A stretch of DNA of 64,000 nt from Candidatus Spongiisociaceae bacterium (GTDB taxonomy: Bacteria > Actinomycetota > Acidimicrobiia > Spongiisociales > Spongiisociaceae): assembly GCA_965219685.1 (NCBI GenBank), contig CBDCOH010000002.1:3808001-3872000 (forward strand). Reading direction: 5' to 3'. This document shows, piece after piece, positions 1-64,000 of this stretch (within the stretch, counting starts at the first letter, position 1; every line of letters begins with the position of its first letter). The translations under genes were made by a program, and so were the position numbers. The notes under the pieces were generated by a model. It worked only from the letters and a program-made list of their open reading frames with translations, had not been told where the DNA came from and made no database searches.

Positions 1-648
1 GCCTACCGGTACGTCCAGCACCGCGAGTATCTCGACGAACTGCTCCGGTTGCTGGAGGTGGGAGACAGGGTCACGCTGGTGGGACACGACTGGGGATCGG
101 TCCTGGCCTTCGACTGGGCTGTCCGGCATCCCGGCTCGGTCAGGGGCATCGCCTACATGGAGGCGATCGTCACCCCTGTGACCTGGGAGGACTGGCCGGA
201 GGCCGCCCGCCCGATCTTCCGGGCCATGCGCTCGGAAGCGGGTGAGCAGATCGTCCTCGAGAAGAACGTGTTCGTGGAGCGGATCCTCCCCGCCTCGATG
301 CTAAGCGACCTCACCCCCGCGGAGATGGACGAGTACCGCCGTCCCTTCCTGGAGCCCGGAGAGGATCGCCGGCCCATGCTCACCTGGCCGCGGCAGATCC
401 CTCTCGGAGGTCACCCGGCTGAGGTCCATGCGCTGGTCGCGGACTACTCGGCGAGGCTCGCCGGATGGGACGTGCCGAAGCTGTTCATCAACGCCGACCC
501 TGGTTCGATCCTGGTAGGCCGAGCTCGCGACGTATGTCGTGCCTGGCCCAACCAGACCGAGGTCACCGTCCCGGGAGTCCACTTCATCCAGGAGGATTCC
601 CCGGACCTCATCGGAACCGCGATCGCCGGTTGGTATAGCGCCTGCTAG
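1..648 (+). CDS. Haloalkane dehalogenase (alpha/beta hydrolase), 5'-truncated by the window edge
   Basis: Frame is open from base 1. GHDWGS nucleophile elbow, EKNVFVERILP, and C-terminal GVHFIQEDSP, as in DhaA/LinB-type enzymes. Confidence 0.9.
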   Translation, partial: AYRYVQHREYLDELLRLLEVGDRVTLVGHDWGSVLAFDWAVRHPGSVRGIAYMEAIVTPVTWEDWPEAARPIFRAMRSEAGEQIVLEKNVFVERILPASMLSDLTPAEMDEYRRPFLEPGEDRRPMLTWPRQIPLGGHPAEVHALVADYSARLAGWDVPKLFINADPGSILVGRARDVCRAWPNQTEVTVPGVHFIQEDSPDLIGTAIAGWYSAC

Positions 649-739
649 CAGTCGTTGACGCCCCCCGAAGTGCCGTCCCCCCGGTTCCCGGATGAACGGA
701 AAATGAGGGATCGGGCAGCCCCGGTTAGCCTTCGCCACG

Positions 740-2230
740 ATGACTGAGAGCCGGCCCGGCCAGGCCCGTTTCGATCAAGCGCTGCACGCCGAGCGCCGGG
801 CTAGATTCGCCGGACTGATGGACGACGGCATAGCCCTGGTGCCGGCCGCCGCCGAGACGATCCGGAACAATGATGTGGAGCATCCGTTCCGCCAGGACTC
901 GGCCTTCCACTACCTGACCGGGTTCGACGAGCCGGACGCCGTGATGCTGCTCGACCCCTCCGCCGGTGACGAGCAGTACGTGCTGTTCGTCCGGCCAAGA
1001 GATCGGGAGCGGGAGATCTGGGATGGCCGCCGGGCCGGCGTGGACGGCGCCAGGGAGCATTTCGACGCCGACGCCTCCTACCCGGTGTCGGAACTCGAAG
1101 GGATCCTGCGCAAGAGGCTGCTGGGACGCCGGGTCGTCTACCTGCCGTACGGCCATGCCGAATTCCACAGGAGGGTCGTGACGATGGTTCGCTCGCTGGG
1201 AGGGCTGGCAAACCGGTACGGCAGGGTGGTACCCACCGAGGTCCGCGACGCCTCGCCTCTGCTGGGCGATCTCCGCCTGCACAAGACCGCGGAGGAGGTC
1301 GAGCGGCTGAGGCTCGCGTGCAAGATCACGGCCGAGGGCCACAGGGAGGCGATGCGCTTCACCCGGCCGGGCCGGTACGAGTACCAGGTTCAAGCCGCCC
1401 TGGAGTACGTCTTTCGGGCCAGGGGCGCTCGTCGCGACGGTTACCCGTCCATAGTGGCGTCGGGCGCCAACGCGTGCATCCTGCACTACACGGAGAACGA
1501 CCGCAGGATCGAGAAGGGGGATCTCGTACTGATCGACGCAGGGGCCGAGTACGGGTACTTCTCCTCGGACATCACCCGCTCCTTCCCGGCATCCGGGGTG
1601 TTCAGCGGTCCCCAGCGAGAGATCTACGAGGTTGTGTTGAGGGCTCAGCATGCCGCATTGGCGCTGGCGAGGCCGGGTTCCACCATGAAGCAGCTGCACG
1701 AGCAGGCGGTGGCGACCATCGCCGAGGGGTTGGTCGATCTCGGCCTGCTGCCCGGGACGGTCGAGGATGCGGTCCGGATGCACCACTACCGCGAGTACTT
1801 CATGCATGGGACCGGACACTGGTTGGGCATGGACGTACACGACGCCGGCGCCTACGGAGTCGATGGCGACCCCCGACCCCTCGTCCCGGGCATGGCGTTC
1901 ACGGTGGAGCCGGGAGTCTATGTGGACCCGGATAGGGCCGAGATCGAGTTGCCGATGCTCGAGTACGACCTCGACGAGTGGACCGAGCGGCGGATGCTGC
2001 TCGGCGCCGCGAAGGCCAAGGAGGTCGAGAAGCGGGAGCGGGAGGCTGCACCGACCGTGAAGCATCGCGTACCGGATGCCCTGCGCGGAATCGGCATCCG
2101 GATCGAGGACGACGTGGTGATCACCGAAGCCGGCCACGACAATCTGACCGCCGGCGTCCCGACCGATCCCGAGCAGGTCGAGGCTCTGTGCGCCGACGCG
2201 CCACGGGTGCCCTTCCTTGCAGCGCGGTAG
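740..2230 (+). CDS. pepP: Xaa-Pro aminopeptidase (M24B)
   Basis: N-terminal FRQDSAFHYLTGF; metal-ligand motifs DAGAE, SDITR, HGTGHWLGMDVHD, EPG and GIRIEDD. Confidence 0.93.
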   Translation: MTESRPGQARFDQALHAERRARFAGLMDDGIALVPAAAETIRNNDVEHPFRQDSAFHYLTGFDEPDAVMLLDPSAGDEQYVLFVRPRDREREIWDGRRAGVDGAREHFDADASYPVSELEGILRKRLLGRRVVYLPYGHAEFHRRVVTMVRSLGGLANRYGRVVPTEVRDASPLLGDLRLHKTAEEVERLRLACKITAEGHREAMRFTRPGRYEYQVQAALEYVFRARGARRDGYPSIVASGANACILHYTENDRRIEKGDLVLIDAGAEYGYFSSDITRSFPASGVFSGPQREIYEVVLRAQHAALALARPGSTMKQLHEQAVATIAEGLVDLGLLPGTVEDAVRMHHYREYFMHGTGHWLGMDVHDAGAYGVDGDPRPLVPGMAFTVEPGVYVDPDRAEIELPMLEYDLDEWTERRMLLGAAKAKEVEKREREAAPTVKHRVPDALRGIGIRIEDDVVITEAGHDNLTAGVPTDPEQVEALCADAPRVPFLAAR

Positions 2231-2271
2231 CGCTGGGGCCGTTTCCGGGCCGTGGCTCCGCCCAAGGGGGG

Positions 2272-2300
2272 TTGACAGTGTCACACCCGCGTCGCACACT
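2272..2300 (+). promoter_or_regulatory. Putative promoter TTGACA-N17-CACACT, overlapping a TGTCAC-N10-CANNNT (RecA-NDp/PafBC-like) motif
   Basis: Hexamers and spacing are conserved in the second copy (12911-12939, minus strand) while the spacer has diverged. Confidence 0.6.
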
Positions 2301-2304
2301 GGAG

Positions 2305-2462
2305 GCAACCGCAAGCACCATCGGTCCCTTCCGGCGTCGATCGGACCGTGGCGGGATCACATCGTCGAATCCGACCCCGCGAGGGCACAGGGTGTCGCGT
2401 TTCGAGCCTCGGAGGTGGCGGTTGGGGGAGGGCCCACAGGGGATTCTCTCTGGGGCGTTTTT
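2305..2462 (+). ncRNA. Candidate ~160-nt structured small RNA, copy 1
   Basis: Homologous to 12745-12905 (minus). 5' ACCGC-AAG-CACC can pair with 3' GGTG-GCGGT. It has internal hairpins and ends in a hairpin + T-tract. Confidence 0.55.
2432..2462 (+). terminator. Intrinsic terminator-like hairpin
   Basis: GCCC(A)CAGGGGA-TTC-TCTCTG-GGGC followed by GTTTTT. Confidence 0.55.
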
Positions 2463-2572
2463 CGCGTTCTCGGACAGCAGGCCCCGGAGGGCCGGGTCGG
2501 CCGACACCGGAGTATCCGGACCGCGCTACCGAGACCGGAAACTGCCTTGATCCAGCGTAAGCCACCGGTGAC

Positions 2573-2607
2573 CAACTATCAACTACCAACTATCAACTAG
2601 GAACTAA
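2573..2607. repeat. Heptamer tandem repeat (CAACTAY) x~5
   Basis: CAACTAT CAACTAC CAACTAT CAACTAG GAACTAA, directly after the stop of the minus-strand amidase remnant. Confidence 0.85.
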
Positions 2608-3075
2608 TCAGATCGGAGGGAGCCGATCGATCCACGGGCGGGCCCGCTCGAGTTGAGCAGCCAGCCGGAACAGGAGGGCTTCGTCGGCATAGCGGGTGGT
2701 GAACTGCACACCGATAGGCAGCCCGCCGTCCCAGTGGAGTGGTAGGGACATGGACGGCTGGCCGGTGACGTTCCACAGGGCGGTGTTGGGTACCGCCCGG
2801 AAAGCCGGCTCACCCTGTCTGGCGATGGCACCCAGAGCCTTGTGGCGTCCCCCGAGCCGGATGAGCGCCTTGGCCAACCGCTTGTTGATAGGGGGGTAGA
2901 GGGTGCCGGTCTTCCAGCGCCGGCGGGCGATCGTGGGCTCCACGAACACGTCGTAGGTGTCGAAGAATGGAGCGGTGGACCGCCCTACGTTGCGGATGTA
3001 CTCGAGGGCGGTGATGAAGTCGCCGGCGGTCAGGCGCCGGCCGACCAGGCCGATCAGCCACGACGCAGCCTGCGG
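2608..3075 (-). pseudogene. Amidase C-terminal remnant
   Basis: Reads ...FFDTYDVFVEPT...NVTGQPSMSLPLHWDGGLPIGVQF...EALLFRLAAQLERARPW, an amidase C-terminus. There is an in-frame stop upstream and no catalytic N-terminal half. Confidence 0.8.
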
Positions 3076-3226
3076 GCAGATTCATGGTGGGTGCCGATGG
3101 GGGAAGGAGGGTCAGCAGTTGGGCGCAACGCTAGGCGGATGACCGCCCGATCCGATCCCGGGCGAAGGCTAACATTCGACTCGGCATCCGACTACCTGTG
3201 GATCCACGGTCGCTCTGAGGGAGATT

Positions 3227-4018
3227 ATGGAGCAAGCGGCGCGCAAACCGAGACTGACCGTACCGCTGTACCGCATCTACGAACGTCGCCTCCTTCGCCG
3301 CCTGGATCTTCAACGCCTCCCCCGGCACATAGGCATCATCCTCGACGGCCACCGTCGCTATGCTCGCGCCGAGGGTCTCGACACCTACACCGACAGCTAC
3401 CGGAGCGGGATGCGGAGGCTCGAGGAGTTCCTCGGGTGGGCAGCCGAGTTGCCCATTCCGCTGATCACCGCATGGGTGCTGTCGACCGAGAACCTGGATC
3501 GACCGGCGGAGCAGATCGATCCCTACTTCGACACCCTACGCGAGATGTTCGAACGGGTTCCCGCCCACGCCGGTCGCCTCGGCTACCAACTCAACGTCAT
3601 CGGGAGCCACGATCTCCTTCCGGCTCGTCTGGTCAGCAGCGCCAAGCAGGCGATCGAGGCGACGAAGTCCGGCTCGCGGCAGTTGACCATCGCCATGGGT
3701 TACGGAGGCCGCCAGGAGATAGTCGACGCATGCCGCGATCTCGTTGAGGGTATGGCGGCGCGCGGGGTCTCCGCCGACGACATGGCGGAGCACGTCGATG
3801 CGCAGGCCATCGCCGCCCATCTTTACGAACCCGACCAGCCGGACGCCGATCTCGTTATCCGGACGTCGGGCGAGTCACGGCTCTCAGGGTTCCTCCTGTG
3901 GCAGGCGGCCTATGCCGAGTACGCATTCGTGGATGTCTACTGGCCTGCCTTCCGGCGGGTGGACTTCATCCGGGCTTTGAGAGACTACGCAGCCGCCGAC
4001 CGCCGTTTCGGGAGGTAG
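3227..4018 (+). CDS. uppS: cis-prenyltransferase (UppS family isoprenyl transferase)
   Basis: PRHIGIILDGHRRYA, LSTENL, YGGRQEI, and DLVIRTSGESRLSGFLLWQAAYAE. Confidence 0.92.
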   Translation: MEQAARKPRLTVPLYRIYERRLLRRLDLQRLPRHIGIILDGHRRYARAEGLDTYTDSYRSGMRRLEEFLGWAAELPIPLITAWVLSTENLDRPAEQIDPYFDTLREMFERVPAHAGRLGYQLNVIGSHDLLPARLVSSAKQAIEATKSGSRQLTIAMGYGGRQEIVDACRDLVEGMAARGVSADDMAEHVDAQAIAAHLYEPDQPDADLVIRTSGESRLSGFLLWQAAYAEYAFVDVYWPAFRRVDFIRALRDYAAADRRFGR

Positions 4019-4177
4019 GTCGGATTCTTCATAGGTCCCGACAGCAGACCTAGCAGGACTGCGTTTGTCCTTGATGACTGTAGACTGGGGGTTTGGGGAA
4101 GGAGGGTTTCCGTACGGGAGGGCTTTGCCCGTCGGACCACATACGTCCGCGCATGGTGTCCGGAAGAGGGAATGTCC

Positions 4178-4240
4178 TCACCATTCACCATTCACCATTC
4201 ACCATTCACCACCCACCACTCACCACCCACCACTCACTAC
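4178..4240. repeat. Heptamer tandem repeat (CAYTCAC/CACCCAC) x~9
   Basis: Directly visible array between uppS and pyrE. Confidence 0.9.
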
Positions 4241-4257
4241 CTTGGTAATCTGGCGGT

Positions 4258-4833
4258 GTGACCCTTTCCGCCGTTCAGGCAGCCGTCGCCCATCACCTCC
4301 GATCCAACGCCGTCAGGACGGATGGCCCGTTCGTGCTGCGGTCGGGAAAGGTGAGCGACTGGTACCTCGATGCTCGCCAGACCACCTTCAGCGGCGAAGG
4401 CGCCCTCCTGGTCGGCGCCGCGATATGGGAGCAGCTGATAGAAGCGGACGCAGTGGGAGGGATGACCATGGGAGCGGATCCCATTGCGGTCGCCACCGCG
4501 ATGCACGCCACGGGCCAGGGGAGACAACTCAAGGCTTTCTCCATCCGCAAAGCCGCCAAGGGGCACGGGACCGGAGGCCGTCTCGTGGGGCCGGTACGGG
4601 CAGGTGACCGGATCGTGATGCTGGAGGACACCGTGACGACGGGAGGAACCCTCCTGGAGGCCATCGAGGTCGCGGCAGGCGAGAGCCTCCACGTCGTGCA
4701 GGCGGTGGTCCTGGTGGACCGGTCGCGCGGGGAGGCCGGCCGGCTGATCTCGGCACGGGGGATCCCGTACACGGCAGTTCTGAGTCCGGAGGATCTGGGC
4801 CTCAGCGAGGATCGACCGGGGAGCCCCGCTTGA
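4258..4833 (+). CDS. pyrE: Orotate phosphoribosyltransferase
   Basis: FVLRSGKVSDWYLD, RKAAKGHG, and the PRPP-binding loop LEDTVTTGGT. Confidence 0.92.
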   Translation: MTLSAVQAAVAHHLRSNAVRTDGPFVLRSGKVSDWYLDARQTTFSGEGALLVGAAIWEQLIEADAVGGMTMGADPIAVATAMHATGQGRQLKAFSIRKAAKGHGTGGRLVGPVRAGDRIVMLEDTVTTGGTLLEAIEVAAGESLHVVQAVVLVDRSRGEAGRLISARGIPYTAVLSPEDLGLSEDRPGSPA

Positions 4834-5510
4834 GCGAGTACGAGATAGCGACGCGGCCCCGACTCCCGGCCCGCTGGTATCTGTTCCTGATGGGGCTGAT
4901 CATGGTTCTCCAGGGTGGAGGCGTCCTGTTCGGATGGGCCCCCGTTCCCCGCATCCTGGAACTGCTGTACCCGAACAAGGAGCCGCCGGCATTCGAGAGC
5001 CGCGACCTCACCTGGGCCTGGGTCTTCCTGATCGTCGGTGGGGCGCTGCTGGCCTGGATGATCGTCCGCCTCGCCGGGCGCCGGCAGGTCATCCGCGCGG
5101 ACGCGGAAGGTGTTCACCTTCCACTAGGTCCCCTGGGACGGCTGACCCTGATTCCGTGGGGTCAGGTGGGAGAGGTGGAGACCCGGGAGGGTTCGGACGA
5201 TTTCGGAGCGTTTCCCGTCCTGCTGGTCGGGGTGGAGGACGCGAGACTGTTTCCCCGGCGGCCGTGGGGAGCGCGATGGTCAGACGGGGGAGTGCTCTCA
5301 ATCTCGGCGGAGGGGTGGGCCGTCGACCCGGCCGGGGTGGTCGAGCACCTGCAGGAGGTGCGGATGGCGCATGCAGGATTGTCCGAAGACGAGGCCGAGC
5401 TCCAGGATGGAGCCGATAGGGTCCGCACGGACCGGGACCCGGCGACCGAGGCGGAGGAAGGGGAAGCAGTCCCTGCCGGGGCGGAGCACACGGAAGGCCA
5501 CCCGGCGTGA
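4830..5510 (+). CDS. Hypothetical membrane protein (2 predicted TM segments)
   Basis: Overlaps pyrE and nfo by 4 nt each, implying translational coupling; two hydrophobic stretches. Confidence 0.7.
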
Positions 5511-6268
5511 TCACCCTGGGCGCCCATGTTCCCTCCGCCGATCCCTTGGCCGAGGCCGAGGCGCGGGGCGTCGGCGCCGTCCAGTTGTTCCTGGGCAATC
5601 CGCAGTCGTGGAAGAAGCCTCCGCCGAGAACCGATGCCTCCGAGCTCCGTGGCTCCGGCATCGACATCTACGTACACGCGCCGTACCTGGTCAACGTCGT
5701 CAACCGGAACAACCGCGTCCGCATCCCGAGCCGCAAGATCCTCGCCAACACGGTGGAGGGCGCCGAACAGATAGGCGCGGCCGGCGTCATCGTCCATGGG
5801 GGACATGTGACCAAGGACGAACGGGTGGATAACGGTTTCCCGCGCTGGCGCAAGGCCCTGGAGACGCTTGAGACCGACATTCCTATCCTGATCGAGAATA
5901 CGGCCTCGGGTGACAACGCGCAGGCCCGGCGGCTGGATCACCTGGCGCGGTTGTGGGATGTGATCGGGGATCTCGGCCCGGGCTTCTGCCTCGACACGTG
6001 CCACGCTTGGGCGGGTGGTGAGCCGCTGGAAGGCCTGGTGGAACGGGTCCTCGAGGCAACCGGCCGGATCGACCTCGTACACCTCAACGATTCTCGCGAC
6101 CGCTTCGACGCTCGCCGGGATCGCCACGCCAACCTGGGCCGGGGCCACATCCCCGGCCAACTCCTGGTGGAGGTGGTGAAGGAAGCCGGCGCACCGCTGA
6201 TCATCGAGACTCCAGGCGACGCGGAGCAACACCGAGCGGATCTCGCCTGGTTACAGGATCGGCTCTAG
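5507..6268 (+). CDS. nfo: Endonuclease IV (AP endonuclease 2)
   Basis: HAPYLVN, HGGH, ENTA, CLDTCHA, HLNDS, DRHANLG and ETP motifs. Confidence 0.93.
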
Positions 6269-6356
6269 CCCCGGGCCGCCGAATTGTCTGTCGCCGGTGT
6301 CGGGCTGCCACGACAGTTCCGCCGCAGATCCACCGAGCGCATGTGCCGGTGGTCCG

Positions 6357-6626
6357 ATGCGCCGGGGTGACGGGCCCAGAGCAGTGAGGGTCCGTCTGTG
6401 CGTGGCGGTCATGGTGATGTCTGCACTTCTCGGTGCCTCCTGCAGGAGTGAGGCGCCCAGGAGCGACCTCGAGTACCTGGTCTGGGAGGTGTGCCGCCAG
6501 GTCAGAGCCGAAGGAGCAACGCCCGATCAGGTAGAGGGCATTCTCCACGACGCCTCGCGGCACGGAGCGGTGATGGCGTTGATCGAGGCCGAGTGCGGCG
6601 AAGAGATCGCGGCCTTCTACGACTGA
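6357..6626 (+). CDS. Small hypothetical lipoprotein (start uncertain)
   Basis: Hydrophobic stretch ending LGAS-C, followed by a short acidic helical domain. Confidence 0.5.
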   Translation: MRRGDGPRAVRVRLCVAVMVMSALLGASCRSEAPRSDLEYLVWEVCRQVRAEGATPDQVEGILHDASRHGAVMALIEAECGEEIAAFYD

Positions 6627-6630
6627 GATA

Positions 6631-6686
6631 CACCACCCACCATCCACCAATCGACCTACTGGCCACTGGCCACGGGCCACTGGCCG
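6631..6686. repeat. Degenerate heptamer repeats (CACCAYC, TGGCCAC) at the clpB 3' end
   Basis: CTGGCCA CTGGCCA CGGGCCA CTGGCC overlaps the last clpB codons. Confidence 0.55.
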
Positions 6687-9253
6687 CGCTCCAGCGAGAG
6701 GCCCCGGTCGTCGGTGGCGACGGTGACCGTGTCCCCCGCCCTGAACCGTCCGTCGAGCAGTCCGAGTGCCAGCGGATCGAGCAGGGCGGTCTGGAGTAGG
6801 CGCTTCAGCGGCCTGGCGCCGTATGCCGGGTCGTAGCCCTCCGTCGCGAGCCATCGGCCCGCCTCATCGGTCAACTCCAGCTCGATGCCCTGACCGCTGA
6901 CCCGTTCCGCGAGCCTGGCGAACTGGATATCGACGATCTGGCGAAGGTCGTCCTCGGTGAGGCGGGAGAAGACGATTATGTCGTCGATCCGGTTGAGGAA
7001 CTCCGGTCGGAAGTGGTGCCTGACCACTCCCATCACCCGGTTCCGGACTGCTTCCTGCGGCAACTCGGGGGTGATCATCTCGGAGCCCAGGTTCGAGGTC
7101 ATGATGAGTATCGAATTGCTGAAGTCGACCGTCCGACCCTGACCGTCGGTCAGCCTGCCGTCATCGAGTACCTGGAGCAGCGCGCCGAAGACGTCCGCGT
7201 GCGCCTTCTCCACCTCGTCGAGCAGGATCACAGCGTACGGTCGCCTCCGGACAGCCTCGGTGAGTTGGCCGCCCTCGTCGTACCCGACATAGCCGGGGGG
7301 CGCGCCCAGCAGGCGGCTTACCGAGTGCCTCTCCATGTACTCCGACATGTCCAAACGCACCATCGCCCGCTCGTCGTCGAACATGAAGACCGCCAGCGCC
7401 CTGGCCAACTCCGTCTTGCCCACGCCGGTGGGACCCAGGAACAGGAACGAGCCGATCGGGCGGTTGGGGTCAGCCAACCCGGCCCGGCTCCTGCGGATGG
7501 CGCCGGCAACCGCCGCCACTCCGGCATCCTGGCCCACCACCCGCCGGTGCAGGTGGTCCTCGAGGTGGACGAGCTTGGCCATCTCGCTCTCCATCAGGCG
7601 GGAGACGGGGATTCCGGTCCAGCGGCTCACGACCGAGGCGACGTCCTCGTCGATCACCTCCTCGCTGAGCATGGTCATCACGGACTGCAGTTCGGCCAAC
7701 TCCTGCTCCCGGGCCGCCAGCTCGGAATCAAGTCCGGGTAACACCCCGTACTGGAGTTCGGCCGCCCGTTGGAGGTCGCCGGCCCGGGTAGCGCGTTCCG
7801 ACTCGACCCTGGCGTCCTCGATTTTCTGCTTGGTGGTCCGGATCGCCTCGATCTGGTCCTTCTCGTGCTGCCAGTGGGTCGACAGGCGGTCGAGTTCCTC
7901 GGTGACCTCGGCCATCTCCTCGCGGACGGCCGACAGCCGGGCCCTGGCACCCTCGTCGGGTTCGTTCTGCAGAGCATTGGCCTCGATCTCGAGTTGCCGG
8001 AGCCGCCGCGTCAGGGTGTCGATCTCCTCCGGCATCGAATCGATCTCGATGCGCAGGCGCGAGGCTGCCTCGTCCATGAGGTCGATGGCCTTGTCGGGAA
8101 GATGGCGCGCGGTGATGTAGCGGTCGGAGAGCACGGCCGCGGCCATGAGAGCCCCGTCGGTGATGCGCACGCCATGATGTACCTCGTAGCGCTCCTTCAG
8201 CCCGCGCAGGATGCCCACTGTCTCGTCGATGGTCGGCGGTTCCACCATCACGGGCTGGAATCTGCGTTCCAGTGCGGCGTCCTTCTCGATGTGTTTGCGG
8301 TACTCATCAAGGGTGGTGGCGCCGATCATTCTCAACTCTCCTCTGGCGAGAAGGGGTTTGAGCATGTTGGAGGCGTCCATCGAGCCCTCGGCGGCCCCCG
8401 CGCCGACGATGGTGTGCATCTCGTCGATGAAGGTGATGATGCGCCCTTCGGCACCCTTGATGTCGTCGAGGGTCGCCTTCATGCGCTCCTCGAACTCGCC
8501 CCGGTACTTGGTGCCCGCCACCATGGCGCCGAGGTCGAGCGCCACGATGCGCTTGCTCTTCAGGCCTTCGGGCACGTCGCCGTCGAGGATCCGTAGGGCG
8601 AGGCCTTCGGCGATGGCGGTCTTGCCGACCCCCGGTTCGCCGATGAGCACCGGATTGTTCTTGGTGCGACGGCTGAGTACCTGGATCATCCTGCGGATCT
8701 CGTCGTCCCGTCCGATCACCGGATCCAGTTTGCCGTCGGCGGCCAGGGCCACCAGGTCACGGCCGTACTGTTCGAGAGTTCCCTGCGTCGCCTCTGGATT
8801 GTCGGTGGTGATCCGCCGGGCTCCTCGCACCTCGCCCAGGACGTCGACGATGGCCTGCCGGGTGACGCCCTCATCCCGGAGGAGTGCCCCCGCCCGGGTC
8901 CTGGAGGCTGCGATGGCGAGCAGCAGGTGTTCGACGGAGGTGTAGGTGTCGCCACCGGTGTCCATCTCCTTCTGGGCCGCCTCCAGCACCCGGATGGTGT
9001 CGCGCGAGTAACCGGTCTCCCCGGTTCCGAAGACTTTCGGGAGCGATTCGACGAGGCCGGCGGCCTGCCGGCGCAGGGAAGCGGGAACCACTTCGAGCCT
9101 CGCCAGCAGCGGAAGAGTGATGGTGTCGGGCTGTCCGAGCATGGCGAGCAGCAGGTGGGCAGGCTCGACAGACGGGTGGTTACTCGCCTCTGCCAGATCC
9201 CTGGCCGATACCAGTGCCTGCTGTGACTTCTGTGTGAACCTGCTTGCGTCCAT
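6656..9253 (-). CDS. clpB: ATP-dependent chaperone ClpB
   Basis: Two AAA+ modules ([16 protein letters not shown]), a long coiled-coil middle domain, and GARPLKR. Confidence 0.97.
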
Positions 9254-9388
9254 CCGCTGCCTGTCTCCTCCTGGTGGTTGGTGGTCGGTAGGGACTCACC
9301 TGCCCGTTCCACCCGCTGCCGTGTTCTCCGGATCCCGTTCTTTCCCTACTTGTTCAAACACCGATCACCAGTCAATTATGCCATAAAA

Positions 9389-9409
9389 TCTGAGTCGCTA
9401 TCTATCAAG
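9389..9409. promoter_or_regulatory. HAIR-like (HspR) operator upstream of clpB
   Basis: TCTGAGT-N7-TATCAAG versus the HAIR consensus CTTGAGT-N7-ACTCAAG; HspR is known to regulate clpB in actinobacteria. Confidence 0.65.
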
Positions 9410-9515
9410 TTTTCGCATCCAGTACTCGTTGCAGGGAAGGCATATGCACTCCTCGGACGATGTCTCCGAGTAGCGTTGCGGAGGGGCTCGGCCGGGCAGG
9501 AGAGGGAGGTCGTCG

Positions 9516-9710
9516 TTGAATTGTTCCTGGTGCGCCGCACCGCTCGCTTACGTCCATGGCCACGGAGCCTGCCTCGACGGGGGCTGTCCGATGTTCGGGC
9601 TCAACCAGGCTGAGTGTTGCGATGGGGAGACCGCCGTAGCGACGGGCGACGGGCGACGGGTGCACCGACGCCTCCTAGAATGCGGTCACTATGAGTTGGA
9701 CCTTCGATAA
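9516..9710 (+). CDS. Small Cys/His-rich putative metal-binding protein
   Basis: Strong RBS (GGAGAGGGAGG) and a CxxC..HGHxxC....C...CC pattern. Confidence 0.55.
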   Translation: MNCSWCAAPLAYVHGHGACLDGGCPMFGLNQAECCDGETAVATGDGRRVHRRLLECGHYELDLR

Positions 9711-10308
9711 CGGCACCATCCTCACCAAGGCGGCCTTGGTAGGCGAGTACGACAACAATGCCTTCGTGGTGGCTTGCGCGCAGACGGGAAGGGCCGTGGT
9801 GATCGATGCCGCCGCCGAACCCGACCGCGTCCTCGAGTTGACCGACGGTGTGGAGGTCGAGGCCTTGCTCACCACCCATGGGCACTACGACCATCTGAGG
9901 GCCGTAGCCCCGGTGGTGGACGCCCTAGGCGTGCCCTTCCTGCTTCATCCGGCCGACTACGAGTTGGCGGCGCGAACCACTTCGGTCACACCGACCGCTC
10001 TGGCGGACGGGGACGTGATCACCCTGGGGGAGACGAGCCTCCTGACCATGCACACGCCGGGTCACACGCCCGGTTCGGTGTGCTTCCTCAGCCCCGGAGT
10101 GCTCTTCTCGGGGGACACGCTGTTCCCCGGTGGTCCCGGCGCCACCCAGTATGAAGGCGGCGACTTCGACACCATCATCAAGAGCATCAAGCAGCGACTC
10201 TTCACCCTCGATGACGCTACCGAGGTGTACCCGGGGCACGGCCCGAATGCCACTACGATCGGGAAGGAACGCCCCGAATTGCCCGAGTGGATCGCCCGAG
10301 GCTGGTAG
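9691..10308 (+). CDS. MBL-fold metallo-hydrolase (glyoxalase II-like)
   Basis: THGHYDH, HTPGHTPGS, SGDTLF and PGHG motifs. Confidence 0.9.
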   Translation: MSWTFDNGTILTKAALVGEYDNNAFVVACAQTGRAVVIDAAAEPDRVLELTDGVEVEALLTTHGHYDHLRAVAPVVDALGVPFLLHPADYELAARTTSVTPTALADGDVITLGETSLLTMHTPGHTPGSVCFLSPGVLFSGDTLFPGGPGATQYEGGDFDTIIKSIKQRLFTLDDATEVYPGHGPNATTIGKERPELPEWIARGW

Positions 10309-10466
10309 GGGGCAGGGCGCTACACTGGCTCCAATTCCGTTCCGGAGACGCGCGACCTGTTCCCAGGCGGGTGAATTCCGGCGGCGGATCGACAGAAACG
10401 ATTTGCTCTCCGGCTACGGCCGGGAGGTGTCCCCCAACCTCGATGGTGGGGAGAAACGGAGCAGCC

Positions 10467-11390
10467 ATGTCGAACTCGACGTCGAACCACTCCCGCGGCG
10501 CTGCCCGCAAGAAGGTCACCGCGCCCTCGGTCCAGGCCCGCAAGGGCGGGAAGAAGCTCACCATGGTGACCGCCTACGACTTTCCCGGTGGCAAGGTCGC
10601 CGACCGAGCCGGGGCCGACATGATCCTGGTTGGAGACTCGGTCGCCAACGTGGTCCTCGGATACGAGACCACCAACGAGGTGACCCTGAACGACATGATC
10701 CACCACACGGCGGCGGTCGCCCGCTCGCGGCCGAGAGCGCTGCTCATCGGCGACATGCCCTGGATGAGCTTCCACGTCAACCCGGACGAGACCCTGCACA
10801 ACGCCGCCCGCCTGGTACGGGAAGGAGGCGCCGAGGCGGTCAAGCTGGAGGGGGGGGCAGAGCGGGTGGAGATGATCCGCAAGATCCGCTCCGCCGAGAT
10901 CCCGGTGATGGGACACATCGGCCTGACCCCCCAGTCCGTCCACTCGATGGGCGGCTACCGGGTCATGGGTAGGGGGCTGGACGATGCTCGGAGGTTGGTC
11001 AGCGACGCGAGGGCGCTCGACGCGGCCGGGGTGTTCGCTCTGGTGCTCGAAGGTGTTCCCGTCACCCTCGCCCAGGTCATCACCGAGGAGGTGTCGACAC
11101 CGACCATCGGCATCGGCGCCGGACCCCACACTGATGGTCAGGTGCTGGTCATGCATGACCTTCTCGGTCTCAACTTCGGTCACTACCCGAAGTTCGTCAG
11201 GCGCTATGCGGATCTGGCGGAAGAGGCGACCGGAGCGATCACGGAGTGGATCTCCGACGTCCGGACCGGTGGGTTCCCGACCGACGCGGAGTCCTACCAC
11301 ATGATCCAGGCGTCCGCCGAGCAACTGCTGGCGGAACATCGGGAGCGGCGCCCGAAGGCTGAGGGCCCGGAGCTACGCGCCATTCCCTGA
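10467..11390 (+). CDS. panB: 3-methyl-2-oxobutanoate hydroxymethyltransferase
   Basis: MVTAYD, ILVGDS, DMP, VKLEGG, GHIGLTPQS and GIGAG motifs; ATG 10467 chosen as start. Confidence 0.96.
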   Translation: MSNSTSNHSRGAARKKVTAPSVQARKGGKKLTMVTAYDFPGGKVADRAGADMILVGDSVANVVLGYETTNEVTLNDMIHHTAAVARSRPRALLIGDMPWMSFHVNPDETLHNAARLVREGGAEAVKLEGGAERVEMIRKIRSAEIPVMGHIGLTPQSVHSMGGYRVMGRGLDDARRLVSDARALDAAGVFALVLEGVPVTLAQVITEEVSTPTIGIGAGPHTDGQVLVMHDLLGLNFGHYPKFVRRYADLAEEATGAITEWISDVRTGGFPTDAESYHMIQASAEQLLAEHRERRPKAEGPELRAIP

Positions 11391-11422
11391 ACGAGTTCCC
11401 CGGCGCCCGACCCGTTGACCGG

Positions 11423-12505
11423 TCAGCCGTCCCGCGCCGCGTACCACGGCTCTATCACTCCGGTGACGATCTCGCGGCGCTCGTCCGCGGGCAGGAAGGC
11501 TCCTTCGATCGCGTTGACGGTCAGCTGTCGCAGTTCGTCCCATGACCACCCGAAGGCGGAGCGGCAGCGGTCCAGTTCTCTGGTGAGGAAGGTGCCGCTC
11601 ATCAGCCGGTTGTCCGTGTTCACCGTGACCCGGAAGCCGAGATCGAGGAGGCGTCCGACCGGATGGGTGGAGATTGAGCCGACCGCCCCGATATGCACGT
11701 TCGAGGTCGGGCACTGCTCGAGAGGCATCGCCTCGTCGCGTACGTAACGGGCGAGAGGCCCCAGGCTCCCGTCCTGCTCCATGTCGTCGACGATGCGGAT
11801 TCCGTGGCCGATACGGTCGGCCCCGCATGTATGGACGGCATCCCTGATGGATGCGAGACCGCAGGCCTCGCCGGCGTGGATAGTGAAGGGAAGCCGTGCC
11901 CGGCGCAGCAGTCGGAAGGCGGCGAGGTGCTGCGATGGCGGGTATCCGGCTTCCGCTCCGGCGATGTCGAAACCGACCACTCCCTGATCCCGGTTCCGGA
12001 TAGCAGCTCCGGCGGCATCCAGGCTCCGGGCACCGGTGCGCATGGCCGTCACGAGCGTGCCGACGCGGATGCCTCGTCCCTCACTGCCGTCGCGGAAGCC
12101 GGCAGTAACGGCCTCTACGGCCTGGTCAAGCGAGAGCCCTCCGGCTAGGTGCAGTTCCGGAGCGAAGCGCACTTCGGCGTAGACCACACCGTCATCCGCG
12201 AGATCCTCGGCGCACTCGGCCGCCACCCGGTACAGGGCTCGACCGGTCTGCATGACGCCGAAGGTGTGACGGAACATCTCCAGGTAAAGCTCGAGACTGC
12301 GCCGCCGGGCCCCGGCGCGCAGGTGGGCCGCCAGTGCCTCGGGGTCGTGGGTCGGCAGGTCCGTGTAGCCGGTCGTCTCGGCGAGTTCCACGATCGTGGA
12401 CGGGCGCAGCCCGCCGTCGAGATGGTCGTGGAGCAGCACCTTGGGCGCCCCGCGAAGGCTTGCCGCGGTGGGTAGCGTTCCTCGGCCGGTATCCGGAGCG
12501 GCCAC
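11423..12505 (-). CDS. add: Adenosine deaminase
   Basis: PKVLLHDHLDGGLR, HAGE, RIGHG, CPTSN and NTDNRLMS. GTG 12505 lies 7 nt after TAGGCT (-10), suggesting a leaderless start. Confidence 0.93.
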   Translation of the reverse strand: MAAPDTGRGTLPTAASLRGAPKVLLHDHLDGGLRPSTIVELAETTGYTDLPTHDPEALAAHLRAGARRRSLELYLEMFRHTFGVMQTGRALYRVAAECAEDLADDGVVYAEVRFAPELHLAGGLSLDQAVEAVTAGFRDGSEGRGIRVGTLVTAMRTGARSLDAAGAAIRNRDQGVVGFDIAGAEAGYPPSQHLAAFRLLRRARLPFTIHAGEACGLASIRDAVHTCGADRIGHGIRIVDDMEQDGSLGPLARYVRDEAMPLEQCPTSNVHIGAVGSISTHPVGRLLDLGFRVTVNTDNRLMSGTFLTRELDRCRSAFGWSWDELRQLTVNAIEGAFLPADERREIVTGVIEPWYAARDG

Positions 12506-12744
12506 CTGGCGTAGCCTAACCGCGGCCGTGCACGGGCTTCGTCGAGCGATGCCACGGAGTCTTCGGCGGATGGGCTTCGAGCTGAACCCGGAGAGAGGCA
12601 GATCCACTGGCGGGTCGACCTGGCCGGAGAATTGTCGGCCTCGGGCTGGGAACCCTTGGCAGCTCAGCGAACCGCGCAGGGACCCGACCAGCGACTGTTC
12701 GGGAACGTCCACCGCGCCACCAAGGGGCCACACCCACCGAGAAC

Positions 12745-12905
12745 GCGAAAAACGGCCGACCGAAGCCCTGTCGAGGGCCCACCCCCACCGCCACCTCCCC
12801 GGCTTCGAGACGCGTCTCCCTCTCCCCTGAGAGGTGCGACGGCGACAACATGATCCCGGCCATCCGTTCGACGTCGGAAACGAACGGGCGGTGCTTGCGG
12901 CTACC
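12745..12905 (-). ncRNA. Candidate ~160-nt structured small RNA, copy 2
   Basis: Shares blocks CCGCAAGCACC, TTCCGRCGTCGAWCGGA, CGGGATCA, CGCGTYTCGA, GGAGGTGGCGGT and CGTTTTTCGCGTTCTCGG with copy 1. Confidence 0.55.
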
Positions 12906-12910
12906 CACAA

Positions 12911-12939
12911 AGTGTGCAGAAGGCCTGTGACACCGTCAA
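12911..12939 (-). promoter_or_regulatory. Putative promoter TTGACG-N17-CACACT for small RNA copy 2
   Basis: Same architecture as 2272-2300. Confidence 0.55.
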
Positions 12940-12983
12940 CCCCCTTGCGGGTCCCGGAACGCAACGGAGCAGAACTAGCGTCG

Positions 12984-13853
12984 CTAGGACGCAGGGGGCG
13001 GAACGCGGGCCGCGAAATGCTCGGCGATCTCACGGCGGGTGGCTACCCACACGCCGCCTCTGGTCCGTACATGTTCGAGGAAGCGGTGGAGCGCCCCGAT
13101 CCTTCCCGGGCGGCCTATCACGCGTAGGTGCAGACCCAATGACATCATCCGTGGTCGATCGGTCCCTTCCGCATGCAGGCACTCGAAGGTGTCGATGGCG
13201 TAGTCCAGCCACTGGTGAGGCGTATAGGAGGGTTCCGCCCACATCTTCATGTCGTTGGTGTCGAGCGCGTAGGGCATGATCACCAGAGGCCGTCCGTCGA
13301 CCAACTCCCAGAACGGTTCGTCCCTCGAGTAGTCGTCCATGTGGTACAGGAACCCCTCCTCGGCAAGGATCCGCCGGGTGTTGTCGCTGACCAGGTACCG
13401 GGACAGGTGGCCTAAGGGGCGGTTGCCCGTTGTGCGGGTGATCGAGCGCACCGCGCTGCGGATGAACTCCCGCTCCTGCGACTCATCCATGCGGAACTGG
13501 TGAGACCAGCGGTAGCCGTGGCTGGCTGCTTCGTCACCGCGTCCCGCGATGAACCGGGCGATCTCCGGCGCCCGCTCCAAGGCCAGGGCGGCGGCCGTCC
13601 AGGTGGCTGGGACTGCGTGCTCGTCCAGCGCCTGGGCCACCCGCCGGAACCCTTCCTGCAATCCGTAGCGGTAGTTGCTCTCGTTGGCCCGGTTGCGAAT
13701 CGGTCTCTTGAGCACGATGCCCATCTCGTCAACCGGTTCCGGGCCCCTGTCGCCGTCCAGCACCGACATCTCCGCGCCCTCTTCCACGTTGACGACCACA
13801 GAGAGCGCCAGCGAAGCTCCTTGCGGCCAGCGGTAGGTGGCATGGGCACTCAT
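12984..13853 (-). CDS. Polysaccharide deacetylase family protein (PuuE allantoinase-like)
   Basis: LSVVVNVEEGAE, ESNYRYG, ASHGYRW, PYALDTNDMK, and MMSLGLHLRVIGRPGR. Confidence 0.85.
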   Translation of the reverse strand: MSAHATYRWPQGASLALSVVVNVEEGAEMSVLDGDRGPEPVDEMGIVLKRPIRNRANESNYRYGLQEGFRRVAQALDEHAVPATWTAAALALERAPEIARFIAGRGDEAASHGYRWSHQFRMDESQEREFIRSAVRSITRTTGNRPLGHLSRYLVSDNTRRILAEEGFLYHMDDYSRDEPFWELVDGRPLVIMPYALDTNDMKMWAEPSYTPHQWLDYAIDTFECLHAEGTDRPRMMSLGLHLRVIGRPGRIGALHRFLEHVRTRGGVWVATRREIAEHFAARVPPPAS

Positions 13854-13882
13854 CGATGGTGGAGGTTATATAGCCTGGGGGC

Positions 13883-14665
13883 GTGGATGAGCGCTTGTAC
13901 GTATCCAGATCCGGAGACGTTGCTACTCTCGTGATCAACCGTCCCCGGAAGAAGAACTCCATCACGGACGCCATGTGGGGGCAGATTCCGGACTTGGTGG
14001 CGGGAATCGATGCCGATCCACAGGCGAAGGTGCTGGTGATCCGCGGTTCGACAGGAGGTGCCTTCTGCGCGGGCGCCGATGTCAACGAGTACCGGCGGCA
14101 CATCGGCGACCCGGAGCGGGGCGATCGCAGCCGGGAACTGGTAGCGCGGGCTCTGGTCGCGGTGAAGGAGATGGCGAAGCCTGCGATCAGCGCCATCAGC
14201 GGGGCGTGTTTCGGGGGCGGCGTAGCTCTCGCCCTCGCCTCGGACTTCAGGCTGGCTGACACGACTGCCTACTTCTCGGTCTCTCCCGCTCGAATGGGGA
14301 TGGTCTATACCTTCCCCGGTACGGTGGAACTCGTGCGGGTGGTCGGTGCACCGGTGGCTAAGCGACTTCTGTACACAGGGGAGGTCTTCGACGCCACCGA
14401 AGCAGAGCGCATCGGTCTGCTCGACCGCCTGGTCTCACCGGAGCATCTCGATCACGAGGTCGATGAACTGTCCGCCAAGATCGCTTCTGTCTCCCAGTTC
14501 TCGGTGCGAGCAACCAAGCGGATCATCCACCTCATCGAAGACGGACTCACCGAGGAGAACGAGGAGACCGTGGGTCTGGCGGTCCGGGCCTTGGAGGGAG
14601 AAGACCACCTGGAGGGAATGACCGCGTTCTTCGAGCGACGCTCCCCGCAATTCCGTTACCGTTGA
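13883..14665 (+). CDS. Enoyl-CoA hydratase/isomerase family protein
   Basis: INRPRKKNSI, FCAGAD, GACFGGG and AFFERRSP motifs. Confidence 0.9.
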   Translation: MDERLYVSRSGDVATLVINRPRKKNSITDAMWGQIPDLVAGIDADPQAKVLVIRGSTGGAFCAGADVNEYRRHIGDPERGDRSRELVARALVAVKEMAKPAISAISGACFGGGVALALASDFRLADTTAYFSVSPARMGMVYTFPGTVELVRVVGAPVAKRLLYTGEVFDATEAERIGLLDRLVSPEHLDHEVDELSAKIASVSQFSVRATKRIIHLIEDGLTEENEETVGLAVRALEGEDHLEGMTAFFERRSPQFRYR

Positions 14666-14858
14666 TCCGGCGGAAGCCTTCCCGGATCGGGTCGAGGATC
14701 GATGCACGCGGTGCCCGGTTCCGGTCGACTCCGGAACCGACCGACAGTGCTAACGGGCTTGGGCTACCCCTTGTTCCTACCGGCTGGGTCCTTGTCGCGG
14801 TCGGGCCTCGTGTCCGTCGCCGGTGCGCAGGACTGCCAGGTTCTCGCCTTCGAGCCAT

Positions 14859-14893
14859 CAACTACCAACTATAAACTATCAACTACCAACTAT
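14859..14893. repeat. Heptamer tandem repeat (CAACTAY) x5
   Basis: Just after the stop codon of the minus-strand amidase. Confidence 0.85.
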
Positions 14894-14898
14894 TCATC

Positions 14899-16176
14899 CT
14901 AGGACGCCAAGCGTTTGCTTGCCTCCCGTGCTGTCCGGAGGAGGAACCCATCCGCTCCTGGACGGCCCACGAGCTGCAGCCCCACGGGTCCTCCGGCGAC
15001 GGTCAAGACGGGAATCGAGACGGCGCAACTTCCGGCTGCGCTCGCGAAGGCGGTCATCTCCGGCAGTCCATCGGGTACTGGCTCGCCGACCCGTAGCGGT
15101 GGCTGTGGAGTGGTGGGCAGGGCGAGGAGGTGGCGGGTCGAAGCGGTCAACTCGGCCACGCGCCGGCGAACCCCGTCCAGGATTCGATGGGCGCGGGCGA
15201 GTTTCCACGCCGGGGCGACCTCGGCGTACTGCAGCAGCGAGCGAAGCTCCGGCGAGAAACCGTGCAGGGCCTGTTCTAGAGCCTGGCGGTGGAACAGGTA
15301 TGCCTCCGCCTCGACAGCGAGGAGGCCTGCCATGCGCACCCGGGCCGGGTCGAGACCCAGCCGAACCTGTTCCGTCCGCCACCCGAGTCCGGCGATCGCC
15401 TCCCGGAAAGCCTCCTGTATCTCGGGTGACGTTCGTTGCACGATATCGATCGGGATGAGCAGATGCGGCCGTCGGGCGTCGGCAGGCGAGGGACCCAGGA
15501 ACCCGCAGGCCTGCGCCGCGATCACCAGATCGTCCGCTTTCGGGGCCAGCAGCCCGACCGTGTCCAGACGGGCCGAGAGAGGTAGCAGTCCCCCGGTCGG
15601 GATCAGGTCCGGAGAGGGTTTCCATCCGGCGACCCCGCACCAGGCGGCCGGAATACGCACCGATCCCAATGTGTCCGAGCCGAGGGCCAAGGACGCCATA
15701 CCCGCCGCCACCGACGCCGCCGAGCCCCCGCTCGACCCGCCGGCGTGGTGGTCGGGGAGTCCGGGGTTGCGGCACACCCCGAACCAGGGGTTGGCGGTCA
15801 CCGCCCCGACGGCTGCCTCCGCCAGGTTGGTGGTTCCCATGATGACCGCTCCGCTCGCTCGGAGAGCCGCCACGGCCGCGGCGTCCTGCGCTGCCCTGAC
15901 GTTCGCTCTGGCGCCGATCCCCCCGGACCACGCCGATCCCTTCACCGCCAGGTTGGCTTTGACCGCTGCCGGTATGCCCTCCAGAGGACTCCTGGGCCGG
16001 CCGTTCCGCCTCCGGCGATCCGACTCGCGCGCTTGGACCAGTGCCCCGTCGCGGTCCACTTCGAGGAAGCACCGCAAGTCAGCATCCCGGTCGGCGATCT
16101 CGGCCAGGCAGGACTCGACCAGTTCCGTGGCTGTGATCTGGCCCGCGTCCAGCAGACCTGCTTGTTCAGCGATCAC
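14899..16176 (-). CDS. Amidase signature family protein
   Basis: GGSSGGSAA, LGSDTLGSVRIPAAWCG, catalytic K in AVKAN; GTG start overlaps the upstream stop. Confidence 0.9.
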   Translation of the reverse strand: MIAEQAGLLDAGQITATELVESCLAEIADRDADLRCFLEVDRDGALVQARESDRRRRNGRPRSPLEGIPAAVKANLAVKGSAWSGGIGARANVRAAQDAAAVAALRASGAVIMGTTNLAEAAVGAVTANPWFGVCRNPGLPDHHAGGSSGGSAASVAAGMASLALGSDTLGSVRIPAAWCGVAGWKPSPDLIPTGGLLPLSARLDTVGLLAPKADDLVIAAQACGFLGPSPADARRPHLLIPIDIVQRTSPEIQEAFREAIAGLGWRTEQVRLGLDPARVRMAGLLAVEAEAYLFHRQALEQALHGFSPELRSLLQYAEVAPAWKLARAHRILDGVRRRVAELTASTRHLLALPTTPQPPLRVGEPVPDGLPEMTAFASAAGSCAVSIPVLTVAGGPVGLQLVGRPGADGFLLRTAREASKRLAS

Positions 16177-17558
16177 TTGCGTTCGTCGACGAGGCGGAGG
16201 GGTTTCTGGCGCCGGTCCACGCCGGTTACTGCGGCCGTCGCCCCCGGGGGTTGCGGATCCACCCGGACCGCCACTCCGAGCAGGAGACGAAGTCCGTCGG
16301 CCAACCGCTCCGCGCTTCCCCCTTCCCATTCGACGACCAGCGTCAGATCCTCCCGGCCTGAAGGGCCGCCGGTGACCCGGAAGTAGTACGAGCCGTTGCA
16401 GCCGGGCTGTGCGGCGATCCACCCTGCCACGGAGTCCGGGTAGATGTTGACGCCCCGGACCTTCACCATGCTGTCGGAGCGGCCCATGAACCCCCGGATG
16501 CGACGGAACACCAGCCCGGACGCGCCGGATCCCTCCAGCCACTCGGTCACGTCGTGGGTGTTGAACCTGATGACCGGAGCCAGATCCTCCTTGTAGAGGC
16601 AGGTGACCACCATGTCCCCCTTCGAAGCCGGTTCTCCCGTCCCTGGATCCAGGACCTCCAGGAAGTGGGCGTCCTCCCACACGTGCATCCCGTCGCGTTC
16701 CGGGCCCTCTCCGGCGACCGAACCTGTGTCGGCAACCCCGTACCAGTCATAGGCGGGTGCGCCTGCCCAGGCTTGCTCGACCTCCCGACGCCCTCCGGTC
16801 CCGAGATGGCCGATGATCATGCGTACCGGGAGGTCGACTCCGGGCTCGAAGCCCTCCTCGGCGGCCACTTCGGCCAGACGGCGCAGGTAGTCGACGAAAC
16901 CCACCAGCACGGTGGCGCCGAAGCGGTGCATGAGCCGCACCTGGCGACGGGAAGGCGTCTCCGATCCGGTACCCGCCGAGAGGAACAGGGCGGGTGTGAA
17001 GTGGGTCACCGCTTCCCGGATGTAGTGGCCCCCGTTGACCATCCCGTGGCCGTAGACCGAGTGGACCACATCGTCGGCCTCGAGGCCCTGCCACGTGTAC
17101 ATCCTGGCAACCAGGATGTTGGCCACTTCCCGTCCCCACGGTCCGAAGATCACCGGCTGGGGGCTTCCGGTGGTTCCGCTAGTCGTGTGAAGGATCATCG
17201 GAGGGACCTCACCCCGCGCGTAGGACTCCGTCCCCGTCATGTCGCCTAGCGGAGGGCGGGCCTCGACCGAGTCCATGAGGTCGGCCTTGTCGTAGACAGG
17301 CAGTCGATGCAGGTCGTCCAGGCCGCGGATGTCACCCGGTTCGATACCCTCTCGGCCCCACAGCCGGCGGTAGAAGGCGGTTGCCCAACCCCGGCGCATC
17401 ACCCTTAGGAACCGCTGCTCCTGGAGGGAGCGCAGCTCATCGCGGCTCATCGCCCGGTACACGCCGGGGAAGGCGGGACCCGCCGGGTATTCCCGGAGGA
17501 GCCGGGCGGTGTCCAGGGCCTCGAAGAAGGTCGGACTTCTCCCGGTGGATCGAGTCAT
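16173..17558 (-). CDS. Phenylacetate-CoA ligase family (PaaK-like) adenylating enzyme
   Basis: TTSGTTG P-loop, YGVAD, IRFNTHD, and GRSDSMVKVRGVNIYP. Confidence 0.85.
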   Translation of the reverse strand: MTRSTGRSPTFFEALDTARLLREYPAGPAFPGVYRAMSRDELRSLQEQRFLRVMRRGWATAFYRRLWGREGIEPGDIRGLDDLHRLPVYDKADLMDSVEARPPLGDMTGTESYARGEVPPMILHTTSGTTGSPQPVIFGPWGREVANILVARMYTWQGLEADDVVHSVYGHGMVNGGHYIREAVTHFTPALFLSAGTGSETPSRRQVRLMHRFGATVLVGFVDYLRRLAEVAAEEGFEPGVDLPVRMIIGHLGTGGRREVEQAWAGAPAYDWYGVADTGSVAGEGPERDGMHVWEDAHFLEVLDPGTGEPASKGDMVVTCLYKEDLAPVIRFNTHDVTEWLEGSGASGLVFRRIRGFMGRSDSMVKVRGVNIYPDSVAGWIAAQPGCNGSYYFRVTGGPSGREDLTLVVEWEGGSAERLADGLRLLLGVAVRVDPQPPGATAAVTGVDRRQKPLRLVDERK

Positions 17559-18937
17559 AGCAGGTCCGTCAACTCCCTCACATCATCGAGGTCCTCCAAG
17601 CGCCCTACGAGGTCGATCACACGGCCCGTGCGATGGCTGTCCCATCCTTCTGCCCCGTACCCGACGCACGACCTGAACTTGCTGACATGGTCGGTCGGGG
17701 TGAGCGGAGCGGCAGGGGAGCCCGGTAGCTCCTCAACCGTCACGGAGTGTCTAGAGCCGTCGGCGAGGACGATGATCACGGTCTGCGGACTGAAGGCGTT
17801 GGGGTCGGGGGTGTCGTTCACGACGATCCTCACCTTGTCCGCGTGCTCCGCGAAGAGGGGGTCGGCGAGGCGCTCCGGGCGGACGGTCGTGAGGTCGACG
17901 GATCCGTCGACGAGGGCTCCGGCAATCTGGTAGGGGATGCAAAGCCGCAGGTAGTTAGGGGTGGCGTTGGGGACCATCGGTCGGGAACAGAGGTGCTTGA
18001 TCATCGGCGGGACCTCCACGACCACGCTCTCGACGTCACCGGCTTGGAAGCCATGGAGCCGGCGCAGCCTCAGCGTTCCGTCGATGGCCGAGTGGGTGGC
18101 GCGCCCGCTTGGGAACGGCTTGTGGGAGACCTGGGTGACGCGCCAGGGACTTGTCCACTCGTCGAGCAGGCGGACGGTGTCCCCGGCGGCTTCGATAAGC
18201 CCGTAGAAGCCGAACTCGCCCTCGATCACCTGCCGGGGACCCCGATGCCCGGCCTCCGCCAGGTCGACCGACGCGAGGGCGCTGCGGGCGCTGAAAGCCA
18301 TCTGCAGCGCCAGGAGCGCGGAGCCTTCCGAGTGAGGCTGCATGGTGCCCGAGAGCTGGCCGTACGCGATCCCCAGGGCATGGGCGGTCATCTCGGGTCC
18401 CATGCCTCGCAGCCGCGCCAGCGCTGCCACCGCTCCCCACAATCCGTTCGTGCAGGGTCGGAAGAAGCGCAGGGCGGTGGTGGTAGCGGTTCCAAGCCCG
18501 GCGGCGACCTCCACACCCAGCGCGACCCCGGTGATCAGCTCCTCTCCCGAGGTGCGCTCGCCGCGTCGCGAGCGGGCCTGGATGTCGGCGACGGCGGCTG
18601 GAAGCACCACGGTCATCGGGTGGATCACCGCCGGCTCGTGGACGCAGTCGAACTCGAGGCAATGGGCCTGGTGGCTGTTGATCATGGCGGCGCCCCATGC
18701 GGGAAGGGACAGGTTCCTCCCCCACACCGAGGCGTCGGCCGGTCCACCCCATCCCCGTGCTGTTTCCACCAAGCTGCGGCTCTCCGGTGTCCTGGCCCCG
18801 GCGAGACCTACGCCGATGGTGTCCAGGATGAATGTCTTGGTCGCTTCGACTGCCGTTGAGGGAAGATCCCCGGGCAGGCAGCGGCTGACTCGCTCGGCGA
18901 GGATCTCGGAAACGCTGGGAACGGGAGGCTCTGGCAT
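17555..18937 (-). CDS. MmgE/PrpD family protein
   Basis: LDTIGVGLAG, HCLEFDCVH..HP, and KPFPSGRATHSAID. Confidence 0.88.
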   Translation of the reverse strand: MPEPPVPSVSEILAERVSRCLPGDLPSTAVEATKTFILDTIGVGLAGARTPESRSLVETARGWGGPADASVWGRNLSLPAWGAAMINSHQAHCLEFDCVHEPAVIHPMTVVLPAAVADIQARSRRGERTSGEELITGVALGVEVAAGLGTATTTALRFFRPCTNGLWGAVAALARLRGMGPEMTAHALGIAYGQLSGTMQPHSEGSALLALQMAFSARSALASVDLAEAGHRGPRQVIEGEFGFYGLIEAAGDTVRLLDEWTSPWRVTQVSHKPFPSGRATHSAIDGTLRLRRLHGFQAGDVESVVVEVPPMIKHLCSRPMVPNATPNYLRLCIPYQIAGALVDGSVDLTTVRPERLADPLFAEHADKVRIVVNDTPDPNAFSPQTVIIVLADGSRHSVTVEELPGSPAAPLTPTDHVSKFRSCVGYGAEGWDSHRTGRVIDLVGRLEDLDDVRELTDLL

Positions 18938-19003
18938 AACGGGATCATGATACGGACTAGGCGTCGATGCTTCCGAGAAGGCGGTTCCGTTCCGCTTGTG
19001 AGG

Positions 19004-20164
19004 TCAGTACCTGTCCGGCTCGGAGCCTTGCAGGTCGGCGAGATCGCCGATCACCTGCTCGGGAAGGGGGGCCTCCACGAGGATCGTGGCGCCGTGGTCG
19101 TAATAGTCGGTCGTCGACACGAGTTGGGGCATGTCCTCGAGTCCGTCGCCATCGGAACCGGCGAGGTTGGGCATGAGTGAGTCGAGGTCGATGACGGTGC
19201 GGTGTATCAGCAGGTCGTCGTCGATCCAGATGTCGGCCTGGATCCCGGCGTCGACCGGAAACATCTCCTCGAGGCCATCAGGATCGCCACCGCCGTTCTC
19301 CAAGTCCGGTACTGACTCCAGTCTCAGGCCGATCACGTCCTGGACAGAAAGGGTGAGTCGGATCACGGTCGTCTCGAACCCGCGCAGGGTCTCCCGGCCG
19401 ACGATGGTCGCGTCGTCGACGAACTCGGGTAGGAGCATGGCGGTGTCGCTCAGCGGGTCACAGGCCGAGATCGATCCCTCGGGATCGAGAAAGGCCAGCG
19501 GCGATGGGCAACCGACTCCCAGTTCCGCCGCCGATGCCTCGTCAACGGTCAGCCAGGCGTCGGGCGCGGCTGTTTCCAACCCCAGCGAGCGAAGGAGCTC
19601 CGGAGGAAGCTGTACGTATGCCGTCCCATCCACGAATCTGAGCTCCATGCTGAGCGAACCGAACAGCGTGAAAGTCATGGCGGTATTGCCGTCCGCGCCG
19701 GTCTCGAAGGTCGCCGAGGCGAACACAGCGCCGGCGCTCGGAGACAAGGAGACCGTGAACTCCCCCCGCACAGGCTGCCCGACGGACGCCTCAGCGGCCG
19801 CAGACAGGAGCGCCGAGGCGTCGAGGTCTCCCGCGGTCGGAGGTGGTCGATCGACTCCGGCGTCCGGGCTCGTGGTGGAGACTGCCGGTTCAGGCTCCTC
19901 CTCGCTCGTGTCGGGAACCGGAGGATCGGGTTCGTCGTCAGGCCCTGAGACGGTGGTCGACGGTGCTGGAGCCGTGTCGGTGGGCGTGACGGTGGTGGAG
20001 GGTCCCGAACCCACATCAACGGCCGCCCGGAGAGAGTCCGGCTCGGTCACCGAGACCTGTGCATCGTCGAAGTTGGTGTTGTTGGTGGACGAATCACCGC
20101 ATGCCGCGGCCACGACCACCACGGCCACCAGGAGGATCATCAGTGATCGGATGTCTCGATACAT
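19004..20164 (-). CDS. Lipoprotein (LppX/LprAFG-like fold suspected)
   Basis: Lipobox VAAA-C, a P/T/S-rich linker, and a beta-rich C-terminal part ending DIWIDDD...YYDHG. Confidence 0.65.
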   Translation of the reverse strand: MYRDIRSLMILLVAVVVVAAACGDSSTNNTNFDDAQVSVTEPDSLRAAVDVGSGPSTTVTPTDTAPAPSTTVSGPDDEPDPPVPDTSEEEPEPAVSTTSPDAGVDRPPPTAGDLDASALLSAAAEASVGQPVRGEFTVSLSPSAGAVFASATFETGADGNTAMTFTLFGSLSMELRFVDGTAYVQLPPELLRSLGLETAAPDAWLTVDEASAAELGVGCPSPLAFLDPEGSISACDPLSDTAMLLPEFVDDATIVGRETLRGFETTVIRLTLSVQDVIGLRLESVPDLENGGGDPDGLEEMFPVDAGIQADIWIDDDLLIHRTVIDLDSLMPNLAGSDGDGLEDMPQLVSTTDYYDHGATILVEAPLPEQVIGDLADLQGSEPDRY

Positions 20165-20324
20165 GGCTACCCCGTTGTCCATCCCAGGCGGTAACAGGCG
20201 GCCTTCCGGCCCGATCTGAACCGTGCGCATTCTCCGTGCATGAACGCCACGTTATCGCTCCGTGCTCGTTATGGAGCAGGTAACGGTCGCCGGCCGCAGG
20301 ACCGCACCGTGTACATTGTGCGGG

Positions 20325-20609
20325 GTGCTGAACTGGCAGGCGGTAGTGAAGGTTCCGGACCCTGCGGCCACGCTACCGGTCGGGGTGAGGATCGCCCGTG
20401 CTCTCCAGACCGAAGCCGGATCCCAGGAGCGGGTGAGCCTCGAGATATACCGCCACCGGGGCCAGAAGCGCTACGGCTTCTTCGTCAAGCTCGTCGCGCC
20501 CGATCAGGGCGAAGCTGCCGCGTCGGCGGTTCGTGCCACGGTCCGGGCGTTCGAAGCGGAAGGGCTGCCCGTCCCGACGGAGCTGACCGTGAGCATTGTT
20601 AGGTGTTAG
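20325..20609 (+). CDS. Small hypothetical protein
   Basis: GTG 20325 lies 7 nt after TACATT (-10-like); plausible protein-like composition. Confidence 0.5.
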   Translation: MLNWQAVVKVPDPAATLPVGVRIARALQTEAGSQERVSLEIYRHRGQKRYGFFVKLVAPDQGEAAASAVRATVRAFEAEGLPVPTELTVSIVRC

Positions 20610-20651
20610 ATATTAGATTAATCTAGCGATTATAGCGATCTAGTATGGACC

Positions 20652-20689
20652 TCACCATTCACCATTCACTATTCACCATTCACCACTCA
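20652..20689. repeat. Heptamer tandem repeat (CATTCAC) x~5
   Basis: Begins at the stop codon of the minus-strand SDR gene. Confidence 0.85.
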
Positions 20690-21502
20690 GTGAACCTCTT
20701 CGCCGCCGCTCACGTTCAGGGCTTGGCCGGTGGTGAATTCTCCCGCCTCTCCGGCGAGGATGAGGACCGCTCTCGCCACGTCGAGCGGTTGGCCGAGCCG
20801 GCCCATCGGAATCGCGTCGATCCAGCGCTGAATCAGATCCTCCGGAGAGATACCCATCTTCTCCCCGAAGAACTCGAAGTCCTCCTCCATGATGCCGGTC
20901 ACGACGTTGGTGGGGCATAGGCAGTTGACGGTTACCTCGGGGGCAGCTTCCTTGGCGATCGCCTGGGTGAAGCCGATGATCGCTGCTTTCGCGGCGGAGT
21001 AGTGGGCCGTGTATGGGGCGGGCGTCTTGCCCAGCATCGAGGAGAGCGAGATCACCCGACCCCAGCCCGACCTTCTCATACCGGGAAGCAGCGCCCGGGT
21101 CATCAGGTAGGTCCCCCTCAGGCTCACCGCCATCACCGCGTCGAACTCGTTCTCCCTCAGCTCGAGGAAGGGTGCCATGGTGACGATCCCGGCGTTGTTG
21201 ACCAGGATCTGGATGACCCCCGCTGCTCGCACAGCTTCGGAGGCGAACTGCTCCACCTGCTCTTGGTCCGTGACGTCGAAGGCGTAGTGGTCGGCCGAGC
21301 CGCCCTCACCGCGGATCCCCCCGGCAGCGTCCCGTGCGGCAGGCTCGTCGATGTCGGTCACCAGTACATGCGCGCCAGCCGCGGCCAGGATCCGCGCGGT
21401 CTCGCGGCCGATACCCCGCCCCGCGCCGGTGACGACGGCCACCCGCCCATCGAGACGAAGGCTCGGAATCAGGTCCCCGTATGTGACCTCCGAAGCCATC
21501 AC
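20687..21502 (-). CDS. SDR family oxidoreductase
   Basis: TGAGRGIG, NNAG and YSAAK motifs. Confidence 0.92.
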   Translation of the reverse strand: MMASEVTYGDLIPSLRLDGRVAVVTGAGRGIGRETARILAAAGAHVLVTDIDEPAARDAAGGIRGEGGSADHYAFDVTDQEQVEQFASEAVRAAGVIQILVNNAGIVTMAPFLELRENEFDAVMAVSLRGTYLMTRALLPGMRRSGWGRVISLSSMLGKTPAPYTAHYSAAKAAIIGFTQAIAKEAAPEVTVNCLCPTNVVTGIMEEDFEFFGEKMGISPEDLIQRWIDAIPMGRLGQPLDVARAVLILAGEAGEFTTGQALNVSGGEEVH

Positions 21503-21634
21503 CCCAGATTAGGTGTCGGTTGCCGGTAGGCAACTGCGCGTTTGTCGAAAAACAGGTCGCTGTTCCGGCGGATGGCGGCACCTGTCAATAACCTCTATTC
21601 GGACGAACTCACTGCCCGACCAGGGAGAGGTAAG

Positions 21635-22651
21635 TTGCCCGTCTACACAGTTCTCGGACCGATCGAACCCCAGGACCTGGGACCCACAACCATGCACGAG
21701 CACCTGCTCATCAACGCGGTTGATGCGCTGGACGACCCGCACACCGAGACGATCGATCGTCCCATCACGATCGAGCAGATCGGCGACCTCCGCTGGAACG
21801 CGGTCTCGAACAAGTTCAACCTATCGCTCGATGATCCGGAGATCACGGTCGCCGAGTTACGGCGGTTCCATGCGGCGGGAGGCCGGGGGATCGTCGATGT
21901 GACCCCCATCGGTATCGGTCGCCGGGTAGGCGAGTTGCCCGCGATCTCGGAACGGAGCGAGGTGCACATCATGGTGGGATGCGGTTTCTATCGTGGACCG
22001 AGCCACCCCTCCTGGATCGGGCACAAGTCGGCCAAGGATGTGGCGGCCTACCTGGTCGACGAGCTGGACAACGGGCTGGACGGAACCGGCATCCGTCCGG
22101 CGCTCATCGGTGAGATCGGTACTACCGATCCTGTCACCTCCGACGAGTTCAAGGTGCTCCACGGGTCGGCCATCGCCGCAAGCCGCACGGGCGCCGCCAT
22201 CAGCGTTCACCTCGACCCGCAGGGCCAGTACCAGGCCCCGGGGATCCTGGAATGGTTGGCGGGCCACGGGGCGGACCCGTCCCGGATCGTGTTCGGCCAC
22301 TCTGACGAGATCCTCGACCTCGACAACCACCGCAGCTTGATGGAGGCCGGGGCCACCGTCGAGTACGACCTGTTCGGCACCGAGTTCTACTACCCGGGCC
22401 GCGGCAACTACGCCACCGACTACGAGCGGATGGAGGCTGTTGCGCTCCTGGTGTCGGAAGGCTACGCCGACCGGCTGGTCCTCGCCGGCGACGTGCACCT
22501 CAAGATGATGCTCACCGCGTACGGAGGGATGGGCTACGCCCACGTCATGGGAAGGATCGTTCCGTTCCTGAGGAAGGAGTTCGGGCTCGGGTCCCGGGAC
22601 CTGGACCGGATGCTGGTCGAGAATCCCGCCCGCCTGCTCGACCGTCCCTGA
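21635..22651 (+). CDS. Phosphotriesterase-like amidohydrolase (PHP/PTE family)
   Basis: MHEHL, VDVTPIGIGR, IGEIG, GHSD and ENPARLL; TTG 21635 follows the RBS GGGAGAGG. Confidence 0.88.
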   Translation: MPVYTVLGPIEPQDLGPTTMHEHLLINAVDALDDPHTETIDRPITIEQIGDLRWNAVSNKFNLSLDDPEITVAELRRFHAAGGRGIVDVTPIGIGRRVGELPAISERSEVHIMVGCGFYRGPSHPSWIGHKSAKDVAAYLVDELDNGLDGTGIRPALIGEIGTTDPVTSDEFKVLHGSAIAASRTGAAISVHLDPQGQYQAPGILEWLAGHGADPSRIVFGHSDEILDLDNHRSLMEAGATVEYDLFGTEFYYPGRGNYATDYERMEAVALLVSEGYADRLVLAGDVHLKMMLTAYGGMGYAHVMGRIVPFLRKEFGLGSRDLDRMLVENPARLLDRP

Positions 22652-22771
22652 CCCCACGGGGTCCGATCAGGGGCGCCATGTCCGGGCGTCCTGTCTGGTC
22701 CGCGGCGACGGACGACACCAGCATCGTTAAGGGTCTTGTCACGGCCTACATGGTGATGTATATCTCACGTT

Positions 22772-23104
22772 ATGAGTAGATGGAAATATACATTGATGAT
22801 TCCTGACTTCCCCCATGCGGGACTCGCCAAGCAACTACCCGACACGATGCACGCGGAGATCAGAGCTCAGCAACAGGTGGGCAAGGAGCTCTACCATCAC
22901 CTACGCCGCAAGCACCAGGGGCACTTCCTGAGTGCGGAGGCGGCCGAAGTGATAGCAGGAGTTGCCACGACGCTCCTCGGTACGGCTCTGGTGCTGGAGG
23001 GTTGCGGGCTCCCGATACCTCCCGAGTTGTCGGTGGTGGTCTCGCAGCAGCCGAGCGAGGATGGAGCCGACCGCCGAGTTCGCCGCGGGTCGGCATCGGA
23101 GTAA
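22772..23104 (+). CDS. Hypothetical protein
   Basis: ORF preceded by TTGTCA-N17-TATATC; no family recognised. Confidence 0.5.
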   Translation: MSRWKYTLMIPDFPHAGLAKQLPDTMHAEIRAQQQVGKELYHHLRRKHQGHFLSAEAAEVIAGVATTLLGTALVLEGCGLPIPPELSVVVSQQPSEDGADRRVRRGSASE

Positions 23105-23119
23105 CGTGGTCGCCGGCTT

Positions 23120-23764
23120 ATGGCGATACGTGCAGTTGTGTTCGACTTCGGAGGCGTGGTCATCCGGACGCCGTTCGAGATGGCCCCCGGCCTCGAGCGG
23201 CGGCTCGGGCTGGCGACCGGCAGCATCGACCTGGCCGGGCCCTTCGACCCCGGCGCGGATCCACTGTGGCGTAGATTCCGGGCCGGGGAGTTCACCGAAC
23301 TCGCATACTGGCAGCGCCAAGCCGACCGCCACGCCGAGATGATCGGCGCGGGGGAGGACCGCCTGCGGAGCCTGATGGATGCCCTCTTCGAAGCACCGCG
23401 GCACGAGGTCCTCCGGCCCGACACCTGGCAGTTACGCCGGACGCTGATCGCCGGCGGCCTGCGCGTGGCGGCGCTGACCAACGACCTCAGCCGCTTCCAC
23501 GACCCTGCCTGGATCGAACGCATGGACGTGCTCGACAAGTTCGATCCGTTCGTGGACCTATCCAACACCGGCATCCTCAAGCCCGACCCGAGGGGATACC
23601 GCCGCGTGCTCGCCGGCCTGCACGTCGCAGCCGAACAGGTGCTCTTCGTCGACGACCAACCCGTCAACATCGAAGGCGCCGAAAATGTAGGTATGCAAGC
23701 CGTCCACTTCGATGTCCTCGACCGCCCTGCCTCGATCAGGCAGGTTCTGGAAGCGACCTCGTGA
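23120..23764 (+). CDS. HAD-superfamily hydrolase (IA)
   Basis: FDFGGV, LTND, KPDPR and FVDD motifs. Confidence 0.9.
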   Translation: MAIRAVVFDFGGVVIRTPFEMAPGLERRLGLATGSIDLAGPFDPGADPLWRRFRAGEFTELAYWQRQADRHAEMIGAGEDRLRSLMDALFEAPRHEVLRPDTWQLRRTLIAGGLRVAALTNDLSRFHDPAWIERMDVLDKFDPFVDLSNTGILKPDPRGYRRVLAGLHVAAEQVLFVDDQPVNIEGAENVGMQAVHFDVLDRPASIRQVLEATS

Positions 23765-23895
23765 GTGGTGAGTGGTGAGTGGTGAGTGGTGAGTGGTGAG
23801 TGGTGAGTGGTGAGTGGTGAGTGGTGAGTGGTGAGTGGTGAGTGGTGAATGGTGAATGGTGAGTGGTGAATGGTGAATGGTGAGTGGTGAATGGT
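23761..23895. repeat. Heptamer tandem repeat (GTGARTG) x~19
   Basis: The HAD gene's stop codon TGA lies inside the first unit. Confidence 0.95.
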
Positions 23896-23935
23896 AGCAT
23901 ACCCTTATCAAGCTGTATCATCGGACAACTAGCAA

Positions 23936-25528
23936 CTAGCCACTAACTGGCGTCGGGTCTGCCCAATCCGGGCTGTTGACCTCGTCGAAGAGTCGGGTGA
24001 TCTCGTCGGAGGGGGGAGAGGTCGCCAGGGTCACCGCGACGGCCAGGAGCGTTGCGGCCACTACGCCCGGGACGGCCGGGTTGATCTCCCACAGACCGAT
24101 CTCCTGGAGGTTCCTGACCGTGGCAGCGAACCCGAGAGACTCGGTCAGGTTGAGCAGTCCCTGGTTGCCCAGGTCCATCAGCCACCAGAAGGTGGATACC
24201 AGGGTGCCAGATATGAGGCCGGTGAAGGCCCCGGCCAGGTTGAAGCGCCTCCAATACAGGGCTAGGACCGTGACCGGGCCGAAGGCTGCGCCCATGCCTC
24301 CCCAGGCGAGCGAAACGAGGGCGAAGACCGAGTCCGGGGAGACGATCGAGACCACAGCTGCCAGCGCACCGATCGTAACGAGCAGCAACCTCCCCATTGC
24401 TACCCTTCCCCCGGTTCGCATTTGCTCGGTGATCCGCTTGAACCAGGGCACGTCGCTCGAAGCGATGGCGGAAGCCAGCAGCAGTTGCGAGTCGGCGGTG
24501 CTCATGACGGCCGCTACCACGCCGGTCAGCAGCAGGCCGCCCACGATGGGGTGGAAGAAGACCGACGAGACCACAAGGTAGAGCCGTTCGGCGTCGGGAA
24601 TGCCCACTCCTCGGGCGGCCAACGCCGGGGCGGCGACCAATCCCATCAACAGCCCCAAGAAGAACATGAGGCCACCCCATCCCACGGCTATGTACGTACT
24701 CTGAGGGATCTGGCCTTCGTCCTTCATCGCCATGAACCGCGCCAGGAGGCGGAGAGATCCGAAGCTGCCCAGTCCCCAGCCGAGGGCAGAAACGTAGGTC
24801 AGCAAGCCCAGCGTGTCGCCGCCCGTGTCGGTGAACGGGTTCCAGAATCCCGGAGCCGCCGACCCGAGGCCCTCGAAGGGGTTGCTGCTGATCAGCATGA
24901 GCGTCACGGGGATGATGGCGAAGCCGCCCAACATGATCAGCGCCTGGAACACATCCGTGCGCGAGACGGCGAGGAACCCCCCTATGAAGGTATACGAGAG
25001 GACCGCCAACAGGGTGATGAGGATTGCCATGTCGTGGCCGGCGCCGGCGCGGTCCAGATCGAACACCTCCCTGAGGAGCTTGGCGCCCGAGATCAGCCCT
25101 GAGCAGACGTAGAGCGTGATGAAGTAGAGGCTGACCATGGCTGCCAGCCCCCGCAACGCGCCGGTGGAGTCACCGAAGCGCTTCTCCCAGAACTCAGGGA
25201 TCGTCAGCGAATTGTCCGCGCTGATGGTGTACCGCCGCAGCCGCTTGGCGGTGACGATCCAGGCGAGCCACATGCCCAAGACGATCCAGACTGCGGTCCA
25301 GAGATGCATCAGACCGCCGGCGAATGCCAGCGCCGGAAGCACCAGCATGGTCCAGCCACTCGCAGAGGACGAACCGGCGCTGAGGGCAGCCGTGAAGCTA
25401 CCGAGCCGGCGGCCACCTAGGACGTAGTCGCCCATGTTCGCCATGTGGCCCGACCGCTGCACAGCAATACCGATGAGAATTGCGAAGTACAGGGCGAAGA
25501 CGATCAGTATCCAGACCCATTCAGCCAT
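23936..25528 (-). CDS. putP: Sodium/proline symporter (SSS family)
   Basis: DYVLGGRRLG, ALSAGSS..SGW, AVSRTDVFQ, AAVMSTADSQLL, AWGGMGAAFGP; about 13 TM segments. Confidence 0.88.
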   Translation of the reverse strand: MAEWVWILIVFALYFAILIGIAVQRSGHMANMGDYVLGGRRLGSFTAALSAGSSSASGWTMLVLPALAFAGGLMHLWTAVWIVLGMWLAWIVTAKRLRRYTISADNSLTIPEFWEKRFGDSTGALRGLAAMVSLYFITLYVCSGLISGAKLLREVFDLDRAGAGHDMAILITLLAVLSYTFIGGFLAVSRTDVFQALIMLGGFAIIPVTLMLISSNPFEGLGSAAPGFWNPFTDTGGDTLGLLTYVSALGWGLGSFGSLRLLARFMAMKDEGQIPQSTYIAVGWGGLMFFLGLLMGLVAAPALAARGVGIPDAERLYLVVSSVFFHPIVGGLLLTGVVAAVMSTADSQLLLASAIASSDVPWFKRITEQMRTGGRVAMGRLLLVTIGALAAVVSIVSPDSVFALVSLAWGGMGAAFGPVTVLALYWRRFNLAGAFTGLISGTLVSTFWWLMDLGNQGLLNLTESLGFAATVRNLQEIGLWEINPAVPGVVAATLLAVAVTLATSPPSDEITRLFDEVNSPDWADPTPVSG

Positions 25529-25698
25529 GTGAAGGCCCCCTGCATTGGTTAGCAGTCGATCCCGAGGACGCTGGGCGAGGCCGCACCGAGGCCCCACGTA
25601 GGGTTCGGGATCGTCCCAGTATACGGCCACTTTGCTGCTGGTTCCGCGACGGTTGGCAGGGTCCTCACCCCTCCCCGAGATCCCTCAGGAGGCGCGCT

Positions 25699-25769
25699 CA
25701 ACTCGCGGTGATATCGGTGTGGTCGACGAAGAAGCCGGGCATGCCGACGGCTTCGGCGCCTCGATGTTG
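25699..25769 (-). repeat. Degenerate duplicate (~70 bp) of the 3' part of the HAD gene at 26704-26775
   Basis: CAACTCGCGG-GAT-TCGGTGTGGTCGA-GAAGAAGCCGGGCATGCCGACGGCTTCGGCGCC is shared, with a few substitutions and a 1-nt deletion. Confidence 0.85.
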
Positions 25770-25825
25770 GCAATCCGTTTCGTCCGCGAACAGGCGCCGG
25801 CTTCGGGACGTATCCTCCGGCCGGT

Positions 25826-26221
25826 TCACACCTCGACTATCCGAGCGCGTGTATCCAGCACTGAGAGCAGTACACCCAACTCATCGGAATCGGACGTCAA
25901 CAACGTGACCTCCTCGCCTGAACGCTGAGCGTACGCCACCGCGAGCGCGACAGACGCATCGATCACATCGCTCGTCGTCGCTCGGCCACATAGTTGGCCG
26001 CCGGCGCGAGCCGTCGCTCCGTCGAGATCGACCTCGTTGCATCGCTTGAGCGTTCGCGATAGCAGCACTTGACGGTCCGGGTTCCTCCATGCCTGTCCGA
26101 TCACGCCGGTGGGAACATCAACGACTTCGCCCCTGTCGAAAGCAACTTTGAGCGCGGACAGAACTTCTTGGTTGCCGCGATCCACCTGGATCAGGGCGCC
26201 GGCATCGAGCACCAGGGTCAC
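25826..26221 (-). CDS. vapC: PIN-domain (VapC-like) toxin
   Basis: LVLDAGALI, DVIDASV and LTSDSDEL acidic PIN motifs; 131 aa. Confidence 0.85.
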   Translation of the reverse strand: MTLVLDAGALIQVDRGNQEVLSALKVAFDRGEVVDVPTGVIGQAWRNPDRQVLLSRTLKRCNEVDLDGATARAGGQLCGRATTSDVIDASVALAVAYAQRSGEEVTLLTSDSDELGVLLSVLDTRARIVEV

Positions 26222-26224
26222 GGT

Positions 26225-26602
26225 CTACCTACCAAGGATGGCGCGACCCCGCCGGAGCTGCTCCTCGGTGAACGCCCCGTTCTCGGCCTGCCACTCCTCC
26301 ATCAGCTTGCGGAAGCCCTCCGCCGCCTCACGCTGCCACTCCGGATTGTTGCGGAGACTGTTCGGGTTCCGGTCAGCCGCTTCAAAGGCCTTCTCCATGA
26401 GGTCGGCCAGCACGGGATCCTCAGGGCCGCCCATGCTGATGATCTGGATAGCTACGAGACCTGAAGGCTGTGGTGGCCCGGCAGGCCGCTGGTCAGCCCG
26501 ATCCGCCTGATCCCCATCCTTGTTGCCACCGGGCGCATCGGGCATCCGCGAAGGCCCCGAGATGCCGTCATCCAAAGAGTCGGCAACAACTGTGGTGTCC
26601 AT
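26225..26602 (-). CDS. Putative antitoxin
   Basis: Directly upstream of the PIN gene; C-terminus LMEEWQAENGAFTEEQL resembles actinobacterial VapB-type tails. Start uncertain. Confidence 0.6.
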   Translation of the reverse strand: MDTTVVADSLDDGISGPSRMPDAPGGNKDGDQADRADQRPAGPPQPSGLVAIQIISMGGPEDPVLADLMEKAFEAADRNPNSLRNNPEWQREAAEGFRKLMEEWQAENGAFTEEQLRRGRAILGR

Positions 26603-26642
26603 GAACGACAACATACACGGTCATGATGAAAATTTCTATACG

Positions 26643-27299
26643 CTAGTTAGCGCTTTGTAGTCTCTCAGCCTTTCCGAGGCCCAAGTAGCTCACGAGGCCG
26701 GCGCAACTCGCGGCGATGTCGGTGTGGTCGAAGAAGAAGCCGGGCATGCCGACGGCTTCGGCGCCTTCGATGTTGACCGCCATGTCGTCCACGAACAGGC
26801 ACTCGGCGACGTCGAGACCCATGCGTTCGGCGGTGGACACATACGTGAGGGGGTGCGGTTTGCGGACCCCGAGGGTTACCACGTCGATGACATGTTCGAA
26901 CAGGTGGGCGTAGGGCCACGAGTCCCACCATCCGTATCCCAGCCACTCGCTCGAATCGTTGGAGAGGGTGGCCTGGCGGAACCGGCGGCCAAGCGTCTCG
27001 ATGGTGGCCATCACCTCCGGCCGCTCGGTGCCCTCCCAGTCGATCTCTCGCTTGAGATCGAGCGGGTAGCCACGTGCGGCGCTGTCCCGCTGGTATCTCT
27101 TCCAGTACTGGCCCTCAGTTAGCTCCCCAGTAGAGCACTTCGCGTAGTCGGTGTCCCCTTCGGCCGAGAAGGGTCCCCTTGGCAGCGTTCCCGGCGGCCA
27201 TCCCCTAGACGCTTCCAACCGGTCGAGCAGCTCGAAGGGGGTGGGGTAGAGGATCCCGCCCATGTCCCAGATGACGGCCCGGAGGTCAGCGGTCCCCAC
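26643..27299 (-). CDS. HAD-superfamily phosphatase
   Basis: WDMGGIL, LSND, RKPHP and FVDD motifs; last gene of the meta-cleavage operon. Confidence 0.88.
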   Translation of the reverse strand: MGTADLRAVIWDMGGILYPTPFELLDRLEASRGWPPGTLPRGPFSAEGDTDYAKCSTGELTEGQYWKRYQRDSAARGYPLDLKREIDWEGTERPEVMATIETLGRRFRQATLSNDSSEWLGYGWWDSWPYAHLFEHVIDVVTLGVRKPHPLTYVSTAERMGLDVAECLFVDDMAVNIEGAEAVGMPGFFFDHTDIAASCAGLVSYLGLGKAERLQSAN

Positions 27300-27669
27300 G
27301 TTCCCACTCCCGGGCGTGGTCCAGCAGCATCTCGCGCATGGAGCGGGCCGGCCCCGCCTCGGGGAGTTCGACCAGCACCGTGCCGGACTCGAGCCGTACC
27401 GGGTAGGAGCGGAGTTGGAGTTCGGGTTCGCCGCACTTGGCGCCGGTGGCGGCGTCGTAGCGCCAGAAGTGGAGCGGACAGGTGATGACCCCGTCCTTGA
27501 CCAGCCCGCCGGTCAGCGGGGACGCCTGATGGAGGCACTCGTTCCGGTATGCGTACGCACGGTCGCCGATCCGCACGACGACCGCCCGACCTCCGGCGAC
27601 GGCCACGCAACTGTTCGATGGAAGGTCCTGCAGTGCGCCGGCGCTAACCGTCGGCATCGTCAGACCCAA
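27286..27669 (-). CDS. Rieske [2Fe-2S] ferredoxin
   Basis: CLH...CPLH Rieske ligands; about 120 aa. Confidence 0.9.
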   Translation of the reverse strand: MGLTMPTVSAGALQDLPSNSCVAVAGGRAVVVRIGDRAYAYRNECLHQASPLTGGLVKDGVITCPLHFWRYDAATGAKCGEPELQLRSYPVRLESGTVLVELPEAGPARSMREMLLDHAREWERGDR

Positions 27670-27673
27670 CGCC

Positions 27674-29125
27674 CTAATCGTCCAGCTTCATGACCACGGC
27701 CTTGGACTCGGTGAAGAACTCGTAGCTGTAGTCGCCGCCCTCCCGGCCGACTCCCGAGTCCCCGTAGCCGCCGAAGGGCGCCCTCAGGTCCCGGACGAAG
27801 AAGCAGTTCACCCACATGGTGCCTGCCCTCACCTCTCGGGCCACCTTGTGGGCGGTGTTCACGTTGGTGGTCCAGACCATTCCCGCCAAGCCGTAGCGGG
27901 TGGCGTTGGCCACTTCGATGGCCTCGTCGATATCGTCGAAGGGGATCACCATCTCCACCGGCCCGAAGATCTCGTCCTGGCAGGAGCGCATGTGGTTGTC
28001 GGCGTCGGCGAAGACGGTGGGGGCCACGTAGTTGCCCCTGGCGAGTTCCCCGTCCGTGATCCGGTAACCGCCTGTCATCAGCTTGGCGCCCTCCTCGACG
28101 GCCAAGTCGATGTACGACAGGACCTTCTCCATGTGTTCGGCCGACACGAGCGGTCCCATCCCGGTGCGGGGATCGAGCGGGTTGCCCACCACGTAGCGGT
28201 CGGCTCCATCCACCATTCGGGCCACGAACTCGTCGTATATGGGGCGCTCCACTAGGAGTCGTGCCCCGGCCAGGCACACCTCGCCCTGGTTCGTGAAGAT
28301 GCCCTTCAGCGATCCGGCCACGGCCTTGTCGAGGTCGGCGTCGGCGCACACGATGTTGGGCGAGTTGCCGCCCAACTCGAAGGACAGCTTCTTCAGGGTG
28401 GGAGCGGCGGTGGCCATGATGGCCTTGCCGGTGGCGGACTCGCCGGTGAAGGTGATGGCGTCGACGTCGGCATGGGCCACCAGCGCTTCGCCGGCCTCCC
28501 CCGGTCCGAAGCCATGGACCACGTTGAACACTCCATCGGGCACCCCGGCGTCGCGGCAGATCTCAGCCAACAGGGTGGCGGTGACGGGCGACTGCTCGGC
28601 GGGCTTGGCCACCACCGTGCAACCGTAGGCGAGCGCCGGAGCCACCTTCCAGCTCAGGAGCATCAGCGGGAAGTTCCAGGGTGAGATGGCGCCCACCACC
28701 CCCAGCGGTTCCCGCAGCTCGTAGGTGAGCACCCCGTCCCACGGCTTGGAGAAGGCCTTCGTCGCGGCGTGCTCGGCCGCCTCCGCGAAGAACCGGAAGT
28801 TGTGGGCCGATCTCGGCATGTCCTTGGTGCGGGCCGCACCGATCGGCTTGCCCATGTCGCGGACCTCCCAGCGGGCCAGCTCGTCGAGACGGGCCTCGAT
28901 GCCCTCGGCGACCCGGAACAGGATCCTGCGCCGCTCAGCGGGGTCCATCGCTCCCCAGGCCGGGAAGGCCTCGCGGGCAGCCCGGACGGCCCGTCCCACG
29001 TCGATGTCGTCCCCCCTGGCCACGGTGGCGATCGGTTTGTTGTCGATCGGGCTGATCGATTCGAAGGTCTCGCCGGAGGACGGGTCGGTGAACTCGCCCC
29101 CGATGAAGTGCCGTAACGTGATCAT
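27674..29125 (-). CDS. dmpC: 2-hydroxymuconic semialdehyde dehydrogenase
   Basis: ISPWNFPL, VHGFGP, FTGES, ELGG, NQGEVC, EIFGP, and WVNCFFVRDLRAPFGG. Confidence 0.88.
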   Translation of the reverse strand: MITLRHFIGGEFTDPSSGETFESISPIDNKPIATVARGDDIDVGRAVRAAREAFPAWGAMDPAERRRILFRVAEGIEARLDELARWEVRDMGKPIGAARTKDMPRSAHNFRFFAEAAEHAATKAFSKPWDGVLTYELREPLGVVGAISPWNFPLMLLSWKVAPALAYGCTVVAKPAEQSPVTATLLAEICRDAGVPDGVFNVVHGFGPGEAGEALVAHADVDAITFTGESATGKAIMATAAPTLKKLSFELGGNSPNIVCADADLDKAVAGSLKGIFTNQGEVCLAGARLLVERPIYDEFVARMVDGADRYVVGNPLDPRTGMGPLVSAEHMEKVLSYIDLAVEEGAKLMTGGYRITDGELARGNYVAPTVFADADNHMRSCQDEIFGPVEMVIPFDDIDEAIEVANATRYGLAGMVWTTNVNTAHKVAREVRAGTMWVNCFFVRDLRAPFGGYGDSGVGREGGDYSYEFFTESKAVVMKLDD

Positions 29126-29367
29126 CCTGGTTCCTCCTGGGCTTCGGTCGCTTCTCGGGTCGCGGCGGCGCGTCGTTCGGCCATCACCACCGAAGAGGGA
29201 CGCCCGCCGATCCCGAACGTGTGAGCCGGCATCTCGTTGACCATGACCCGCACTGTCTCGATGGGGGCGTCGAGGCTGATCGCAGCTGCCTCTGACACGC
29301 TGGTGATCATCTTCTCGATCGTCTCCTGCGGGCGGCCCTCCAACAGGTTGACGGTGATTATCGGCAT
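29122..29367 (-). CDS. dmpI: 4-oxalocrotonate tautomerase
   Basis: Catalytic N-terminal Pro (MPIITVNLLEGR), VRV and FGIGG. Confidence 0.92.
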   Translation of the reverse strand: MPIITVNLLEGRPQETIEKMITSVSEAAAISLDAPIETVRVMVNEMPAHTFGIGGRPSSVVMAERRAAATREATEAQEEPG

Positions 29368-29410
29368 CTCGGCTCCTCTGTGGTCATGGCGGTTCCGGCT
29401 CCCGGCTCTG

Positions 29411-30217
29411 CTAGTCGCTTACTTTCATGGACGCGCTACCCAAACGGTCGATCTCGATGACAACGTGGGTGCCGGGGTCGAGTTCGATGGGACCCGTAAG
29501 TCCACCGGAGATCACCAGTTGGCCTGCCGCGAGGCCCCGGCCGGACAGAGCCAGGCGGCGGACGAGCCAGGCAACGCTGGCAGCCGGATGCCCGTACGCC
29601 GCGGCTCCCGAAGACGTGTAGAGAAGTTGACCGTTCAAAGTCACGACCACCCCGACCCTCGACAGGTCGAAGACCGGTCTCGTTGCCCGGGTTCCCAGCA
29701 CCACCTTTCCCGCCGATGAGTTGTCGGCGGTGTTGTCCAGCGCCCGGAACCGGAAGTCCATGAACCGGGAGTCGACCACTTCGATGATCGGCACCACGTA
29801 TGCGGTGGCGGAGAGCACCTGCTCGGCGGAGACGCCGGGGCCGGAAACGTCCTCGCCCAGGACGAAGGCGATCTCAGGCTCCGCCTTCGGGTGGATCAAC
29901 TCCCCCAGGGACACTCTCCCGTCGGAGACGATCATCGGGTCGGTCAGCCACCCGAAGTTGGGAGAGTCCACTCCCAGCGCCTTCTGCATTGCGGCGGAGG
30001 TGAAACCGAGCTTGGCGCCCACCACCCGCTCGCCCCGGTCCACTCTCAGTTGCATGCCCCTTTCCGCGATGGCATAGGCCGCCCCTTCGGTGAAGTCGGG
30101 GTATTCGTCGGTCAGCCTGGTGGTGGGGATCCGGGAGAGGCGAGCCTGGTCGAGCCGGTCTGCAAGGTTCCCGATCGTGTCCGGATCGAGACGCTGCAGA
30201 CCGGTGGAGTCGTTCAT
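29411..30217 (-). CDS. 2-keto-4-pentenoate hydratase / 4-oxalocrotonate decarboxylase family protein (third paralog)
   Basis: KLGFTS, PKAEPEIAF, EVVDSRF and ADNSS; ATG 30217 overlaps the upstream stop. Confidence 0.85.
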   Translation of the reverse strand: MNDSTGLQRLDPDTIGNLADRLDQARLSRIPTTRLTDEYPDFTEGAAYAIAERGMQLRVDRGERVVGAKLGFTSAAMQKALGVDSPNFGWLTDPMIVSDGRVSLGELIHPKAEPEIAFVLGEDVSGPGVSAEQVLSATAYVVPIIEVVDSRFMDFRFRALDNTADNSSAGKVVLGTRATRPVFDLSRVGVVVTLNGQLLYTSSGAAAYGHPAASVAWLVRRLALSGRGLAAGQLVISGGLTGPIELDPGTHVVIEIDRLGSASMKVSD

Positions 30218-31002
30218 GCCACGGACAGTCCCACCGAGCCGATCCGGTCGAAGGAGGCGACGACAGTGTCCCCAGGGGCAACCGGTACCGCACCGGTCAA
30301 CGCCCCGGCCAGGACCAACGAACCGGCAGGGAGACCCTGGTCTCTCTCGGCCAGCTTCCGCACGAACCAGGCCACCGCCGCGGCCGGATGGCCCAGGACG
30401 GCCGCGCCCGCGGCGGTGGCGGCGATCTCGCCGTTCTTCTCGAACACGCAACCCACCAGCGCCAAGTCGAAGTCGCCTAGGGCTACCGGATTCCCCACTG
30501 TGAACGCCCCGGCACTGCAGTTGTCGGCCACTACGTCGGCCAGGGTGAAGGAGTATCCGGCGAAACGGGAGTCGAGGATGTCGAGCGCCGGCGCAACGGC
30601 GGCGGTGGCGGCGAGAACCTCGTGCAGACCGACCGGTCCCTCGAGGTCCTTCGAGGTTATGAACGCGATTTCCGGCTCGGCGCGGGGCTGGATGAGCAGG
30701 CCACTTTCCAGGGGCTGTCCGGGATTCAGGCGGTGGCGGTCCGTGAACCATCCATACAGAGCCTCGGAGACCCCCATCTGTTGCTGTTTTGCCCGGCTGG
30801 TCAACCCCAGCTTGGCGGCGACGATGGTTTCACCATCTACCTCGGCACGGGCCAGAAGGGTGTCCTGGATGTCGTAGGCGTCGTCGACGGTGAACCGGTG
30901 CTCGGTCGTCAGGGAGTCGATGGCGGTCCGCGTTTCGACGGCGTTCGCCAATCTGGCCGCGAAACGCTCTGCCAGATCGCTAGCGGGTGCTGGGCGTATC
31001 AC
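30214..31002 (-). CDS. dmpH: 4-oxalocrotonate decarboxylase
   Basis: KLGLTSRAKQQQMGV, typical of DmpH/XylI; PRAEPEIAF and VVADNCS. Confidence 0.8.
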   Translation of the reverse strand: MIRPAPASDLAERFAARLANAVETRTAIDSLTTEHRFTVDDAYDIQDTLLARAEVDGETIVAAKLGLTSRAKQQQMGVSEALYGWFTDRHRLNPGQPLESGLLIQPRAEPEIAFITSKDLEGPVGLHEVLAATAAVAPALDILDSRFAGYSFTLADVVADNCSAGAFTVGNPVALGDFDLALVGCVFEKNGEIAATAAGAAVLGHPAAAVAWFVRKLAERDQGLPAGSLVLAGALTGAVPVAPGDTVVASFDRIGSVGLSVA

Positions 31003-31014
31003 GTCTGGCTCCTC

Positions 31015-32043
31015 TCACGCTACGGCGGGTTGGGCCGCCGCCGCCCGGCGCTGGAGTTCCATCGCCACGTCGATGATCATGTCCTCCTGGCCTCCCACCA
31101 CTCTCCGCTCGCCCAGTTCCAGCAGGATGTCCCTGGTCGGGACGCCGTATCTCTCGGCGGCGCGCTTGGCGTGCAGCAGGAACGACCCGTAGACGCCCGC
31201 GTAGCCCAGTAGCAGCCCGTCGCCGTCGATGACTCCCTGCTCGGGACGGATGGGGCGGACCGCCCGGTCGGCCACCTCGATCAGTGAGATCGGGTCGATG
31301 CCGGTCACCCAGCCGGTCTTCTCGCACGCTGCGACCAGCACCTCGGTGGGGCAGTTGCCGGCCCCGGCGCCCAGGCCGGTCATGCACCCGTCGATCTGGT
31401 CCACCCCTTCCTCAAGGGCGGCAAGGGAGTTGGCCACCGCCAGGGATAGGTTGTTGTGGGCATGGATACCCACCTCGCATGACAGGCCGGCCTTGAGGGT
31501 CGCCACCCGGCGCCGGGCGTCGTCGATGGTCATGGCCCCGGCCGAGTCGACCGTGTAGACCACGTCGGCGCCGTAGGACTCCATGAGCAGGGCCTGCTCC
31601 AGCAGCGCGTCCGGTTCGATCATGTGGGACATCATCAGGAAGCCCACCGCTTCCATCCCGAGTTCCTTGGACAGCGCGATGTGCTGCTCGGCTATGTCGG
31701 CTTCGGTGCAGTGGGTGGCGATGCGGGCCACCCGGACGCCCATCCCGGCGGCCCGGCGGAGGTCGTCCTTCACCCCGATCCCCGGGAGCATCAGCACGGC
31801 GATCTTGGAGTTGGTAGCCGTCTCGACCGCCACCCTGATGAGGTTCATCTCGTCGGTGTGCGAGAAGCCGTAGTTGAAAGACGATCCCCCCAGCCCGTCG
31901 CCGTGGGTGACCTCGATCACGGGGACCCCGGCCTGGTCCAGCCCGGCCACGACCCGCCGGACCTGGCTCTCGGTGAGTTGGTGGGCCACGGCGTGCGAAC
32001 CGTCCCGCAGTGTGGAGTCGGTGAGGCGGAATGCGGCCGTCAT
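31015..32043 (-). CDS. dmpG: 4-hydroxy-2-oxovalerate aldolase
   Basis: [37 protein letters not shown] and GGQEDMI. Confidence 0.96.
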
Positions 32044-32936
32044 CGGACGGCTGCCATTGCCTCGGCCACCCGGACGGCGGAGGCGGTCATGATGTCGAGG
32101 TTGCCGGCGTACGGGGGCAGGTAGTCGGCGGCCCCCTCCACTTCCAGAAGCACCACCACCCGGGCTTTCACATCGCCGCCGGGAGTACGGAACAGGTCCT
32201 CGTCGAACACGGGCTCCGCCTTGATCCGGTAACCGGGTACGTAGGTGGCCACTGTGCGGACCATCTCGTTGATCGAATCGGCGACCTCGTCCCGGTCGTA
32301 GCCGTCGCCCAGGGCGCAGAAGACGGTGTTGCGCATCAGGATGGGAGGATCGGCAGGATTGAGGATCATGATCGCCTTGCCGTGGTCGGCCCCTCCCACC
32401 TCCACCAGCGAGGCCGAGGTGGTCTTGGTGAACTCGTCGATGTTCTGGCGGGTTCCCGGACCTGCCGACACCGACGACACCGTCGACACGATCTCCGCGT
32501 ACGGGACCGGGGCCACGGCCCCGACAGCCGCCACTATGGGGACGGTGGCCTGCCCGCCGCAGGTGATGAGGTTGAGGTTGGGTGCGTCGAGGTGGGCGTC
32601 GAGGTTGACCGGGGGGACCACCAGGGGTCCGAGTTTGGCCGGGGTCAGGTCGATCGCCGTGATCCCCGCCTGCCGGTATCGAGGGGCGTTCATCCGGTGG
32701 ACCCAGGCAGAGGTGGCCTCGAACACCAGGTCGAAGCTGTCGGCGTTCCCGATCACCCAGTCCGCGCCCTCCGCGGTCGCCTCGACTCCTTCCGCCCTTG
32801 CCCTGGCCAGTCCTTCCGACTCCGGGTCGATACCCGCCATGGCTCCGACTTCCAGGACATCGGAGCGGAGGAGCTTGTGGAGCAGGTCGGTGCCGATGTT
32901 CCCGCTGCCGACGATGGCGCAACGCATCTGGCTCAA
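32040..32936 (-). CDS. dmpF: Acetaldehyde dehydrogenase (acylating)
   Basis: [29 protein letters not shown] and YAGNLDIMT. Confidence 0.96.
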
Positions 32937-32937
32937 G

Positions 32938-33705
32938 TCATGCCATCCTCAGGGAGACCGGTCCGAGGCGGTCGAAATCGGCTCGCACCACGTCTCCGGC
33001 GTCCACGTCCACCGCGGCGTGCAACGCCCCGGTCATGACGAACATTCCGGGTTCCAGGATGACCCCGTGGGGGGCGAGCGTGTTGGCTAGCCACGCCAGG
33101 GCTGTGATGGGGTTCCCGAGCGCGGCCGCCCCGGCGCCGGTGGCAACGATCGCGCCGTTCAGCGAGAAGGTCATGCCCACCAGCCGCAGGTCGAAGTCGA
33201 CCGGCACGATACGGCTGCTCAGGACCACCCCGCCGATCGAGGCGAGGTCGCTGATGGTGTCGGCCAGCTTGATCCGCCAGTCGGCGATCCGCGAGTCGAC
33301 CACCTCGATGGCGGCCACCGCGCCTCCCACCGCCCGGGCGGCCTCGATGCCGGTGACGTTGGGCCCGGCAAGAGGCCGGTCCAGGACCAGCGCTATCTCG
33401 GCCTCGGCCCTCGGCCGGATCAAGGAGGCGGTGTCGAGATCCCCTTCGTGGACCATCGAGTGCAGCACCGGGCCGTAGTCGGGGTCGGAGATGCCCATCA
33501 TCTGCTGCATCGCCTTGGAGGTCAGGCCGAGCTTGTAGCCCGAGATCGAGTCCCCGTCGGTGAGGAGCATCGAGGCGAAGCAGGTCTGCACGGCGTACGC
33601 ATCATCGGCTGTCATACCGGGGTCGGTGTCCGTGAAAGGCTCGATGGGACTGCGGTCCCTGCGGGCCGCGTAGAGCGCCTCGGCCCGCTGCTGGGCGGTG
33701 GTCAT
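32938..33705 (-). CDS. dmpE: 2-oxopent-4-enoate hydratase
   Basis: [21 protein letters not shown] and [14 protein letters not shown], typical of MhpD/DmpE. Confidence 0.85.
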
Positions 33706-33772
33706 TGGTTGCTGTCCTTGCCTGGCCTGACCCTTTTACCGTACCCAAGCGGCCGCGGATCTTGTGAACACC

Positions 33773-33789
33773 GTTCTTCTATGCGGTAC
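33773..33789. promoter_or_regulatory. IclR-type operator, copy A (GTTCTTCTATGCGGTAC)
   Basis: Matches 36187-36203 and 36371-36387; lies upstream of the meta-cleavage operon. Confidence 0.6.
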
Positions 33790-33926
33790 GGGGTGGTGGC
33801 TGGGGGTGTTGAGCGGTCGGGGGTCCCCCGGGCCGACGGTAGGCGTAAGTACTACGCCGCCTCGTTGGTGGTCGGAACTCTTGTCGTCTCCGTCGGAAAC
33901 GCCTGAACCGCTTGTTACCGTTTCGG

Positions 33927-34545
33927 TTACCAACCTAGCGGTTTGGTGATGACTCCGATCCTCGTCCCTCAGCGTTTCGGGAAACTGGCTGTTGCGCAGG
34001 TGGCTCTTCCAGAGACGCTTGACGTAAGTGGCCGATTCTGCCAACTCCCTAGGGCTGGTGTTTCTCCGATCGGGGTTCACCAAGGTAACGCGCCTGTTGA
34101 GGCCATGCCTCACGTACCTCATTGCAGCTGCGGAGTCCGCGTCATTGGATACAACGACCGCATGCTCGTAATCACCATCGAAACCGTCGACCAGGAGGCG
34201 TGTCGCCAGGTTCACGTCGGATCCCTTCTCGTCCGACTCCCGTATCAGAACATAGTTAGGTAGCCCGGCAACAGGCTCGGCCAGCGGTCGACGCTTGAAA
34301 CCAGACCGGAAGGCCCCATAGTGGATCTCAACGCGCGGCAACGTCGCAAGTGCTCTCAGATACACGAGTTGTCGACGCGGTTGCGACGGGTTGCCCGGAC
34401 GCGCGCCAAGCCGGGCAGTGAAGTAGCAAACCCTATGAATGGTGTCTTCGGGGAAGAGCGTCTCGGCCAGCGTTGAGAGGTCCAGCCATCTGAAGGGCCC
34501 GTCCTTCAGCGCACGGTAGTAGAGGTTGTACCCGTCGATGTACAT
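33927..34545 (-). pseudogene. NYN/LabA-DUF88 (PIN-like) RNase with a probable 1-nt frameshift near the 3' end
   Basis: YIDGYNLYY, YFTA, EKGSDVNLA and SNDAD motifs. Removing one base at ~33957 restores the family-like end DGVITKPLGW-stop (TAA 33927-33929); otherwise it reads through to 33736. Confidence 0.8.
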
Positions 34546-34577
34546 GTTGGTGATCAGGTTCCACCCCCTGCACGACA

Positions 34578-34666
34578 GAGACCGCCCCGGGGGGCGGTCT
34601 CGGCCCTACCGGCGAAGCGATAGGGGAAGTGCCTACATTATATAGCGGTCAGACTCGCTATATCAA
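34578..34666 (-). promoter_or_regulatory. NYN promoter (TTGATA-N18-TATAAT with inverted repeat ATATAGCG/CGCTATAT) and two-hairpin leader
   Basis: Hairpins GAGACCGCCC..GGGCGGTCTC (34578-34601) and CCCTA..TAGGG (34604-34625). Confidence 0.6.
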
Positions 34667-34739
34667 GCTGTAAACCGTCCGAATCCAACCTTACCGACCG
34701 TCACCACCGAGTGGCCGACTGGTCTTGGACAATGACCGA

Positions 34740-35501
34740 CTACCGGCGATATCCCAGCTGATAAGACGCCACTGCAGCGGCTTCACGTACGGACTGGGAA
34801 AGGCCGAGCAGTTCGGATCCGAAGCGGGACTTCGGGCCTGCCATCGAGACAGCCGCGACGACTGCCCGGCTGCGGTCGCGGATCGGGGCCGACACCGAGA
34901 TGACTCCCAACTCCGACTCCTCGAGGTTGCAGGCGTAGCCGCGGCGGCGTATCCCCGCGAGTTGCCCGCGGAACGTCATGGTGTCGGTGATTGTATGGAC
35001 GGTCTTCGCCTCCATCCTCCATCCATCCAGTATCCGGTCGAGCGTGGCGTCGTCGAGGTGGGCCAGCAGGCACTTGCCGGTGCTGGTCGAGTTCGCCGGT
35101 TGGCGCCGCCCTACCTTGATGAACAGGCGCAGCATGTGAGGCGAGTCGAGACGCTCGATGTAGATCACCTCGCGGAGGTCGAGAACGCCGGCGTGCACGG
35201 TCCCTCCCGTCACGTCCTGTAGCCAGTTCATCGGGGGAGTCAGGGCGGCGTGCAGGTTGAGGCCGGTGACCGCCGTGTTGCCCAGGTCGTACATGGCCAG
35301 GCCGAGCCGGTAGCGACCAGTGTCGGGGTTCTTCACCAGCAGGTGCTCCTCGGTAAGGGTGGTGAGCAGGCGGTGCACCGTGGACTTGCCGAGATCCAGG
35401 CGCCGGGACAGTTCGGAGACACCCAGTTCGGGGCGTTCGGAGGAAAACTCCTTGAGCGCCCTGGCGGCGTTGCGGACCGAGGACAGGGTGCGGCCGCTCA
35501 A
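34740..35501 (-). CDS. IclR family transcriptional regulator
   Basis: HTH LGVSELSRRLDLGKSTVHRLLTTL, STSTGKCLLA, RRRGYA..EE and SVSAPI; TTG start overlaps the upstream stop. Confidence 0.92.
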   Translation of the reverse strand: MSGRTLSSVRNAARALKEFSSERPELGVSELSRRLDLGKSTVHRLLTTLTEEHLLVKNPDTGRYRLGLAMYDLGNTAVTGLNLHAALTPPMNWLQDVTGGTVHAGVLDLREVIYIERLDSPHMLRLFIKVGRRQPANSTSTGKCLLAHLDDATLDRILDGWRMEAKTVHTITDTMTFRGQLAGIRRRGYACNLEESELGVISVSAPIRDRSRAVVAAVSMAGPKSRFGSELLGLSQSVREAAAVASYQLGYRR

Positions 35502-36175
35502 CCGGGTCCTCTCAGCGCCGTCAGCACTGCCCTCCGCACCTTCTTGCGGTCGCCTGACGCCGCCGACTCCTTCACCGGTTCGCTCCACGGAACCAGAGCA
35601 CGGGCCAGCAGTCCGTGGGCGCGGGTCAATCCGGCCGCGTCGGCGGCAGCGAGTTCGTCGACCAGTCCCGGGTCGCCGGATGCATGGGAGCGGATGGACT
35701 CGTAGTCGCGGGCGGCGGCTAGATGGGCGTTGGCGAGACCTGTCCCCGCATGCGTCGCGTGATGAGCCGTGAGGTCCGAACCGGGCCGCATCACCAAGTG
35801 GTACTGGTACCCCCCGATCCCTACCACCCTTCTCACCGAACCGGGATCGGGCCGATCTCCGCTCTCGGCGGTGCCGAGTGCCGGCAGTACCACCGGGTCT
35901 AGGAACCGGAGAGTCCAGACCATGCCGTCCTGCTCGAAGTCGGCGCTGACTTCCGGACCCCGTGGCGCGGCGAGGCGTTCACCGGTGGCGATCACATGGA
36001 GGTTGCGCGCTCCAGCCGCCACCACCGTGAACGGGCTGGTCAGAAGCTCAAGGCTCCCCTGAATGGCGGGAGGGTAGGTGAAGGCGACCCGTGTGTAGGC
36101 GGAGTGGACGTTGGCCACGTAGTCGGCCATGGCGGCCCGGATGTCTTCCGGACGGGGTCTGGACATGTCGTCCAT
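35498..36175 (-). CDS. Hypothetical protein, coupled to the IclR gene
   Basis: Clean ORF overlapping the IclR start; His-rich motif HHATHAGTGLANAH. Confidence 0.7.
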   Translation of the reverse strand: MDDMSRPRPEDIRAAMADYVANVHSAYTRVAFTYPPAIQGSLELLTSPFTVVAAGARNLHVIATGERLAAPRGPEVSADFEQDGMVWTLRFLDPVVLPALGTAESGDRPDPGSVRRVVGIGGYQYHLVMRPGSDLTAHHATHAGTGLANAHLAAARDYESIRSHASGDPGLVDELAAADAAGLTRAHGLLARALVPWSEPVKESAASGDRKKVRRAVLTALRGPG

Positions 36176-36186
36176 CCTAGCTCTTT

Positions 36187-36203
36187 GTTCCTCTATGCGG
36201 AAC
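36187..36203. promoter_or_regulatory. IclR-type operator, copy B (GTTCCTCTATGCGGAAC)
   Basis: Imperfect palindrome about 12 bp upstream of the ATG at 36175. Confidence 0.65.
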
Positions 36204-36207
36204 GGGA

Positions 36208-36268
36208 TGGTGAGTGGTGAGTGGTGAGTGGTGAGTGGTGAATGGTGAATGGTGAATGGTGAATGGTG
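36208..36268. repeat. Heptamer tandem repeat (GTGARTG) x~8
   Basis: Lies in the divergent promoter region, between operators B and C. Confidence 0.9.
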
Positions 36269-36370
36269 GAGGGTACTCGACTACCAGGCAAGGACCGGCC
36301 ACGATGAGCTAGCGAGGTGTGGGAGCCGTTCAAGGGCGGCGGTAGCAGGCGACCGGCTACCGGCCAAAGC

Positions 36371-36387
36371 GTTCCGCTATACGGAAC
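36371..36387. promoter_or_regulatory. IclR-type operator, copy C (GTTCCGCTATACGGAAC)
   Basis: Near-perfect palindrome upstream of the catechol 2,3-dioxygenase operon. Confidence 0.7.
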
Positions 36388-36449
36388 ATGGCTTCCTGGA
36401 TCGGAGCCGGGGGCGTAGGTTTCGGTTAGTAGCTACGGATTGCGTGCTG

Positions 36450-37358
36450 ATGGGCATTCTCCGGTTGAGCCATGTGGACATCACGGTTCCCGACCTCGAC
36501 CTCGCGTCGGCGTACTACACGGGCGTGATGGGGATGATCGAGGTGGAGCGGACCTCGGACCGCGCTTTCTTCAAGTGCTGGGACGAGGAGGACCATCACT
36601 CGCTCGCGGTCCGCTACGACCCCCGGGTGGGTATCGACCGCTTCTCGTTCAAGGTCGAGGACGACGAGGATCTGGCAGAACTGGAGGACCGCGTGGAGTC
36701 CTTCGGCTTCCGGGTCGAACGAATCTCGAAGGGGGAGGAGGTCGGCCAGGGCGAGTCGATCCGCTTCGCCACCCCGTCCGGTCACACGATGGAGTTGGTG
36801 CGGGAGGTGGAGCGGGTGGGTGGTTTGCTGCCCAAGCTCAACCCGTCCCCGGTGCCTCCCGACCTACCGGGCATTGCACCGCCCCGGATGGATCACCTGC
36901 TGGTCACCGCCGAGGAGGTGGGTGAGGCCACCAAGTTCTACAGAGAGATACTCGGCTTCCGGATCACCGAGCAGCTCCTCGACGGGGAGGGTCGCCAGAT
37001 AGGAACCTGGCTGGAGCGAAGCCACTCCCCGCATGACCTGGCGGTGGTGTCGGGGCCCAACGGCGGGCTCCACCATTTCGCCTTCTGGCTGGACGACTGG
37101 GATCACGTGCGCCGCTCGGCCGACATCCTCGCCTACCACGCCATCCAGATCGACGTGGGGCCCACCCGGCACGGGATCACCCGGGGCAGCACCATCTACT
37201 TCTTCGATCCGATGGGGACCCGCAACGAGGTATTCACGGGCGGCTACCGGCCCGACCCGGACTTCCCCACCATCACCTGGACCGAGGACAACATCGGAAA
37301 GGCCATCTTCTACTACGAAGGCGAACTCAACGAACGCTTCATGAAAGTCCACACCTGA
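36450..37358 (+). CDS. xylE: Catechol 2,3-dioxygenase, paralog 1
   Basis: MGILRLSHV, KCWDEEDHHS, Fe ligands in RMDHLL, LHHFAF and RNEVF, plus GPTRHGITRG. Confidence 0.93.
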   Translation: MGILRLSHVDITVPDLDLASAYYTGVMGMIEVERTSDRAFFKCWDEEDHHSLAVRYDPRVGIDRFSFKVEDDEDLAELEDRVESFGFRVERISKGEEVGQGESIRFATPSGHTMELVREVERVGGLLPKLNPSPVPPDLPGIAPPRMDHLLVTAEEVGEATKFYREILGFRITEQLLDGEGRQIGTWLERSHSPHDLAVVSGPNGGLHHFAFWLDDWDHVRRSADILAYHAIQIDVGPTRHGITRGSTIYFFDPMGTRNEVFTGGYRPDPDFPTITWTEDNIGKAIFYYEGELNERFMKVHT

Positions 37359-37401
37359 TGTCCGCCGTCTGCCCGGCGGCCGTTCCGTGGGAGGGCTGCT
37401 A

Positions 37402-38313
37402 ATGGGCATCCTGCGGCTTTCCCATGTGGTGGTCCGGGTCCCCGACATAGAGCTCGCAACGGCTTACTACTCCGAGGTAATGGGCCTGATCGAGACCGCT
37501 CGAGAGTCCGAGCGGGTGTATATGAAGTGCTGGGACGAGCACCAGCACCACAGTGTGATCCTGGAATACGCGCCGACCTACGGCCTGGAGCGATTCGGCT
37601 TCAAGGTCGAGCACGAGTCCGACCTGGCCGAACTGGCGGCCAGGGTGGAAGAAACGGGGATCCCCACCAAGCGGTTCGAGCCCGGCGAGCTCGGTGTCGG
37701 GTCTGGCGCCACCGTGCAGTTCGTGGCGCCTTCCGGACACACCACCGAACTTGTCTGGGGCATGGCGCAGGTCGGGAACCTCCTCCCCCTGACCAACCCG
37801 CCGCCCGAACCGCAAGGTTTGGTAGGGATCCATCCTCCCCGTATCGATCACATCTTCCTCATGTGCGAGGACGTGGACGAGACCACCGCCTTCTACACCG
37901 ACGTGCTCGACTTCCGCCTCACCGAGCAGATCCTGGCGGACGACGGCCACCAGCTGGTGACCTTCCTCGAGCGCACCCACACCCCTCACGACATCGCCTT
38001 CATCACCGGTCCTAACGGGGCCTTCCATCACGTGGCCTTCTGGCTCGACGACTGGAACGAAGTCCGCAAAGCGGCCGACATCTGCGCCTACCACGGCATT
38101 CCCATCGACGCAGGCCCCACCCGCCACGGCGCCACCCGCGGGCACGGCCTGTACTTCTTCGACCCGGCCGGCAACCGCAACGAGGTCTACACCGGTGGCT
38201 ACTGGGCCGACCCGGACCGCGAGCCGGTGACCTGGACCGAGGCCGAGATCGGGCGGGCCGTTTTCTACTACGAAGGGGTGGTCGACCAGCGCTTCATGAC
38301 GGTGCACTCGTGA
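37402..38313 (+). CDS. xylE: Catechol 2,3-dioxygenase, paralog 2
   Basis: Same motifs: RIDHIF, FHHVAF, GPTRHGATRG and GNRNEVY. Confidence 0.93.
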   Translation: MGILRLSHVVVRVPDIELATAYYSEVMGLIETARESERVYMKCWDEHQHHSVILEYAPTYGLERFGFKVEHESDLAELAARVEETGIPTKRFEPGELGVGSGATVQFVAPSGHTTELVWGMAQVGNLLPLTNPPPEPQGLVGIHPPRIDHIFLMCEDVDETTAFYTDVLDFRLTEQILADDGHQLVTFLERTHTPHDIAFITGPNGAFHHVAFWLDDWNEVRKAADICAYHGIPIDAGPTRHGATRGHGLYFFDPAGNRNEVYTGGYWADPDREPVTWTEAEIGRAVFYYEGVVDQRFMTVHS

Positions 38314-39410
38314 GCGACCGGCGTCCCGACCTGCCCCGCACCGAACGCGACGAGGCGCCCATGTATCTGGCTCGCTATCTCGAGCGGGCCTCCCGGACCC
38401 CCGATCCCGACGAGGATCCCGACGACACCACCCCCCTCTACCTGCGCCGCTTCCGGAACCGTCGCTCGACCGAGACCATCACCGCGCCGCTTCCACCCCT
38501 CTGGGAGCGGTCGGACCACGGCATGCAGATGGTGCTCAGTGAGGACAACCGCAACAAGGAGATCGGCGCCCCGCCCGAGGCCACCCGCCCCGTTGTCAAC
38601 GACGTCTACCTGGTGCGGCACGCCGAGACCCAGGGTTACTCGACGGAGGCCGGTATCACCCCGCTGGGCGTCTGGCAGGCGCGCTCGGTAGGCCACACGC
38701 TCGCCCGTCGGGTCGGCGCCGGGGAGAAGATCGTGCTGGCCCATGCGGCTACCAACCGGGCCGGCCAGACGATAGAACAGATCCATCGATCGGTCCTCGA
38801 CGGGCTGGAGCTGTTCGAGAAGGACGTCAAGGTCATCGACCCGAGGGCGTACGACGAGTTCCGCAACTTCATGGTGGCGACCCCGGACGGCATCATGGAT
38901 GTGACCTCCGCGTTCCGCCTCTACTACTCGGTGCTCGAGCGCTTCGAGCGGATCGCCCTGGGCGACCGTCCCGCCTGGCTGGTGGAGATCGACCGGTTCT
39001 GGCGCACGCAGCAGGGCGGGGGGGATCCGATCCAGCACTGGCTCACCATTCCGATGCTGCACTTCGAGCCGCCCGCTCTGTGCGTTCGGCGCTTTTGGAC
39101 GGGGATCAGAACCCTGGCCGCCGCCGACCCCGGGGCCCGCATCGTCATAGCCACGCACTCGGGACCCATCCGCGCCTTCGCCATCTGGGCCTTCGGGTAC
39201 GACCCGGGCGAGCCCTACAACACCGAGCACGTACGGGTGAAACTGATGGAGGGGGGTCGCGAGGCCCTCGTCGTCTACCGCAACCGGGTCCAGGAGGTCC
39301 TGGTCCCCGAGATCGGTGATCTGCCCACCTGGTCCCTCGACGAGCAATGGACACCTCCGCCCCCGGCACCGGACGACCGGCGACCGGCAACCGACCACCG
39401 CCATGTGTGA
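38310..39410 (+). CDS. Histidine phosphatase superfamily protein with an N-terminal extension
   Basis: VYLVRHAET (RHG variant) and IVIATHSGPIRA. Confidence 0.8.
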   Translation: MSDRRPDLPRTERDEAPMYLARYLERASRTPDPDEDPDDTTPLYLRRFRNRRSTETITAPLPPLWERSDHGMQMVLSEDNRNKEIGAPPEATRPVVNDVYLVRHAETQGYSTEAGITPLGVWQARSVGHTLARRVGAGEKIVLAHAATNRAGQTIEQIHRSVLDGLELFEKDVKVIDPRAYDEFRNFMVATPDGIMDVTSAFRLYYSVLERFERIALGDRPAWLVEIDRFWRTQQGGGDPIQHWLTIPMLHFEPPALCVRRFWTGIRTLAAADPGARIVIATHSGPIRAFAIWAFGYDPGEPYNTEHVRVKLMEGGREALVVYRNRVQEVLVPEIGDLPTWSLDEQWTPPPPAPDDRRPATDHRHV

Positions 39411-39480
39411 TGCGTGTCCCACTGTTGCCCCCGATGCCAACCTTCCCCACCCGGACTCCATGCCCGAGGAGGTGCCTTTC

Positions 39481-40587
39481 ATGAGCAATCGGTTCATCGT
39501 CTGGTTCAACGACTACCGGCCCGATGACAGGCCCAGGATCGGAGGAAAGAACGCCGGCCTGGGTGAGATGATCAACGCCGACCTGCCGGTCCCTCCGGGG
39601 TTCGCAGTCACCACCGACGGGTTCGAGACCATCAGGAACCATCCGCGGGCTGTGGATGAGGTCCGGGCTCTCCTAGCGACGGTCGACTTCGCGGATCCGC
39701 CCGGAATCCGGGCACTGTCCGGGAGGATCCGGTCGGTGATCGAGGCCCTGCCCATGGCGGCCGAGGTGGAGCAATCGATCCGTGCGGCCTACACGCAACT
39801 GAGCGGTCGCTGCAACCAGGACGACGTACCCGTGGCAGTCCGGTCCAGCGCCACCGCCGAGGATCTGCCGGACGCCAGCTTTGCCGGGCAGCAGGACACC
39901 TTCCTGTGGATAAGGGGCGCCGAAAGCCTCATCGAGCACGTCAAGCGGTGCTGGTCCTCTCTCTTCACCGACCGGGCCATGTCGTACCGCCACGAGATGG
40001 GACACGACCACGAGGTGGTGTCGATGTCGGTGGCGGTGCAACAGATGGTGGATCCCAAGTCGGCGGGAGTGGCCTTCACGCTCGATCCGGCCACGGGTGA
40101 CCGATCCCAGGTCGCCATCGAGTCGTCCTGGGGGTTGGGCGAAGCGGTCGTGTCGGGGGAGGTCACACCCGACAACTTCCTGGTTGACAAGGTGATCCTC
40201 GAGATCCACTCGCGCACTATCTCACCCAAGCACACCGAATTGGTGATGCGTGCGGACGGTAACGGCGTGGAGTGGCGTGACGTGGCTACGTCGCGCCAGC
40301 AGAGCCCGTCGGTCAGCGACGCCGAACTGCTCGAGATCACCCGGATGGCCAAGACCGCCGAGCGTTACTTCGGCGCTCCCCAGGACATCGAGTGGGCCGT
40401 GGACCGCCACCTGCCGGAGGGCGGCAACGTCGTGATGCTCCAGAGCAGGCCCGAGACGGTGTGGAGCCGCAAGGCTCCCCGCCAGGTGTCCGAGCCCACT
40501 TCCGGGTTCATGGACAGCATCGTGTCGACCCTGCTCTCCCCGGTACACACGCGGGGTTCCGTGTCCGCCGACGACGGGGAGGCATGA
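39481..40587 (+). CDS. PEP-synthase-like ATP-binding subunit (phenylphosphate synthase beta / CreI-like)
   Basis: GGKNAGLGEM, PVPPGF, VAVRSSATAEDLPDASFAGQQDT, WGLGEAVVSGEVTPD, QDIEW and QSRPET; no pyruvate-binding barrel. Confidence 0.88.
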   Translation: MSNRFIVWFNDYRPDDRPRIGGKNAGLGEMINADLPVPPGFAVTTDGFETIRNHPRAVDEVRALLATVDFADPPGIRALSGRIRSVIEALPMAAEVEQSIRAAYTQLSGRCNQDDVPVAVRSSATAEDLPDASFAGQQDTFLWIRGAESLIEHVKRCWSSLFTDRAMSYRHEMGHDHEVVSMSVAVQQMVDPKSAGVAFTLDPATGDRSQVAIESSWGLGEAVVSGEVTPDNFLVDKVILEIHSRTISPKHTELVMRADGNGVEWRDVATSRQQSPSVSDAELLEITRMAKTAERYFGAPQDIEWAVDRHLPEGGNVVMLQSRPETVWSRKAPRQVSEPTSGFMDSIVSTLLSPVHTRGSVSADDGEA

Positions 40588-40668
40588 CAGGACCGGAACA
40601 GGGCGGAGTCGGAGACAGTCAGCATCCAGAAACAGGCAAGCAGCCAGATCGAAAAAGGAGACCCACAA

Positions 40669-42453
40669 ATGGCCACACGCTTCCCCAGCCCGTTCGAGGC
40701 GGAGACCCCACCCGGCGCCGAAGGATGGGAGGATCTCTACACGTATTCCCTCCCGTTCTCCGAGGATCGACGGGACTACGAGGAGGCCACCTTCTGGTTC
40801 CAGGACAGCATCCATTGGGCGGAGCCTCTCACGCCTTGGGACGCCACCTGGTACGAGTACGCGATCGCGGCGCTGTCCCAGTACAACACGCGTCACTATC
40901 TGATCCCGCCTGCGCTGGGGATCGACTACCGGGTGCTGAACGGCTACGCATACCTGACCCCGGTTCCCGTTCTCGACGGCGCCGAGATCGAAGCCCGCGT
41001 TCCGCAGTTCATGGAACGGGCCGGCTTCTACTTCATGAACTGGGGCGATCTCTACGACAAGTGGCTCGTCAAGATGAAGGACCTCATCGCGGAGATGGAA
41101 GCCATCAGCTTCTCGCCCCTGCCCGAGAAGGAGGACCTGGAGGTAATCACCGAAGGTCATGGAACCGGTTCCGGTCTCACGATCCAGGAGGAGTACCGGG
41201 GGCTCCTGAACCTCGGCCTGAAGCTCTGGCACTACCACTTCGAGTTCCTCAACCTGGGCTACGCCGCGTACCTCGACTACTTCGGATTCTGCAAGCAGGC
41301 ATTCCCCAACATCCCCGACCTGGCCATCGCGCGGATGGTGGCCGGAGTCGAGGTGGACCTGTTCCGGCCCGACGAGGAGTTGAAGATACTGGCCGCAATC
41401 GTGGTGGACAACGGCTTGGAGGACCAGCTGGCTGAGGGCTTGGACGCGCTCGAGGGCACACCCTTCATGGACCACTGGAACTCCGTGAAGCACCCCTGGT
41501 TCAATTACTCCGCGGGCAACGGCTTCTACCACAGCGACAAGGTCTGGATCGAGCATCCGGAGATCCCGCTTGGCTTCGTGGCCGGGTACGTGGACCGCAT
41601 CAAGGTCGGCGAGGACATCGCCCGGCCGATCGAGAGGATCCGGGCCGAGCGCGACCGGATCGTGGAGGAGTACACGGCCCTGCTGTCCTCGGACGAGGAC
41701 CGCGAGGCCTTCCAGGGCAAGCTGGGCCTGGCCAGGGTGGTCTTCCCCTACGTGGAGAACCACAACTTCTACGTGGAGCACTGGAGCCACTCGGTGATGT
41801 TCCGCAAGATGAAGGAGCTGGGCGACGTGTTCGTGAAGGAGGGGTTCCTGGCCTCCCGCGAGGACGTCTTCTACCTGAAGCGCGACGAGGTGAACGAGGC
41901 TCTCTGGGACATGTACTCTGCCTGGGCGGTGGGCACCGGCCCCCGCGGTCCGGTCTACTGGCCGAGAGAGGTGGCGCGGCGCAAAGGAGTCGTCGATGCC
42001 CTCCGGCAGTGGTCGCCGCCGCCGGCTCTGGGCGAACCGCCCGAGGTGGTCACCGAGCCGTTCACGATCATGCTCTGGGGTATCACGTCCGAGAGCATCG
42101 GGATGTGGCTGGGTGCAGGCGACGACGCCGACGGCGGCCTGCGCGGTTTCGCGGCCTCTCCGGGAGTGGCGGAAGGCCCGGCCCGGGTCATCATGTCGGC
42201 CGACGACATCGGCCAGCTGGAGGAAGGGGAGATCCTGGTGGCGCCTATCACCGCGCCGAGTTGGGCCCCCGCCTTCGGCACTATCGGCGCCGCGGTGACC
42301 GACATCGGAGGGATGATGTCCCACGCGGCCATCGTGTGCCGGGAGTACGGTCTGCCGGCCGTCACCGGGACCGCCTTCGGCACCAGGGACATCGAGACCG
42401 GAACCATGCTGCGGGTGGACGGAAGCTCCGGCACGGTGACCGTTATCGCCTGA
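40669..42453 (+). CDS. PEP-utilising phospho-His subunit (phenylphosphate synthase alpha / CreH-like)
   Basis: Large N-terminal substrate domain plus a C-terminal swivel domain GGMMSHAAIVCREYGLPAVTGT. Confidence 0.88.
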   Translation: MATRFPSPFEAETPPGAEGWEDLYTYSLPFSEDRRDYEEATFWFQDSIHWAEPLTPWDATWYEYAIAALSQYNTRHYLIPPALGIDYRVLNGYAYLTPVPVLDGAEIEARVPQFMERAGFYFMNWGDLYDKWLVKMKDLIAEMEAISFSPLPEKEDLEVITEGHGTGSGLTIQEEYRGLLNLGLKLWHYHFEFLNLGYAAYLDYFGFCKQAFPNIPDLAIARMVAGVEVDLFRPDEELKILAAIVVDNGLEDQLAEGLDALEGTPFMDHWNSVKHPWFNYSAGNGFYHSDKVWIEHPEIPLGFVAGYVDRIKVGEDIARPIERIRAERDRIVEEYTALLSSDEDREAFQGKLGLARVVFPYVENHNFYVEHWSHSVMFRKMKELGDVFVKEGFLASREDVFYLKRDEVNEALWDMYSAWAVGTGPRGPVYWPREVARRKGVVDALRQWSPPPALGEPPEVVTEPFTIMLWGITSESIGMWLGAGDDADGGLRGFAASPGVAEGPARVIMSADDIGQLEEGEILVAPITAPSWAPAFGTIGAAVTDIGGMMSHAAIVCREYGLPAVTGTAFGTRDIETGTMLRVDGSSGTVTVIA

Positions 42454-42516
42454 TCGATCGGGTCGAGGCAGCAGGGACGAGGCGTACGCGGACGAGGACA
42501 CAGAAGGAGGCAGCAA

Positions 42517-43827
42517 ATGCTTTCCAAGGAGCAGAACGAGCGGCTGACCCGGGTAGGTCCGGGTACGCCGATGGGCGAGCTACTGCGCCGCTACTGGTAC
42601 CCGGTCGCTTTCGTCCGGGAACTGGACGAGTGGCCCATCCGCAAGGTACGGCTGCTCGGTGAGGACTTCGCCCTCTGGAAGACCCCGCAGGGCGGGTACG
42701 GCATCGTCCAGGAGGCGTGCCCGCACCGGGCGGCTTCGCTGATCTACGGCGTGGTGGAGGAGGACGGTCTCCGGTGCGGATACCACGGGTGGAAGTTCGA
42801 CTGCTCCGGCAACTGCATCGAGCAGCCGGCCGAGCCCGGGAAGACCGCCTTCATGCGCCATGTCAAGGCCTTCGCGGGCAAGGCAGAGGCCCTCGGCGGC
42901 ATGGTATGGGCCTACATCGGTCCCGACCCGGCCCCCGAATTGCCCCGCTTCGACGTGTTCGTGGATCCCGGCTTCATAGACGTGGGCCACTCCATGCTGC
43001 CGTGCAACTGGCTCCAGATAATGGAGAACTCGGTCGATCCCCACCATGTCGAATGGTTGCACGGCCGCTACTTCGAGTTCCTCGGGGCGCAGCAAGGCTT
43101 CGTGGCGCCCAAATCCTTCCAGAAGAAGCACCTGAAGGTCGGGTTCGACGCCATGGAGTGGGGCATCCTCAAGCGACGGGTCCTGGAGGGCCACACCGAG
43201 GAGGACGACGACTGGGCGGTGGGCCACCCGCTGGTGTTCCCCCATTCGATGCGAGTAGGCGGTGCAGGTATCGACCAGATGCAGATCAGGGTCCCGATCG
43301 ACGACACGACCACCTGGGCGATGTTCTACTCGAACCACCATCCCGAAGGCCTCGACACCTACCCGGAGCAGATCTACCCCGTCGACTACGAGTACCAGTG
43401 GATAGACGACAAGGGCCGCCACATCGTCGACTACATCGAGGGCCAGGATGTGATGGCGTGGGTGAGCCAGGGCAGGATCGCCGACCGGACCTCCGAACAC
43501 ATCGGTAAGTCGGATATCGGGGTCATCATGATCAGGCGCATGTTCAAGGCCCAGATCGCCCGGGTGGAAGCGGGCAAGGATCCGACCGTCGCCTTCACCC
43601 GGGTCCCCCAGGAGCGGATCGAGCTTCCGTGCGAGAAGAAGAAGTTCGGCGCCGGCATCGATTTCGCCCTCGCCTGGTTGGACATGGGCTCGACCCGGTA
43701 CTCGCCGGCCCTCGACACCTTGCGCAAGATCCACCTCGAAGCGGCCAGGGCGAGGGGTGAGGTTCCGAGCTCGGACGAGTACGCGGTGAGGCAGCCATTC
43801 GACGCGGGCACGCCTCGGACCATGTGA
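42517..43827 (+). CDS. Rieske non-heme iron aromatic oxygenase alpha subunit (phthalate 4,5-dioxygenase/LigX-like subfamily)
   Basis: LTRVGPGTPMGELLRRYW, CPH...CGYHGW, and mononuclear Fe ligands ENSVDPHHVEWLH. Confidence 0.9.
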   Translation: MLSKEQNERLTRVGPGTPMGELLRRYWYPVAFVRELDEWPIRKVRLLGEDFALWKTPQGGYGIVQEACPHRAASLIYGVVEEDGLRCGYHGWKFDCSGNCIEQPAEPGKTAFMRHVKAFAGKAEALGGMVWAYIGPDPAPELPRFDVFVDPGFIDVGHSMLPCNWLQIMENSVDPHHVEWLHGRYFEFLGAQQGFVAPKSFQKKHLKVGFDAMEWGILKRRVLEGHTEEDDDWAVGHPLVFPHSMRVGGAGIDQMQIRVPIDDTTTWAMFYSNHHPEGLDTYPEQIYPVDYEYQWIDDKGRHIVDYIEGQDVMAWVSQGRIADRTSEHIGKSDIGVIMIRRMFKAQIARVEAGKDPTVAFTRVPQERIELPCEKKKFGAGIDFALAWLDMGSTRYSPALDTLRKIHLEAARARGEVPSSDEYAVRQPFDAGTPRTM

Positions 43828-43831
43828 CCCG

Positions 43832-44068
43832 ATGACCGAGCCGCGTGTCTCCGGGACTCACTGGTGGGACCCAGACCGGGTCGCCCACCTGGCGGACATG
43901 CCCCGGTTCTGCCCCAACTGCGGGGGCGCCGTGACGGGCGCGGAAGGAATCTCGGTCGAGTACTGGGAGTCCGACCGGAGGGTCTACCACACCTGGTGCA
44001 ACGCCTGCGGCTGGGCCGGCAACATAGTGCGAATCCAACGCATGGTGGGCCACGAGCCCGAAGACTGA
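43832..44068 (+). CDS. Small Zn-ribbon-like protein
   Basis: CPNC...CNAC; starts 4 nt after the oxygenase stop. Confidence 0.7.
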   Translation: MTEPRVSGTHWWDPDRVAHLADMPRFCPNCGGAVTGAEGISVEYWESDRRVYHTWCNACGWAGNIVRIQRMVGHEPED

Positions 44069-44110
44069 GGGCGGTTCAGGTGCCTGTGATCCTGTTACCC
44101 GCGGGTTGAT

Positions 44111-44385
44111 CTACTGTTCGACGATCTCAGGCATGTCGAGCAGATGCTCAGGTGTCGTGAGGGAGTAGGTGCGGCCGTCCGTGGCGATCACGACATCGAG
44201 AAGTGCCGTCGGACGTTCGGACCAGCCCTTACCGTCGATGACGGCGCAGGGCAGCAGGCCGCGAGCCTTGGCCGCTTCAGCCGCGTTCTTGATACGGGCT
44301 GCCTTATCACGCGCGGTCCCGCCGTTCTCCGCCACCTTCGACTCGATGAGGGTCGGATAGGGAACTCCTCTCGCGGCGACCTCGA
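44111..44385 (-). pseudogene. C-terminal remnant of a restriction endonuclease-like (PD-(D/E)xK) protein
   Basis: LIESKVAENGGTARDKAARI...AVIDGKGW; no N-terminus, and it abuts an IS remnant. Confidence 0.55.
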
Positions 44386-44405
44386 CCGATTGCCAGCCTT
44401 CCAAC

Positions 44406-44690
44406 GTGTCCCGCCATCATGGGGTGGGGTGGCATCGGATCATGGGCCTGGTGAGGGCTGAGTCGGCTCGGGTGGCGAAGCGTCGCCGGGCACAGCCGTG
44501 CCGGGTGTTGTTGGTGGCCGAAACGTCGATCAGGCACCGGTATGTGACCGTGGTGGCCTGTGGCGACACCGGCAAGGTTCTGGCGATGATCCCAGGCTGC
44601 ACCAAAGCGTCCCTGAGCAGGTTCTTCAGAGACCGGGGACCGGGCTGGTGCCGGAAGGAGCATGATCGTCGTCTCCGACGGATCATGCTC
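44406..44690 (+). mobile_element. ISL3-family transposase remnant
   Basis: GVGWHRIM...RVLLV(A)ETSIRHRYVTVV..DTGKVLAM...SLSRFF matches the ISL3 region; the catalytic D is lost and the ORF is truncated. Confidence 0.7.
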
Positions 44691-44819
44691 ATATCAGGCA
44701 GCCATGGGTGTTCACTACTGTGGTAGCCATCGACGTGGGCTTAGCCAGACCAGGCTAAGAGCTCTTACGACCCGAGGGGGGCGGGATCGGTATAGTCTCG
44801 GCAGGTCGGAGGGAGTGGT

Positions 44820-45836
44820 ATGCGCAGGATGCGGATGAACCAGGCGGTGGCGACCGCGCTGGCGGACGAGATGCACGCCGATTCCGATGTCGTGATGTTC
44901 GGCGAGGACATAGCGGTGGCCGAGGGGCCGTTCAAGACCTCGGCAGGCCTTCTCAAGACCTTCGGGCCGCTGCGGGTACGGGACACGCCGATCTCCGAGA
45001 TGGGCTTCCTGGGAGCGGCCGTGGGCGCCGCTGCCACCGGACTCCGTCCGGTGGCCGAGATCATGTTCATCGAGTTCATCGGGGTTGCGCTCGACCAACT
45101 GGTCACCGAGGCGGCCAAGTTCCATTACCTCTCGCGCGGGACCGTCACCGTGCCGCTGACCGTGCGGGGTTCGATCGGGGCGGGCCTCGGATTCGGGTGC
45201 CAGCACTCCCAGACGCTGGAGAGCTGGATGTACAGCACGCCGGGCGTGAAGCTGGCGGTGGCCTCCGGGGCGCACAACGCCTACGGACTGCTTCGAGGGG
45301 CGATCCGCGACGATAACCCGGTCGTGTTCCTGGAGCCTCGTGCCCTCTATGCGAAGCGGGCTCCGGTAGCGACCGGTGACGACGCCATCATCCCCTTGGG
45401 ACGGGCTGCCAAACCCAGGGAAGGATCCGATGTCACGATGGTGGCCCTTGGCGCCATGGTCTCCGCCGCTCTCCAAGCGGCTGAAGGCGCACCCTGGTCG
45501 GCAGAGGTCATCGATCTGCAGACCCTGGTCCCCTACGACAAGGAGGCTCTCCTGGAGTCGGTCGCCAAGACGGGGCGGCTGGTCACCGTCGAGGAGAATC
45601 CGCTGACCGGTGGTTGGGGAGGTGAGATCACCGCCTTCGTCACGAGCGAGCTGTTCGGAGAGTTGAGAGCGCCGCCCATCCGGATCACCTGCCCGGACGT
45701 ACACGTTCCGTTCGGCAGGGAGTTGGAGCAGCGTTACCTGCCGGCGCCCGGCTACATAGCCTCCCAGGTGAGCCAACTGCTCGAGACCGGGCGACGCCCG
45801 GCTCACTGGTGGGAGACAGAGGGGGTTGCACCATGA
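44820..45836 (+). CDS. 2-oxoacid/acetoin dehydrogenase E1 beta subunit
   Basis: FGEDI, RVRDTPISE, GLRPVAEIMF, QHSQ and DNPVVFLE motifs. Confidence 0.92.
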   Translation: MRRMRMNQAVATALADEMHADSDVVMFGEDIAVAEGPFKTSAGLLKTFGPLRVRDTPISEMGFLGAAVGAAATGLRPVAEIMFIEFIGVALDQLVTEAAKFHYLSRGTVTVPLTVRGSIGAGLGFGCQHSQTLESWMYSTPGVKLAVASGAHNAYGLLRGAIRDDNPVVFLEPRALYAKRAPVATGDDAIIPLGRAAKPREGSDVTMVALGAMVSAALQAAEGAPWSAEVIDLQTLVPYDKEALLESVAKTGRLVTVEENPLTGGWGGEITAFVTSELFGELRAPPIRITCPDVHVPFGRELEQRYLPAPGYIASQVSQLLETGRRPAHWWETEGVAP

Positions 45837-46834
45837 CCGAAGCGTTGACACCACTCGAGCGCCGCCTCAGGCTCCAGTCGGGTCGGAAGGCGCGCTACGA
45901 GACCATGTGCCGGATCCGCGCCTTCGAGACCAGGGTGCAGGCCATGTTCTTCGAGGGTTTGGTGCACGGCACCACCCACACCTGCCAGGGTCAGGAGGCG
46001 GTCGCGGTCGGGATCGCGTCGGTCGCCCGGCCCACCGACACGGTGACCTGCACCTACCGGGGCCACGGCCACGCCCTCGCGCTGGGCATGTCTCCGGTAA
46101 CGGTCATGGGCGAGATCATGGGACGGAGGGTCGGCGCGGTCGGCGGCGTGGGCGGTTCCATGCACCTGTGCGACACGTCCATCGGCCTGCTCCCGACGTT
46201 CGCCATAGTCGGCGCAGGCATCCCGGTGGCGGCCGGTGCGGCGCTGACCGCCCAGGTGCGGGGGACCGACGACGCGGCGATCGGGATCTTCGGGGACGGC
46301 GCCTCCAACATCGGCGCCTTCCACGAGGGGCTCAACCTGGCGGCGATCTGGAAGCTGCCGGTGGTGTTCATCTGCGAGAACAACCAGTACGGCGAGTACA
46401 CCGCCATCCACCTGACCACACCGGTCGAGAATATCGCCGACCGGGCGGTGTCCTACGGCATCCCGGGCCACGTGGTCGACGGCCAGGACGTGGACGTGGT
46501 GGCAGCCGCGGTCGGGAGCGCGCTGGAAAGGGCGCGAGCCGGCGAAGGGCCCACGCTGCTCGAGATGAAGACCTACCGCTACGCAGGCCACTCCCGGGCC
46601 GATACCGCTCCGTACAGGCCCGAGGGAGAGTTGGACCGCTGGTACGAGCGCGATCCGATCAACACGTATCGGGCCCGTCTCATAGAAGAAGGAGAACTCA
46701 CCGCCGAGGAGGCGGACGAGATGGAGGCCCGGGCTGCCCGCCTCGTGGTTGAGACCGAGGCGGCCGCCACAGCCAGCGACCCGGCGACGGTGAGCGACAT
46801 GTTCCGCCACATCTACGCGCCTTCCAGCGGTTAG
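45833..46834 (+). CDS. 2-oxoacid/acetoin dehydrogenase E1 alpha subunit
   Basis: GQEA, YRGHG, GGSMH, TPP motif GDGA...ENNQY, and YRYAGHS. Confidence 0.92.
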   Translation: MTEALTPLERRLRLQSGRKARYETMCRIRAFETRVQAMFFEGLVHGTTHTCQGQEAVAVGIASVARPTDTVTCTYRGHGHALALGMSPVTVMGEIMGRRVGAVGGVGGSMHLCDTSIGLLPTFAIVGAGIPVAAGAALTAQVRGTDDAAIGIFGDGASNIGAFHEGLNLAAIWKLPVVFICENNQYGEYTAIHLTTPVENIADRAVSYGIPGHVVDGQDVDVVAAAVGSALERARAGEGPTLLEMKTYRYAGHSRADTAPYRPEGELDRWYERDPINTYRARLIEEGELTAEEADEMEARAARLVVETEAAATASDPATVSDMFRHIYAPSSG

Positions 46835-47094
46835 TGAGTGCCTATGTCAAGTCGGTCGGTTGCGTATCGCGCCGGTCTGATCGTCTCCGTTCGGTCACTC
46901 TGATCCCTAGAGTCAGTCCCGTTGCGCCCGGCACGCCGTCCGCGATCCCGAAGGGTGCTGTGGACGTGATGCTGCGCCCTGGTGTCATCACCCAGGATCC
47001 ACAACGGCGGGATGGGGGCATGTATGTCCGGCAACGGTCACTGGTAGATTGCACGTGAGCGTCCAGGGAGATCGAAATCCGTAGCAGCGTCAAG

Positions 47095-47313
47095 ATGCCG
47101 AAGCTTGGAGAGACCGTCGACGAGGTCCTGGTACTTGAGTGGGCCGTCGCGGTCGGAGATGTGGTGTCGGAGGGTGACACCCTGATGACAGTGGAAACCG
47201 ACAAGGTCGAAGCCGATCTTCCAGCTCCGGTATCCGGCACGGTCATGGAGTTGCTGGTCGAGATCGACGACGAGGTACGGGTCGGAACCCCGGTCTGCAC
47301 CATCGAGACCTGA
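47095..47313 (+). CDS. Stand-alone lipoyl/biotinyl domain protein
   Basis: MPKLGETV...VETDKV...APVSG; 72 aa. Confidence 0.85.
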   Translation: MPKLGETVDEVLVLEWAVAVGDVVSEGDTLMTVETDKVEADLPAPVSGTVMELLVEIDDEVRVGTPVCTIET

Positions 47314-47439
47314 GGTGACGGCCTTAGCAGGCCGACTTCCGTCGAATTGACGACCCTGCCGGAATCTTGGTCGGCGTAGCTCGCGAGTCGCACGGGGGAT
47401 GGCGGTTCCAGACAAGCCATTGATCGTCCCGGACAAAGT

Positions 47440-47461
47440 TGTCACACCCGGCCTATACGGT
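47440..47461 (+). promoter_or_regulatory. RecA-NDp/PafBC-like promoter TGTCAC-N10-TACGGT, probably leaderless
   Basis: Spacing matches TGTCGG-N10-TANNNT; the in-frame ATG 47469 is 7 nt downstream. Confidence 0.55.
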
Positions 47462-47468
47462 TCTCCAT

Positions 47469-50400
47469 ATGAACATTGAATCCCCGGGTCGTGGTCCGAG
47501 CAGCGTTGACGCCGAACACGAACGGTGGCGGCTGCACAGAGCCGGCATCGTCAACGTCTACCAGTACGAGAACGAGGTCCTGCAGTTCGGCGGCGGTCGC
47601 CTGCTCCTGCGCGGTGTGAACGGTTCGGGCAAGTCGACCGCGATGAACATGTTGCTGCCGTTCCTGCTGACCACCCGCCAGGCCCGCATCGATGCGGCCG
47701 GCGAGCAGCGGGGGATCCTCAAGTCGTGGATGCTCAGCGGACGCGACGACGCCCAACCCGTCGGCTACCTGTGGATCGAGTTCGAGCGGGCGGACCGTTA
47801 TCTCGTGTGCGGTTGCGGCATCAAGGCCAACCGGCGGTCCGACACCGTGAAGACCTGGTGGTTCGTCACTTCGAAGCGTCCCGGCATCGACTTCCGGTTG
47901 GTCGAGGGAGGCGGTGTACCCCTGTCGGCTACCCGCCTGCGTGCGGCGCTGGATCCCGACGAGGTTTTCGGCGAGCGCCGTCGCAGAGACTACCGGCGCA
48001 CGATCGAGGAGAGACTCTTCGATGGGGCGTCGATCAGCCAGCACATGCGGCTGATCGACCGGGTACGCACCCCGCGTGTCGGTGACCGGATCGATCTCGA
48101 CCTCCCTGCCTATCTTGTCGACGCGCTGCCGCAGCTTTCCGAGCAGGCGTTGGCTGAGGCTGCCTCTCCGCTCGACGACTTGGAGGAGCACCGGCGTAAC
48201 GTCGCCGAACTCCAGAGGACCTCTGAAGCGATTGGCGGCCTTCTCGACGTATACCGCTCGTACTGCCTCAGCGAGCTACGGAAGTATGCCGCGACCGGTC
48301 GCGACCGGCTCGACAACCTGCACGCTTGTGTCCGTCGCGAGAAGGCCCGCCGGAAGGCCGCCGAAGTGGCCGCGTCCGAGGTTGGGCGGCTCGACGATGC
48401 GATCGGCGGCCTCGAGGAGGACACACAGCGCCTGCGTAGCGAGATCGCCGCTCTCGAGGAATCGCGCGTCTACCGCTCGGGCCAGAAACTCGATGCTCTG
48501 CGGGATCTCGTAGCCAACCTCACGGGCCAGCATGAGAGGTCTCTTGGACGGGTCGCCGGCTGCAGAGCGCGAGTCGAGACCGAGACGGAACAGTTGGCAC
48601 AGGCGCAGAAGCGCAGCGAGTTCGACTTGGACCGGCTCAACGACGAGTTGGCGACAGCCTCCGAATTGAGTGAACGCAGCAAGCTCGTCTGGCGACCGGC
48701 CGGACCCGTAGCGGTTCCCACGGTCGAGTTGGAGAGCATCGAGGCCACCCAGCCCGCCGGTGAGCTTCGCACCACTGACACCGACCGGGGGATTGCTGCG
48801 GCGGACGGCGCGATCCTCCAGCGGCGAACGGACATCGACGACGTGGAAAGGGCGCGAACATGCTTCGACGCCGCCGAACAGGCCCTCCAACGGACCGAAT
48901 CCGAACGCAAGGCGATGGAGGTCGCTGCTCGACGCGCCGCGGAGCGACTGCAGGAACGTACCCGGCGTCTCGTAACGCTGCGGCAGGAATGGGTTGCCGA
49001 CACCCTGGTCTGGGCATCCCAAGTCCGCCCCTTGATGGAGAAATCCGGCGTCTTGGCGCCGGCAGTCGCCGCTGCGTCCGCTGGCCGCGACAGCGAGGAG
49101 CAAACCTTCGCCGACGACCATGACGCCGTGCGTGACCGCTTGCTTCGGGAGGTCGGCCACCTTTCCGAGCATTGGCGGAACGCCGTGGCAGAGATGGATC
49201 GTCGACTGTCGGAGGAACGGGCCGCCGTGGAAGAGGCGGAGGCGGTTGTCGCCGAGTTGGAGGAACGGACCGGGCTCGATGCGCCACTCCTCGGTTGGCA
49301 GAACACGGTAGACCACTGTCTGGCCGACCTCCTCGACTTCAAGCCGCACATCGCCGACAAGGAGCGCGCCGGCATCGAGGCCGCTCTCGAGTCATCCGGG
49401 GTTCTCTCCGCGCGCCTGGTAGATGGCGCCACCGCCGAACTGGCGAGCGGCGAGTTGGTCGCCGTCGTGACGGGCGGTGTACCGAGTCCCCTGAGCGACT
49501 ATCTCAACGTCGCGATTCCGGATCGGCTCATCGGGGAAGTCGACGAAGGTATGGTTGCCAAGCTGCTGGAGTCGATCTCGTCGGACGCGCGGAGCGATGC
49601 GGCGACGGTCATCGCAACCGACGGGTCATTCCGGGTCGGCTCCCTGCGTGGTCGGCATTCCAAGGAACGAGCGGAGTTCATCGGCGCGGCCGCCCGGTTG
49701 GCCGCGCTCGATCGAGCCAGGTCGGAAGCGGCCGAACTGCTGCTTCAAGCCAGAGCCGTCGTCACCGATAGCGAGGTCCGGCGAGCCGAACACCGGTCAG
49801 CACTCGACGAGGTCGAAAGCCATCGAGCCGCTTTGCCCTCCACCGGCGAGCAGGTCAAAGCGTACGCGGAAGTGGAAGCGGCCTCCGGCGCCTCAGCCAT
49901 TGCCGAGGCCGAGAGGGAAGTGGCGGCCGAGCGGGTTGCCGAGGCGGAACGGGCTGCGGCAGGTGCGTGGGACGCCCTCCGGCGGGTGGCTACGACGCTC
50001 TCGCTTCCCACCGACCGCAGCGATCTGGACGCGGTTCGCGAAGGACTGCGCGATCTGCGATCGGTTCTGGACCGATGCCGTTCGCTTCTCGAGGTCTTGA
50101 AACGGTCCGTCGAACACTGGCGGAGCACGGTCGAGCGCACGCGAGCGGTCACCGACGAACTCCGCTCCGAACGAGACATTGTGGTCGCTATCGAGGCCGA
50201 ATTGGGGCGTGAACGAGCCCGCCTCGCCACCATCGAGAAGAGCATCGGAGTGGAATACGCAGTGGTCGTCTCCGAACGCGACCGACATAAAGGAGACTTG
50301 GAAGAGGCCGAGACCCGCCTGCCCGAGACCCGTCGCGAGCGTGACCGGGCTGTCGGGCTACGTGCGGAATCACAAGCCGCGGCGACCGGTGCCACTAAGG

Positions 50401-51581
50401 AGCGCATAGAGGCGGAGCAGCTGTGCGAGGCGATGCGGCAATCTTTTGCGAAAGTACTGGATATGCCGGGATTCCTCGCCGCTGTGGCCGATGCTGACGG
50501 ACATGCCGGGCAGATCGTCGCTCGATCGGTAGGGTCCGAAGGTCTGCGCGAGGTGCTTCCGGCAGTCGAGCGCTTCCTTACCGACGACCCGGTAGAGATA
50601 ACAAGTGCCGACAGCGTACGTCAATCGTTGATGCGTCGCCGAGACACTCTTGGGGCCGGTTGGGACGCCGAAGCGCGCCGGCCCGATCCTGCCTTGCCCC
50701 TCCTCATCGAAGTGAACGGGCCTCTGGGGAGGGCGCCATTGTCGGACTCGGTGACGGTGGTCTCGCAGCAGCACCGGCAGCTGGCAAGCTTGCTGGACCG
50801 CAAGCAGAGCGATGCACTGCGCGGGCTCCTGCAAGGCCTCATCGCCCGGGAGATCGCCGAGAAGATCCATGGCGCGAGGCGCTTGGTGGAGCTGATGAAC
50901 AAACGGCTCGATCCCGTTACGACCGCGCACCGGGTGGGTGTCAGACTGCGTTGGCGCCGCTCTCCAGGGCTCGGGCATGCGACCGCGCGGATGGTCGACC
51001 TGTTCGCGAGACTGCCCGATCTGCGGACCGAGGAGCAGGAGCTCGAACTGCGCCGAGCGCTGTCTGATCTTCTCGACGATGCACGGGCGTTACACCCTGA
51101 CCTCCCGTACCGGCAGCTCATAGCCGACACCCTCGACTACAAGAAATGGCACGAGATGTCGGTCATGGTTCGACGGTCGGGCGCCAGGGAGACCAAGCTC
51201 GGTCGCAGGACACCGCTGTCCGAAGGAGAGAAGAAGCTCGTCACCTACCTTCCTCTCTTCGCCGCCGTGGCTGCGTCGTACGATGCTCTGGCAGAACAGA
51301 ACCGCGTACCCGAGCATGCGCCCGCGGGTATCGCCCGGTTCGTCCTGCTGGACGACGCCTTCGCCAAGGTGTCCGCGGACAACCACGCCGCTCTGTTCGG
51401 GTTGCTGGTCGATCTCGATCTCGACTTCGTGGCAACCAGCGAGCGACTCTGGGGTACACACCGGACGGTGCCCGAGCTGGCGATCACCGAGGTCGTTCGC
51501 GATGCCGGACTCAGTGTGATCCTGCTGGAGCACTACCGGTGGCATGGCGTCGCGGAACTCGAACGGTGTGGGGCGTCATGA
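47469..51581 (+). CDS. jetC: Wadjet type II SMC-like ATPase (TIGR02680-like)
   Basis: Walker A LLLRGVNGSGKS, long coiled coils, signature LSEGEK, and Walker B VLLDDAFAKVS. Confidence 0.9.
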   Translation: MNIESPGRGPSSVDAEHERWRLHRAGIVNVYQYENEVLQFGGGRLLLRGVNGSGKSTAMNMLLPFLLTTRQARIDAAGEQRGILKSWMLSGRDDAQPVGYLWIEFERADRYLVCGCGIKANRRSDTVKTWWFVTSKRPGIDFRLVEGGGVPLSATRLRAALDPDEVFGERRRRDYRRTIEERLFDGASISQHMRLIDRVRTPRVGDRIDLDLPAYLVDALPQLSEQALAEAASPLDDLEEHRRNVAELQRTSEAIGGLLDVYRSYCLSELRKYAATGRDRLDNLHACVRREKARRKAAEVAASEVGRLDDAIGGLEEDTQRLRSEIAALEESRVYRSGQKLDALRDLVANLTGQHERSLGRVAGCRARVETETEQLAQAQKRSEFDLDRLNDELATASELSERSKLVWRPAGPVAVPTVELESIEATQPAGELRTTDTDRGIAAADGAILQRRTDIDDVERARTCFDAAEQALQRTESERKAMEVAARRAAERLQERTRRLVTLRQEWVADTLVWASQVRPLMEKSGVLAPAVAAASAGRDSEEQTFADDHDAVRDRLLREVGHLSEHWRNAVAEMDRRLSEERAAVEEAEAVVAELEERTGLDAPLLGWQNTVDHCLADLLDFKPHIADKERAGIEAALESSGVLSARLVDGATAELASGELVAVVTGGVPSPLSDYLNVAIPDRLIGEVDEGMVAKLLESISSDARSDAATVIATDGSFRVGSLRGRHSKERAEFIGAAARLAALDRARSEAAELLLQARAVVTDSEVRRAEHRSALDEVESHRAALPSTGEQVKAYAEVEAASGASAIAEAEREVAAERVAEAERAAAGAWDALRRVATTLSLPTDRSDLDAVREGLRDLRSVLDRCRSLLEVLKRSVEHWRSTVERTRAVTDELRSERDIVVAIEAELGRERARLATIEKSIGVEYAVVVSERDRHKGDLEEAETRLPETRRERDRAVGLRAESQAAATGATKERIEAEQLCEAMRQSFAKVLDMPGFLAAVADADGHAGQIVARSVGSEGLREVLPAVERFLTDDPVEITSADSVRQSLMRRRDTLGAGWDAEARRPDPALPLLIEVNGPLGRAPLSDSVTVVSQQHRQLASLLDRKQSDALRGLLQGLIAREIAEKIHGARRLVELMNKRLDPVTTAHRVGVRLRWRRSPGLGHATARMVDLFARLPDLRTEEQELELRRALSDLLDDARALHPDLPYRQLIADTLDYKKWHEMSVMVRRSGARETKLGRRTPLSEGEKKLVTYLPLFAAVAASYDALAEQNRVPEHAPAGIARFVLLDDAFAKVSADNHAALFGLLVDLDLDFVATSERLWGTHRTVPELAITEVVRDAGLSVILLEHYRWHGVAELERCGAS

Positions 51582-53131
51582 CGACGGACCAGAAGGTGTC
51601 CGGCAGCGATTCGGCCCGGGCCCGGCAGCTGTTCCGGTATCTGGGCGGTGAGGAGTGGCACGAGTACCGGACGATCCTGCGGGTGTTCGCGGGCACGTTC
51701 TTCGCCGAGTTCACGCCGGAAGAGGTGTCTACCGAGGCCATCGTCGCCGACGCCGGGATCGACCCCGCCGTGGTTCCGGATCGGTTGGAGAGCCTCCGGC
51801 GATGGGGGAACCTCACCGTGTCGTCCTCGGTCGGCAACCCTTCCAGTCTCGACGACTACTACCGCAGACGTAACCGCTACCTGATCACCCGGGCCGGACA
51901 AGAGGTGTACGACTTGGCCGAACGCGTATTGACCGGAATCGACGAGATCGCCGACGTGCAGGCGGGCCGCCTTCGTGACCTACACCGCGCCCTGACCGAT
52001 CTTGGGGACTACGGCGACGTTGGATTCGACCATCTGGACGCCGAGCTTCTCACCGACCGGGTTCGAGCCGTGTTCGATCTCCACGAACGATTCACCACCG
52101 AGCTGACCCAGTTCTTCGCCGAACTCAACCTGTGGCAGAGCCGCTACGACCTGAATGCCGACGAGGTTCAGCTCTTCGCGGGCGTCCTGGTCACCTACGT
52201 TTCCGAGCAGCTCCGGGAAGTAGAACGCATGGCACGTCCTATCTCAACGAGCCTTGAGCGGATACTTCCCCGACTGGCGGTGCTGACACCGGCTCTCCGG
52301 TCCGGCCTGGCCGGCCGGGTCGACGGTGCCGGCCTCGCGGGGAAGGTGAGTGTCCGCAGGTTGCCCGGGACGAGCGCCGGCGACTGGGAGTATCTGGCGG
52401 CGTGGTTCGTGGCGGTCCCGGGACGCAGATCACGCTTGGATCAACTCACTCGGCAGGCAGTGGCCGCGGTACGCACCCTTACCGCCAACGTCACGAGGCT
52501 GTCGCGCGTAGGGCTCGGCGCGGTGTCGAGGCGCTCCGATTTCGTCCGTCTCGCCGGGTTCTTCGATCAGGCCGCTTCCATCGGTGAGGCGCACGAGATC
52601 GCCGCCGCGGCCTTCGGACTCGGATCGTGCCGCCGTCTCGGGATGCGGTCGGCCGACGTCGACGACCCCGTTCCCACCGGGACCCCATGGCGGGATGCGC
52701 CCCGGGCACTGGTCCCTGTGCAACTCCGGACCCGCGGGGACACTGCGCAGCGGGGTGTGGCGACACCGATTCGCGACCGGCGGGAAGAACGCGATCTGCT
52801 CCGCCGGCGTCGCGAGCGGGAACGTGCCGAACGCGACGCAGCCGCCCGCGAGCTGCTGTCATGCGCCGCCGAAGACGGCTCGTTGAACGGTGCGTCAATG
52901 TCGGTCGCCTCCTTCTCGATGCTGCGCGATCTCATCAGCCGATCGCGATTCGCTACGGCTATCGGGATCGACCTCCGGAGCGCAACTCACGCGGGGGTTC
53001 GCTGCGAGGTTCGTTCGGTCGACGGTGCGGAAACGGCTGTCGACTGTCCGGAGGGCCGGTTAGTGATGATCGACCTCGTCGTCACGGTCGTGGCCGCCGA
53101 ACAGCCCGATACTTCCGGTGCAGCAGCATGA
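51578..53131 (+). CDS. jetA: Wadjet type II JetA (TIGR02677/DUF2397-like)
   Basis: LFRYL..EYR.IL..F, LESLRRWGNL, YLITRAG, SRRSDFVRLAGFF; ATG overlaps the jetC stop. Confidence 0.82.
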   Translation: MTTDQKVSGSDSARARQLFRYLGGEEWHEYRTILRVFAGTFFAEFTPEEVSTEAIVADAGIDPAVVPDRLESLRRWGNLTVSSSVGNPSSLDDYYRRRNRYLITRAGQEVYDLAERVLTGIDEIADVQAGRLRDLHRALTDLGDYGDVGFDHLDAELLTDRVRAVFDLHERFTTELTQFFAELNLWQSRYDLNADEVQLFAGVLVTYVSEQLREVERMARPISTSLERILPRLAVLTPALRSGLAGRVDGAGLAGKVSVRRLPGTSAGDWEYLAAWFVAVPGRRSRLDQLTRQAVAAVRTLTANVTRLSRVGLGAVSRRSDFVRLAGFFDQAASIGEAHEIAAAAFGLGSCRRLGMRSADVDDPVPTGTPWRDAPRALVPVQLRTRGDTAQRGVATPIRDRREERDLLRRRRERERAERDAAARELLSCAAEDGSLNGASMSVASFSMLRDLISRSRFATAIGIDLRSATHAGVRCEVRSVDGAETAVDCPEGRLVMIDLVVTVVAAEQPDTSGAAA

Positions 53132-54249
53132 CTGCCGATCTGGAAGCCTGCGAGGCAGCGCGTCACCTCGTCGCGTATCCGCTGGTACTCGCCGAACGTC
53201 ATCCCGAGGCTTTCCGTCTCATCAGGCGGTACGAGCACACGCTGGACCGATGGTTCACCCAACGGTTCGGATACCGCCTGCAGGTCACGGCCGACACCGC
53301 CCGCCTGTTCAAGTCCGGGATCGTGGCCGGCCGGCGTCCCCTCCCGACGGCAACCGGCCAGAGCCGGCCGTTCTCGCAACGGGAATACACGATGCTGGCT
53401 CTCACGCTGGCCGCGGTCGCGGCGGGACCGGACGTGATCAGCCTCCGGGACCTCGTCCACGAGATCCGGTCGATGGCGACTGACGCGGGCGTCACCTTGA
53501 CCGGGGAAGCTGCAGATCGCCGCGCTCTGATAACCGCCCTGCGCTGGATGATCCGCAACGGTGTGGCGACCGAGTTGCACGACCGCATCGACCGCTATAT
53601 CACCGACCATTCGGCCGACGCGGTGCTCGAGGTCCGTCCTGACCGGGTGGCGCTCCTGCCGCTTCCGGTGCTGGCGCGATCGCGGACAGTGCAGGAACTG
53701 GCTGACCGGTCCGAGCGCAGACGGATGTCGAGGCAGTGGATGCGGTCGATACTCCTGGAAGAGCCGGTCCTCTACCGCACCGACCTGACCGGCGACGAGT
53801 GGTCGGAACTCAGACGTAGGCTCGGCGAGGAGTCGACGATCTTCGACAGCATGTTCGGACTGGAACTCGAGGCGCGCGCCGAGGGTGTCATCGTGGTCGA
53901 TCCGGACGGCGGGCTGACGGACAGCCGCTTCCCGCGCGGCGGCACGGTGGGCCATGCCGCTCTCCTGCTCATCGACGTTCTTGTCAAGACGGACCGGACA
54001 TCCTTCGATCGGAGCGAGGTTGTAGATGCAGTCTCGACCCTGGCGAATATGCACCGCCGGTTCTGGTCGCAACTGGCCGACCGTCCGGATCGCCTCACCG
54101 CTGCGGTGCTGGACCTACTCCAGGACCACCGCCTCGCCGAGGTAACCGGCGACTCCGTCCGGCTCCTTCCCGCCGGCTGGCGATACTCCGTCGAGATCGT
54201 GCACCCGGAGGACGGAGACACCAGTATCCGGCAGATGGCGTTGGTGTGA
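53128..54249 (+). CDS. jetB: Wadjet type II JetB (TIGR02678/DUF2398-like)
   Basis: AARHLVAYPLV, WFTQRFGYRL, LLEEPVLYRTDL, LEARAEG and FPRGGTVGHAALL. Confidence 0.82.
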   Translation: MTADLEACEAARHLVAYPLVLAERHPEAFRLIRRYEHTLDRWFTQRFGYRLQVTADTARLFKSGIVAGRRPLPTATGQSRPFSQREYTMLALTLAAVAAGPDVISLRDLVHEIRSMATDAGVTLTGEAADRRALITALRWMIRNGVATELHDRIDRYITDHSADAVLEVRPDRVALLPLPVLARSRTVQELADRSERRRMSRQWMRSILLEEPVLYRTDLTGDEWSELRRRLGEESTIFDSMFGLELEARAEGVIVVDPDGGLTDSRFPRGGTVGHAALLLIDVLVKTDRTSFDRSEVVDAVSTLANMHRRFWSQLADRPDRLTAAVLDLLQDHRLAEVTGDSVRLLPAGWRYSVEIVHPEDGDTSIRQMALV

Positions 54250-55481
54250 CGGAGCGCCCGGTTCCCGACTCGCTCCTGGAGACGGGCCTGGCGCCGGTGT
54301 GGGAGGCGGCGCGCAGGTATCTCGACCGCTTCGGGACCCGGCGGCGCGGCACGGTCGCCCGACCTCTTCTGGACCCCGACAGCACCCTCACGCTGCAATC
54401 TCTGCTCGGGCGAAAGCCGACCACCCGTCTCGATCTTGCCGAACTCGAGAGGACGCTCGCAGGCCTCAGGATCAGCGAAGACCTATCCGGCGCGCTGACC
54501 AGACTGGGCTACCCACCATCTGAAAGGGCAGCGATGCGGCGCGCCGAACGGGAGCGTTCCCGCGCGTCCCGCGTCGAGTTGGACAGCGCTATCTCCTCGT
54601 GGGAAGAGCCATGGGCGCGTCGATGGGCCGAGGAAGTGGCTAGCTCAGGACTGCTGGGCCGCCTCGACGGCGCGGCTGTCAAGGGCCTGGTGACGGATGT
54701 ACGGCGCCTCCTCGATCATCTTGATCACAAGAAGCCTTCAACTGTCAGCCGCACCGAGCTAGCTGCCTCGCTCTACGGATCCGCCCATGCACTTGATGAA
54801 GGAACGAAGCTAGCGGGGGCCTTAACTCAAGCGTTGCGCTACCTGGGGCAAGGGTTCCAACTCGAAAGACGTGCACTCTGGGAGGCGGCCGGAATTCTGG
54901 CGAACCGCGTTTCCGCGCCCGCACTCACCTGGTCCTTACCGGTACTGGGGGAATCGGCGCTCGACGAGCAAATCCGGTCGGCTTCAGCGGGAGGGCTCCC
55001 CCTCCACATAAGCCTGCTGGCTCTACAGAAGTACCCTGTCACTGTCCCTCGCGACTATCCGGTCCTCGTTGTCGAGAACCCGCGACTCGTCGAGGCCGCG
55101 TCCGAACGGCGGCTGCCGAACTGTGTCATCACGTCGAATGGGAATCCCTCCACCGCGGTTACGACACTGCTACAACAGTTGCGCGACTCGGGGGCCTCGA
55201 TCTGGTACCACGGCGACTTCGATGCTGCCGGTATCGGGATCTGCCGCCGGATGTACGACGACGGCGCTACACCGTGGATGATGGACGCGTCGGACTACGA
55301 AGCTGCTTTGGAACGGGCCGAGCGGGCAGGCATACGACTCGATCACGACTCCAACGACTGCGGCGACACCCCATGGGATCCCGATCTACAAGCCGCCTTC
55401 AGGCGGCGAGGCCAACGCATCATCCACGAGGAGTTCGTCCTCGAAAGTGTTCTCGGCAGGTTCAGCGAGGAGTCGCGGTAG
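54246..55481 (+). CDS. jetD: Wadjet type II JetD TOPRIM nuclease (TIGR02679/DUF2399-like)
   Basis: AHALDEG, VVENP, YHGDFDAAGIGI, TPWDPDL and IHEE. Confidence 0.85.
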   Translation: MTERPVPDSLLETGLAPVWEAARRYLDRFGTRRRGTVARPLLDPDSTLTLQSLLGRKPTTRLDLAELERTLAGLRISEDLSGALTRLGYPPSERAAMRRAERERSRASRVELDSAISSWEEPWARRWAEEVASSGLLGRLDGAAVKGLVTDVRRLLDHLDHKKPSTVSRTELAASLYGSAHALDEGTKLAGALTQALRYLGQGFQLERRALWEAAGILANRVSAPALTWSLPVLGESALDEQIRSASAGGLPLHISLLALQKYPVTVPRDYPVLVVENPRLVEAASERRLPNCVITSNGNPSTAVTTLLQQLRDSGASIWYHGDFDAAGIGICRRMYDDGATPWMMDASDYEAALERAERAGIRLDHDSNDCGDTPWDPDLQAAFRRRGQRIIHEEFVLESVLGRFSEESR

Positions 55482-55491
55482 CCGTTGTCCC

Positions 55492-56514
55492 TCAAAGGGG
55501 ATGGGTCGATGCCCGCAGGACGAGGGTTGTAGGCAGCACTATGCGACGGGGGAGCTTCTCCGGATCCTCGAGGCGTTCCAGCGCGAGGAGGGCGGCCGAA
55601 CGACCGATCTGCGCCACGTCCCGGTCGATCACCGTCAAGGGCGGGTTGTGGAGCTCCGACAGCGGTACATCGTCACAGGAGACGAGCGCGATATCGCGTC
55701 CGGGTGTGAACCCCAGCCGCTGCAAGCTGCGCAGGACTCCGGTCAGGAGTTGATTGCCTCCGACGATCAGAGCGGTTGGAGGTGACGGTCCGCTGAATAT
55801 CGCGGTCGTGGAGCGTTCCCCGAATTCGGGGGCGAAACCGATCGGCCGGACCAGATCCTCGGGGTACGGAAGGCCGGACTCCTGAAACGCCTCGCGAAAG
55901 GCCTTCACCCGTCGCTCGGAGGGCCTGACCTGCAAAGGTCCCGTCAGTAGCGCCACCCGTTCGTGACCGAGCGACAGAAGATGTCTGGTTGCCTGGCCCA
56001 TCCCGCTGCCGTGGTCGGTCTCGACGATGGAAGCGCGTTCCAGTCCGTCCACCTCCCGGTCCAGCAGGACGATCGGTCCGCGAAACCTGCGCAGCTCCTC
56101 GATGAGGTCCTCGCGTGTCTGATCGGCGAGCGAGACGATCATGGCGTCGACCTGGCGGTGTCTCAGCAGGCGGGCCATTTCGGCGTCCCGTTCGGCGTCG
56201 CTGCTCGACGTTGTGATCACCGCCGCGTAGCCCTGCCGGCTTAACTCGTCCTGGGCGGCCGTGACTATGGAACCGAACAGCGGGTTGCGCAGGTCCGGAA
56301 CGATGAATCCGACCGTGCGGCTGGTGCCTCTGCGGAGGCTGGCCGCCAGCAGGTTGCGCTCGTAGCCGAGCTCCGCGATCGCCTCGAGTACCCGGGACCG
56401 CATGCTCTCGCTCACGTCCGGGTGATCGTTCAGCACGCGGGACACCGACGAGAGAGCCACCCCTGCCCGCCGGGCGACTTCCTTGATCGTGGGCCGCGAT
56501 CCGGACGGAGTCAT
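55492..56514 (-). CDS. LacI family transcriptional regulator
   Basis: TIKEVARRAGVALSSVSRVLN, VPDLRNPLF, and C-terminal LVLRAST. Confidence 0.93.
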   Translation of the reverse strand: MTPSGSRPTIKEVARRAGVALSSVSRVLNDHPDVSESMRSRVLEAIAELGYERNLLAASLRRGTSRTVGFIVPDLRNPLFGSIVTAAQDELSRQGYAAVITTSSSDAERDAEMARLLRHRQVDAMIVSLADQTREDLIEELRRFRGPIVLLDREVDGLERASIVETDHGSGMGQATRHLLSLGHERVALLTGPLQVRPSERRVKAFREAFQESGLPYPEDLVRPIGFAPEFGERSTTAIFSGPSPPTALIVGGNQLLTGVLRSLQRLGFTPGRDIALVSCDDVPLSELHNPPLTVIDRDVAQIGRSAALLALERLEDPEKLPRRIVLPTTLVLRASTHPL

Positions 56515-56647
56515 AGGAGTCCCTTCGCAACCGGATCGTTAGTGAACGGACGAGAAACCATGGCGAGACAAAGCCACACGGACATATGTTCCGACATTCT
56601 ACGATACGGGCGGGCGACGCCTCAGGCTGTCGATCCGAACCTGCGCA

Positions 56648-56689
56648 CAGTCACCAGTCACCAGTCACCAGTCACCAGCCACCAATCAC
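56648..56689. repeat. Heptamer tandem repeat (CAGTCAC) x~6
   Basis: Starts at the 3' end of the minus-strand SDR gene. Confidence 0.85.
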
Positions 56690-57381
56690 GTCATCACCCA
56701 TCCGCCGTTTACATCGATGGTGGCTCCGGTGATGAAGGAGGCCCCGTCGCCGGCCAGAAAAGCAACCACGCCGGCGATCTCCTCGGGTTGGGAGGCTCTG
56801 CCCAGCGGGATCTGGCTGTTGTACAGGGCTTTCAGGTCGTCAGGGACGTGGCTGGTCATGAAGCTGTCCACGAACCCCGGCGCCACCGCATTGGCCGTCA
56901 CGCCGTACGGTCCGTAGTTGCGGGCGAAGTTCTTGGTAAGGGAGATCATCGCCGCCTTGGTGGCGTTGTACACAGCCGAGTCCGACACCCCTCCCGTCCG
57001 GGCGCCGACGCTGGAGATGTTGATGATCCGTCCCCAGCCGCGATCCTTCATTCCTTCCACCAGGCCTCGGCAGACGAGGAAGTTGGCCCGGAGGTTCACC
57101 GCGATCGTGTAGTCGAACTCGTCGATGGTGAACTCGGGGATCGGCTTGTGGAAGAAGATGGCGGCGTTGTTGACCAGCACATCCACCTCTCCGGCCTCGG
57201 CGACGAGGCGCTCGCACTCCGCCGGATCGGACAGGTCGATCTCGATGTAGAGATCCGAGTGGTCGTGTTCGTGCTCGATGATGTCGGCGCCGACCACCGC
57301 CAATCCGTCCTTCTTGAGCGCCCGGCAGATGGCCGCGCCTATCCCGCGTGCCGACCCCGTGACCAGAGCCGTCCTCCTCAT
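56686..57381 (-). CDS. SDR family oxidoreductase
   Basis: TGSARGIG, NNAA, YNATK and DVNGG motifs. Confidence 0.9.
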   Translation of the reverse strand: MRRTALVTGSARGIGAAICRALKKDGLAVVGADIIEHEHDHSDLYIEIDLSDPAECERLVAEAGEVDVLVNNAAIFFHKPIPEFTIDEFDYTIAVNLRANFLVCRGLVEGMKDRGWGRIINISSVGARTGGVSDSAVYNATKAAMISLTKNFARNYGPYGVTANAVAPGFVDSFMTSHVPDDLKALYNSQIPLGRASQPEEIAGVVAFLAGDGASFITGATIDVNGGWVMT

Positions 57382-57388
57382 CGCGCCA

Positions 57389-57462
57389 TCACCATTCACC
57401 ACTCACCATTCACCACTCACCACTCACCACTCACCACTCACCACTCACCACTCACCACTCAC
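57389..57462. repeat. Heptamer tandem repeat (CAYTCAC) x~10
   Basis: Fills the gap between the amidohydrolase stop and the SDR start. Confidence 0.92.
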
Positions 57463-58346
57463 TAAATACGATACGCCCTCGACGCGTTGCCGGAGAACAG
57501 GGCGGTCTGCTCGGACTCGCTGTAGCCCGAGACCAGTTCTCGGTAGGCGTCGATCAGTTCCTCGTAGGTCGAGTAGTCCTTGTCCACCGGCCAGTTGGTG
57601 CCGAAGAAGCTCTGCTCGACCCCGAACACCTCGAGGCACGACTCCACCCACGGCCGGATGGTGTCCATGGTCCAGCGCCGTCCGGCCATGTGGTCTCCCA
57701 TGCCCAGGCCGGAGATCTTCATGTAGACGTTGTCCATGCCCCTGAACTCGGCGATGCCCTTCTGCCAGTTGTAGAAGTACTCGGCGGTTCTGGCCTGGGG
57801 GAATCCGGCGTGGTCGACCACCAGGATGATGTTGGGAAACTTGGCCGCCATGGCCGCGGCCTTGTGCATGCTCTCCCAGAAGACGTCGAGGTCGTAGACG
57901 AGGTCGTACTTCTCGAGCAGGGCGTAGCCCCGGTGGAAGTCGGGATCGACGAGGTAGTCGCCCTGCGCGAAGTCGCGCAGGCCCCGGAAGTTGGCGTACT
58001 CGACATGGCGCTCGATGGTCGCCTCCACGTCGGGCTGCTGCATGCGGGCGTCGCCGACGATGGCCATCGTGTAGCCGGTGCGGTCGACCATCTCCTGGAG
58101 CCACTTGGTCTCCTCGACAGGGTCGGCGCTCCCGATCGCGGCCTGAACGTGCACCGCCTTCGATACCTCGCAGTTCTCGACCTCGGCCAGGAACTCGTCG
58201 ATGGCGTACTTCCTCATCGACTTGAGGAGGACCGTGTCGCCGAGTTGCGGGTGGATGAAGTCGTCCGCCAGCCACACCCAATCCAGGGTGGGATGGGGCC
58301 GGTCCCAGAAGTGGACATGGGTGTCTACGAAGCTGATATCACTCAC
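57462..58346 (-). CDS. Amidohydrolase_2 family protein (sugar lactonase-like)
   Basis: DTHVHFW, AVHVQA, VDHAG, NVYMKISG and FGTNWPVD; GTG 58346 follows the RBS GGAGG. Confidence 0.87.
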   Translation of the reverse strand: MSDISFVDTHVHFWDRPHPTLDWVWLADDFIHPQLGDTVLLKSMRKYAIDEFLAEVENCEVSKAVHVQAAIGSADPVEETKWLQEMVDRTGYTMAIVGDARMQQPDVEATIERHVEYANFRGLRDFAQGDYLVDPDFHRGYALLEKYDLVYDLDVFWESMHKAAAMAAKFPNIILVVDHAGFPQARTAEYFYNWQKGIAEFRGMDNVYMKISGLGMGDHMAGRRWTMDTIRPWVESCLEVFGVEQSFFGTNWPVDKDYSTYEELIDAYRELVSGYSESEQTALFSGNASRAYRI

Positions 58347-58440
58347 CGGATCCTCCCTGTTGTTACCGGGTTCGGCGTCCGAGACTAGCCGGATCGCCTC
58401 CGTCCGTCCGGGAGAGGCGCATCCGCCAGGTGCTAGTCTG

Positions 58441-58454
58441 TCGAAACGATTCCA
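58441..58454. promoter_or_regulatory. Possible LacI-type operator TCGAAACGATTCCA
   Basis: GAAA-CG-ATTC core in the divergent intergenic region, near a LacI gene. Confidence 0.4.
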
Positions 58455-58519
58455 ACAGACACACATTCGGTCATGCCGGATCACACCTGTGGAACCCCGG
58501 CAACAGGAGGAGGAGGACC

Positions 58520-60598
58520 ATGAGATTTCGGTTGTTGGCGCTGCTAGCGGTATTCGCGCTGGTAGTCGCCGCATGCGGTGGTGACGACGAGGAGGAGGCC
58601 ACCACCACGCAGGCACCGGCTGCTGCTGAGACCACGGCGGCCACTACCGCTGATACGGCTGCGCCCGCTGCTGCGCCGGCTGCGGATCTACCCGAGGTTT
58701 GTCAGGGTTATGACGGTACGGGTATGACGATCGGTTACGGGGATCTGACTGCTGGTATCCCGTTCGTGACCCAGGTGTTGGACAATCTGATGGAGGTTGC
58801 CGAGGCGTGCAACGTGGACGTCTTGTACGCGGATAACAACTTGGACGGTGAGACGGCTCTGGAGAATGCTCGGACGTTCACCCTGGCTGAGGTTGATGGT
58901 GTGATCCAGTTCCAGATCGACGCGTCGATCGAGGGTGCGCTCTGTGACGAGTTGCGGGCGAACGACCCGAATCTCCCGGTGATCGCGATCGATATCGCCC
59001 ATCCGTCTTGTGCTCTGTTCTTCGGGGCTGACAACAGCTACGCAGGTGAGCTGGCCGGCCAGGCGCTGGGTCAGTGGGCTCAGGAGAACTGGGGTTGTGA
59101 GATCGATATGGTCGTGACCATGGAGACCTTCGTGGTCGGCCAGGTGAACATCGATCGGGCCAACGGCATGGTTCGGGGCATCTCCCAGGTGTGTACGGGT
59201 CTCGACTACGGGGACTTCGAGAACTGGTCGCCGGACGCGACGGGGATCGTGACGCGGATCGATGGTGGTGGTACCACCGATGGTGCGTTCCCGAAGGTGT
59301 TGGACACGTTCACCGCTAATCCTGGCAAGCGGATCGCGGTGGTGTCTTTGAACGACGATATGGGTTTGGCGGCTCTGGCGGCGGCCCGTGAGTTGGGTAT
59401 CGAGGACATGGTCGTGTACGCGAGTCAGGGCGCTGACGCGACGATCCATTCCGAGATCCGGAGCAACCCGCAGTACATCGGGTCGACGGGGTACTTCCCC
59501 GAGACCTACGGGAACTATGTGATCCCGGCCATCCTGGCCATGATCGCCGGCGATGACGTACCGGATCCGTTGTACGTGAACCACATCTTCGTGAGCGCGG
59601 ACAACATCGACCAGTTCTACCCGGCCGACGGCACGGCCGCACCTGCCGTATCGGCGATGCCTGACGTGTGTCAGGGTTATGACGGTACGGGTATGACGAT
59701 CGGTTACGGGGATCTGACTGCTGGTATCCCGTTCGTGACCCAGGTGTTGGACAATCTGATGGAGGTTGCCGAGGCGTGCAACGTGGACGTCTTGTACGCG
59801 GATAACAACTTGGACGGTGAGACGGCTCTGGAGAATGCTCGGACGTTCACCCTGGCTGAGGTTGATGGTGTGATCCAGTTCCAGATCGACGCGTCGATCG
59901 AGGGTGCGCTCTGTGACGAGTTGCGGGCGAACGACCCGAATCTCCCGGTGATCGCGATCGATATCGCCCATCCGTCTTGTGCTCTGTTCTTCGGGGCTGA
60001 CAACAGCTACGCAGGTGAGCTGGCCGGCCAGGCGCTGGGTCAGTGGGCTCAGGAGAACTGGGGTTGTGAGATCGATATGGTCGTGACCATGGAGACCTTC
60101 GTGGTCGGCCAGGTGAACATCGATCGGGCCAACGGCATGGTTCGGGGCATCTCCCAGGTGTGTACGGGTCTCGACTACGGGGACTTCGAGAACTGGTCGC
60201 CGGACGCGACGGGGATCGTGACGCGGATCGATGGTGGTGGTACCACCGATGGTGCGTTCCCGAAGGTGTTGGACACGTTCACCGCTAATCCTGGCAAGCG
60301 GATCGCGGTGGTGTCTTTGAACGACGATATGGGTTTGGCGGCTCTGGCGGCGGCCCGTGAGTTGGGTATCGAGGACATGGTCGTGTACGCGAGTCAGGGC
60401 GCTGACGCGACGATCCATTCCGAGATCCGGAGCAACCCGCAGTACATCGGGTCGACGGGGTACTTCCCCGAGACCTACGGGAACTATGTGATCCCGGCCA
60501 TCCTGGCCATGATCGCCGGCGATGACGTACCGGATCCGTTGTACGTGAACCACATCTTCGTGAGCGCGGACAACATCGACCAGTTCTACCCGGGCTGA
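58520..60598 (+). CDS. Sugar ABC transporter substrate-binding lipoprotein with two tandem identical binding modules
   Basis: Lipobox VAA-C, an Ala/Thr linker, then two identical ~308-aa periplasmic-binding-protein type I units. Confidence 0.88.
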   Translation: MRFRLLALLAVFALVVAACGGDDEEEATTTQAPAAAETTAATTADTAAPAAAPAADLPEVCQGYDGTGMTIGYGDLTAGIPFVTQVLDNLMEVAEACNVDVLYADNNLDGETALENARTFTLAEVDGVIQFQIDASIEGALCDELRANDPNLPVIAIDIAHPSCALFFGADNSYAGELAGQALGQWAQENWGCEIDMVVTMETFVVGQVNIDRANGMVRGISQVCTGLDYGDFENWSPDATGIVTRIDGGGTTDGAFPKVLDTFTANPGKRIAVVSLNDDMGLAALAAARELGIEDMVVYASQGADATIHSEIRSNPQYIGSTGYFPETYGNYVIPAILAMIAGDDVPDPLYVNHIFVSADNIDQFYPADGTAAPAVSAMPDVCQGYDGTGMTIGYGDLTAGIPFVTQVLDNLMEVAEACNVDVLYADNNLDGETALENARTFTLAEVDGVIQFQIDASIEGALCDELRANDPNLPVIAIDIAHPSCALFFGADNSYAGELAGQALGQWAQENWGCEIDMVVTMETFVVGQVNIDRANGMVRGISQVCTGLDYGDFENWSPDATGIVTRIDGGGTTDGAFPKVLDTFTANPGKRIAVVSLNDDMGLAALAAARELGIEDMVVYASQGADATIHSEIRSNPQYIGSTGYFPETYGNYVIPAILAMIAGDDVPDPLYVNHIFVSADNIDQFYPG
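58700..60593 (+). repeat. Direct repeat of 925 bp (58700-59624 and 59669-60593)
   Basis: Offset 969 bp with a 44-bp unique spacer; no differences found by eye. Confidence 0.92.
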
Positions 60599-60619
60599 GA
60601 ACGCAGGTAATCGGCTAAC

Positions 60620-60652
60620 GGGGCGGCGAAGGGCAACCCTCTTCGCCGCCCC
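60620..60652 (+). terminator. GC-rich hairpin after the SBP gene (attenuator or mRNA stabiliser)
   Basis: GGGGCGGCGAAG...CTTCGCCGCCCC, with no T-tract. Confidence 0.55.
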
Positions 60653-60678
60653 GCATTCCGCAGGAGCGAAGGAGAACA

Positions 60679-61695
60679 ATGGAGGAGACCCCGGTCGGCA
60701 AGGGTGGAGAAGTTTCGCCGGACGCGCCACCGTCGGTAGGTATCGGCAGGCGGGCACGCATCGCCCGCGTGTTCGTGGCGATGCCTCCCGAAGTGGTGCT
60801 GATCGTGGTCCTGGTGATCCTCGGGGTGATCTTCTGGCAGGGCAGCGAGTTCTTCCTGACCACCCGAAACATGCGCAACGTCCTGCTGTCGGTCTCGGTG
60901 CTGGGCATTCTCGCCGCACCGGGCACCCTGCTCCTCATATCGGGCAACTTCGACCTGTCGGTGGCATCGGCAGCTGCTTTATGTGGCTGCATAGCCGGAG
61001 TCGTCGCCGAGGAGAACAGCGCCGCGATGGCGATCCTCGCCGCGATCGGCGTCGGCCTGCTGGCCGGGATCTTCAACGGGGTGCTTTCCGCCTATGCCGG
61101 GATTGCCTCGATCGTGGTCACGCTCGGTACCTGGTTGGGATACCGTGGCCTGGCGCGCCTGTTCTCCAACGGCCAGACGATCCGTATGAACGGCAAGGTC
61201 GAGTTCATCACCAACGACATTCTCGGTGTCCCGGCGCAGATAGTGATCTTCGTGCTGATCACCGTGCTGGCGTGGTTCGTGGTCCGCTATACGCGCTTCG
61301 GTCGATCCGTGTACGCCATAGGCAGCAACCCGACGGCGGCGCGGCTGTCGGGGATCCGGCAGAAGCCGACGGTCTTCGTGATGTTCATCGTCAGCGGTTT
61401 GCTGGCTGGCCTCGCCGGGCTGATACTCGCCTCGCAACTGGACGCGGCTTCCGGGAACGCCGCCACCGGAGTGGAGTTGGAAGTGGTGGCCGCCATCATC
61501 CTGGGTGGCGCCAGTCTATCGGGTGGCCGGGGCACCATTCCGGGAACGGTGCTAGGGGTATTCATCCTGGGCATCATGCAGAACGGCCTCACCCTGCTGA
61601 GCATCTCGTCGTTCTGGCAGGACGTGGCGACCGGCGTGGTCCTGGTGGCGGCGGTCGGGCTGGACCAGGTGAGGCTGCGCCTGAGCGGATCATGA
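60679..61695 (+). CDS. Sugar ABC transporter permease (RbsC-like)
   Basis: GNFDLSV, TRFGRSVYAIGSNPTAARLSGI, and AAIILGGASLSGGRG. Confidence 0.93.
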   Translation: MEETPVGKGGEVSPDAPPSVGIGRRARIARVFVAMPPEVVLIVVLVILGVIFWQGSEFFLTTRNMRNVLLSVSVLGILAAPGTLLLISGNFDLSVASAAALCGCIAGVVAEENSAAMAILAAIGVGLLAGIFNGVLSAYAGIASIVVTLGTWLGYRGLARLFSNGQTIRMNGKVEFITNDILGVPAQIVIFVLITVLAWFVVRYTRFGRSVYAIGSNPTAARLSGIRQKPTVFVMFIVSGLLAGLAGLILASQLDAASGNAATGVELEVVAAIILGGASLSGGRGTIPGTVLGVFILGIMQNGLTLLSISSFWQDVATGVVLVAAVGLDQVRLRLSGS

Positions 61696-63242
61696 CGCTG
61701 GAAAACGGAGCGGTTTCCGAGAAGCTGGAGTTGCGGGCAACCGGGCTCCGGAAGAGCTTCGGCGGTGTCGAGGTTCTCCACGGTGTGGATATCGCGGTCA
61801 AGGGAGGTGAGGTCCTCGCCCTCTTGGGAGAGAACGGGGCGGGTAAGTCCACCGCCATCAAGATCCTGGCCGGTGACTACAAGCGCGATGCCGGTGTCAT
61901 TGTCATCGACGGCGAAGAGGCTGAGATTCGGAACCCGCGCGACGCCGGCGCCTACGGCCTCAGGGTGATCTACCAGGAGTTCTCCGACGCCCCCGATCTG
62001 AGCGTGGCGGAGAACCTGTCATTGGGAAGTCTGCCCCGCAATCGCTTCGGTCTGGTCGACTGGGCGCAGGTCCGGCGCGATGCCAAGGAGATCCTCGAAA
62101 AGCTCGGAATCGAGTTGCCCATCCGGGCTCTGGTGGGAACCCTCGGCGTGGCCGAGCGGCAGGTCCTGGAAATCGCCCGGGCATTGGCCAGAAGCGCCCG
62201 CCTGCTGATCCTGGACGAGCCCACCTCGGCGCTGACCCTTGAGGAGACCGATGCCCTCTTCGCCTTCATCGAGCGTCTGAAGGCCCAGGGCGTGGCCATC
62301 ATCTACATCACCCACCGCCTCGACGAGGTCGAGCGGATAGCGGACAACGTGCTGGTCTTCCGGGACGGCGACGCGGTCGCCGAGGGACCGGTGGGCGAGT
62401 TCGGCCGCAAGGAGATGGTCGAGGCAATGGTCGGCCACGAATTGGTGGAGGAGGTCGCCTCCCTGCGCGGGGAGGGCCACGAGATCGGTGAACCGGTCCT
62501 GACCATCGAAGGAGCCACCGGGGACGGGGTCTTCAGAGATGTGGACCTTGAGGTGCGGGAAGGCGAGATACTCTCGCTCTTCGGGAGGATCGGCTGCGGA
62601 GCGCTCGAACTTGCCGAGGCGGTCTTCGGGCTCCGGGAGATGACCGCCGGTTCGATGCGCGTCGGCGAGGTCGGCGGCCAGCCCACCTCGCCGAAGGACG
62701 CCATCGGCCGCTTCGGGATCGGCTTCGTGCCCATCGACCGCAAGATCGACGGGTTGCTCACCGTGCTGAACGTGGCCGAGAACCTGAGCGTGGCATCGTG
62801 GCCGTGGATGACGAGAGTCGGTCTGCTTCCCCCCAAGGCTACGGCCAGAGTCTTCGACCGGTGGTACGACACGCTGGACATCCGGGGCAAGGGAGGCGCC
62901 ACCCAGATCGTCGACACCCTCTCGGGCGGGAACCAGCAGAAGGTCGTGCTCGGCCGGTGGCTGGAGCGGCAGTCGAAGTTGCTGGTCCTCGCCGAACCGA
63001 CCCGAGGCGTCGACGTCGGTGCCCGGGCGCAGATCTACCACGTGCTCCGGCGTTTCGCCGACGAGGGGATCGCGGTGCTCATCGTCACGTCGGACATCGA
63101 GGAGGTCGTCCGGATCTCCGACACCATCGTGGTCATGTCACGGGGCCGGGTGGTCGCTCGCCACCGGGCAAGCGAAGTCGACCGGGCCCAACTCATCCGC
63201 CAAGCCGCTGAGGACACTGTGGAGGCTGCTGCGGCCGGGTAA
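61692..63242 (+). CDS. Sugar ABC transporter ATP-binding protein (RbsA-like)
   Basis: GENGAGKS, LILDEPT, LSGGNQQK and EPTRGVDVGA. Confidence 0.94.
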   Translation: MTLENGAVSEKLELRATGLRKSFGGVEVLHGVDIAVKGGEVLALLGENGAGKSTAIKILAGDYKRDAGVIVIDGEEAEIRNPRDAGAYGLRVIYQEFSDAPDLSVAENLSLGSLPRNRFGLVDWAQVRRDAKEILEKLGIELPIRALVGTLGVAERQVLEIARALARSARLLILDEPTSALTLEETDALFAFIERLKAQGVAIIYITHRLDEVERIADNVLVFRDGDAVAEGPVGEFGRKEMVEAMVGHELVEEVASLRGEGHEIGEPVLTIEGATGDGVFRDVDLEVREGEILSLFGRIGCGALELAEAVFGLREMTAGSMRVGEVGGQPTSPKDAIGRFGIGFVPIDRKIDGLLTVLNVAENLSVASWPWMTRVGLLPPKATARVFDRWYDTLDIRGKGGATQIVDTLSGGNQQKVVLGRWLERQSKLLVLAEPTRGVDVGARAQIYHVLRRFADEGIAVLIVTSDIEEVVRISDTIVVMSRGRVVARHRASEVDRAQLIRQAAEDTVEAAAAG

Positions 63243-63371
63243 CCGGTGCCTCCCTCCGCAGATGGTTCACCGTCCCACTTGAGGACGTAGCTACACGCTA
63301 CGCTCGCGGACGGATCAGCGGGCCTGTGGACGACCCGTTCGCCAAGTCGTATCCGGCGGCAGCGGACTCCG

Positions 63372-63875
63372 GTGTCAGGGAGGGGTGAGGTGGCAAGGCT
63401 TGTACCGCATGACATTGAGGTGCCGTACGGAGTCGAGACCGATCGTTTCAGGATCCGGCCGATAACGATCCACGACACCGTAATGGACTATGACGCGGTG
63501 ATGACCAGTGTCGATCACCTCAGGGGGTGCCTCTTCGACTCTCCCGGTTGGCCGAGCCCCGACCTTACGCTGACGCAGAACATGATCGATCTGGCATGGC
63601 ACCAGAAGGAGGGCCAACTCCGTCGATCGTTCGCCTTCGCGGTGACGAGTCTCGACGAGAGCGTGCAACTCGGTTGTCTCTACATCGACCCACCATCAAA
63701 GGAGGGGATCGACGCGGAGGTGTCGATGTGGGTCAGAGCGAGCGAGGCGGACACCGGTCTCGATGCGGAACTCTACGAGACGGTTCGCCGCTGGGTTGAC
63801 GACGAGTGGCCGTTCGACCGGGTGGCCTATCCGGGCCGGGAGTACACCCGGGAGGAGTGGGACGCTCTTCCCTGA
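63372..63875 (+). CDS. GNAT/RimJ-like N-acetyltransferase family protein
   Basis: DYDAVMTS, DLAWHQKE...RSFAFAV, LGCLYIDP and WPFDRVAYPGR; the start may be 63390. Confidence 0.75.
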   Translation: MSGRGEVARLVPHDIEVPYGVETDRFRIRPITIHDTVMDYDAVMTSVDHLRGCLFDSPGWPSPDLTLTQNMIDLAWHQKEGQLRRSFAFAVTSLDESVQLGCLYIDPPSKEGIDAEVSMWVRASEADTGLDAELYETVRRWVDDEWPFDRVAYPGREYTREEWDALP

Positions 63876-64000
63876 CCCGCTCTGACCGTACCGATCGCTC
63901 CGAGGATCAACTCGCCGAACCGTATCATCACCCTCGAGGGTCATGCCGTTGTCGCGGCGACATTCCGATTGAGGGAGAGACAGGTGACTGAGGTAGTTGG

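Follow-up and report, generated by a model that had tools for sequence, protein, structure and literature searches.

What is the intergenic stretch at 2263-2485 of the plus strand, and why does a diverged version of it stand at 12724-12947 on the minus strand of the same window, by which we mean the whole 64,000 nucleotides of DNA analyzed here? The two are 80% identical over 274 aligned columns, and the initial annotation took them for a unit in two copies made of a promoter, a structured small RNA and a terminator. The features from which that description was built can be read directly in the letters. The promoter-like TTGAC(A/G)-N17-CACACT is present in both, as TTGACA (2272-2277), a 17-nt spacer and CACACT (2295-2300) in copy 1 (2272-2300, plus strand), and as TTGACG (12939-12934), a spacer of the same length and CACACT (12916-12911) in copy 2 (12911-12939, minus strand); the copy 1 spacer includes a near-invariant TGTCACA. 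Both also have the closing helix CCGC-AAG-CACC / GGTG-GCGG, an inner hairpin whose letters differ (CGGTCC/GGACCG versus CCGTTCG/CGAACGG) with the pairing kept, and the common tail CGTTTTTCGCGTTCTCGG.

Under the second of two covariance models (R2, described below), the RNA body and terminator of copy 1 score 139.7 bits at 2300-2466 (plus strand) and the corresponding region of copy 2 scores 117.5 bits at 12744-12910 (minus strand); these are the only two copies in the 64-kb window. In copy 1 the model places helix P1 at 2309-2319 with 2414-2421, P2 at 2322-2327 with 2343-2348, and P3 at about 2365-2405; the conserved junction GGGATCA lies at 2353-2359 and the conserved TTGGGGGAGGGCCC at 2422-2435, all on the plus strand. 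The 3′ end of copy 1 (2437-2473, plus strand), delimited by a terminator scan and by the information profile of the family's 3′ boundary, consists of a terminator-like hairpin at 2437-2452, a T-run at 2458-2462, then CGCG, and then TTCTCGG, which the profile marks as the last bases of family conservation. In copy 2 the T-run is at 12752-12748, CGCG at 12747-12744, and the final TTCTCGG, again from the sequence and the profile, at 12737-12743 (all minus strand).

The neighbors, assigned by Pfam, are ordinary genes. Upstream of copy 1 is an aminopeptidase P gene (740-2227, plus strand), and downstream of it and convergent on it is an amidase-like C-terminal piece (2608-2946, minus strand), so that the earlier statement that no same-strand gene directly follows this copy stands. 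Copy 2 is flanked on one side by a polysaccharide-deacetylase-type gene (12984-13850, minus strand) and on the other, downstream and on its own strand, by an adenosine deaminase gene (11423-12499, minus strand). The amidase-like ORF aligns with no more than the final 40 or so positions of the Amidase profile and, at 26 bits, falls just short of the cut-off; it may be a gene remnant, and the stretch is kept in relatives. In the intergenic DNA the heptamer CAACTAN is also repeated in tandem, in short arrays richer in A+T (for example, CAACTATCAACTACCAACTATCAACTAGG), at 2573-2610 and at about 14840-14880 in the window, and arrays with at least 3 units are found at 39 sites in G000:C2, most of them far from the RNA elements.

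The count of two holds for the window only. In the genome from which the window comes (G000; 4.42 Mb, 65% G+C) there are about 48 full copies: BLAST with copy 1 gives 41 matches, iterated nhmmer gives 34, then 50, then 50 hits, of which 48 count as full length by covering more than 150 of 210 profile positions, and the covariance-model search gives 45. The element is about 220-250 bp long and non-coding; the lengths of indels in its loops are not divisible by three, and the copies have no ORF in common. A small-ORF reading was rejected, the frame past the Shine-Dalgarno-like motif being disrupted by indels between copies. Paralogues are about 70-80% identical to each other, the similarity of most of them ends within about 10 nt of the core, and they fall into a subfamily A with the signature CCGYAAR-CACC ... 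GGTG-GCGG and a subfamily B with CCA-AR-CACC ... GGTG-GTGG. About 10 subfamily-A copies have additional common repeat modules on one or both sides, about 60-110 nt upstream and 75-88 nt downstream of the core (among them G000 C2:2092249, 3240733, 1243176, 1208505, 3675417, 1969984, 2003473, 1342301, and 1920173); the intergenic DNA thus carries composite repeats of several module types. That the unit could not be assigned to a family agrees with Rfam 15, which has no match in the 64-kb window at gathering scores and, at E up to 10, gives two chance-level hits (13.4 and 13.8 bits, where the cut-offs are 46 and 45).

Placement bears directly on what such a unit could do. With the elements masked and genes called by a crude GC3-based caller, all 48 copies are intergenic, 18 in convergent, 7 in divergent, and 23 in co-directional gaps, and within the co-directional gaps the 2 orientations are represented 10 to 13. 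The genome as a whole has 554 convergent, 554 divergent, and 2191 co-directional gaps, with 26.5% of intergenic bases in the convergent class. There is at most a mild excess of copies in convergent gaps, and there is no orientation rule. By the same crude caller, the gene downstream is on the opposite strand in 31 of the 48 copies and on the same strand in 17. These numbers uphold, for the family as a whole, the earlier view of an independent unit as opposed to a riboswitch: an opposite-strand gene beyond most copies, together with the lack of any orientation rule, effectively rules out a leader or riboswitch, and the lack of a rule likewise rules out service to the neighbors as terminator or promoter. 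Moreover, an all-against-all BLASTP of the 192 flanking ORFs found no recurrent neighbor protein family, the largest cluster having 4 members.

Does the family share an RNA fold? Because RNAalifold gave no more than pieces of structure from the raw MAFFT alignment, helices were set manually and carried through 2 covariance models. The first, R1, was built on 27 subfamily-A copies, and 85 copies were realigned to it and their pairs counted. Single-sequence folds put the 7-bp basal helix of P3 in another register than R1, and that register was replaced to give R2, to which 96 copies from at least 20 genomes were realigned. In the R2 alignment 88.1% of cells are paired, against 80.3 ± 0.4% in column shuffles, with 0 of 500 shuffles reaching the observed value; these counts come from alignments that had been fitted to the models, and the relatedness of copies makes the shuffle test look stronger than it is. 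Sliding the partners by 1-3 columns lowers pairing in the same alignment to 28-52%, and changes on both sides are seen in 24 of its 28 pairs. P1 is 95-97% paired, with one position reading G-C in 52 copies, A-U in 15, and G-U in 9, and P2 is 93% paired, with double (compensatory) changes in all 8 of its pairs. For P3 the figures are 77% in the basal helix, where one pair is A-U in 27, G-C in 27, and G-U in 26, and 79% in the apical helix; support for P3 is moderate, and this helix is less certain than P1 and P2.

The compensated stems noted at the outset from 2 copies are thus borne out by covariation across the family, and among 20 orthologous pairs from G000 and its relative G007, all 7 changes in P1 keep the pairing. 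In the same ortholog test, 8 changes in P2 keep and 9 break pairing, most of the breaks falling in the outermost pair and in rows of subfamily B with a poor fit to R1, and P3 in its old R1 register did poorly. Single-sequence folding of the copies is no more stable than that of shuffles (z of +0.98 and −0.47). Strand is addressed by the wobble pairs: G·U cells number 263 and A·C cells 73, an excess that places the selected fold on the strand reading from promoter-like site to T-run.

As modeled, the RNA is a three-way junction of P1, P2, and P3. The first helix is interrupted by an AAR bulge, with the Shine-Dalgarno-like GGAGGUGG as its 3′ strand. In the large loop of P2 there is a palindrome of 6-8 nt (about 2330-2340 in copy 1) whose letters vary while the palindromy is kept (GGUACC, GGCGCC, GACGUC); it would suit loop-loop dimerization or an alternative pairing with the P2 stem. 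Conservation reaches at least 90% in the junction GGGAUCA, in an ACGCG of an internal loop, and in the 3′ UGGGGGNGGGCCC, and the 5′ leader ahead of P1 is only about 8-10 nt long. In that leader (about 2304-2313), many copies have the 9-mer GTAGCCGTA, also found in the 3′ region of 16S rRNA (G000:C2 near 374854); there is no wider similarity, and the match is probably chance.

At the 5′ end, the relaxed pattern TTGNNN-16..18-NANNNT is found in 36 of the 48 copies, mostly with a 17-nt spacer, and 12 have lost the −35; a strict sigma-70 scan called no promoter in copy 1 or copy 2. At the 3′ end, 44 of 48 have a T-run of at least 4 after the GGGCCC hairpin region, the 3′ hairpins do not exceed shuffles in stability (−12.3 versus −11.3 kcal/mol), and the terminator scan called a hairpin in copy 1 only (2437-2452) and none in copy 2. 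Judged from its letters, the TTGACA-17-CACACT-like site would be a promoter. A search of sequencing records for a 10-kb stretch listed no run of RNA type that contains it.

The family is restricted to one lineage. Of 41 related genomes, BLAST detects the element in 17, every one a member of family f1, and with R1 it is found in 15 of 18 other f1 genomes (g1, 4/4; g7, 8/9; g4, 3/3; g3, 0/2) and in none of 132 genomes from 11 other families of the order. A search with R2 of 150 other genomes of the class gave nothing convincing, only 2 single borderline hits of about 26.5 bits. An exact-motif scan of named public genome records returned 55 stretches, nearly all in 4 metagenome-assembled genomes; a hit in a contig titled Pseudomonadota was rejected as a weak partial match. 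Full copies in the relatives range from 40 (G007) to 58 (G002). In the fragmented assembly G001, many copies are 10-60 nt away from the end of a contig (C252:32-242, C120:58-268, and C19:47-248 among others), which suggests near-identical recent copies breaking the assembly.

Within this lineage the occupied sites change. A 16-kb query finds both window copies at orthologous places in G007, about 90% identical, and both are absent from the orthologous gaps of G002; copy 1 is absent from G001, G005, and G004 as well. The gap between the aminopeptidase gene and its convergent neighbor is 78 bp in G002 and 391 bp in the window, and that between the deaminase and deacetylase genes is 35 bp against 541 bp. 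For the 30 best G007 copies, 22 are at sites where G000 also has one. For the 30 best copies of G002, a genome about 80% identical to G000, 17 have both flanks in a single G000 neighborhood, and only 2 of those 17 sites, both of subfamily B, are occupied in G000, leaving 15 empty. Site sharing of 22/30 in one relative and 2/17 in the other means that copies come and go as species of one genus diverge. Of a 606-bp difference between G007 and G000 only a part is repeat DNA, and it looks like a deletion or replacement; the G002 and G000 intergenic regions are not alignable, so that base-level junctions cannot be read.

Copies that stayed in place tell a different story from their surroundings. 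Over the 20 G000/G007 pairs, with gaps counted as mismatches and coding and non-coding DNA separated by the crude GC3-based caller, the RNA part is identical at 3089 of 3445 positions (89.7%) and the promoter at 762 of 900 (84.7%), against 76.8% (1078/1404) for the upstream and 75.2% (1505/2001) for the downstream non-coding flank; flanking coding DNA stands at 88.5% (6100/6895). Orthologous copies are therefore conserved on a par with coding DNA, unlike their non-coding flanks at about 76%. Gene conversion does not explain this, because paralogues are far less alike than orthologues. Conservation like that of protein genes suggests that the RNA has a job.

How, then, did a conserved unit come to be dispersed? 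The initial annotation had set selection on RNA structure against transposition, and with about 48 dispersed copies, turnover of sites, and terminal inverted repeats in one subfamily, this proves a false choice. [quoted passage not shown] On the 3′ side, the information profile ends family conservation 7 nt past CGCG. On the 5′ side, 9 of 17 subfamily-B copies have the motif (G)GTCGCGAAAAC at a fixed position 17-20 nt upstream of the core. This motif is the inverse of the 3′ end GTTTTTCGCGACC, giving terminal inverted repeats of about 12 bp, GGTCGCGAAAAC ... GTTTTTCGCGACC. Copies 1 and 2 and most of subfamily A have only a degenerate 5′ motif, without a clear 5′ inverted repeat. In copy 1 it is the G-rich stretch immediately 5′ of the −35 (2260-2271, plus strand), which the family alignment, flank anchoring, and comparison with the ends of ISL3-family insertion sequences identify as a degenerate version of an ISL3-like inverted-repeat motif, into which other family members continue at this point. 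As for target-site duplications, perfect 8-mer flank matches occur in 4 of 46 copies, against 4.5% in mismatched-copy controls, which is no signal.

The likeness to ISL3 can be followed in the genome itself, which has insertion sequences of that family, one with a 397-aa transposase (PF01610, E 1e-60) and an 8-bp duplication, CAGATGTC. The ends of its ISL3 copies read ...GTTTTCGCGAAGCCTC; in relatives the ends are GGCT(C)TTCGCG(A/T)4 and then a run of G, and they resemble GAGGCTTCGCAACGAGGGGG, which lies directly upstream of the −35 in some subfamily-A copies. An end motif of about 12-14 nt is common to ISL3 and the element, (G)GCTTCGCGAAAAC in the insertion sequence compared with GGTCGCGAAAAC / GTTTTTCGCGACC in subfamily B, and the 7 nt past CGCG at which the element's conservation stops equals the distance to the terminus of the insertion sequence. 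Beyond the ends the two differ. The element lacks a transposase, 8-bp duplications are not detectable around it, its RNA body of about 125 nt has no counterpart in the ISL3 copies examined, no ISL3 locus examined carries that body, and an autonomous parent was not found. ISL3 is in 20 of 29 f1 genomes, was not seen in 4 RNA-positive drafts, and is present in 2 RNA-negative genomes. The link is only suggestive, because the left ends of ISL3, aligned with gaps to the elements, score no better than shuffles, no duplications are seen, the junctions cannot be read to the base, the presence of one does not track that of the other, and only 2 of 30 ISL3 loci have an element copy nearby.

A further mobile element touches the same motif. 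An IS110-family element (PF01548 plus PF02371, the ORF being split in the copy examined) is present in G000 in 3 copies at the same insertion point, CACG^TTTTCGCG (C2:1190919-1192418, 3057201-3058724, and 3093119-3094648, all outside the window). Its hosts are 2 ISL3 ends and one RNA-element terminator whose copy is intact in G007, and it looks as if this IS110-family element targets the end motif site-specifically.

Our preferred reading, which we consider probable without regarding the matter as settled, is a MITE-like dispersed element, now retained at its sites by selection, with a self-contained small-RNA gene inside it. The strongest competitor, in our judgment unlikely though well worth taking seriously, is a purely selfish MITE with no RNA function, in which promoter, fold, and T-run would be leftovers of the leader and ends of a parent insertion sequence; the signals would be kept only in lineages that are still transposing, or would be needed at the DNA level for transposition. 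Such an element would readily account for inverted repeats that resemble ISL3 ends, for the strong turnover between species, for a placement about as intergenic bases predict (18/48 convergent versus 26.5%), and for the loss of the −35 in a quarter of the copies (12/48). It does not account for copies that, once in place, match coding DNA in conservation when their non-coding flanks do not, and selection among transposing lineages does not explain conservation in place either. Nor can homogenizing gene conversion be invoked, with paralogues only 70-80% identical. Finally, the 263 G·U against 73 A·C cells point to a fold on one strand at the level of RNA, and ISL3 transposases work on double-stranded ends.

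A different function for the RNA would be that of a guide or scaffold working with a mobile-element or defense protein encoded elsewhere in the genome, as a host-retained, transposon-borne class comparable to stand-alone omega RNAs or bridge RNAs, with the P2 palindromic loop, or GGGAUCA and UGGGGGNGGGCCC, as sites of protein binding or dimerization. Omega RNAs, in stand-alone copies, and bridge RNAs were first noticed as multi-copy structured repeats, and HEARO and omega RNAs, like the element here, form many dispersed, covarying, structured copies of about 150-250 nt limited to certain lineages. The high copy number, the conserved scaffold with variable loops and its own promoter-like site, the confinement to one lineage, the conservation in place, and the insertion of an IS110-family element exactly at the T-run/CGCG motif would all fit. 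However, no protein gene recurs next to the copies, and the comparison of flanking ORFs brought out no neighbor of IscB or TnpB type; neither HEARO nor any other Rfam family matches; the variable 3′ segment can pair with itself and precedes a T-run, which is terminator-like and not guide-like; and the 5′ leader before P1, at some 8-10 nt, leaves no obvious guide segment. We consider this improbable. Least probable, and close to refuted, is a cis-regulatory leader (a riboswitch or attenuator) for the downstream gene, adenosine deaminase in the case of copy 2, since the position of copy 2 upstream of that same-strand gene, and the resemblance of promoter-like site, fold, buried Shine-Dalgarno-like motif, and terminator to an expression platform, are set against a same-strand downstream gene in only 17 of 48 copies, neighbor genes of no common family, an orthologous deaminase gene in G002 without the element, and no Rfam riboswitch match.

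How would a MITE-like element with a retained small-RNA gene work? What is observed is how many copies there are, that they lie between genes, that their sites turn over, that the helices covary, on which strand the fold lies, and that conservation in place is at coding level; from the sequence we infer that the promoter fires and the RNA is made. Each copy would use a sigma-70-like promoter (TTGaCc, 17 nt, cAtAcT) to drive a complete small-RNA gene, with a product of about 165 nt folded as the three-way junction and a hairpin plus U-run as the stop; the T-run and CGCG would serve at the same time as the right end of the element. In the folded RNA, the closing helix P1 with its AAR bulge would bury the Shine-Dalgarno-like GGAGGUG, P2 would present a hairpin with a palindromic apical loop, and P3 would form a long hairpin. 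The invariant GGGAUCA, ACGCG, and UGGGGGNGGGCCC, predicted to be unpaired, may allow the RNA to act in trans on a common partner, either protein or RNA, and it would be on this account that the host now keeps the copies. Mobilization of the element may be due to the ISL3 transposase.

Among known repeats, the Correia elements of Neisseria are small, dispersed, intergenic, and stably folded, and such repeats are usually dismissed as junk or as accidental promoters and terminators. RUP of Streptococcus pneumoniae is alike in being a small dispersed intergenic repeat with a stable fold, and SPRITE and BOX of the same species are so described in the review PMC10969869. Some of these four bear terminator-like or promoter-like signals, and they chiefly alter the transcription or stability of neighboring genes; the element here is instead a closed unit, with promoter-like and terminator-like signals co-directional around a fold and no orientation bias with respect to its neighbors. 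The closest parallel is in Coxiella burnetii, where, according to the same review (primary paper, PMC5896051), QMITE1 and QMITE2 give the small RNAs CbsR3, CbsR13, and CbsR16; like our family, these are non-autonomous, multi-copy intergenic elements that yield small RNAs, here presumptively. The Coxiella RNAs were detected, as reported there, whereas the element described here is known from its DNA. On the other hand, this family has a conserved promoter-like site, a covarying three-way junction, a U-run, and coding-like conservation of orthologs. Small RNAs from bacterial MITEs are thus known in Coxiella (PMC10969869), and what is unusual here is the conserved gene architecture across copies, the covariation, and the ortholog conservation. 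In the literature on ISL3, MITEs, and small RNAs and on repeats in connection with Acidimicrobiia and sponges, supplements aside, we found no description of this element.

The host lineage is little studied and uncultured, of the Acidimicrobiia type, and known only from metagenome-assembled genomes. For the more utilitarian goal of annotating it, the covariance models already allow 40-60 loci per genome to be masked or labeled. If the RNA is made, this would be among the largest small-RNA gene families in any bacterial genome, and it would present a clear case of a mobile element that spread an RNA gene which was then retained site by site.

Follow-up and report, generated by a model that had tools for sequence, protein, structure and literature searches.

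The window analysed here, a stretch of 64,000 nucleotides from a Candidatus Spongiisociaceae bacterium (contig CBDCOH010000002.1), carries two divergent operons (Table 1). The plus-strand operon (36450-44068) encodes two catechol 2,3-dioxygenases, both intact, a histidine phosphatase, a split dikinase, a Rieske oxygenase and a Zn-ribbon protein, and the minus-strand operon encodes the 4-oxalocrotonate branch together with a Rieske ferredoxin and a HAD phosphatase; Pfam and NCBIfam matches agree in this with the gene content given in a first-pass annotation. The Zn-ribbon gene named there is real as well, in the very frame in which the operon had been taken to end. Beyond both operons, the cluster takes in an IclR regulator and a conserved histidine-rich protein. 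Clusters that combine an ATP-driven dikinase, a phosphatase, a phthalate-type Rieske oxygenase and catechol ring cleavage are tightly conserved among uncultured Actinomycetota and also in a few that have been cultured, and look like an undescribed aerobic route from phenol to catechol.

Table 1. Features of the cluster and its flank, with positions in the window
Feature	Position	Strand	Basis
HAD-family phosphatase	23120..23764	+	Pfam Hydrolase/HAD_2
HAD-IA phosphatase, final gene of minus operon	26643..27299	-	Pfam, NCBIfam
Rieske-type [2Fe-2S] ferredoxin	27286..27669	-	Pfam Rieske/Rieske_2; NCBIfam HcaC/AndAb-like
2-Hydroxymuconic-semialdehyde dehydrogenase-like aldehyde dehydrogenase	27674..29125	-	Pfam Aldedh
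4-Oxalocrotonate tautomerase (4-OT)	29122..29367	-	Pfam Tautomerase
DmpH-like 2-oxo-3-hexenedioate (4-oxalocrotonate) decarboxylase family	29411..30217	-	NCBIfam TIGR03218 best, below cut-off; ATG start 30217
DmpH-like decarboxylase/hydratase family, second	30214..31002	-	Pfam, NCBIfam
DmpG-type 4-hydroxy-2-oxovalerate aldolase	31015..32043	-	Pfam HMGL-like and DmpG_comm; ATG start 32043
DmpF-type acylating acetaldehyde dehydrogenase	32040..32936	-	Pfam AcetDehyd-dimer
DmpE-like 2-oxopent-4-enoate hydratase	32938..33705	-	TIGR03220 best match
IclR-family regulator	34740..35588	-	Family read off translation
Cluster-specific histidine-rich protein, HHAxH...H motif invariant	35498..36175	-	Conservation; divergent from dioxygenase genes
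17-bp palindrome GTTCCnCTATnCGGAAC, copy 1	36187..36203	.	Motif search of window
17-bp palindrome GTTCCnCTATnCGGAAC, copy 2	36371..36387	.	Motif search of window
Catechol 2,3-dioxygenase 1	36450..37358	+	TIGR03211, 373 bits, cut-off 320
Catechol 2,3-dioxygenase 2	37387..38313	+	TIGR03211, 364 bits, cut-off 320
Histidine phosphatase (branch 1)	38310..39410	+	Pfam His_Phos_1
ATP-grasp (PPDK_N) dikinase subunit	39481..40587	+	Pfam PPDK_N, E 9e-111
Dikinase subunit, substrate-binding and swivel-His domains	40669..42453	+	PEP-utilizers; NCBIfam PRK08296.1-2
Alpha-only Rieske oxygenase, phthalate-dioxygenase family	42517..43827	+	Pfam Rieske with LigXa_C/VanA_C; PDB 7FJL
4-Cys Zn-ribbon (or rubredoxin-like) protein, 78 residues	43832..44068	+	Homolog alignment; always directly 3' of Rieske gene

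The gene families predicted for the lower part of such a route are well supported by profile matches. The two catechol 2,3-dioxygenases share 57% identity; TIGR03211 matches no other protein of the genome, and the first of the two has 3HPV and 1MPY as its best PDB matches. Together with the dehydrogenase and the 4-oxalocrotonate branch, they would convert catechol to pyruvate and acetyl-CoA. The aldehyde dehydrogenase scored 598 bits with TIGR03216 and 614 bits with TIGR02299, each under the model's own cut-off. Since no hydroxymuconic-semialdehyde hydrolase is present, the substrates are probably limited to phenol and phenols yielding catechol or 4-substituted catechols.

Conservation was followed in the 80 best related loci, with the loci having enough flank as denominators. 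The gene for the swivel subunit precedes the Rieske gene in 62 of 64 assessable loci, and the ATP-grasp subunit is kept with it in 57 of 61; the counts are 56 of 58 for the histidine phosphatase, 54/55 and 54/54 for the two dioxygenases, and 75/75 for the Zn-ribbon. Of 401 genomes sampled evenly across the phylum, 18 carry the Rieske clade (E<=1e-60), the dikinase gene adjoining it in 16 of these, and the dikinase orthologs of at least 62% identity all abut the Rieske gene. This conservation is far beyond chance, with the counts overstating the number of independent events, as related genomes are kin; the co-occurrence of dikinase, Rieske oxygenase, phosphatase and catechol 2,3-dioxygenase put forward at first pass holds by a wide margin. 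A dikinase pair accompanies the genes for phosphatase, Rieske oxygenase and Zn-ribbon protein in three distinct gene orders: phosphatase, ATP-grasp, swivel, Rieske, Zn-ribbon in the majority; phosphatase, swivel (50% identity), ATP-grasp (42%), Rieske in locus L055; and, in genome G006, phosphatase and Rieske at a contig end, the start of another contig bearing Zn-ribbon, swivel (49%) and ATP-grasp (45%). Locus L021 has a swivel paralog as in L055 in the equivalent position, and a search for an ATP-grasp match there found none. A literature search found no description of the combination of dikinase, phosphatase, Rieske oxygenase and catechol cleavage, of which the first-pass annotation knew no description either.

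The ATP-grasp subunit matches the ATP-grasp domains of PEP synthase and rifampin phosphotransferase in the PDB. The swivel subunit, a single copy in the genome, scored 795 bits against PRK08296.1-2 (cut-off 650) and carries ...GGMMSHAAIV, in which the catalytic Ser-His motif is kept, as in PpsA and CreH according to the available portion of the HpeHI paper (PMC12167813); the characterised two-component relatives named in that portion all act on phenols. Dikinase paralogs, 41-55% identical, are found in clusters labelled Hpe-like or Cre-like from their gene context: swivel paralogs at 45% identity adjoin a biotin carboxylase set and a HAD (Hpe-like, L091), and those at 53% adjoin two HD-domain proteins (Cre-like, L094). 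The pair and these homologs belong to one two-component dikinase subfamily. Judging by these neighbourhoods, every dikinase lineage is accompanied by a phosphatase of its own and a single transforming enzyme, for which the Rieske oxygenase is the only candidate in the window cluster.

The histidine phosphatase parallels the dedicated HAD of the Hpe-like and the HD proteins of the Cre-like clusters. It has an N-terminal extension of about 95 residues and a large insertion, with homology over residues 5-350, and its catalytic R103 and H104 (RHAET) and second histidine H283 are invariant among 33 sequences. Foldseek ranks RosC, PhoE and phosphoserine phosphatase highest, so that the modelled enzyme resembles small-molecule phosphatases. 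In 40 of 62 assessable loci, a HAD gene lies 3' of the Rieske gene at a distance of no more than 2.6 kb. The HAD annotated earlier in the divergent operon is indeed present, but the closer relative of the HADs lying 3' of the Zn-ribbon elsewhere is its paralog at 23120-23764 (34% identical to it), with 43-51% identity to them and matches in 52 of the 80 loci.

The nearest solved relatives of the Rieske oxygenase are phthalate dioxygenases (PDB 7FJL, E 6e-51), and the family members nearest in sequence form cis-dihydrodiols and are not monooxygenases. According to the accessible part of PMC8649396, these solved relatives bind dianionic phthalate and the family binds anionic aromatics. The Rieske ligands (C68, H70, C87, H90), the iron ligands H177, H182 and D311 and the bridging D174 are conserved. 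Phthalate dioxygenases hold carboxylates with Arg207 and Arg244, whereas these positions align to Ala197 and Val235 and neither arginine is kept; the equivalent of the pocket residue Arg231 is retained in the invariant R220/R221. The nearest out-group Rieske gene (50% identity, G281) lies without a kinase beside a GFO/IDH/MocA oxidoreductase, a LigB dioxygenase and a hydrolase, in contrast to the window cluster, which has no dihydrodiol dehydrogenase. The ferredoxin of the divergent operon is the probable electron donor; in 7 of 80 loci a homolog is the neighbour of the IclR gene, the 10-kb flank being too short for assessment in most. No ferredoxin reductase was found by the Pfam scan of ORFs in the window.

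The CPxC...CxxC motif of the Zn-ribbon protein is invariant in 32 aligned homologs, and its gene is an obligate companion of the Rieske gene. The histidine-rich protein, in which H60, H138, H139 and H142 are invariant among 29 sequences, gave no match in Pfam or NCBIfam or to PDB sequences, and its AlphaFold2 model (pLDDT 92.8) gave no Foldseek match in the PDB at E<=0.001; it is found in 15 of the 401 phylum genomes, all 15 of them Rieske-positive. In 44 of 52 assessable loci an IclR homolog lies no farther from the cluster than a set limit, and the regulator would control the divergent promoters. The palindrome GTTCCnCTATnCGGAAC, a candidate IclR operator, is matched twice in the window, each time in the intergenic region 5' of the dioxygenase genes (0 expected, 100 shuffles), and a TTCC-N7-GGAA palindrome occurs in the corresponding region of 8 of 47 loci.

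A Pfam scan of 29 ORFs lying between 16 and 62 kb yielded no phenol hydroxylase of the diiron or flavin type, P450, carboxylase or dihydrodiol dehydrogenase, and the only SDRs (20687-21502 and 56686-57402) lie outside the operons, the former having a relative in one of the 80 related loci, where it does not adjoin the cluster. The earlier statement that the island has no cis-dihydrodiol dehydrogenase is borne out, and that on phenol hydroxylase is true of the island only: elsewhere the genome encodes a four-component diiron monooxygenase, 155 kb from the cluster. This enzyme could be an alternative feed for the only two catechol 2,3-dioxygenases of the genome. The E1 alpha/beta genes at 44820-46834 are conserved with the cluster in none of the 80 loci. 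A sodium:solute symporter (23936-25630) adjoins the minus operon, and neither it nor its two small neighbours have homologs in any of these loci; the cargo of this family is mostly small anions and amino acids.

Taken at the level of sequence, the points checkable in silico all favour the aryl-phosphate interpretation of the first-pass annotation, which appears partly supported. In the upper pathway proposed here, the likeliest of those considered at a probability of roughly 40%, the dikinase (39481-42453) would, judging by family membership, use ATP to phosphorylate a phenolic hydroxyl via the swivel histidine, a chemistry likened to phenol phosphorylation by PpsAB, CreHI and HpeHI. By elimination and from its family traits, the Rieske oxygenase would then bind the anionic aryl phosphate and oxygenate the ring ortho to the phosphoester, receiving electrons from the Rieske ferredoxin and a reductase encoded elsewhere, and the histidine phosphatase, possibly helped by a HAD, would strip the phosphate to give catechol or a 4-substituted catechol for meta-cleavage. 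Against this reading count the loss of the two phthalate-binding arginines, the dioxygenase chemistry of the nearest phthalate-family enzymes, the lack of a ferredoxin reductase gene in the window and the diiron monooxygenase 155 kb away.

It is also conceivable, if unlikely, that the oxygenase dioxygenates C1 and C2 of the aryl phosphate and that the geminal hydroxy-phosphate collapses to phosphate and catechol, the phosphatases clearing stray phosphoesters. The lack of a dihydrodiol dehydrogenase in the cluster, set against the GFO/IDH/MocA oxidoreductase beside the 50% out-group, would fit such a reaction, and loss of a leaving group after ipso attack is known in family relatives and other Rieske oxygenases (4-sulfobenzoate 3,4-dioxygenase, phenoxybenzoate dioxygenase, aniline dioxygenase and nitroarene dioxygenases). 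Direct expulsion is nevertheless less likely than oxygenation followed by the phosphatase, because the histidine phosphatase is kept in 56/58 loci and all three arrangements and mirrors the Hpe-like HAD and the Cre-like HD proteins; a HAD also follows in 40-41/62 loci, and a phosphatase acting on the kinase product would be a futile cycle unless needed after the oxygenase. It is quite improbable that, by the logic of the Cre route, the phosphate is a handle and the oxygenase attacks a substituent, for example in O-demethylation of 2-methoxyphenyl (guaiacyl) phosphate, with dephosphorylation then yielding catechol. Such an attack would agree with the Pfam matches to LigXa and VanA C-terminal domains, the PDB matches to dicamba O-demethylase and caffeine N-demethylase NdmA (E 4e-20 to 3e-13) and the action of CreHI before side-chain oxidation, as far as the available portion of PMC12167813 and general knowledge go, but by far the best relatives are ring-dihydroxylating phthalate dioxygenases (E 6e-51 vs 4e-20), and the scanned ORFs showed no gene for the handling of formaldehyde.

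The kinase substrate might be other than a simple phenol: an arylamine, giving a phosphoamidate (cf. Desulfatiglans anilini), a hydroxylated heteroaromatic or a hydroxy-aromatic acid, from which the oxygenase would then produce catechol. The small anions and amino acids carried by the symporter family would suit this very improbable case, but the symporter and its neighbours are absent from all 80 loci. PpsAB-like synthases can activate aniline, according to the accessible part of PMC7500099, against which stand the exclusively phenolic substrates of the two-component relatives named in the available portion of PMC12167813. We consider it just as improbable that kinase and phosphatase on the one hand and oxygenase on the other act on different molecules, the oxygenase hydroxylating an unphosphorylated anionic aromatic to catechol and the former two, merely co-regulated neighbours, serving regulation, detoxification or another branch. 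The link between kinase and oxygenase is one of gene context, upper pathways are often mixed in catabolic islands, and the distant diiron monooxygenase points to other routes to phenols or catechols in this organism; however, dikinase and Rieske genes are adjacent in 62/64 loci, differing dikinase paralogs recur, in rearranged order, beside genes for the phosphatase, the Rieske oxygenase and the Zn-ribbon protein, and ATP would be wasted if no step lay between kinase and phosphatase.

If phenols are indeed degraded via ortho-oxygenated aryl phosphates, the benefit would probably lie in the high-affinity trapping of scarce phenols, and the phosphate would probably lend the substrate an anionic handle suited to the anion recognition of this oxygenase family.

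The Pfam and NCBIfam scans recovered every gene named in the first-pass annotation, which had proposed that phenols are phosphorylated, oxygenated by a Rieske enzyme and dephosphorylated ahead of meta-cleavage. The window has a G+C content of about 66%, the host genome amounts to 4.4 Mb, and its closest public relatives are Acidimicrobiia metagenome-assembled genomes. The two catechol 2,3-dioxygenases of the cluster, which are 57% identical to each other and align over their full length to 3HPV and 1MPY, are the only ones in the genome, and no semialdehyde hydrolase was found in the cluster. The island had also been described as devoid of a diiron or flavin phenol hydroxylase, and indeed none was present among the 29 ORFs scanned between 16 and 62 kb, nor did Pfam reveal a P450, a carboxylase or a ferredoxin reductase among them. 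A four-component soluble diiron monooxygenase cluster is located 155 kb from the cluster (G000:C2:4002018-4006733 in the same genome, L096:4018-8733 in locus coordinates) and comprises alpha and beta hydroxylase subunits, small proteins, its own Rieske ferredoxin and a HcaD/AndAa-like ferredoxin reductase. Phenols or catechols might come from this monooxygenase, and its reductase (candidate gene at G000:C2:4002018-4003262) might be shared with the Rieske cluster.

Features of the cluster and of its surroundings, in window coordinates
Feature	Position	Strand	Assignment or remark
Phosphotriesterase-family gene	21542-22651	+	
HAD, cluster-type	23120-23764		
Sodium:solute symporter	23936-25630		
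Two small ORFs	25826-26614		
Minus operon	26643-33705	-	HAD, Rieske ferredoxin, hydroxymuconic-semialdehyde dehydrogenase, 4-OT, two DmpH-like, one DmpE-like, DmpG, DmpF (Pfam/NCBIfam)
NYN-domain ORF	33736-34545	-	
IclR regulator			between the two operons
His-rich protein	35498-36175	-	225 residues, conserved, without family assignment; between the two operons
7-bp tandem array	36207-36268		
Catechol 2,3-dioxygenase 1	36450-37358	+	TIGR03211, 373 bits (cut-off 320); full-length
Catechol 2,3-dioxygenase 2	37387-38313	+	TIGR03211, 364 bits (cut-off 320); full-length
Histidine phosphatase	38310-39410	+	
ATP-grasp subunit	39481-40587	+	PPDK_N
Swivel subunit	40669-42453	+	594 residues; C-terminal PEP-utilizers domain
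Rieske oxygenase	42517-43827	+	
Zn-ribbon protein	43832-44068	+	78 residues, four Cys
E1 dehydrogenase alpha/beta	44820-46834		
SbcC/Rad50-like ATPase ORF	47439-51581	+	1380 residues

The gene combination on which the earlier proposal was built is conserved in other genomes, as a synteny analysis of 80 loci and a sample of 401 genomes of the phylum indicates. A scan with the Rieske protein, using one genome per species, turned up 589 relatives in 595 candidate stretches. From these the 80 top loci, 63-99% identical, were retained, the window proteins were mapped to them by tblastn, and only loci with a long enough flank were counted. The swivel subunit gene lies directly 5' of the Rieske gene in 62 of the 64 assessable loci, the Zn-ribbon gene directly 3' of it in all 75, and the ATP-grasp subunit (57/61), the histidine phosphatase (56/58) and the two dioxygenases (54/55 and 54/54) are kept almost as strictly. 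The His-rich protein and the IclR regulator were found within the set distance in 45 of 53 and 44 of 52 loci, respectively, most of the misses being cases in which the gene is present farther upstream, while a HAD gene follows 3' of the Rieske gene in 40-41 of 62 loci. Acidimicrobiia and Nanopelagicales are among the taxa named in the record titles, and no fewer than two of the carriers are in culture: Micromonospora sp. NPDC005806 (L058) and Nocardioides zhouii HLT2-9 (L060).

In the even sample of 401 genomes the Rieske clade (E<=1e-60) occurs in 18, and the swivel gene adjoins it in 16 of them. One exception (G281, 50% Rieske identity) has a cluster of another kind, made up of genes for a LigB dioxygenase, a hydrolase and a GFO/IDH/MocA oxidoreductase. 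In the other (G006), the contig stops inside the Rieske gene, with the phosphatase gene directly 5', and a second contig begins with a Zn-ribbon homolog, a 49% identical swivel paralog and an ATP-grasp gene. Different arrangements were also found among the related loci: in L055 the order is phosphatase, 50% swivel paralog, ATP-grasp and Rieske, and L021 carries a swivel paralog of the L055 type in the same position, where no ATP-grasp match was found. All these counts stem from related genomes and do not represent independent events; despite this kinship, the fact that the genes recur together in several orders, and with more than one dikinase lineage, speaks for a functional link. The record titles of six loci (L036, L043, L047, L064, L077 and L086) name non-actinobacterial taxa or Bifidobacterium breve, and their clusters share 64-76% identity with the others; such titles could stem from mis-binning, from mislabelling or from gene transfer. 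In L074 a 451-residue Pyr_redox_2 flavoprotein ORF (L074:12236-13591) follows the HAD gene, and such an ORF is present in 11 loci; it may be a candidate ferredoxin reductase or a matter of mere lineage synteny.

Several neighbouring genes were considered as parts of the pathway and set aside. Homologs of the E1 dehydrogenase genes were found in none of the 80 related loci, and the same is true of the symporter with its two small ORFs, considered as a transporter of the pathway. The phosphotriesterase-family gene is located just 5' of the cluster-type HAD gene, a suggestive position beside an aryl-phosphate pathway; the idea that it releases aryl phosphates from organophosphate triesters was set aside, a homolog being present in only one of the 80 loci. 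The NYN-domain ORF, with its odd low-complexity C-terminus, sits between the hydratase and IclR genes, which are adjacent in the 80 related loci, none of which has a homolog of it. The SbcC/Rad50-like ATPase ORF, 3' of the island, has no tie to the pathway.

The kinase pair has the architecture of a split dikinase, with PPDK_N alone in the ATP-grasp subunit and the PEP-utilizers domain at the C-terminus of the swivel subunit, whose preceding approximately 490 residues gave no sequence match in PDB. The swivel protein scores over the cut-off of the NCBIfam model PRK08296.1-2, which only one of 14 control genomes, that of Corynebacterium glutamicum, also does. The protein shares 45% identity with the paralog in L091, a cluster called Hpe-like here, and 53% with the one in L094, called Cre-like, both labels being assigned by gene context alone. 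In L091 the swivel paralog is accompanied by biotin carboxyl carrier, biotin carboxylase, carboxyltransferase and HAD genes with protocatechuate genes adjacent, which is the Hpe pattern, and in L094 it is followed by two HD-domain proteins, which we take to be the Cre pattern. Swivel paralogs of 41-55% identity in the 401-genome sample never adjoin the Rieske clade, save in G006. Given these Hpe-like and Cre-like contexts away from the Rieske clade, the window pair is predicted to be a new lineage within the phenol-dikinase subfamily. The motif is a Ser-His pair (...TDIGGMMSHAAIVCREYG...) at the catalytic histidine; in PpsA and CreH a serine likewise precedes the catalytic swivel histidine, and HpeH, CreH and PpsA share about 45% identity (excerpts of PMC12167813). 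According to the same excerpts, the Km of HpeHI is sub-micromolar, which its authors read as scavenging (PMC12167813).

Second dikinase-like genes near two of the related clusters were not counted as part of this system: in L016 the gene encodes a genuine PEP synthase, accompanied by the regulatory kinase of that enzyme, and the one in L038 belongs to a separate HAD and LigB-dioxygenase cluster. The latter (L038:13312-18913), present in some of the related genomes, lies a few kb away from the Rieske cluster, combines a second swivel-type dikinase gene with a HAD gene and two genes for LigB-type dioxygenases, and may represent another phosphorylation-initiated aromatic route.

The best solved relatives of the Rieske oxygenase are 7FJL (E 6e-51), the phthalate 4,5-dioxygenase PDO-KF1 of Comamonas testosteroni KF1, and 7FHR (E 8e-50), which we take to be RO-CH34, a related oxygenase without known function. 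Like these alpha-only enzymes, which bind anionic aromatics, it has a Rieske centre, 2-His-1-Asp iron ligands and a bridging aspartate: all 48 orthologs compared keep C68, H70, C87, H90, D174, H177, H182 and D311, and these residues align to PDO-KF1. The window oxygenase belongs to a family built to bind anionic aromatics. Arg207 and Arg244 of PDO-KF1 correspond to Ala197 and Val235 and Arg231 to the invariant R220/R221 in a HMMER alignment that is uncertain at residues 190-240. In PDO-KF1 the carboxylates are held by Arg207 and Arg244, on a face that is also lined by Arg231 and Ser179 (excerpts of PMC8649396). Since these two arginines are not kept, the window enzyme is probably not a phthalate dioxygenase; further invariant basic residues in its catalytic domain are H176, H205, K219, R246 and R258. 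It also differs from PDO-KF1 in its divergent C-terminal half, in its probable electron donor, a Rieske ferredoxin in place of a fused reductase, in the lack of a dihydrodiol dehydrogenase partner and in the constant presence of the small Zn-ribbon companion. Interaction predictions for the oxygenase and this companion scored 0.48, 0.01 and 0.01. The pattern of the latter, CPxC(G)...WCxxCxW, recalls rubredoxin knuckles, and its metal could be iron instead of zinc.

At approximately 350 residues, the histidine phosphatase is a genuine protein, whose R103-H104 (RHAET) and H283, the motifs of branch 1 of the superfamily, do not vary across 33 sequences. The core of the model, predicted with a mean pLDDT of 75, matches the fold of the small-molecule phosphatases RosC, PhoE and phosphoserine phosphatase. 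The two HADs of the window are 34% identical to each other, and the one outside the minus operon is the closer relative of the HAD that trails the Zn-ribbon gene in other genomes.

The presence of a kinase and a phosphatase in one operon implies that some step must act on the phosphoester between them. This step is performed by a carboxylase in Hpe-like clusters and by a P450 in Cre-like ones; here the only candidate for the transforming enzyme is the Rieske oxygenase, with the His-rich protein as an outside possibility. In the scheme that we favour on comparative grounds, with a probability of roughly 0.4, the dikinase would phosphorylate the phenolic hydroxyl with ATP, the Rieske oxygenase would hydroxylate the ring of the resulting aryl phosphate with the phosphate retained, and the histidine phosphatase would then release a catechol for meta-cleavage by the catechol 2,3-dioxygenases. 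Since the first two genes of the operon encode catechol dioxygenases, dephosphorylation is expected to yield a catechol, and catechol itself or 4-substituted catechols are most likely, as no semialdehyde hydrolase is present. An ipso dioxygenation expelling the phosphate directly would use the same kinase and oxygenase, and is unlikely; the histidine phosphatase is almost never lost, and for this reason the phosphate-retaining scheme is ranked above it.

Demethylation of, or side-chain attack on, the aryl phosphate, the latter resembling the methyl oxidation of the Cre route, has a smaller chance. It is just as doubtful, or slightly more so, that the kinase has a substrate other than a phenol, given the placement of the pair among phenol dikinases, and we consider it similarly improbable that kinase and phosphatase on the one hand and the oxygenase on the other have unrelated functions, with the recurrent association speaking for the tie. 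The balance tips slightly towards aryl phosphates being the true substrates of this new clade of phthalate-family Rieske oxygenases.

The His-rich protein carries an invariant HHAxH...H motif and gives a confident model (pLDDT 92.8), for which Foldseek found no PDB match at E<=0.001 and thus no detectable fold relatives; it belongs to no Pfam or NCBIfam family, and a protein atlas search returned only a 0.76 match to an unnamed cluster. It has 269 homologs at E<=0.001, and the 120 of them listed are all unnamed or hypothetical and without a Pfam family. Of the 401 phylum genomes, 15 encode it, each of which also carries the Rieske clade, and it is absent from the 383 that lack this clade; the family is specific to the cluster. 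The divergent promoter region contains two copies of a 17-bp palindrome that occurs nowhere else in the window. The exact palindrome is not conserved (one match across 96 loci), and a looser TTCC-N7-GGAA is found in eight of 47 intergenic regions. Between the two palindromes lies the 7-bp tandem array, with about nine copies, GGTGAGT and then GGTGAAT.

Among known systems, the CreHI-CreJEF-CreD route of 4-cresol in C. glutamicum resembles the proposed one in that its oxygenase, CreJEF, acts on a phosphoester and a dedicated phosphatase, CreD, acts last. The oxygenase there is a P450 (CreJ) that oxidises the methyl group of phosphorylated cresol on the way to protocatechuate, whereas here a Rieske enzyme, a histidine-type phosphatase and catechol meta-cleavage as the endpoint are found, and no P450 is present among the ORFs scanned between 16 and 62 kb. 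Like the proposed route, that of Cre is aerobic and uses a two-component dikinase to phosphorylate the phenol (excerpts of PMC12167813). A two-component dikinase with a swivel histidine is also shared with HpeHI-HpeCBA-HpeD of Rhodococcus rhodochrous GD02, acting on hydroxyphenylethanone, and with AcvAB of Sphingobium (same excerpts of PMC12167813), and an Hpe look-alike cluster in genome G011 has a swivel subunit 45% identical to that of the window. In Hpe, phosphorylation is followed by biotin-dependent side-chain carboxylation and the action of a HAD phosphatase; the biotin-dependent carboxylase set of Hpe and Acv is absent from beside the dikinase among the window ORFs scanned and present in the paralogous cluster L091.

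The anaerobic phenol pathway of Thauera aromatica (PpsABC/PpcABCD), which makes phenyl phosphate, has a split PEP-synthase-like enzyme with the Ser-His motif at the catalytic histidine, as here, but proceeds by para-carboxylation with neither an oxygenase nor a ring-cleavage dioxygenase. Downstream, the cluster matches Dmp/Xyl meta-cleavage in its catechol 2,3-dioxygenase, hydroxymuconic-semialdehyde dehydrogenase, 4-OT, decarboxylase, hydratase, DmpF and DmpG, without the hydrolase branch. The Dmp system obtains catechol from a multicomponent diiron phenol hydroxylase without ATP; in the island, which lacks such an enzyme, the kinase, the Rieske oxygenase and the phosphatase would stand in for it.

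Aerobic bacteria are thought to turn phenols into catechols by flavin or diiron hydroxylases, and to our knowledge ATP-dependent phosphorylation of phenols has been described solely as a prelude to carboxylation (Pps, Hpe) or to P450 side-chain oxidation (Cre). In the full-text literature searched, most subscription journals and supplements excepted, no description was found of a phenol or phenyl-phosphate dikinase joined to a Rieske oxygenase or to meta-cleavage; papers on HpeHI and on MarK did come up. Strong comparative evidence predicts phosphorylation-initiated phenol catabolism for this cluster, which also flags two conserved proteins without known function. The occurrence of the cluster in the cultured Micromonospora and Nocardioides isolates makes direct testing possible.

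If the prediction is true, this would be the fourth phosphorylation-initiated phenol pathway and the first to hydroxylate the ring of the phosphoester and feed it into extradiol cleavage, and it would work with two families without assigned function, the His-rich protein and the Zn-ribbon companion. Rieske oxygenases would gain aryl phosphate esters as a new class of substrate, with the evolutionary rationale that a neutral phenol is disguised as an anionic substrate of phthalate-type enzymes, and the system would offer enzymes for the regioselective ortho-hydroxylation of phenols. In many uncultured Actinomycetota of marine, freshwater and soil habitats, the pathway would take the place of flavin and diiron phenol hydroxylases and let its carriers scavenge trace phenols with ATP as the price. 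It would also suggest high-affinity phenol scavenging in the abundant uncultured Acidimicrobiia and Nanopelagicales.
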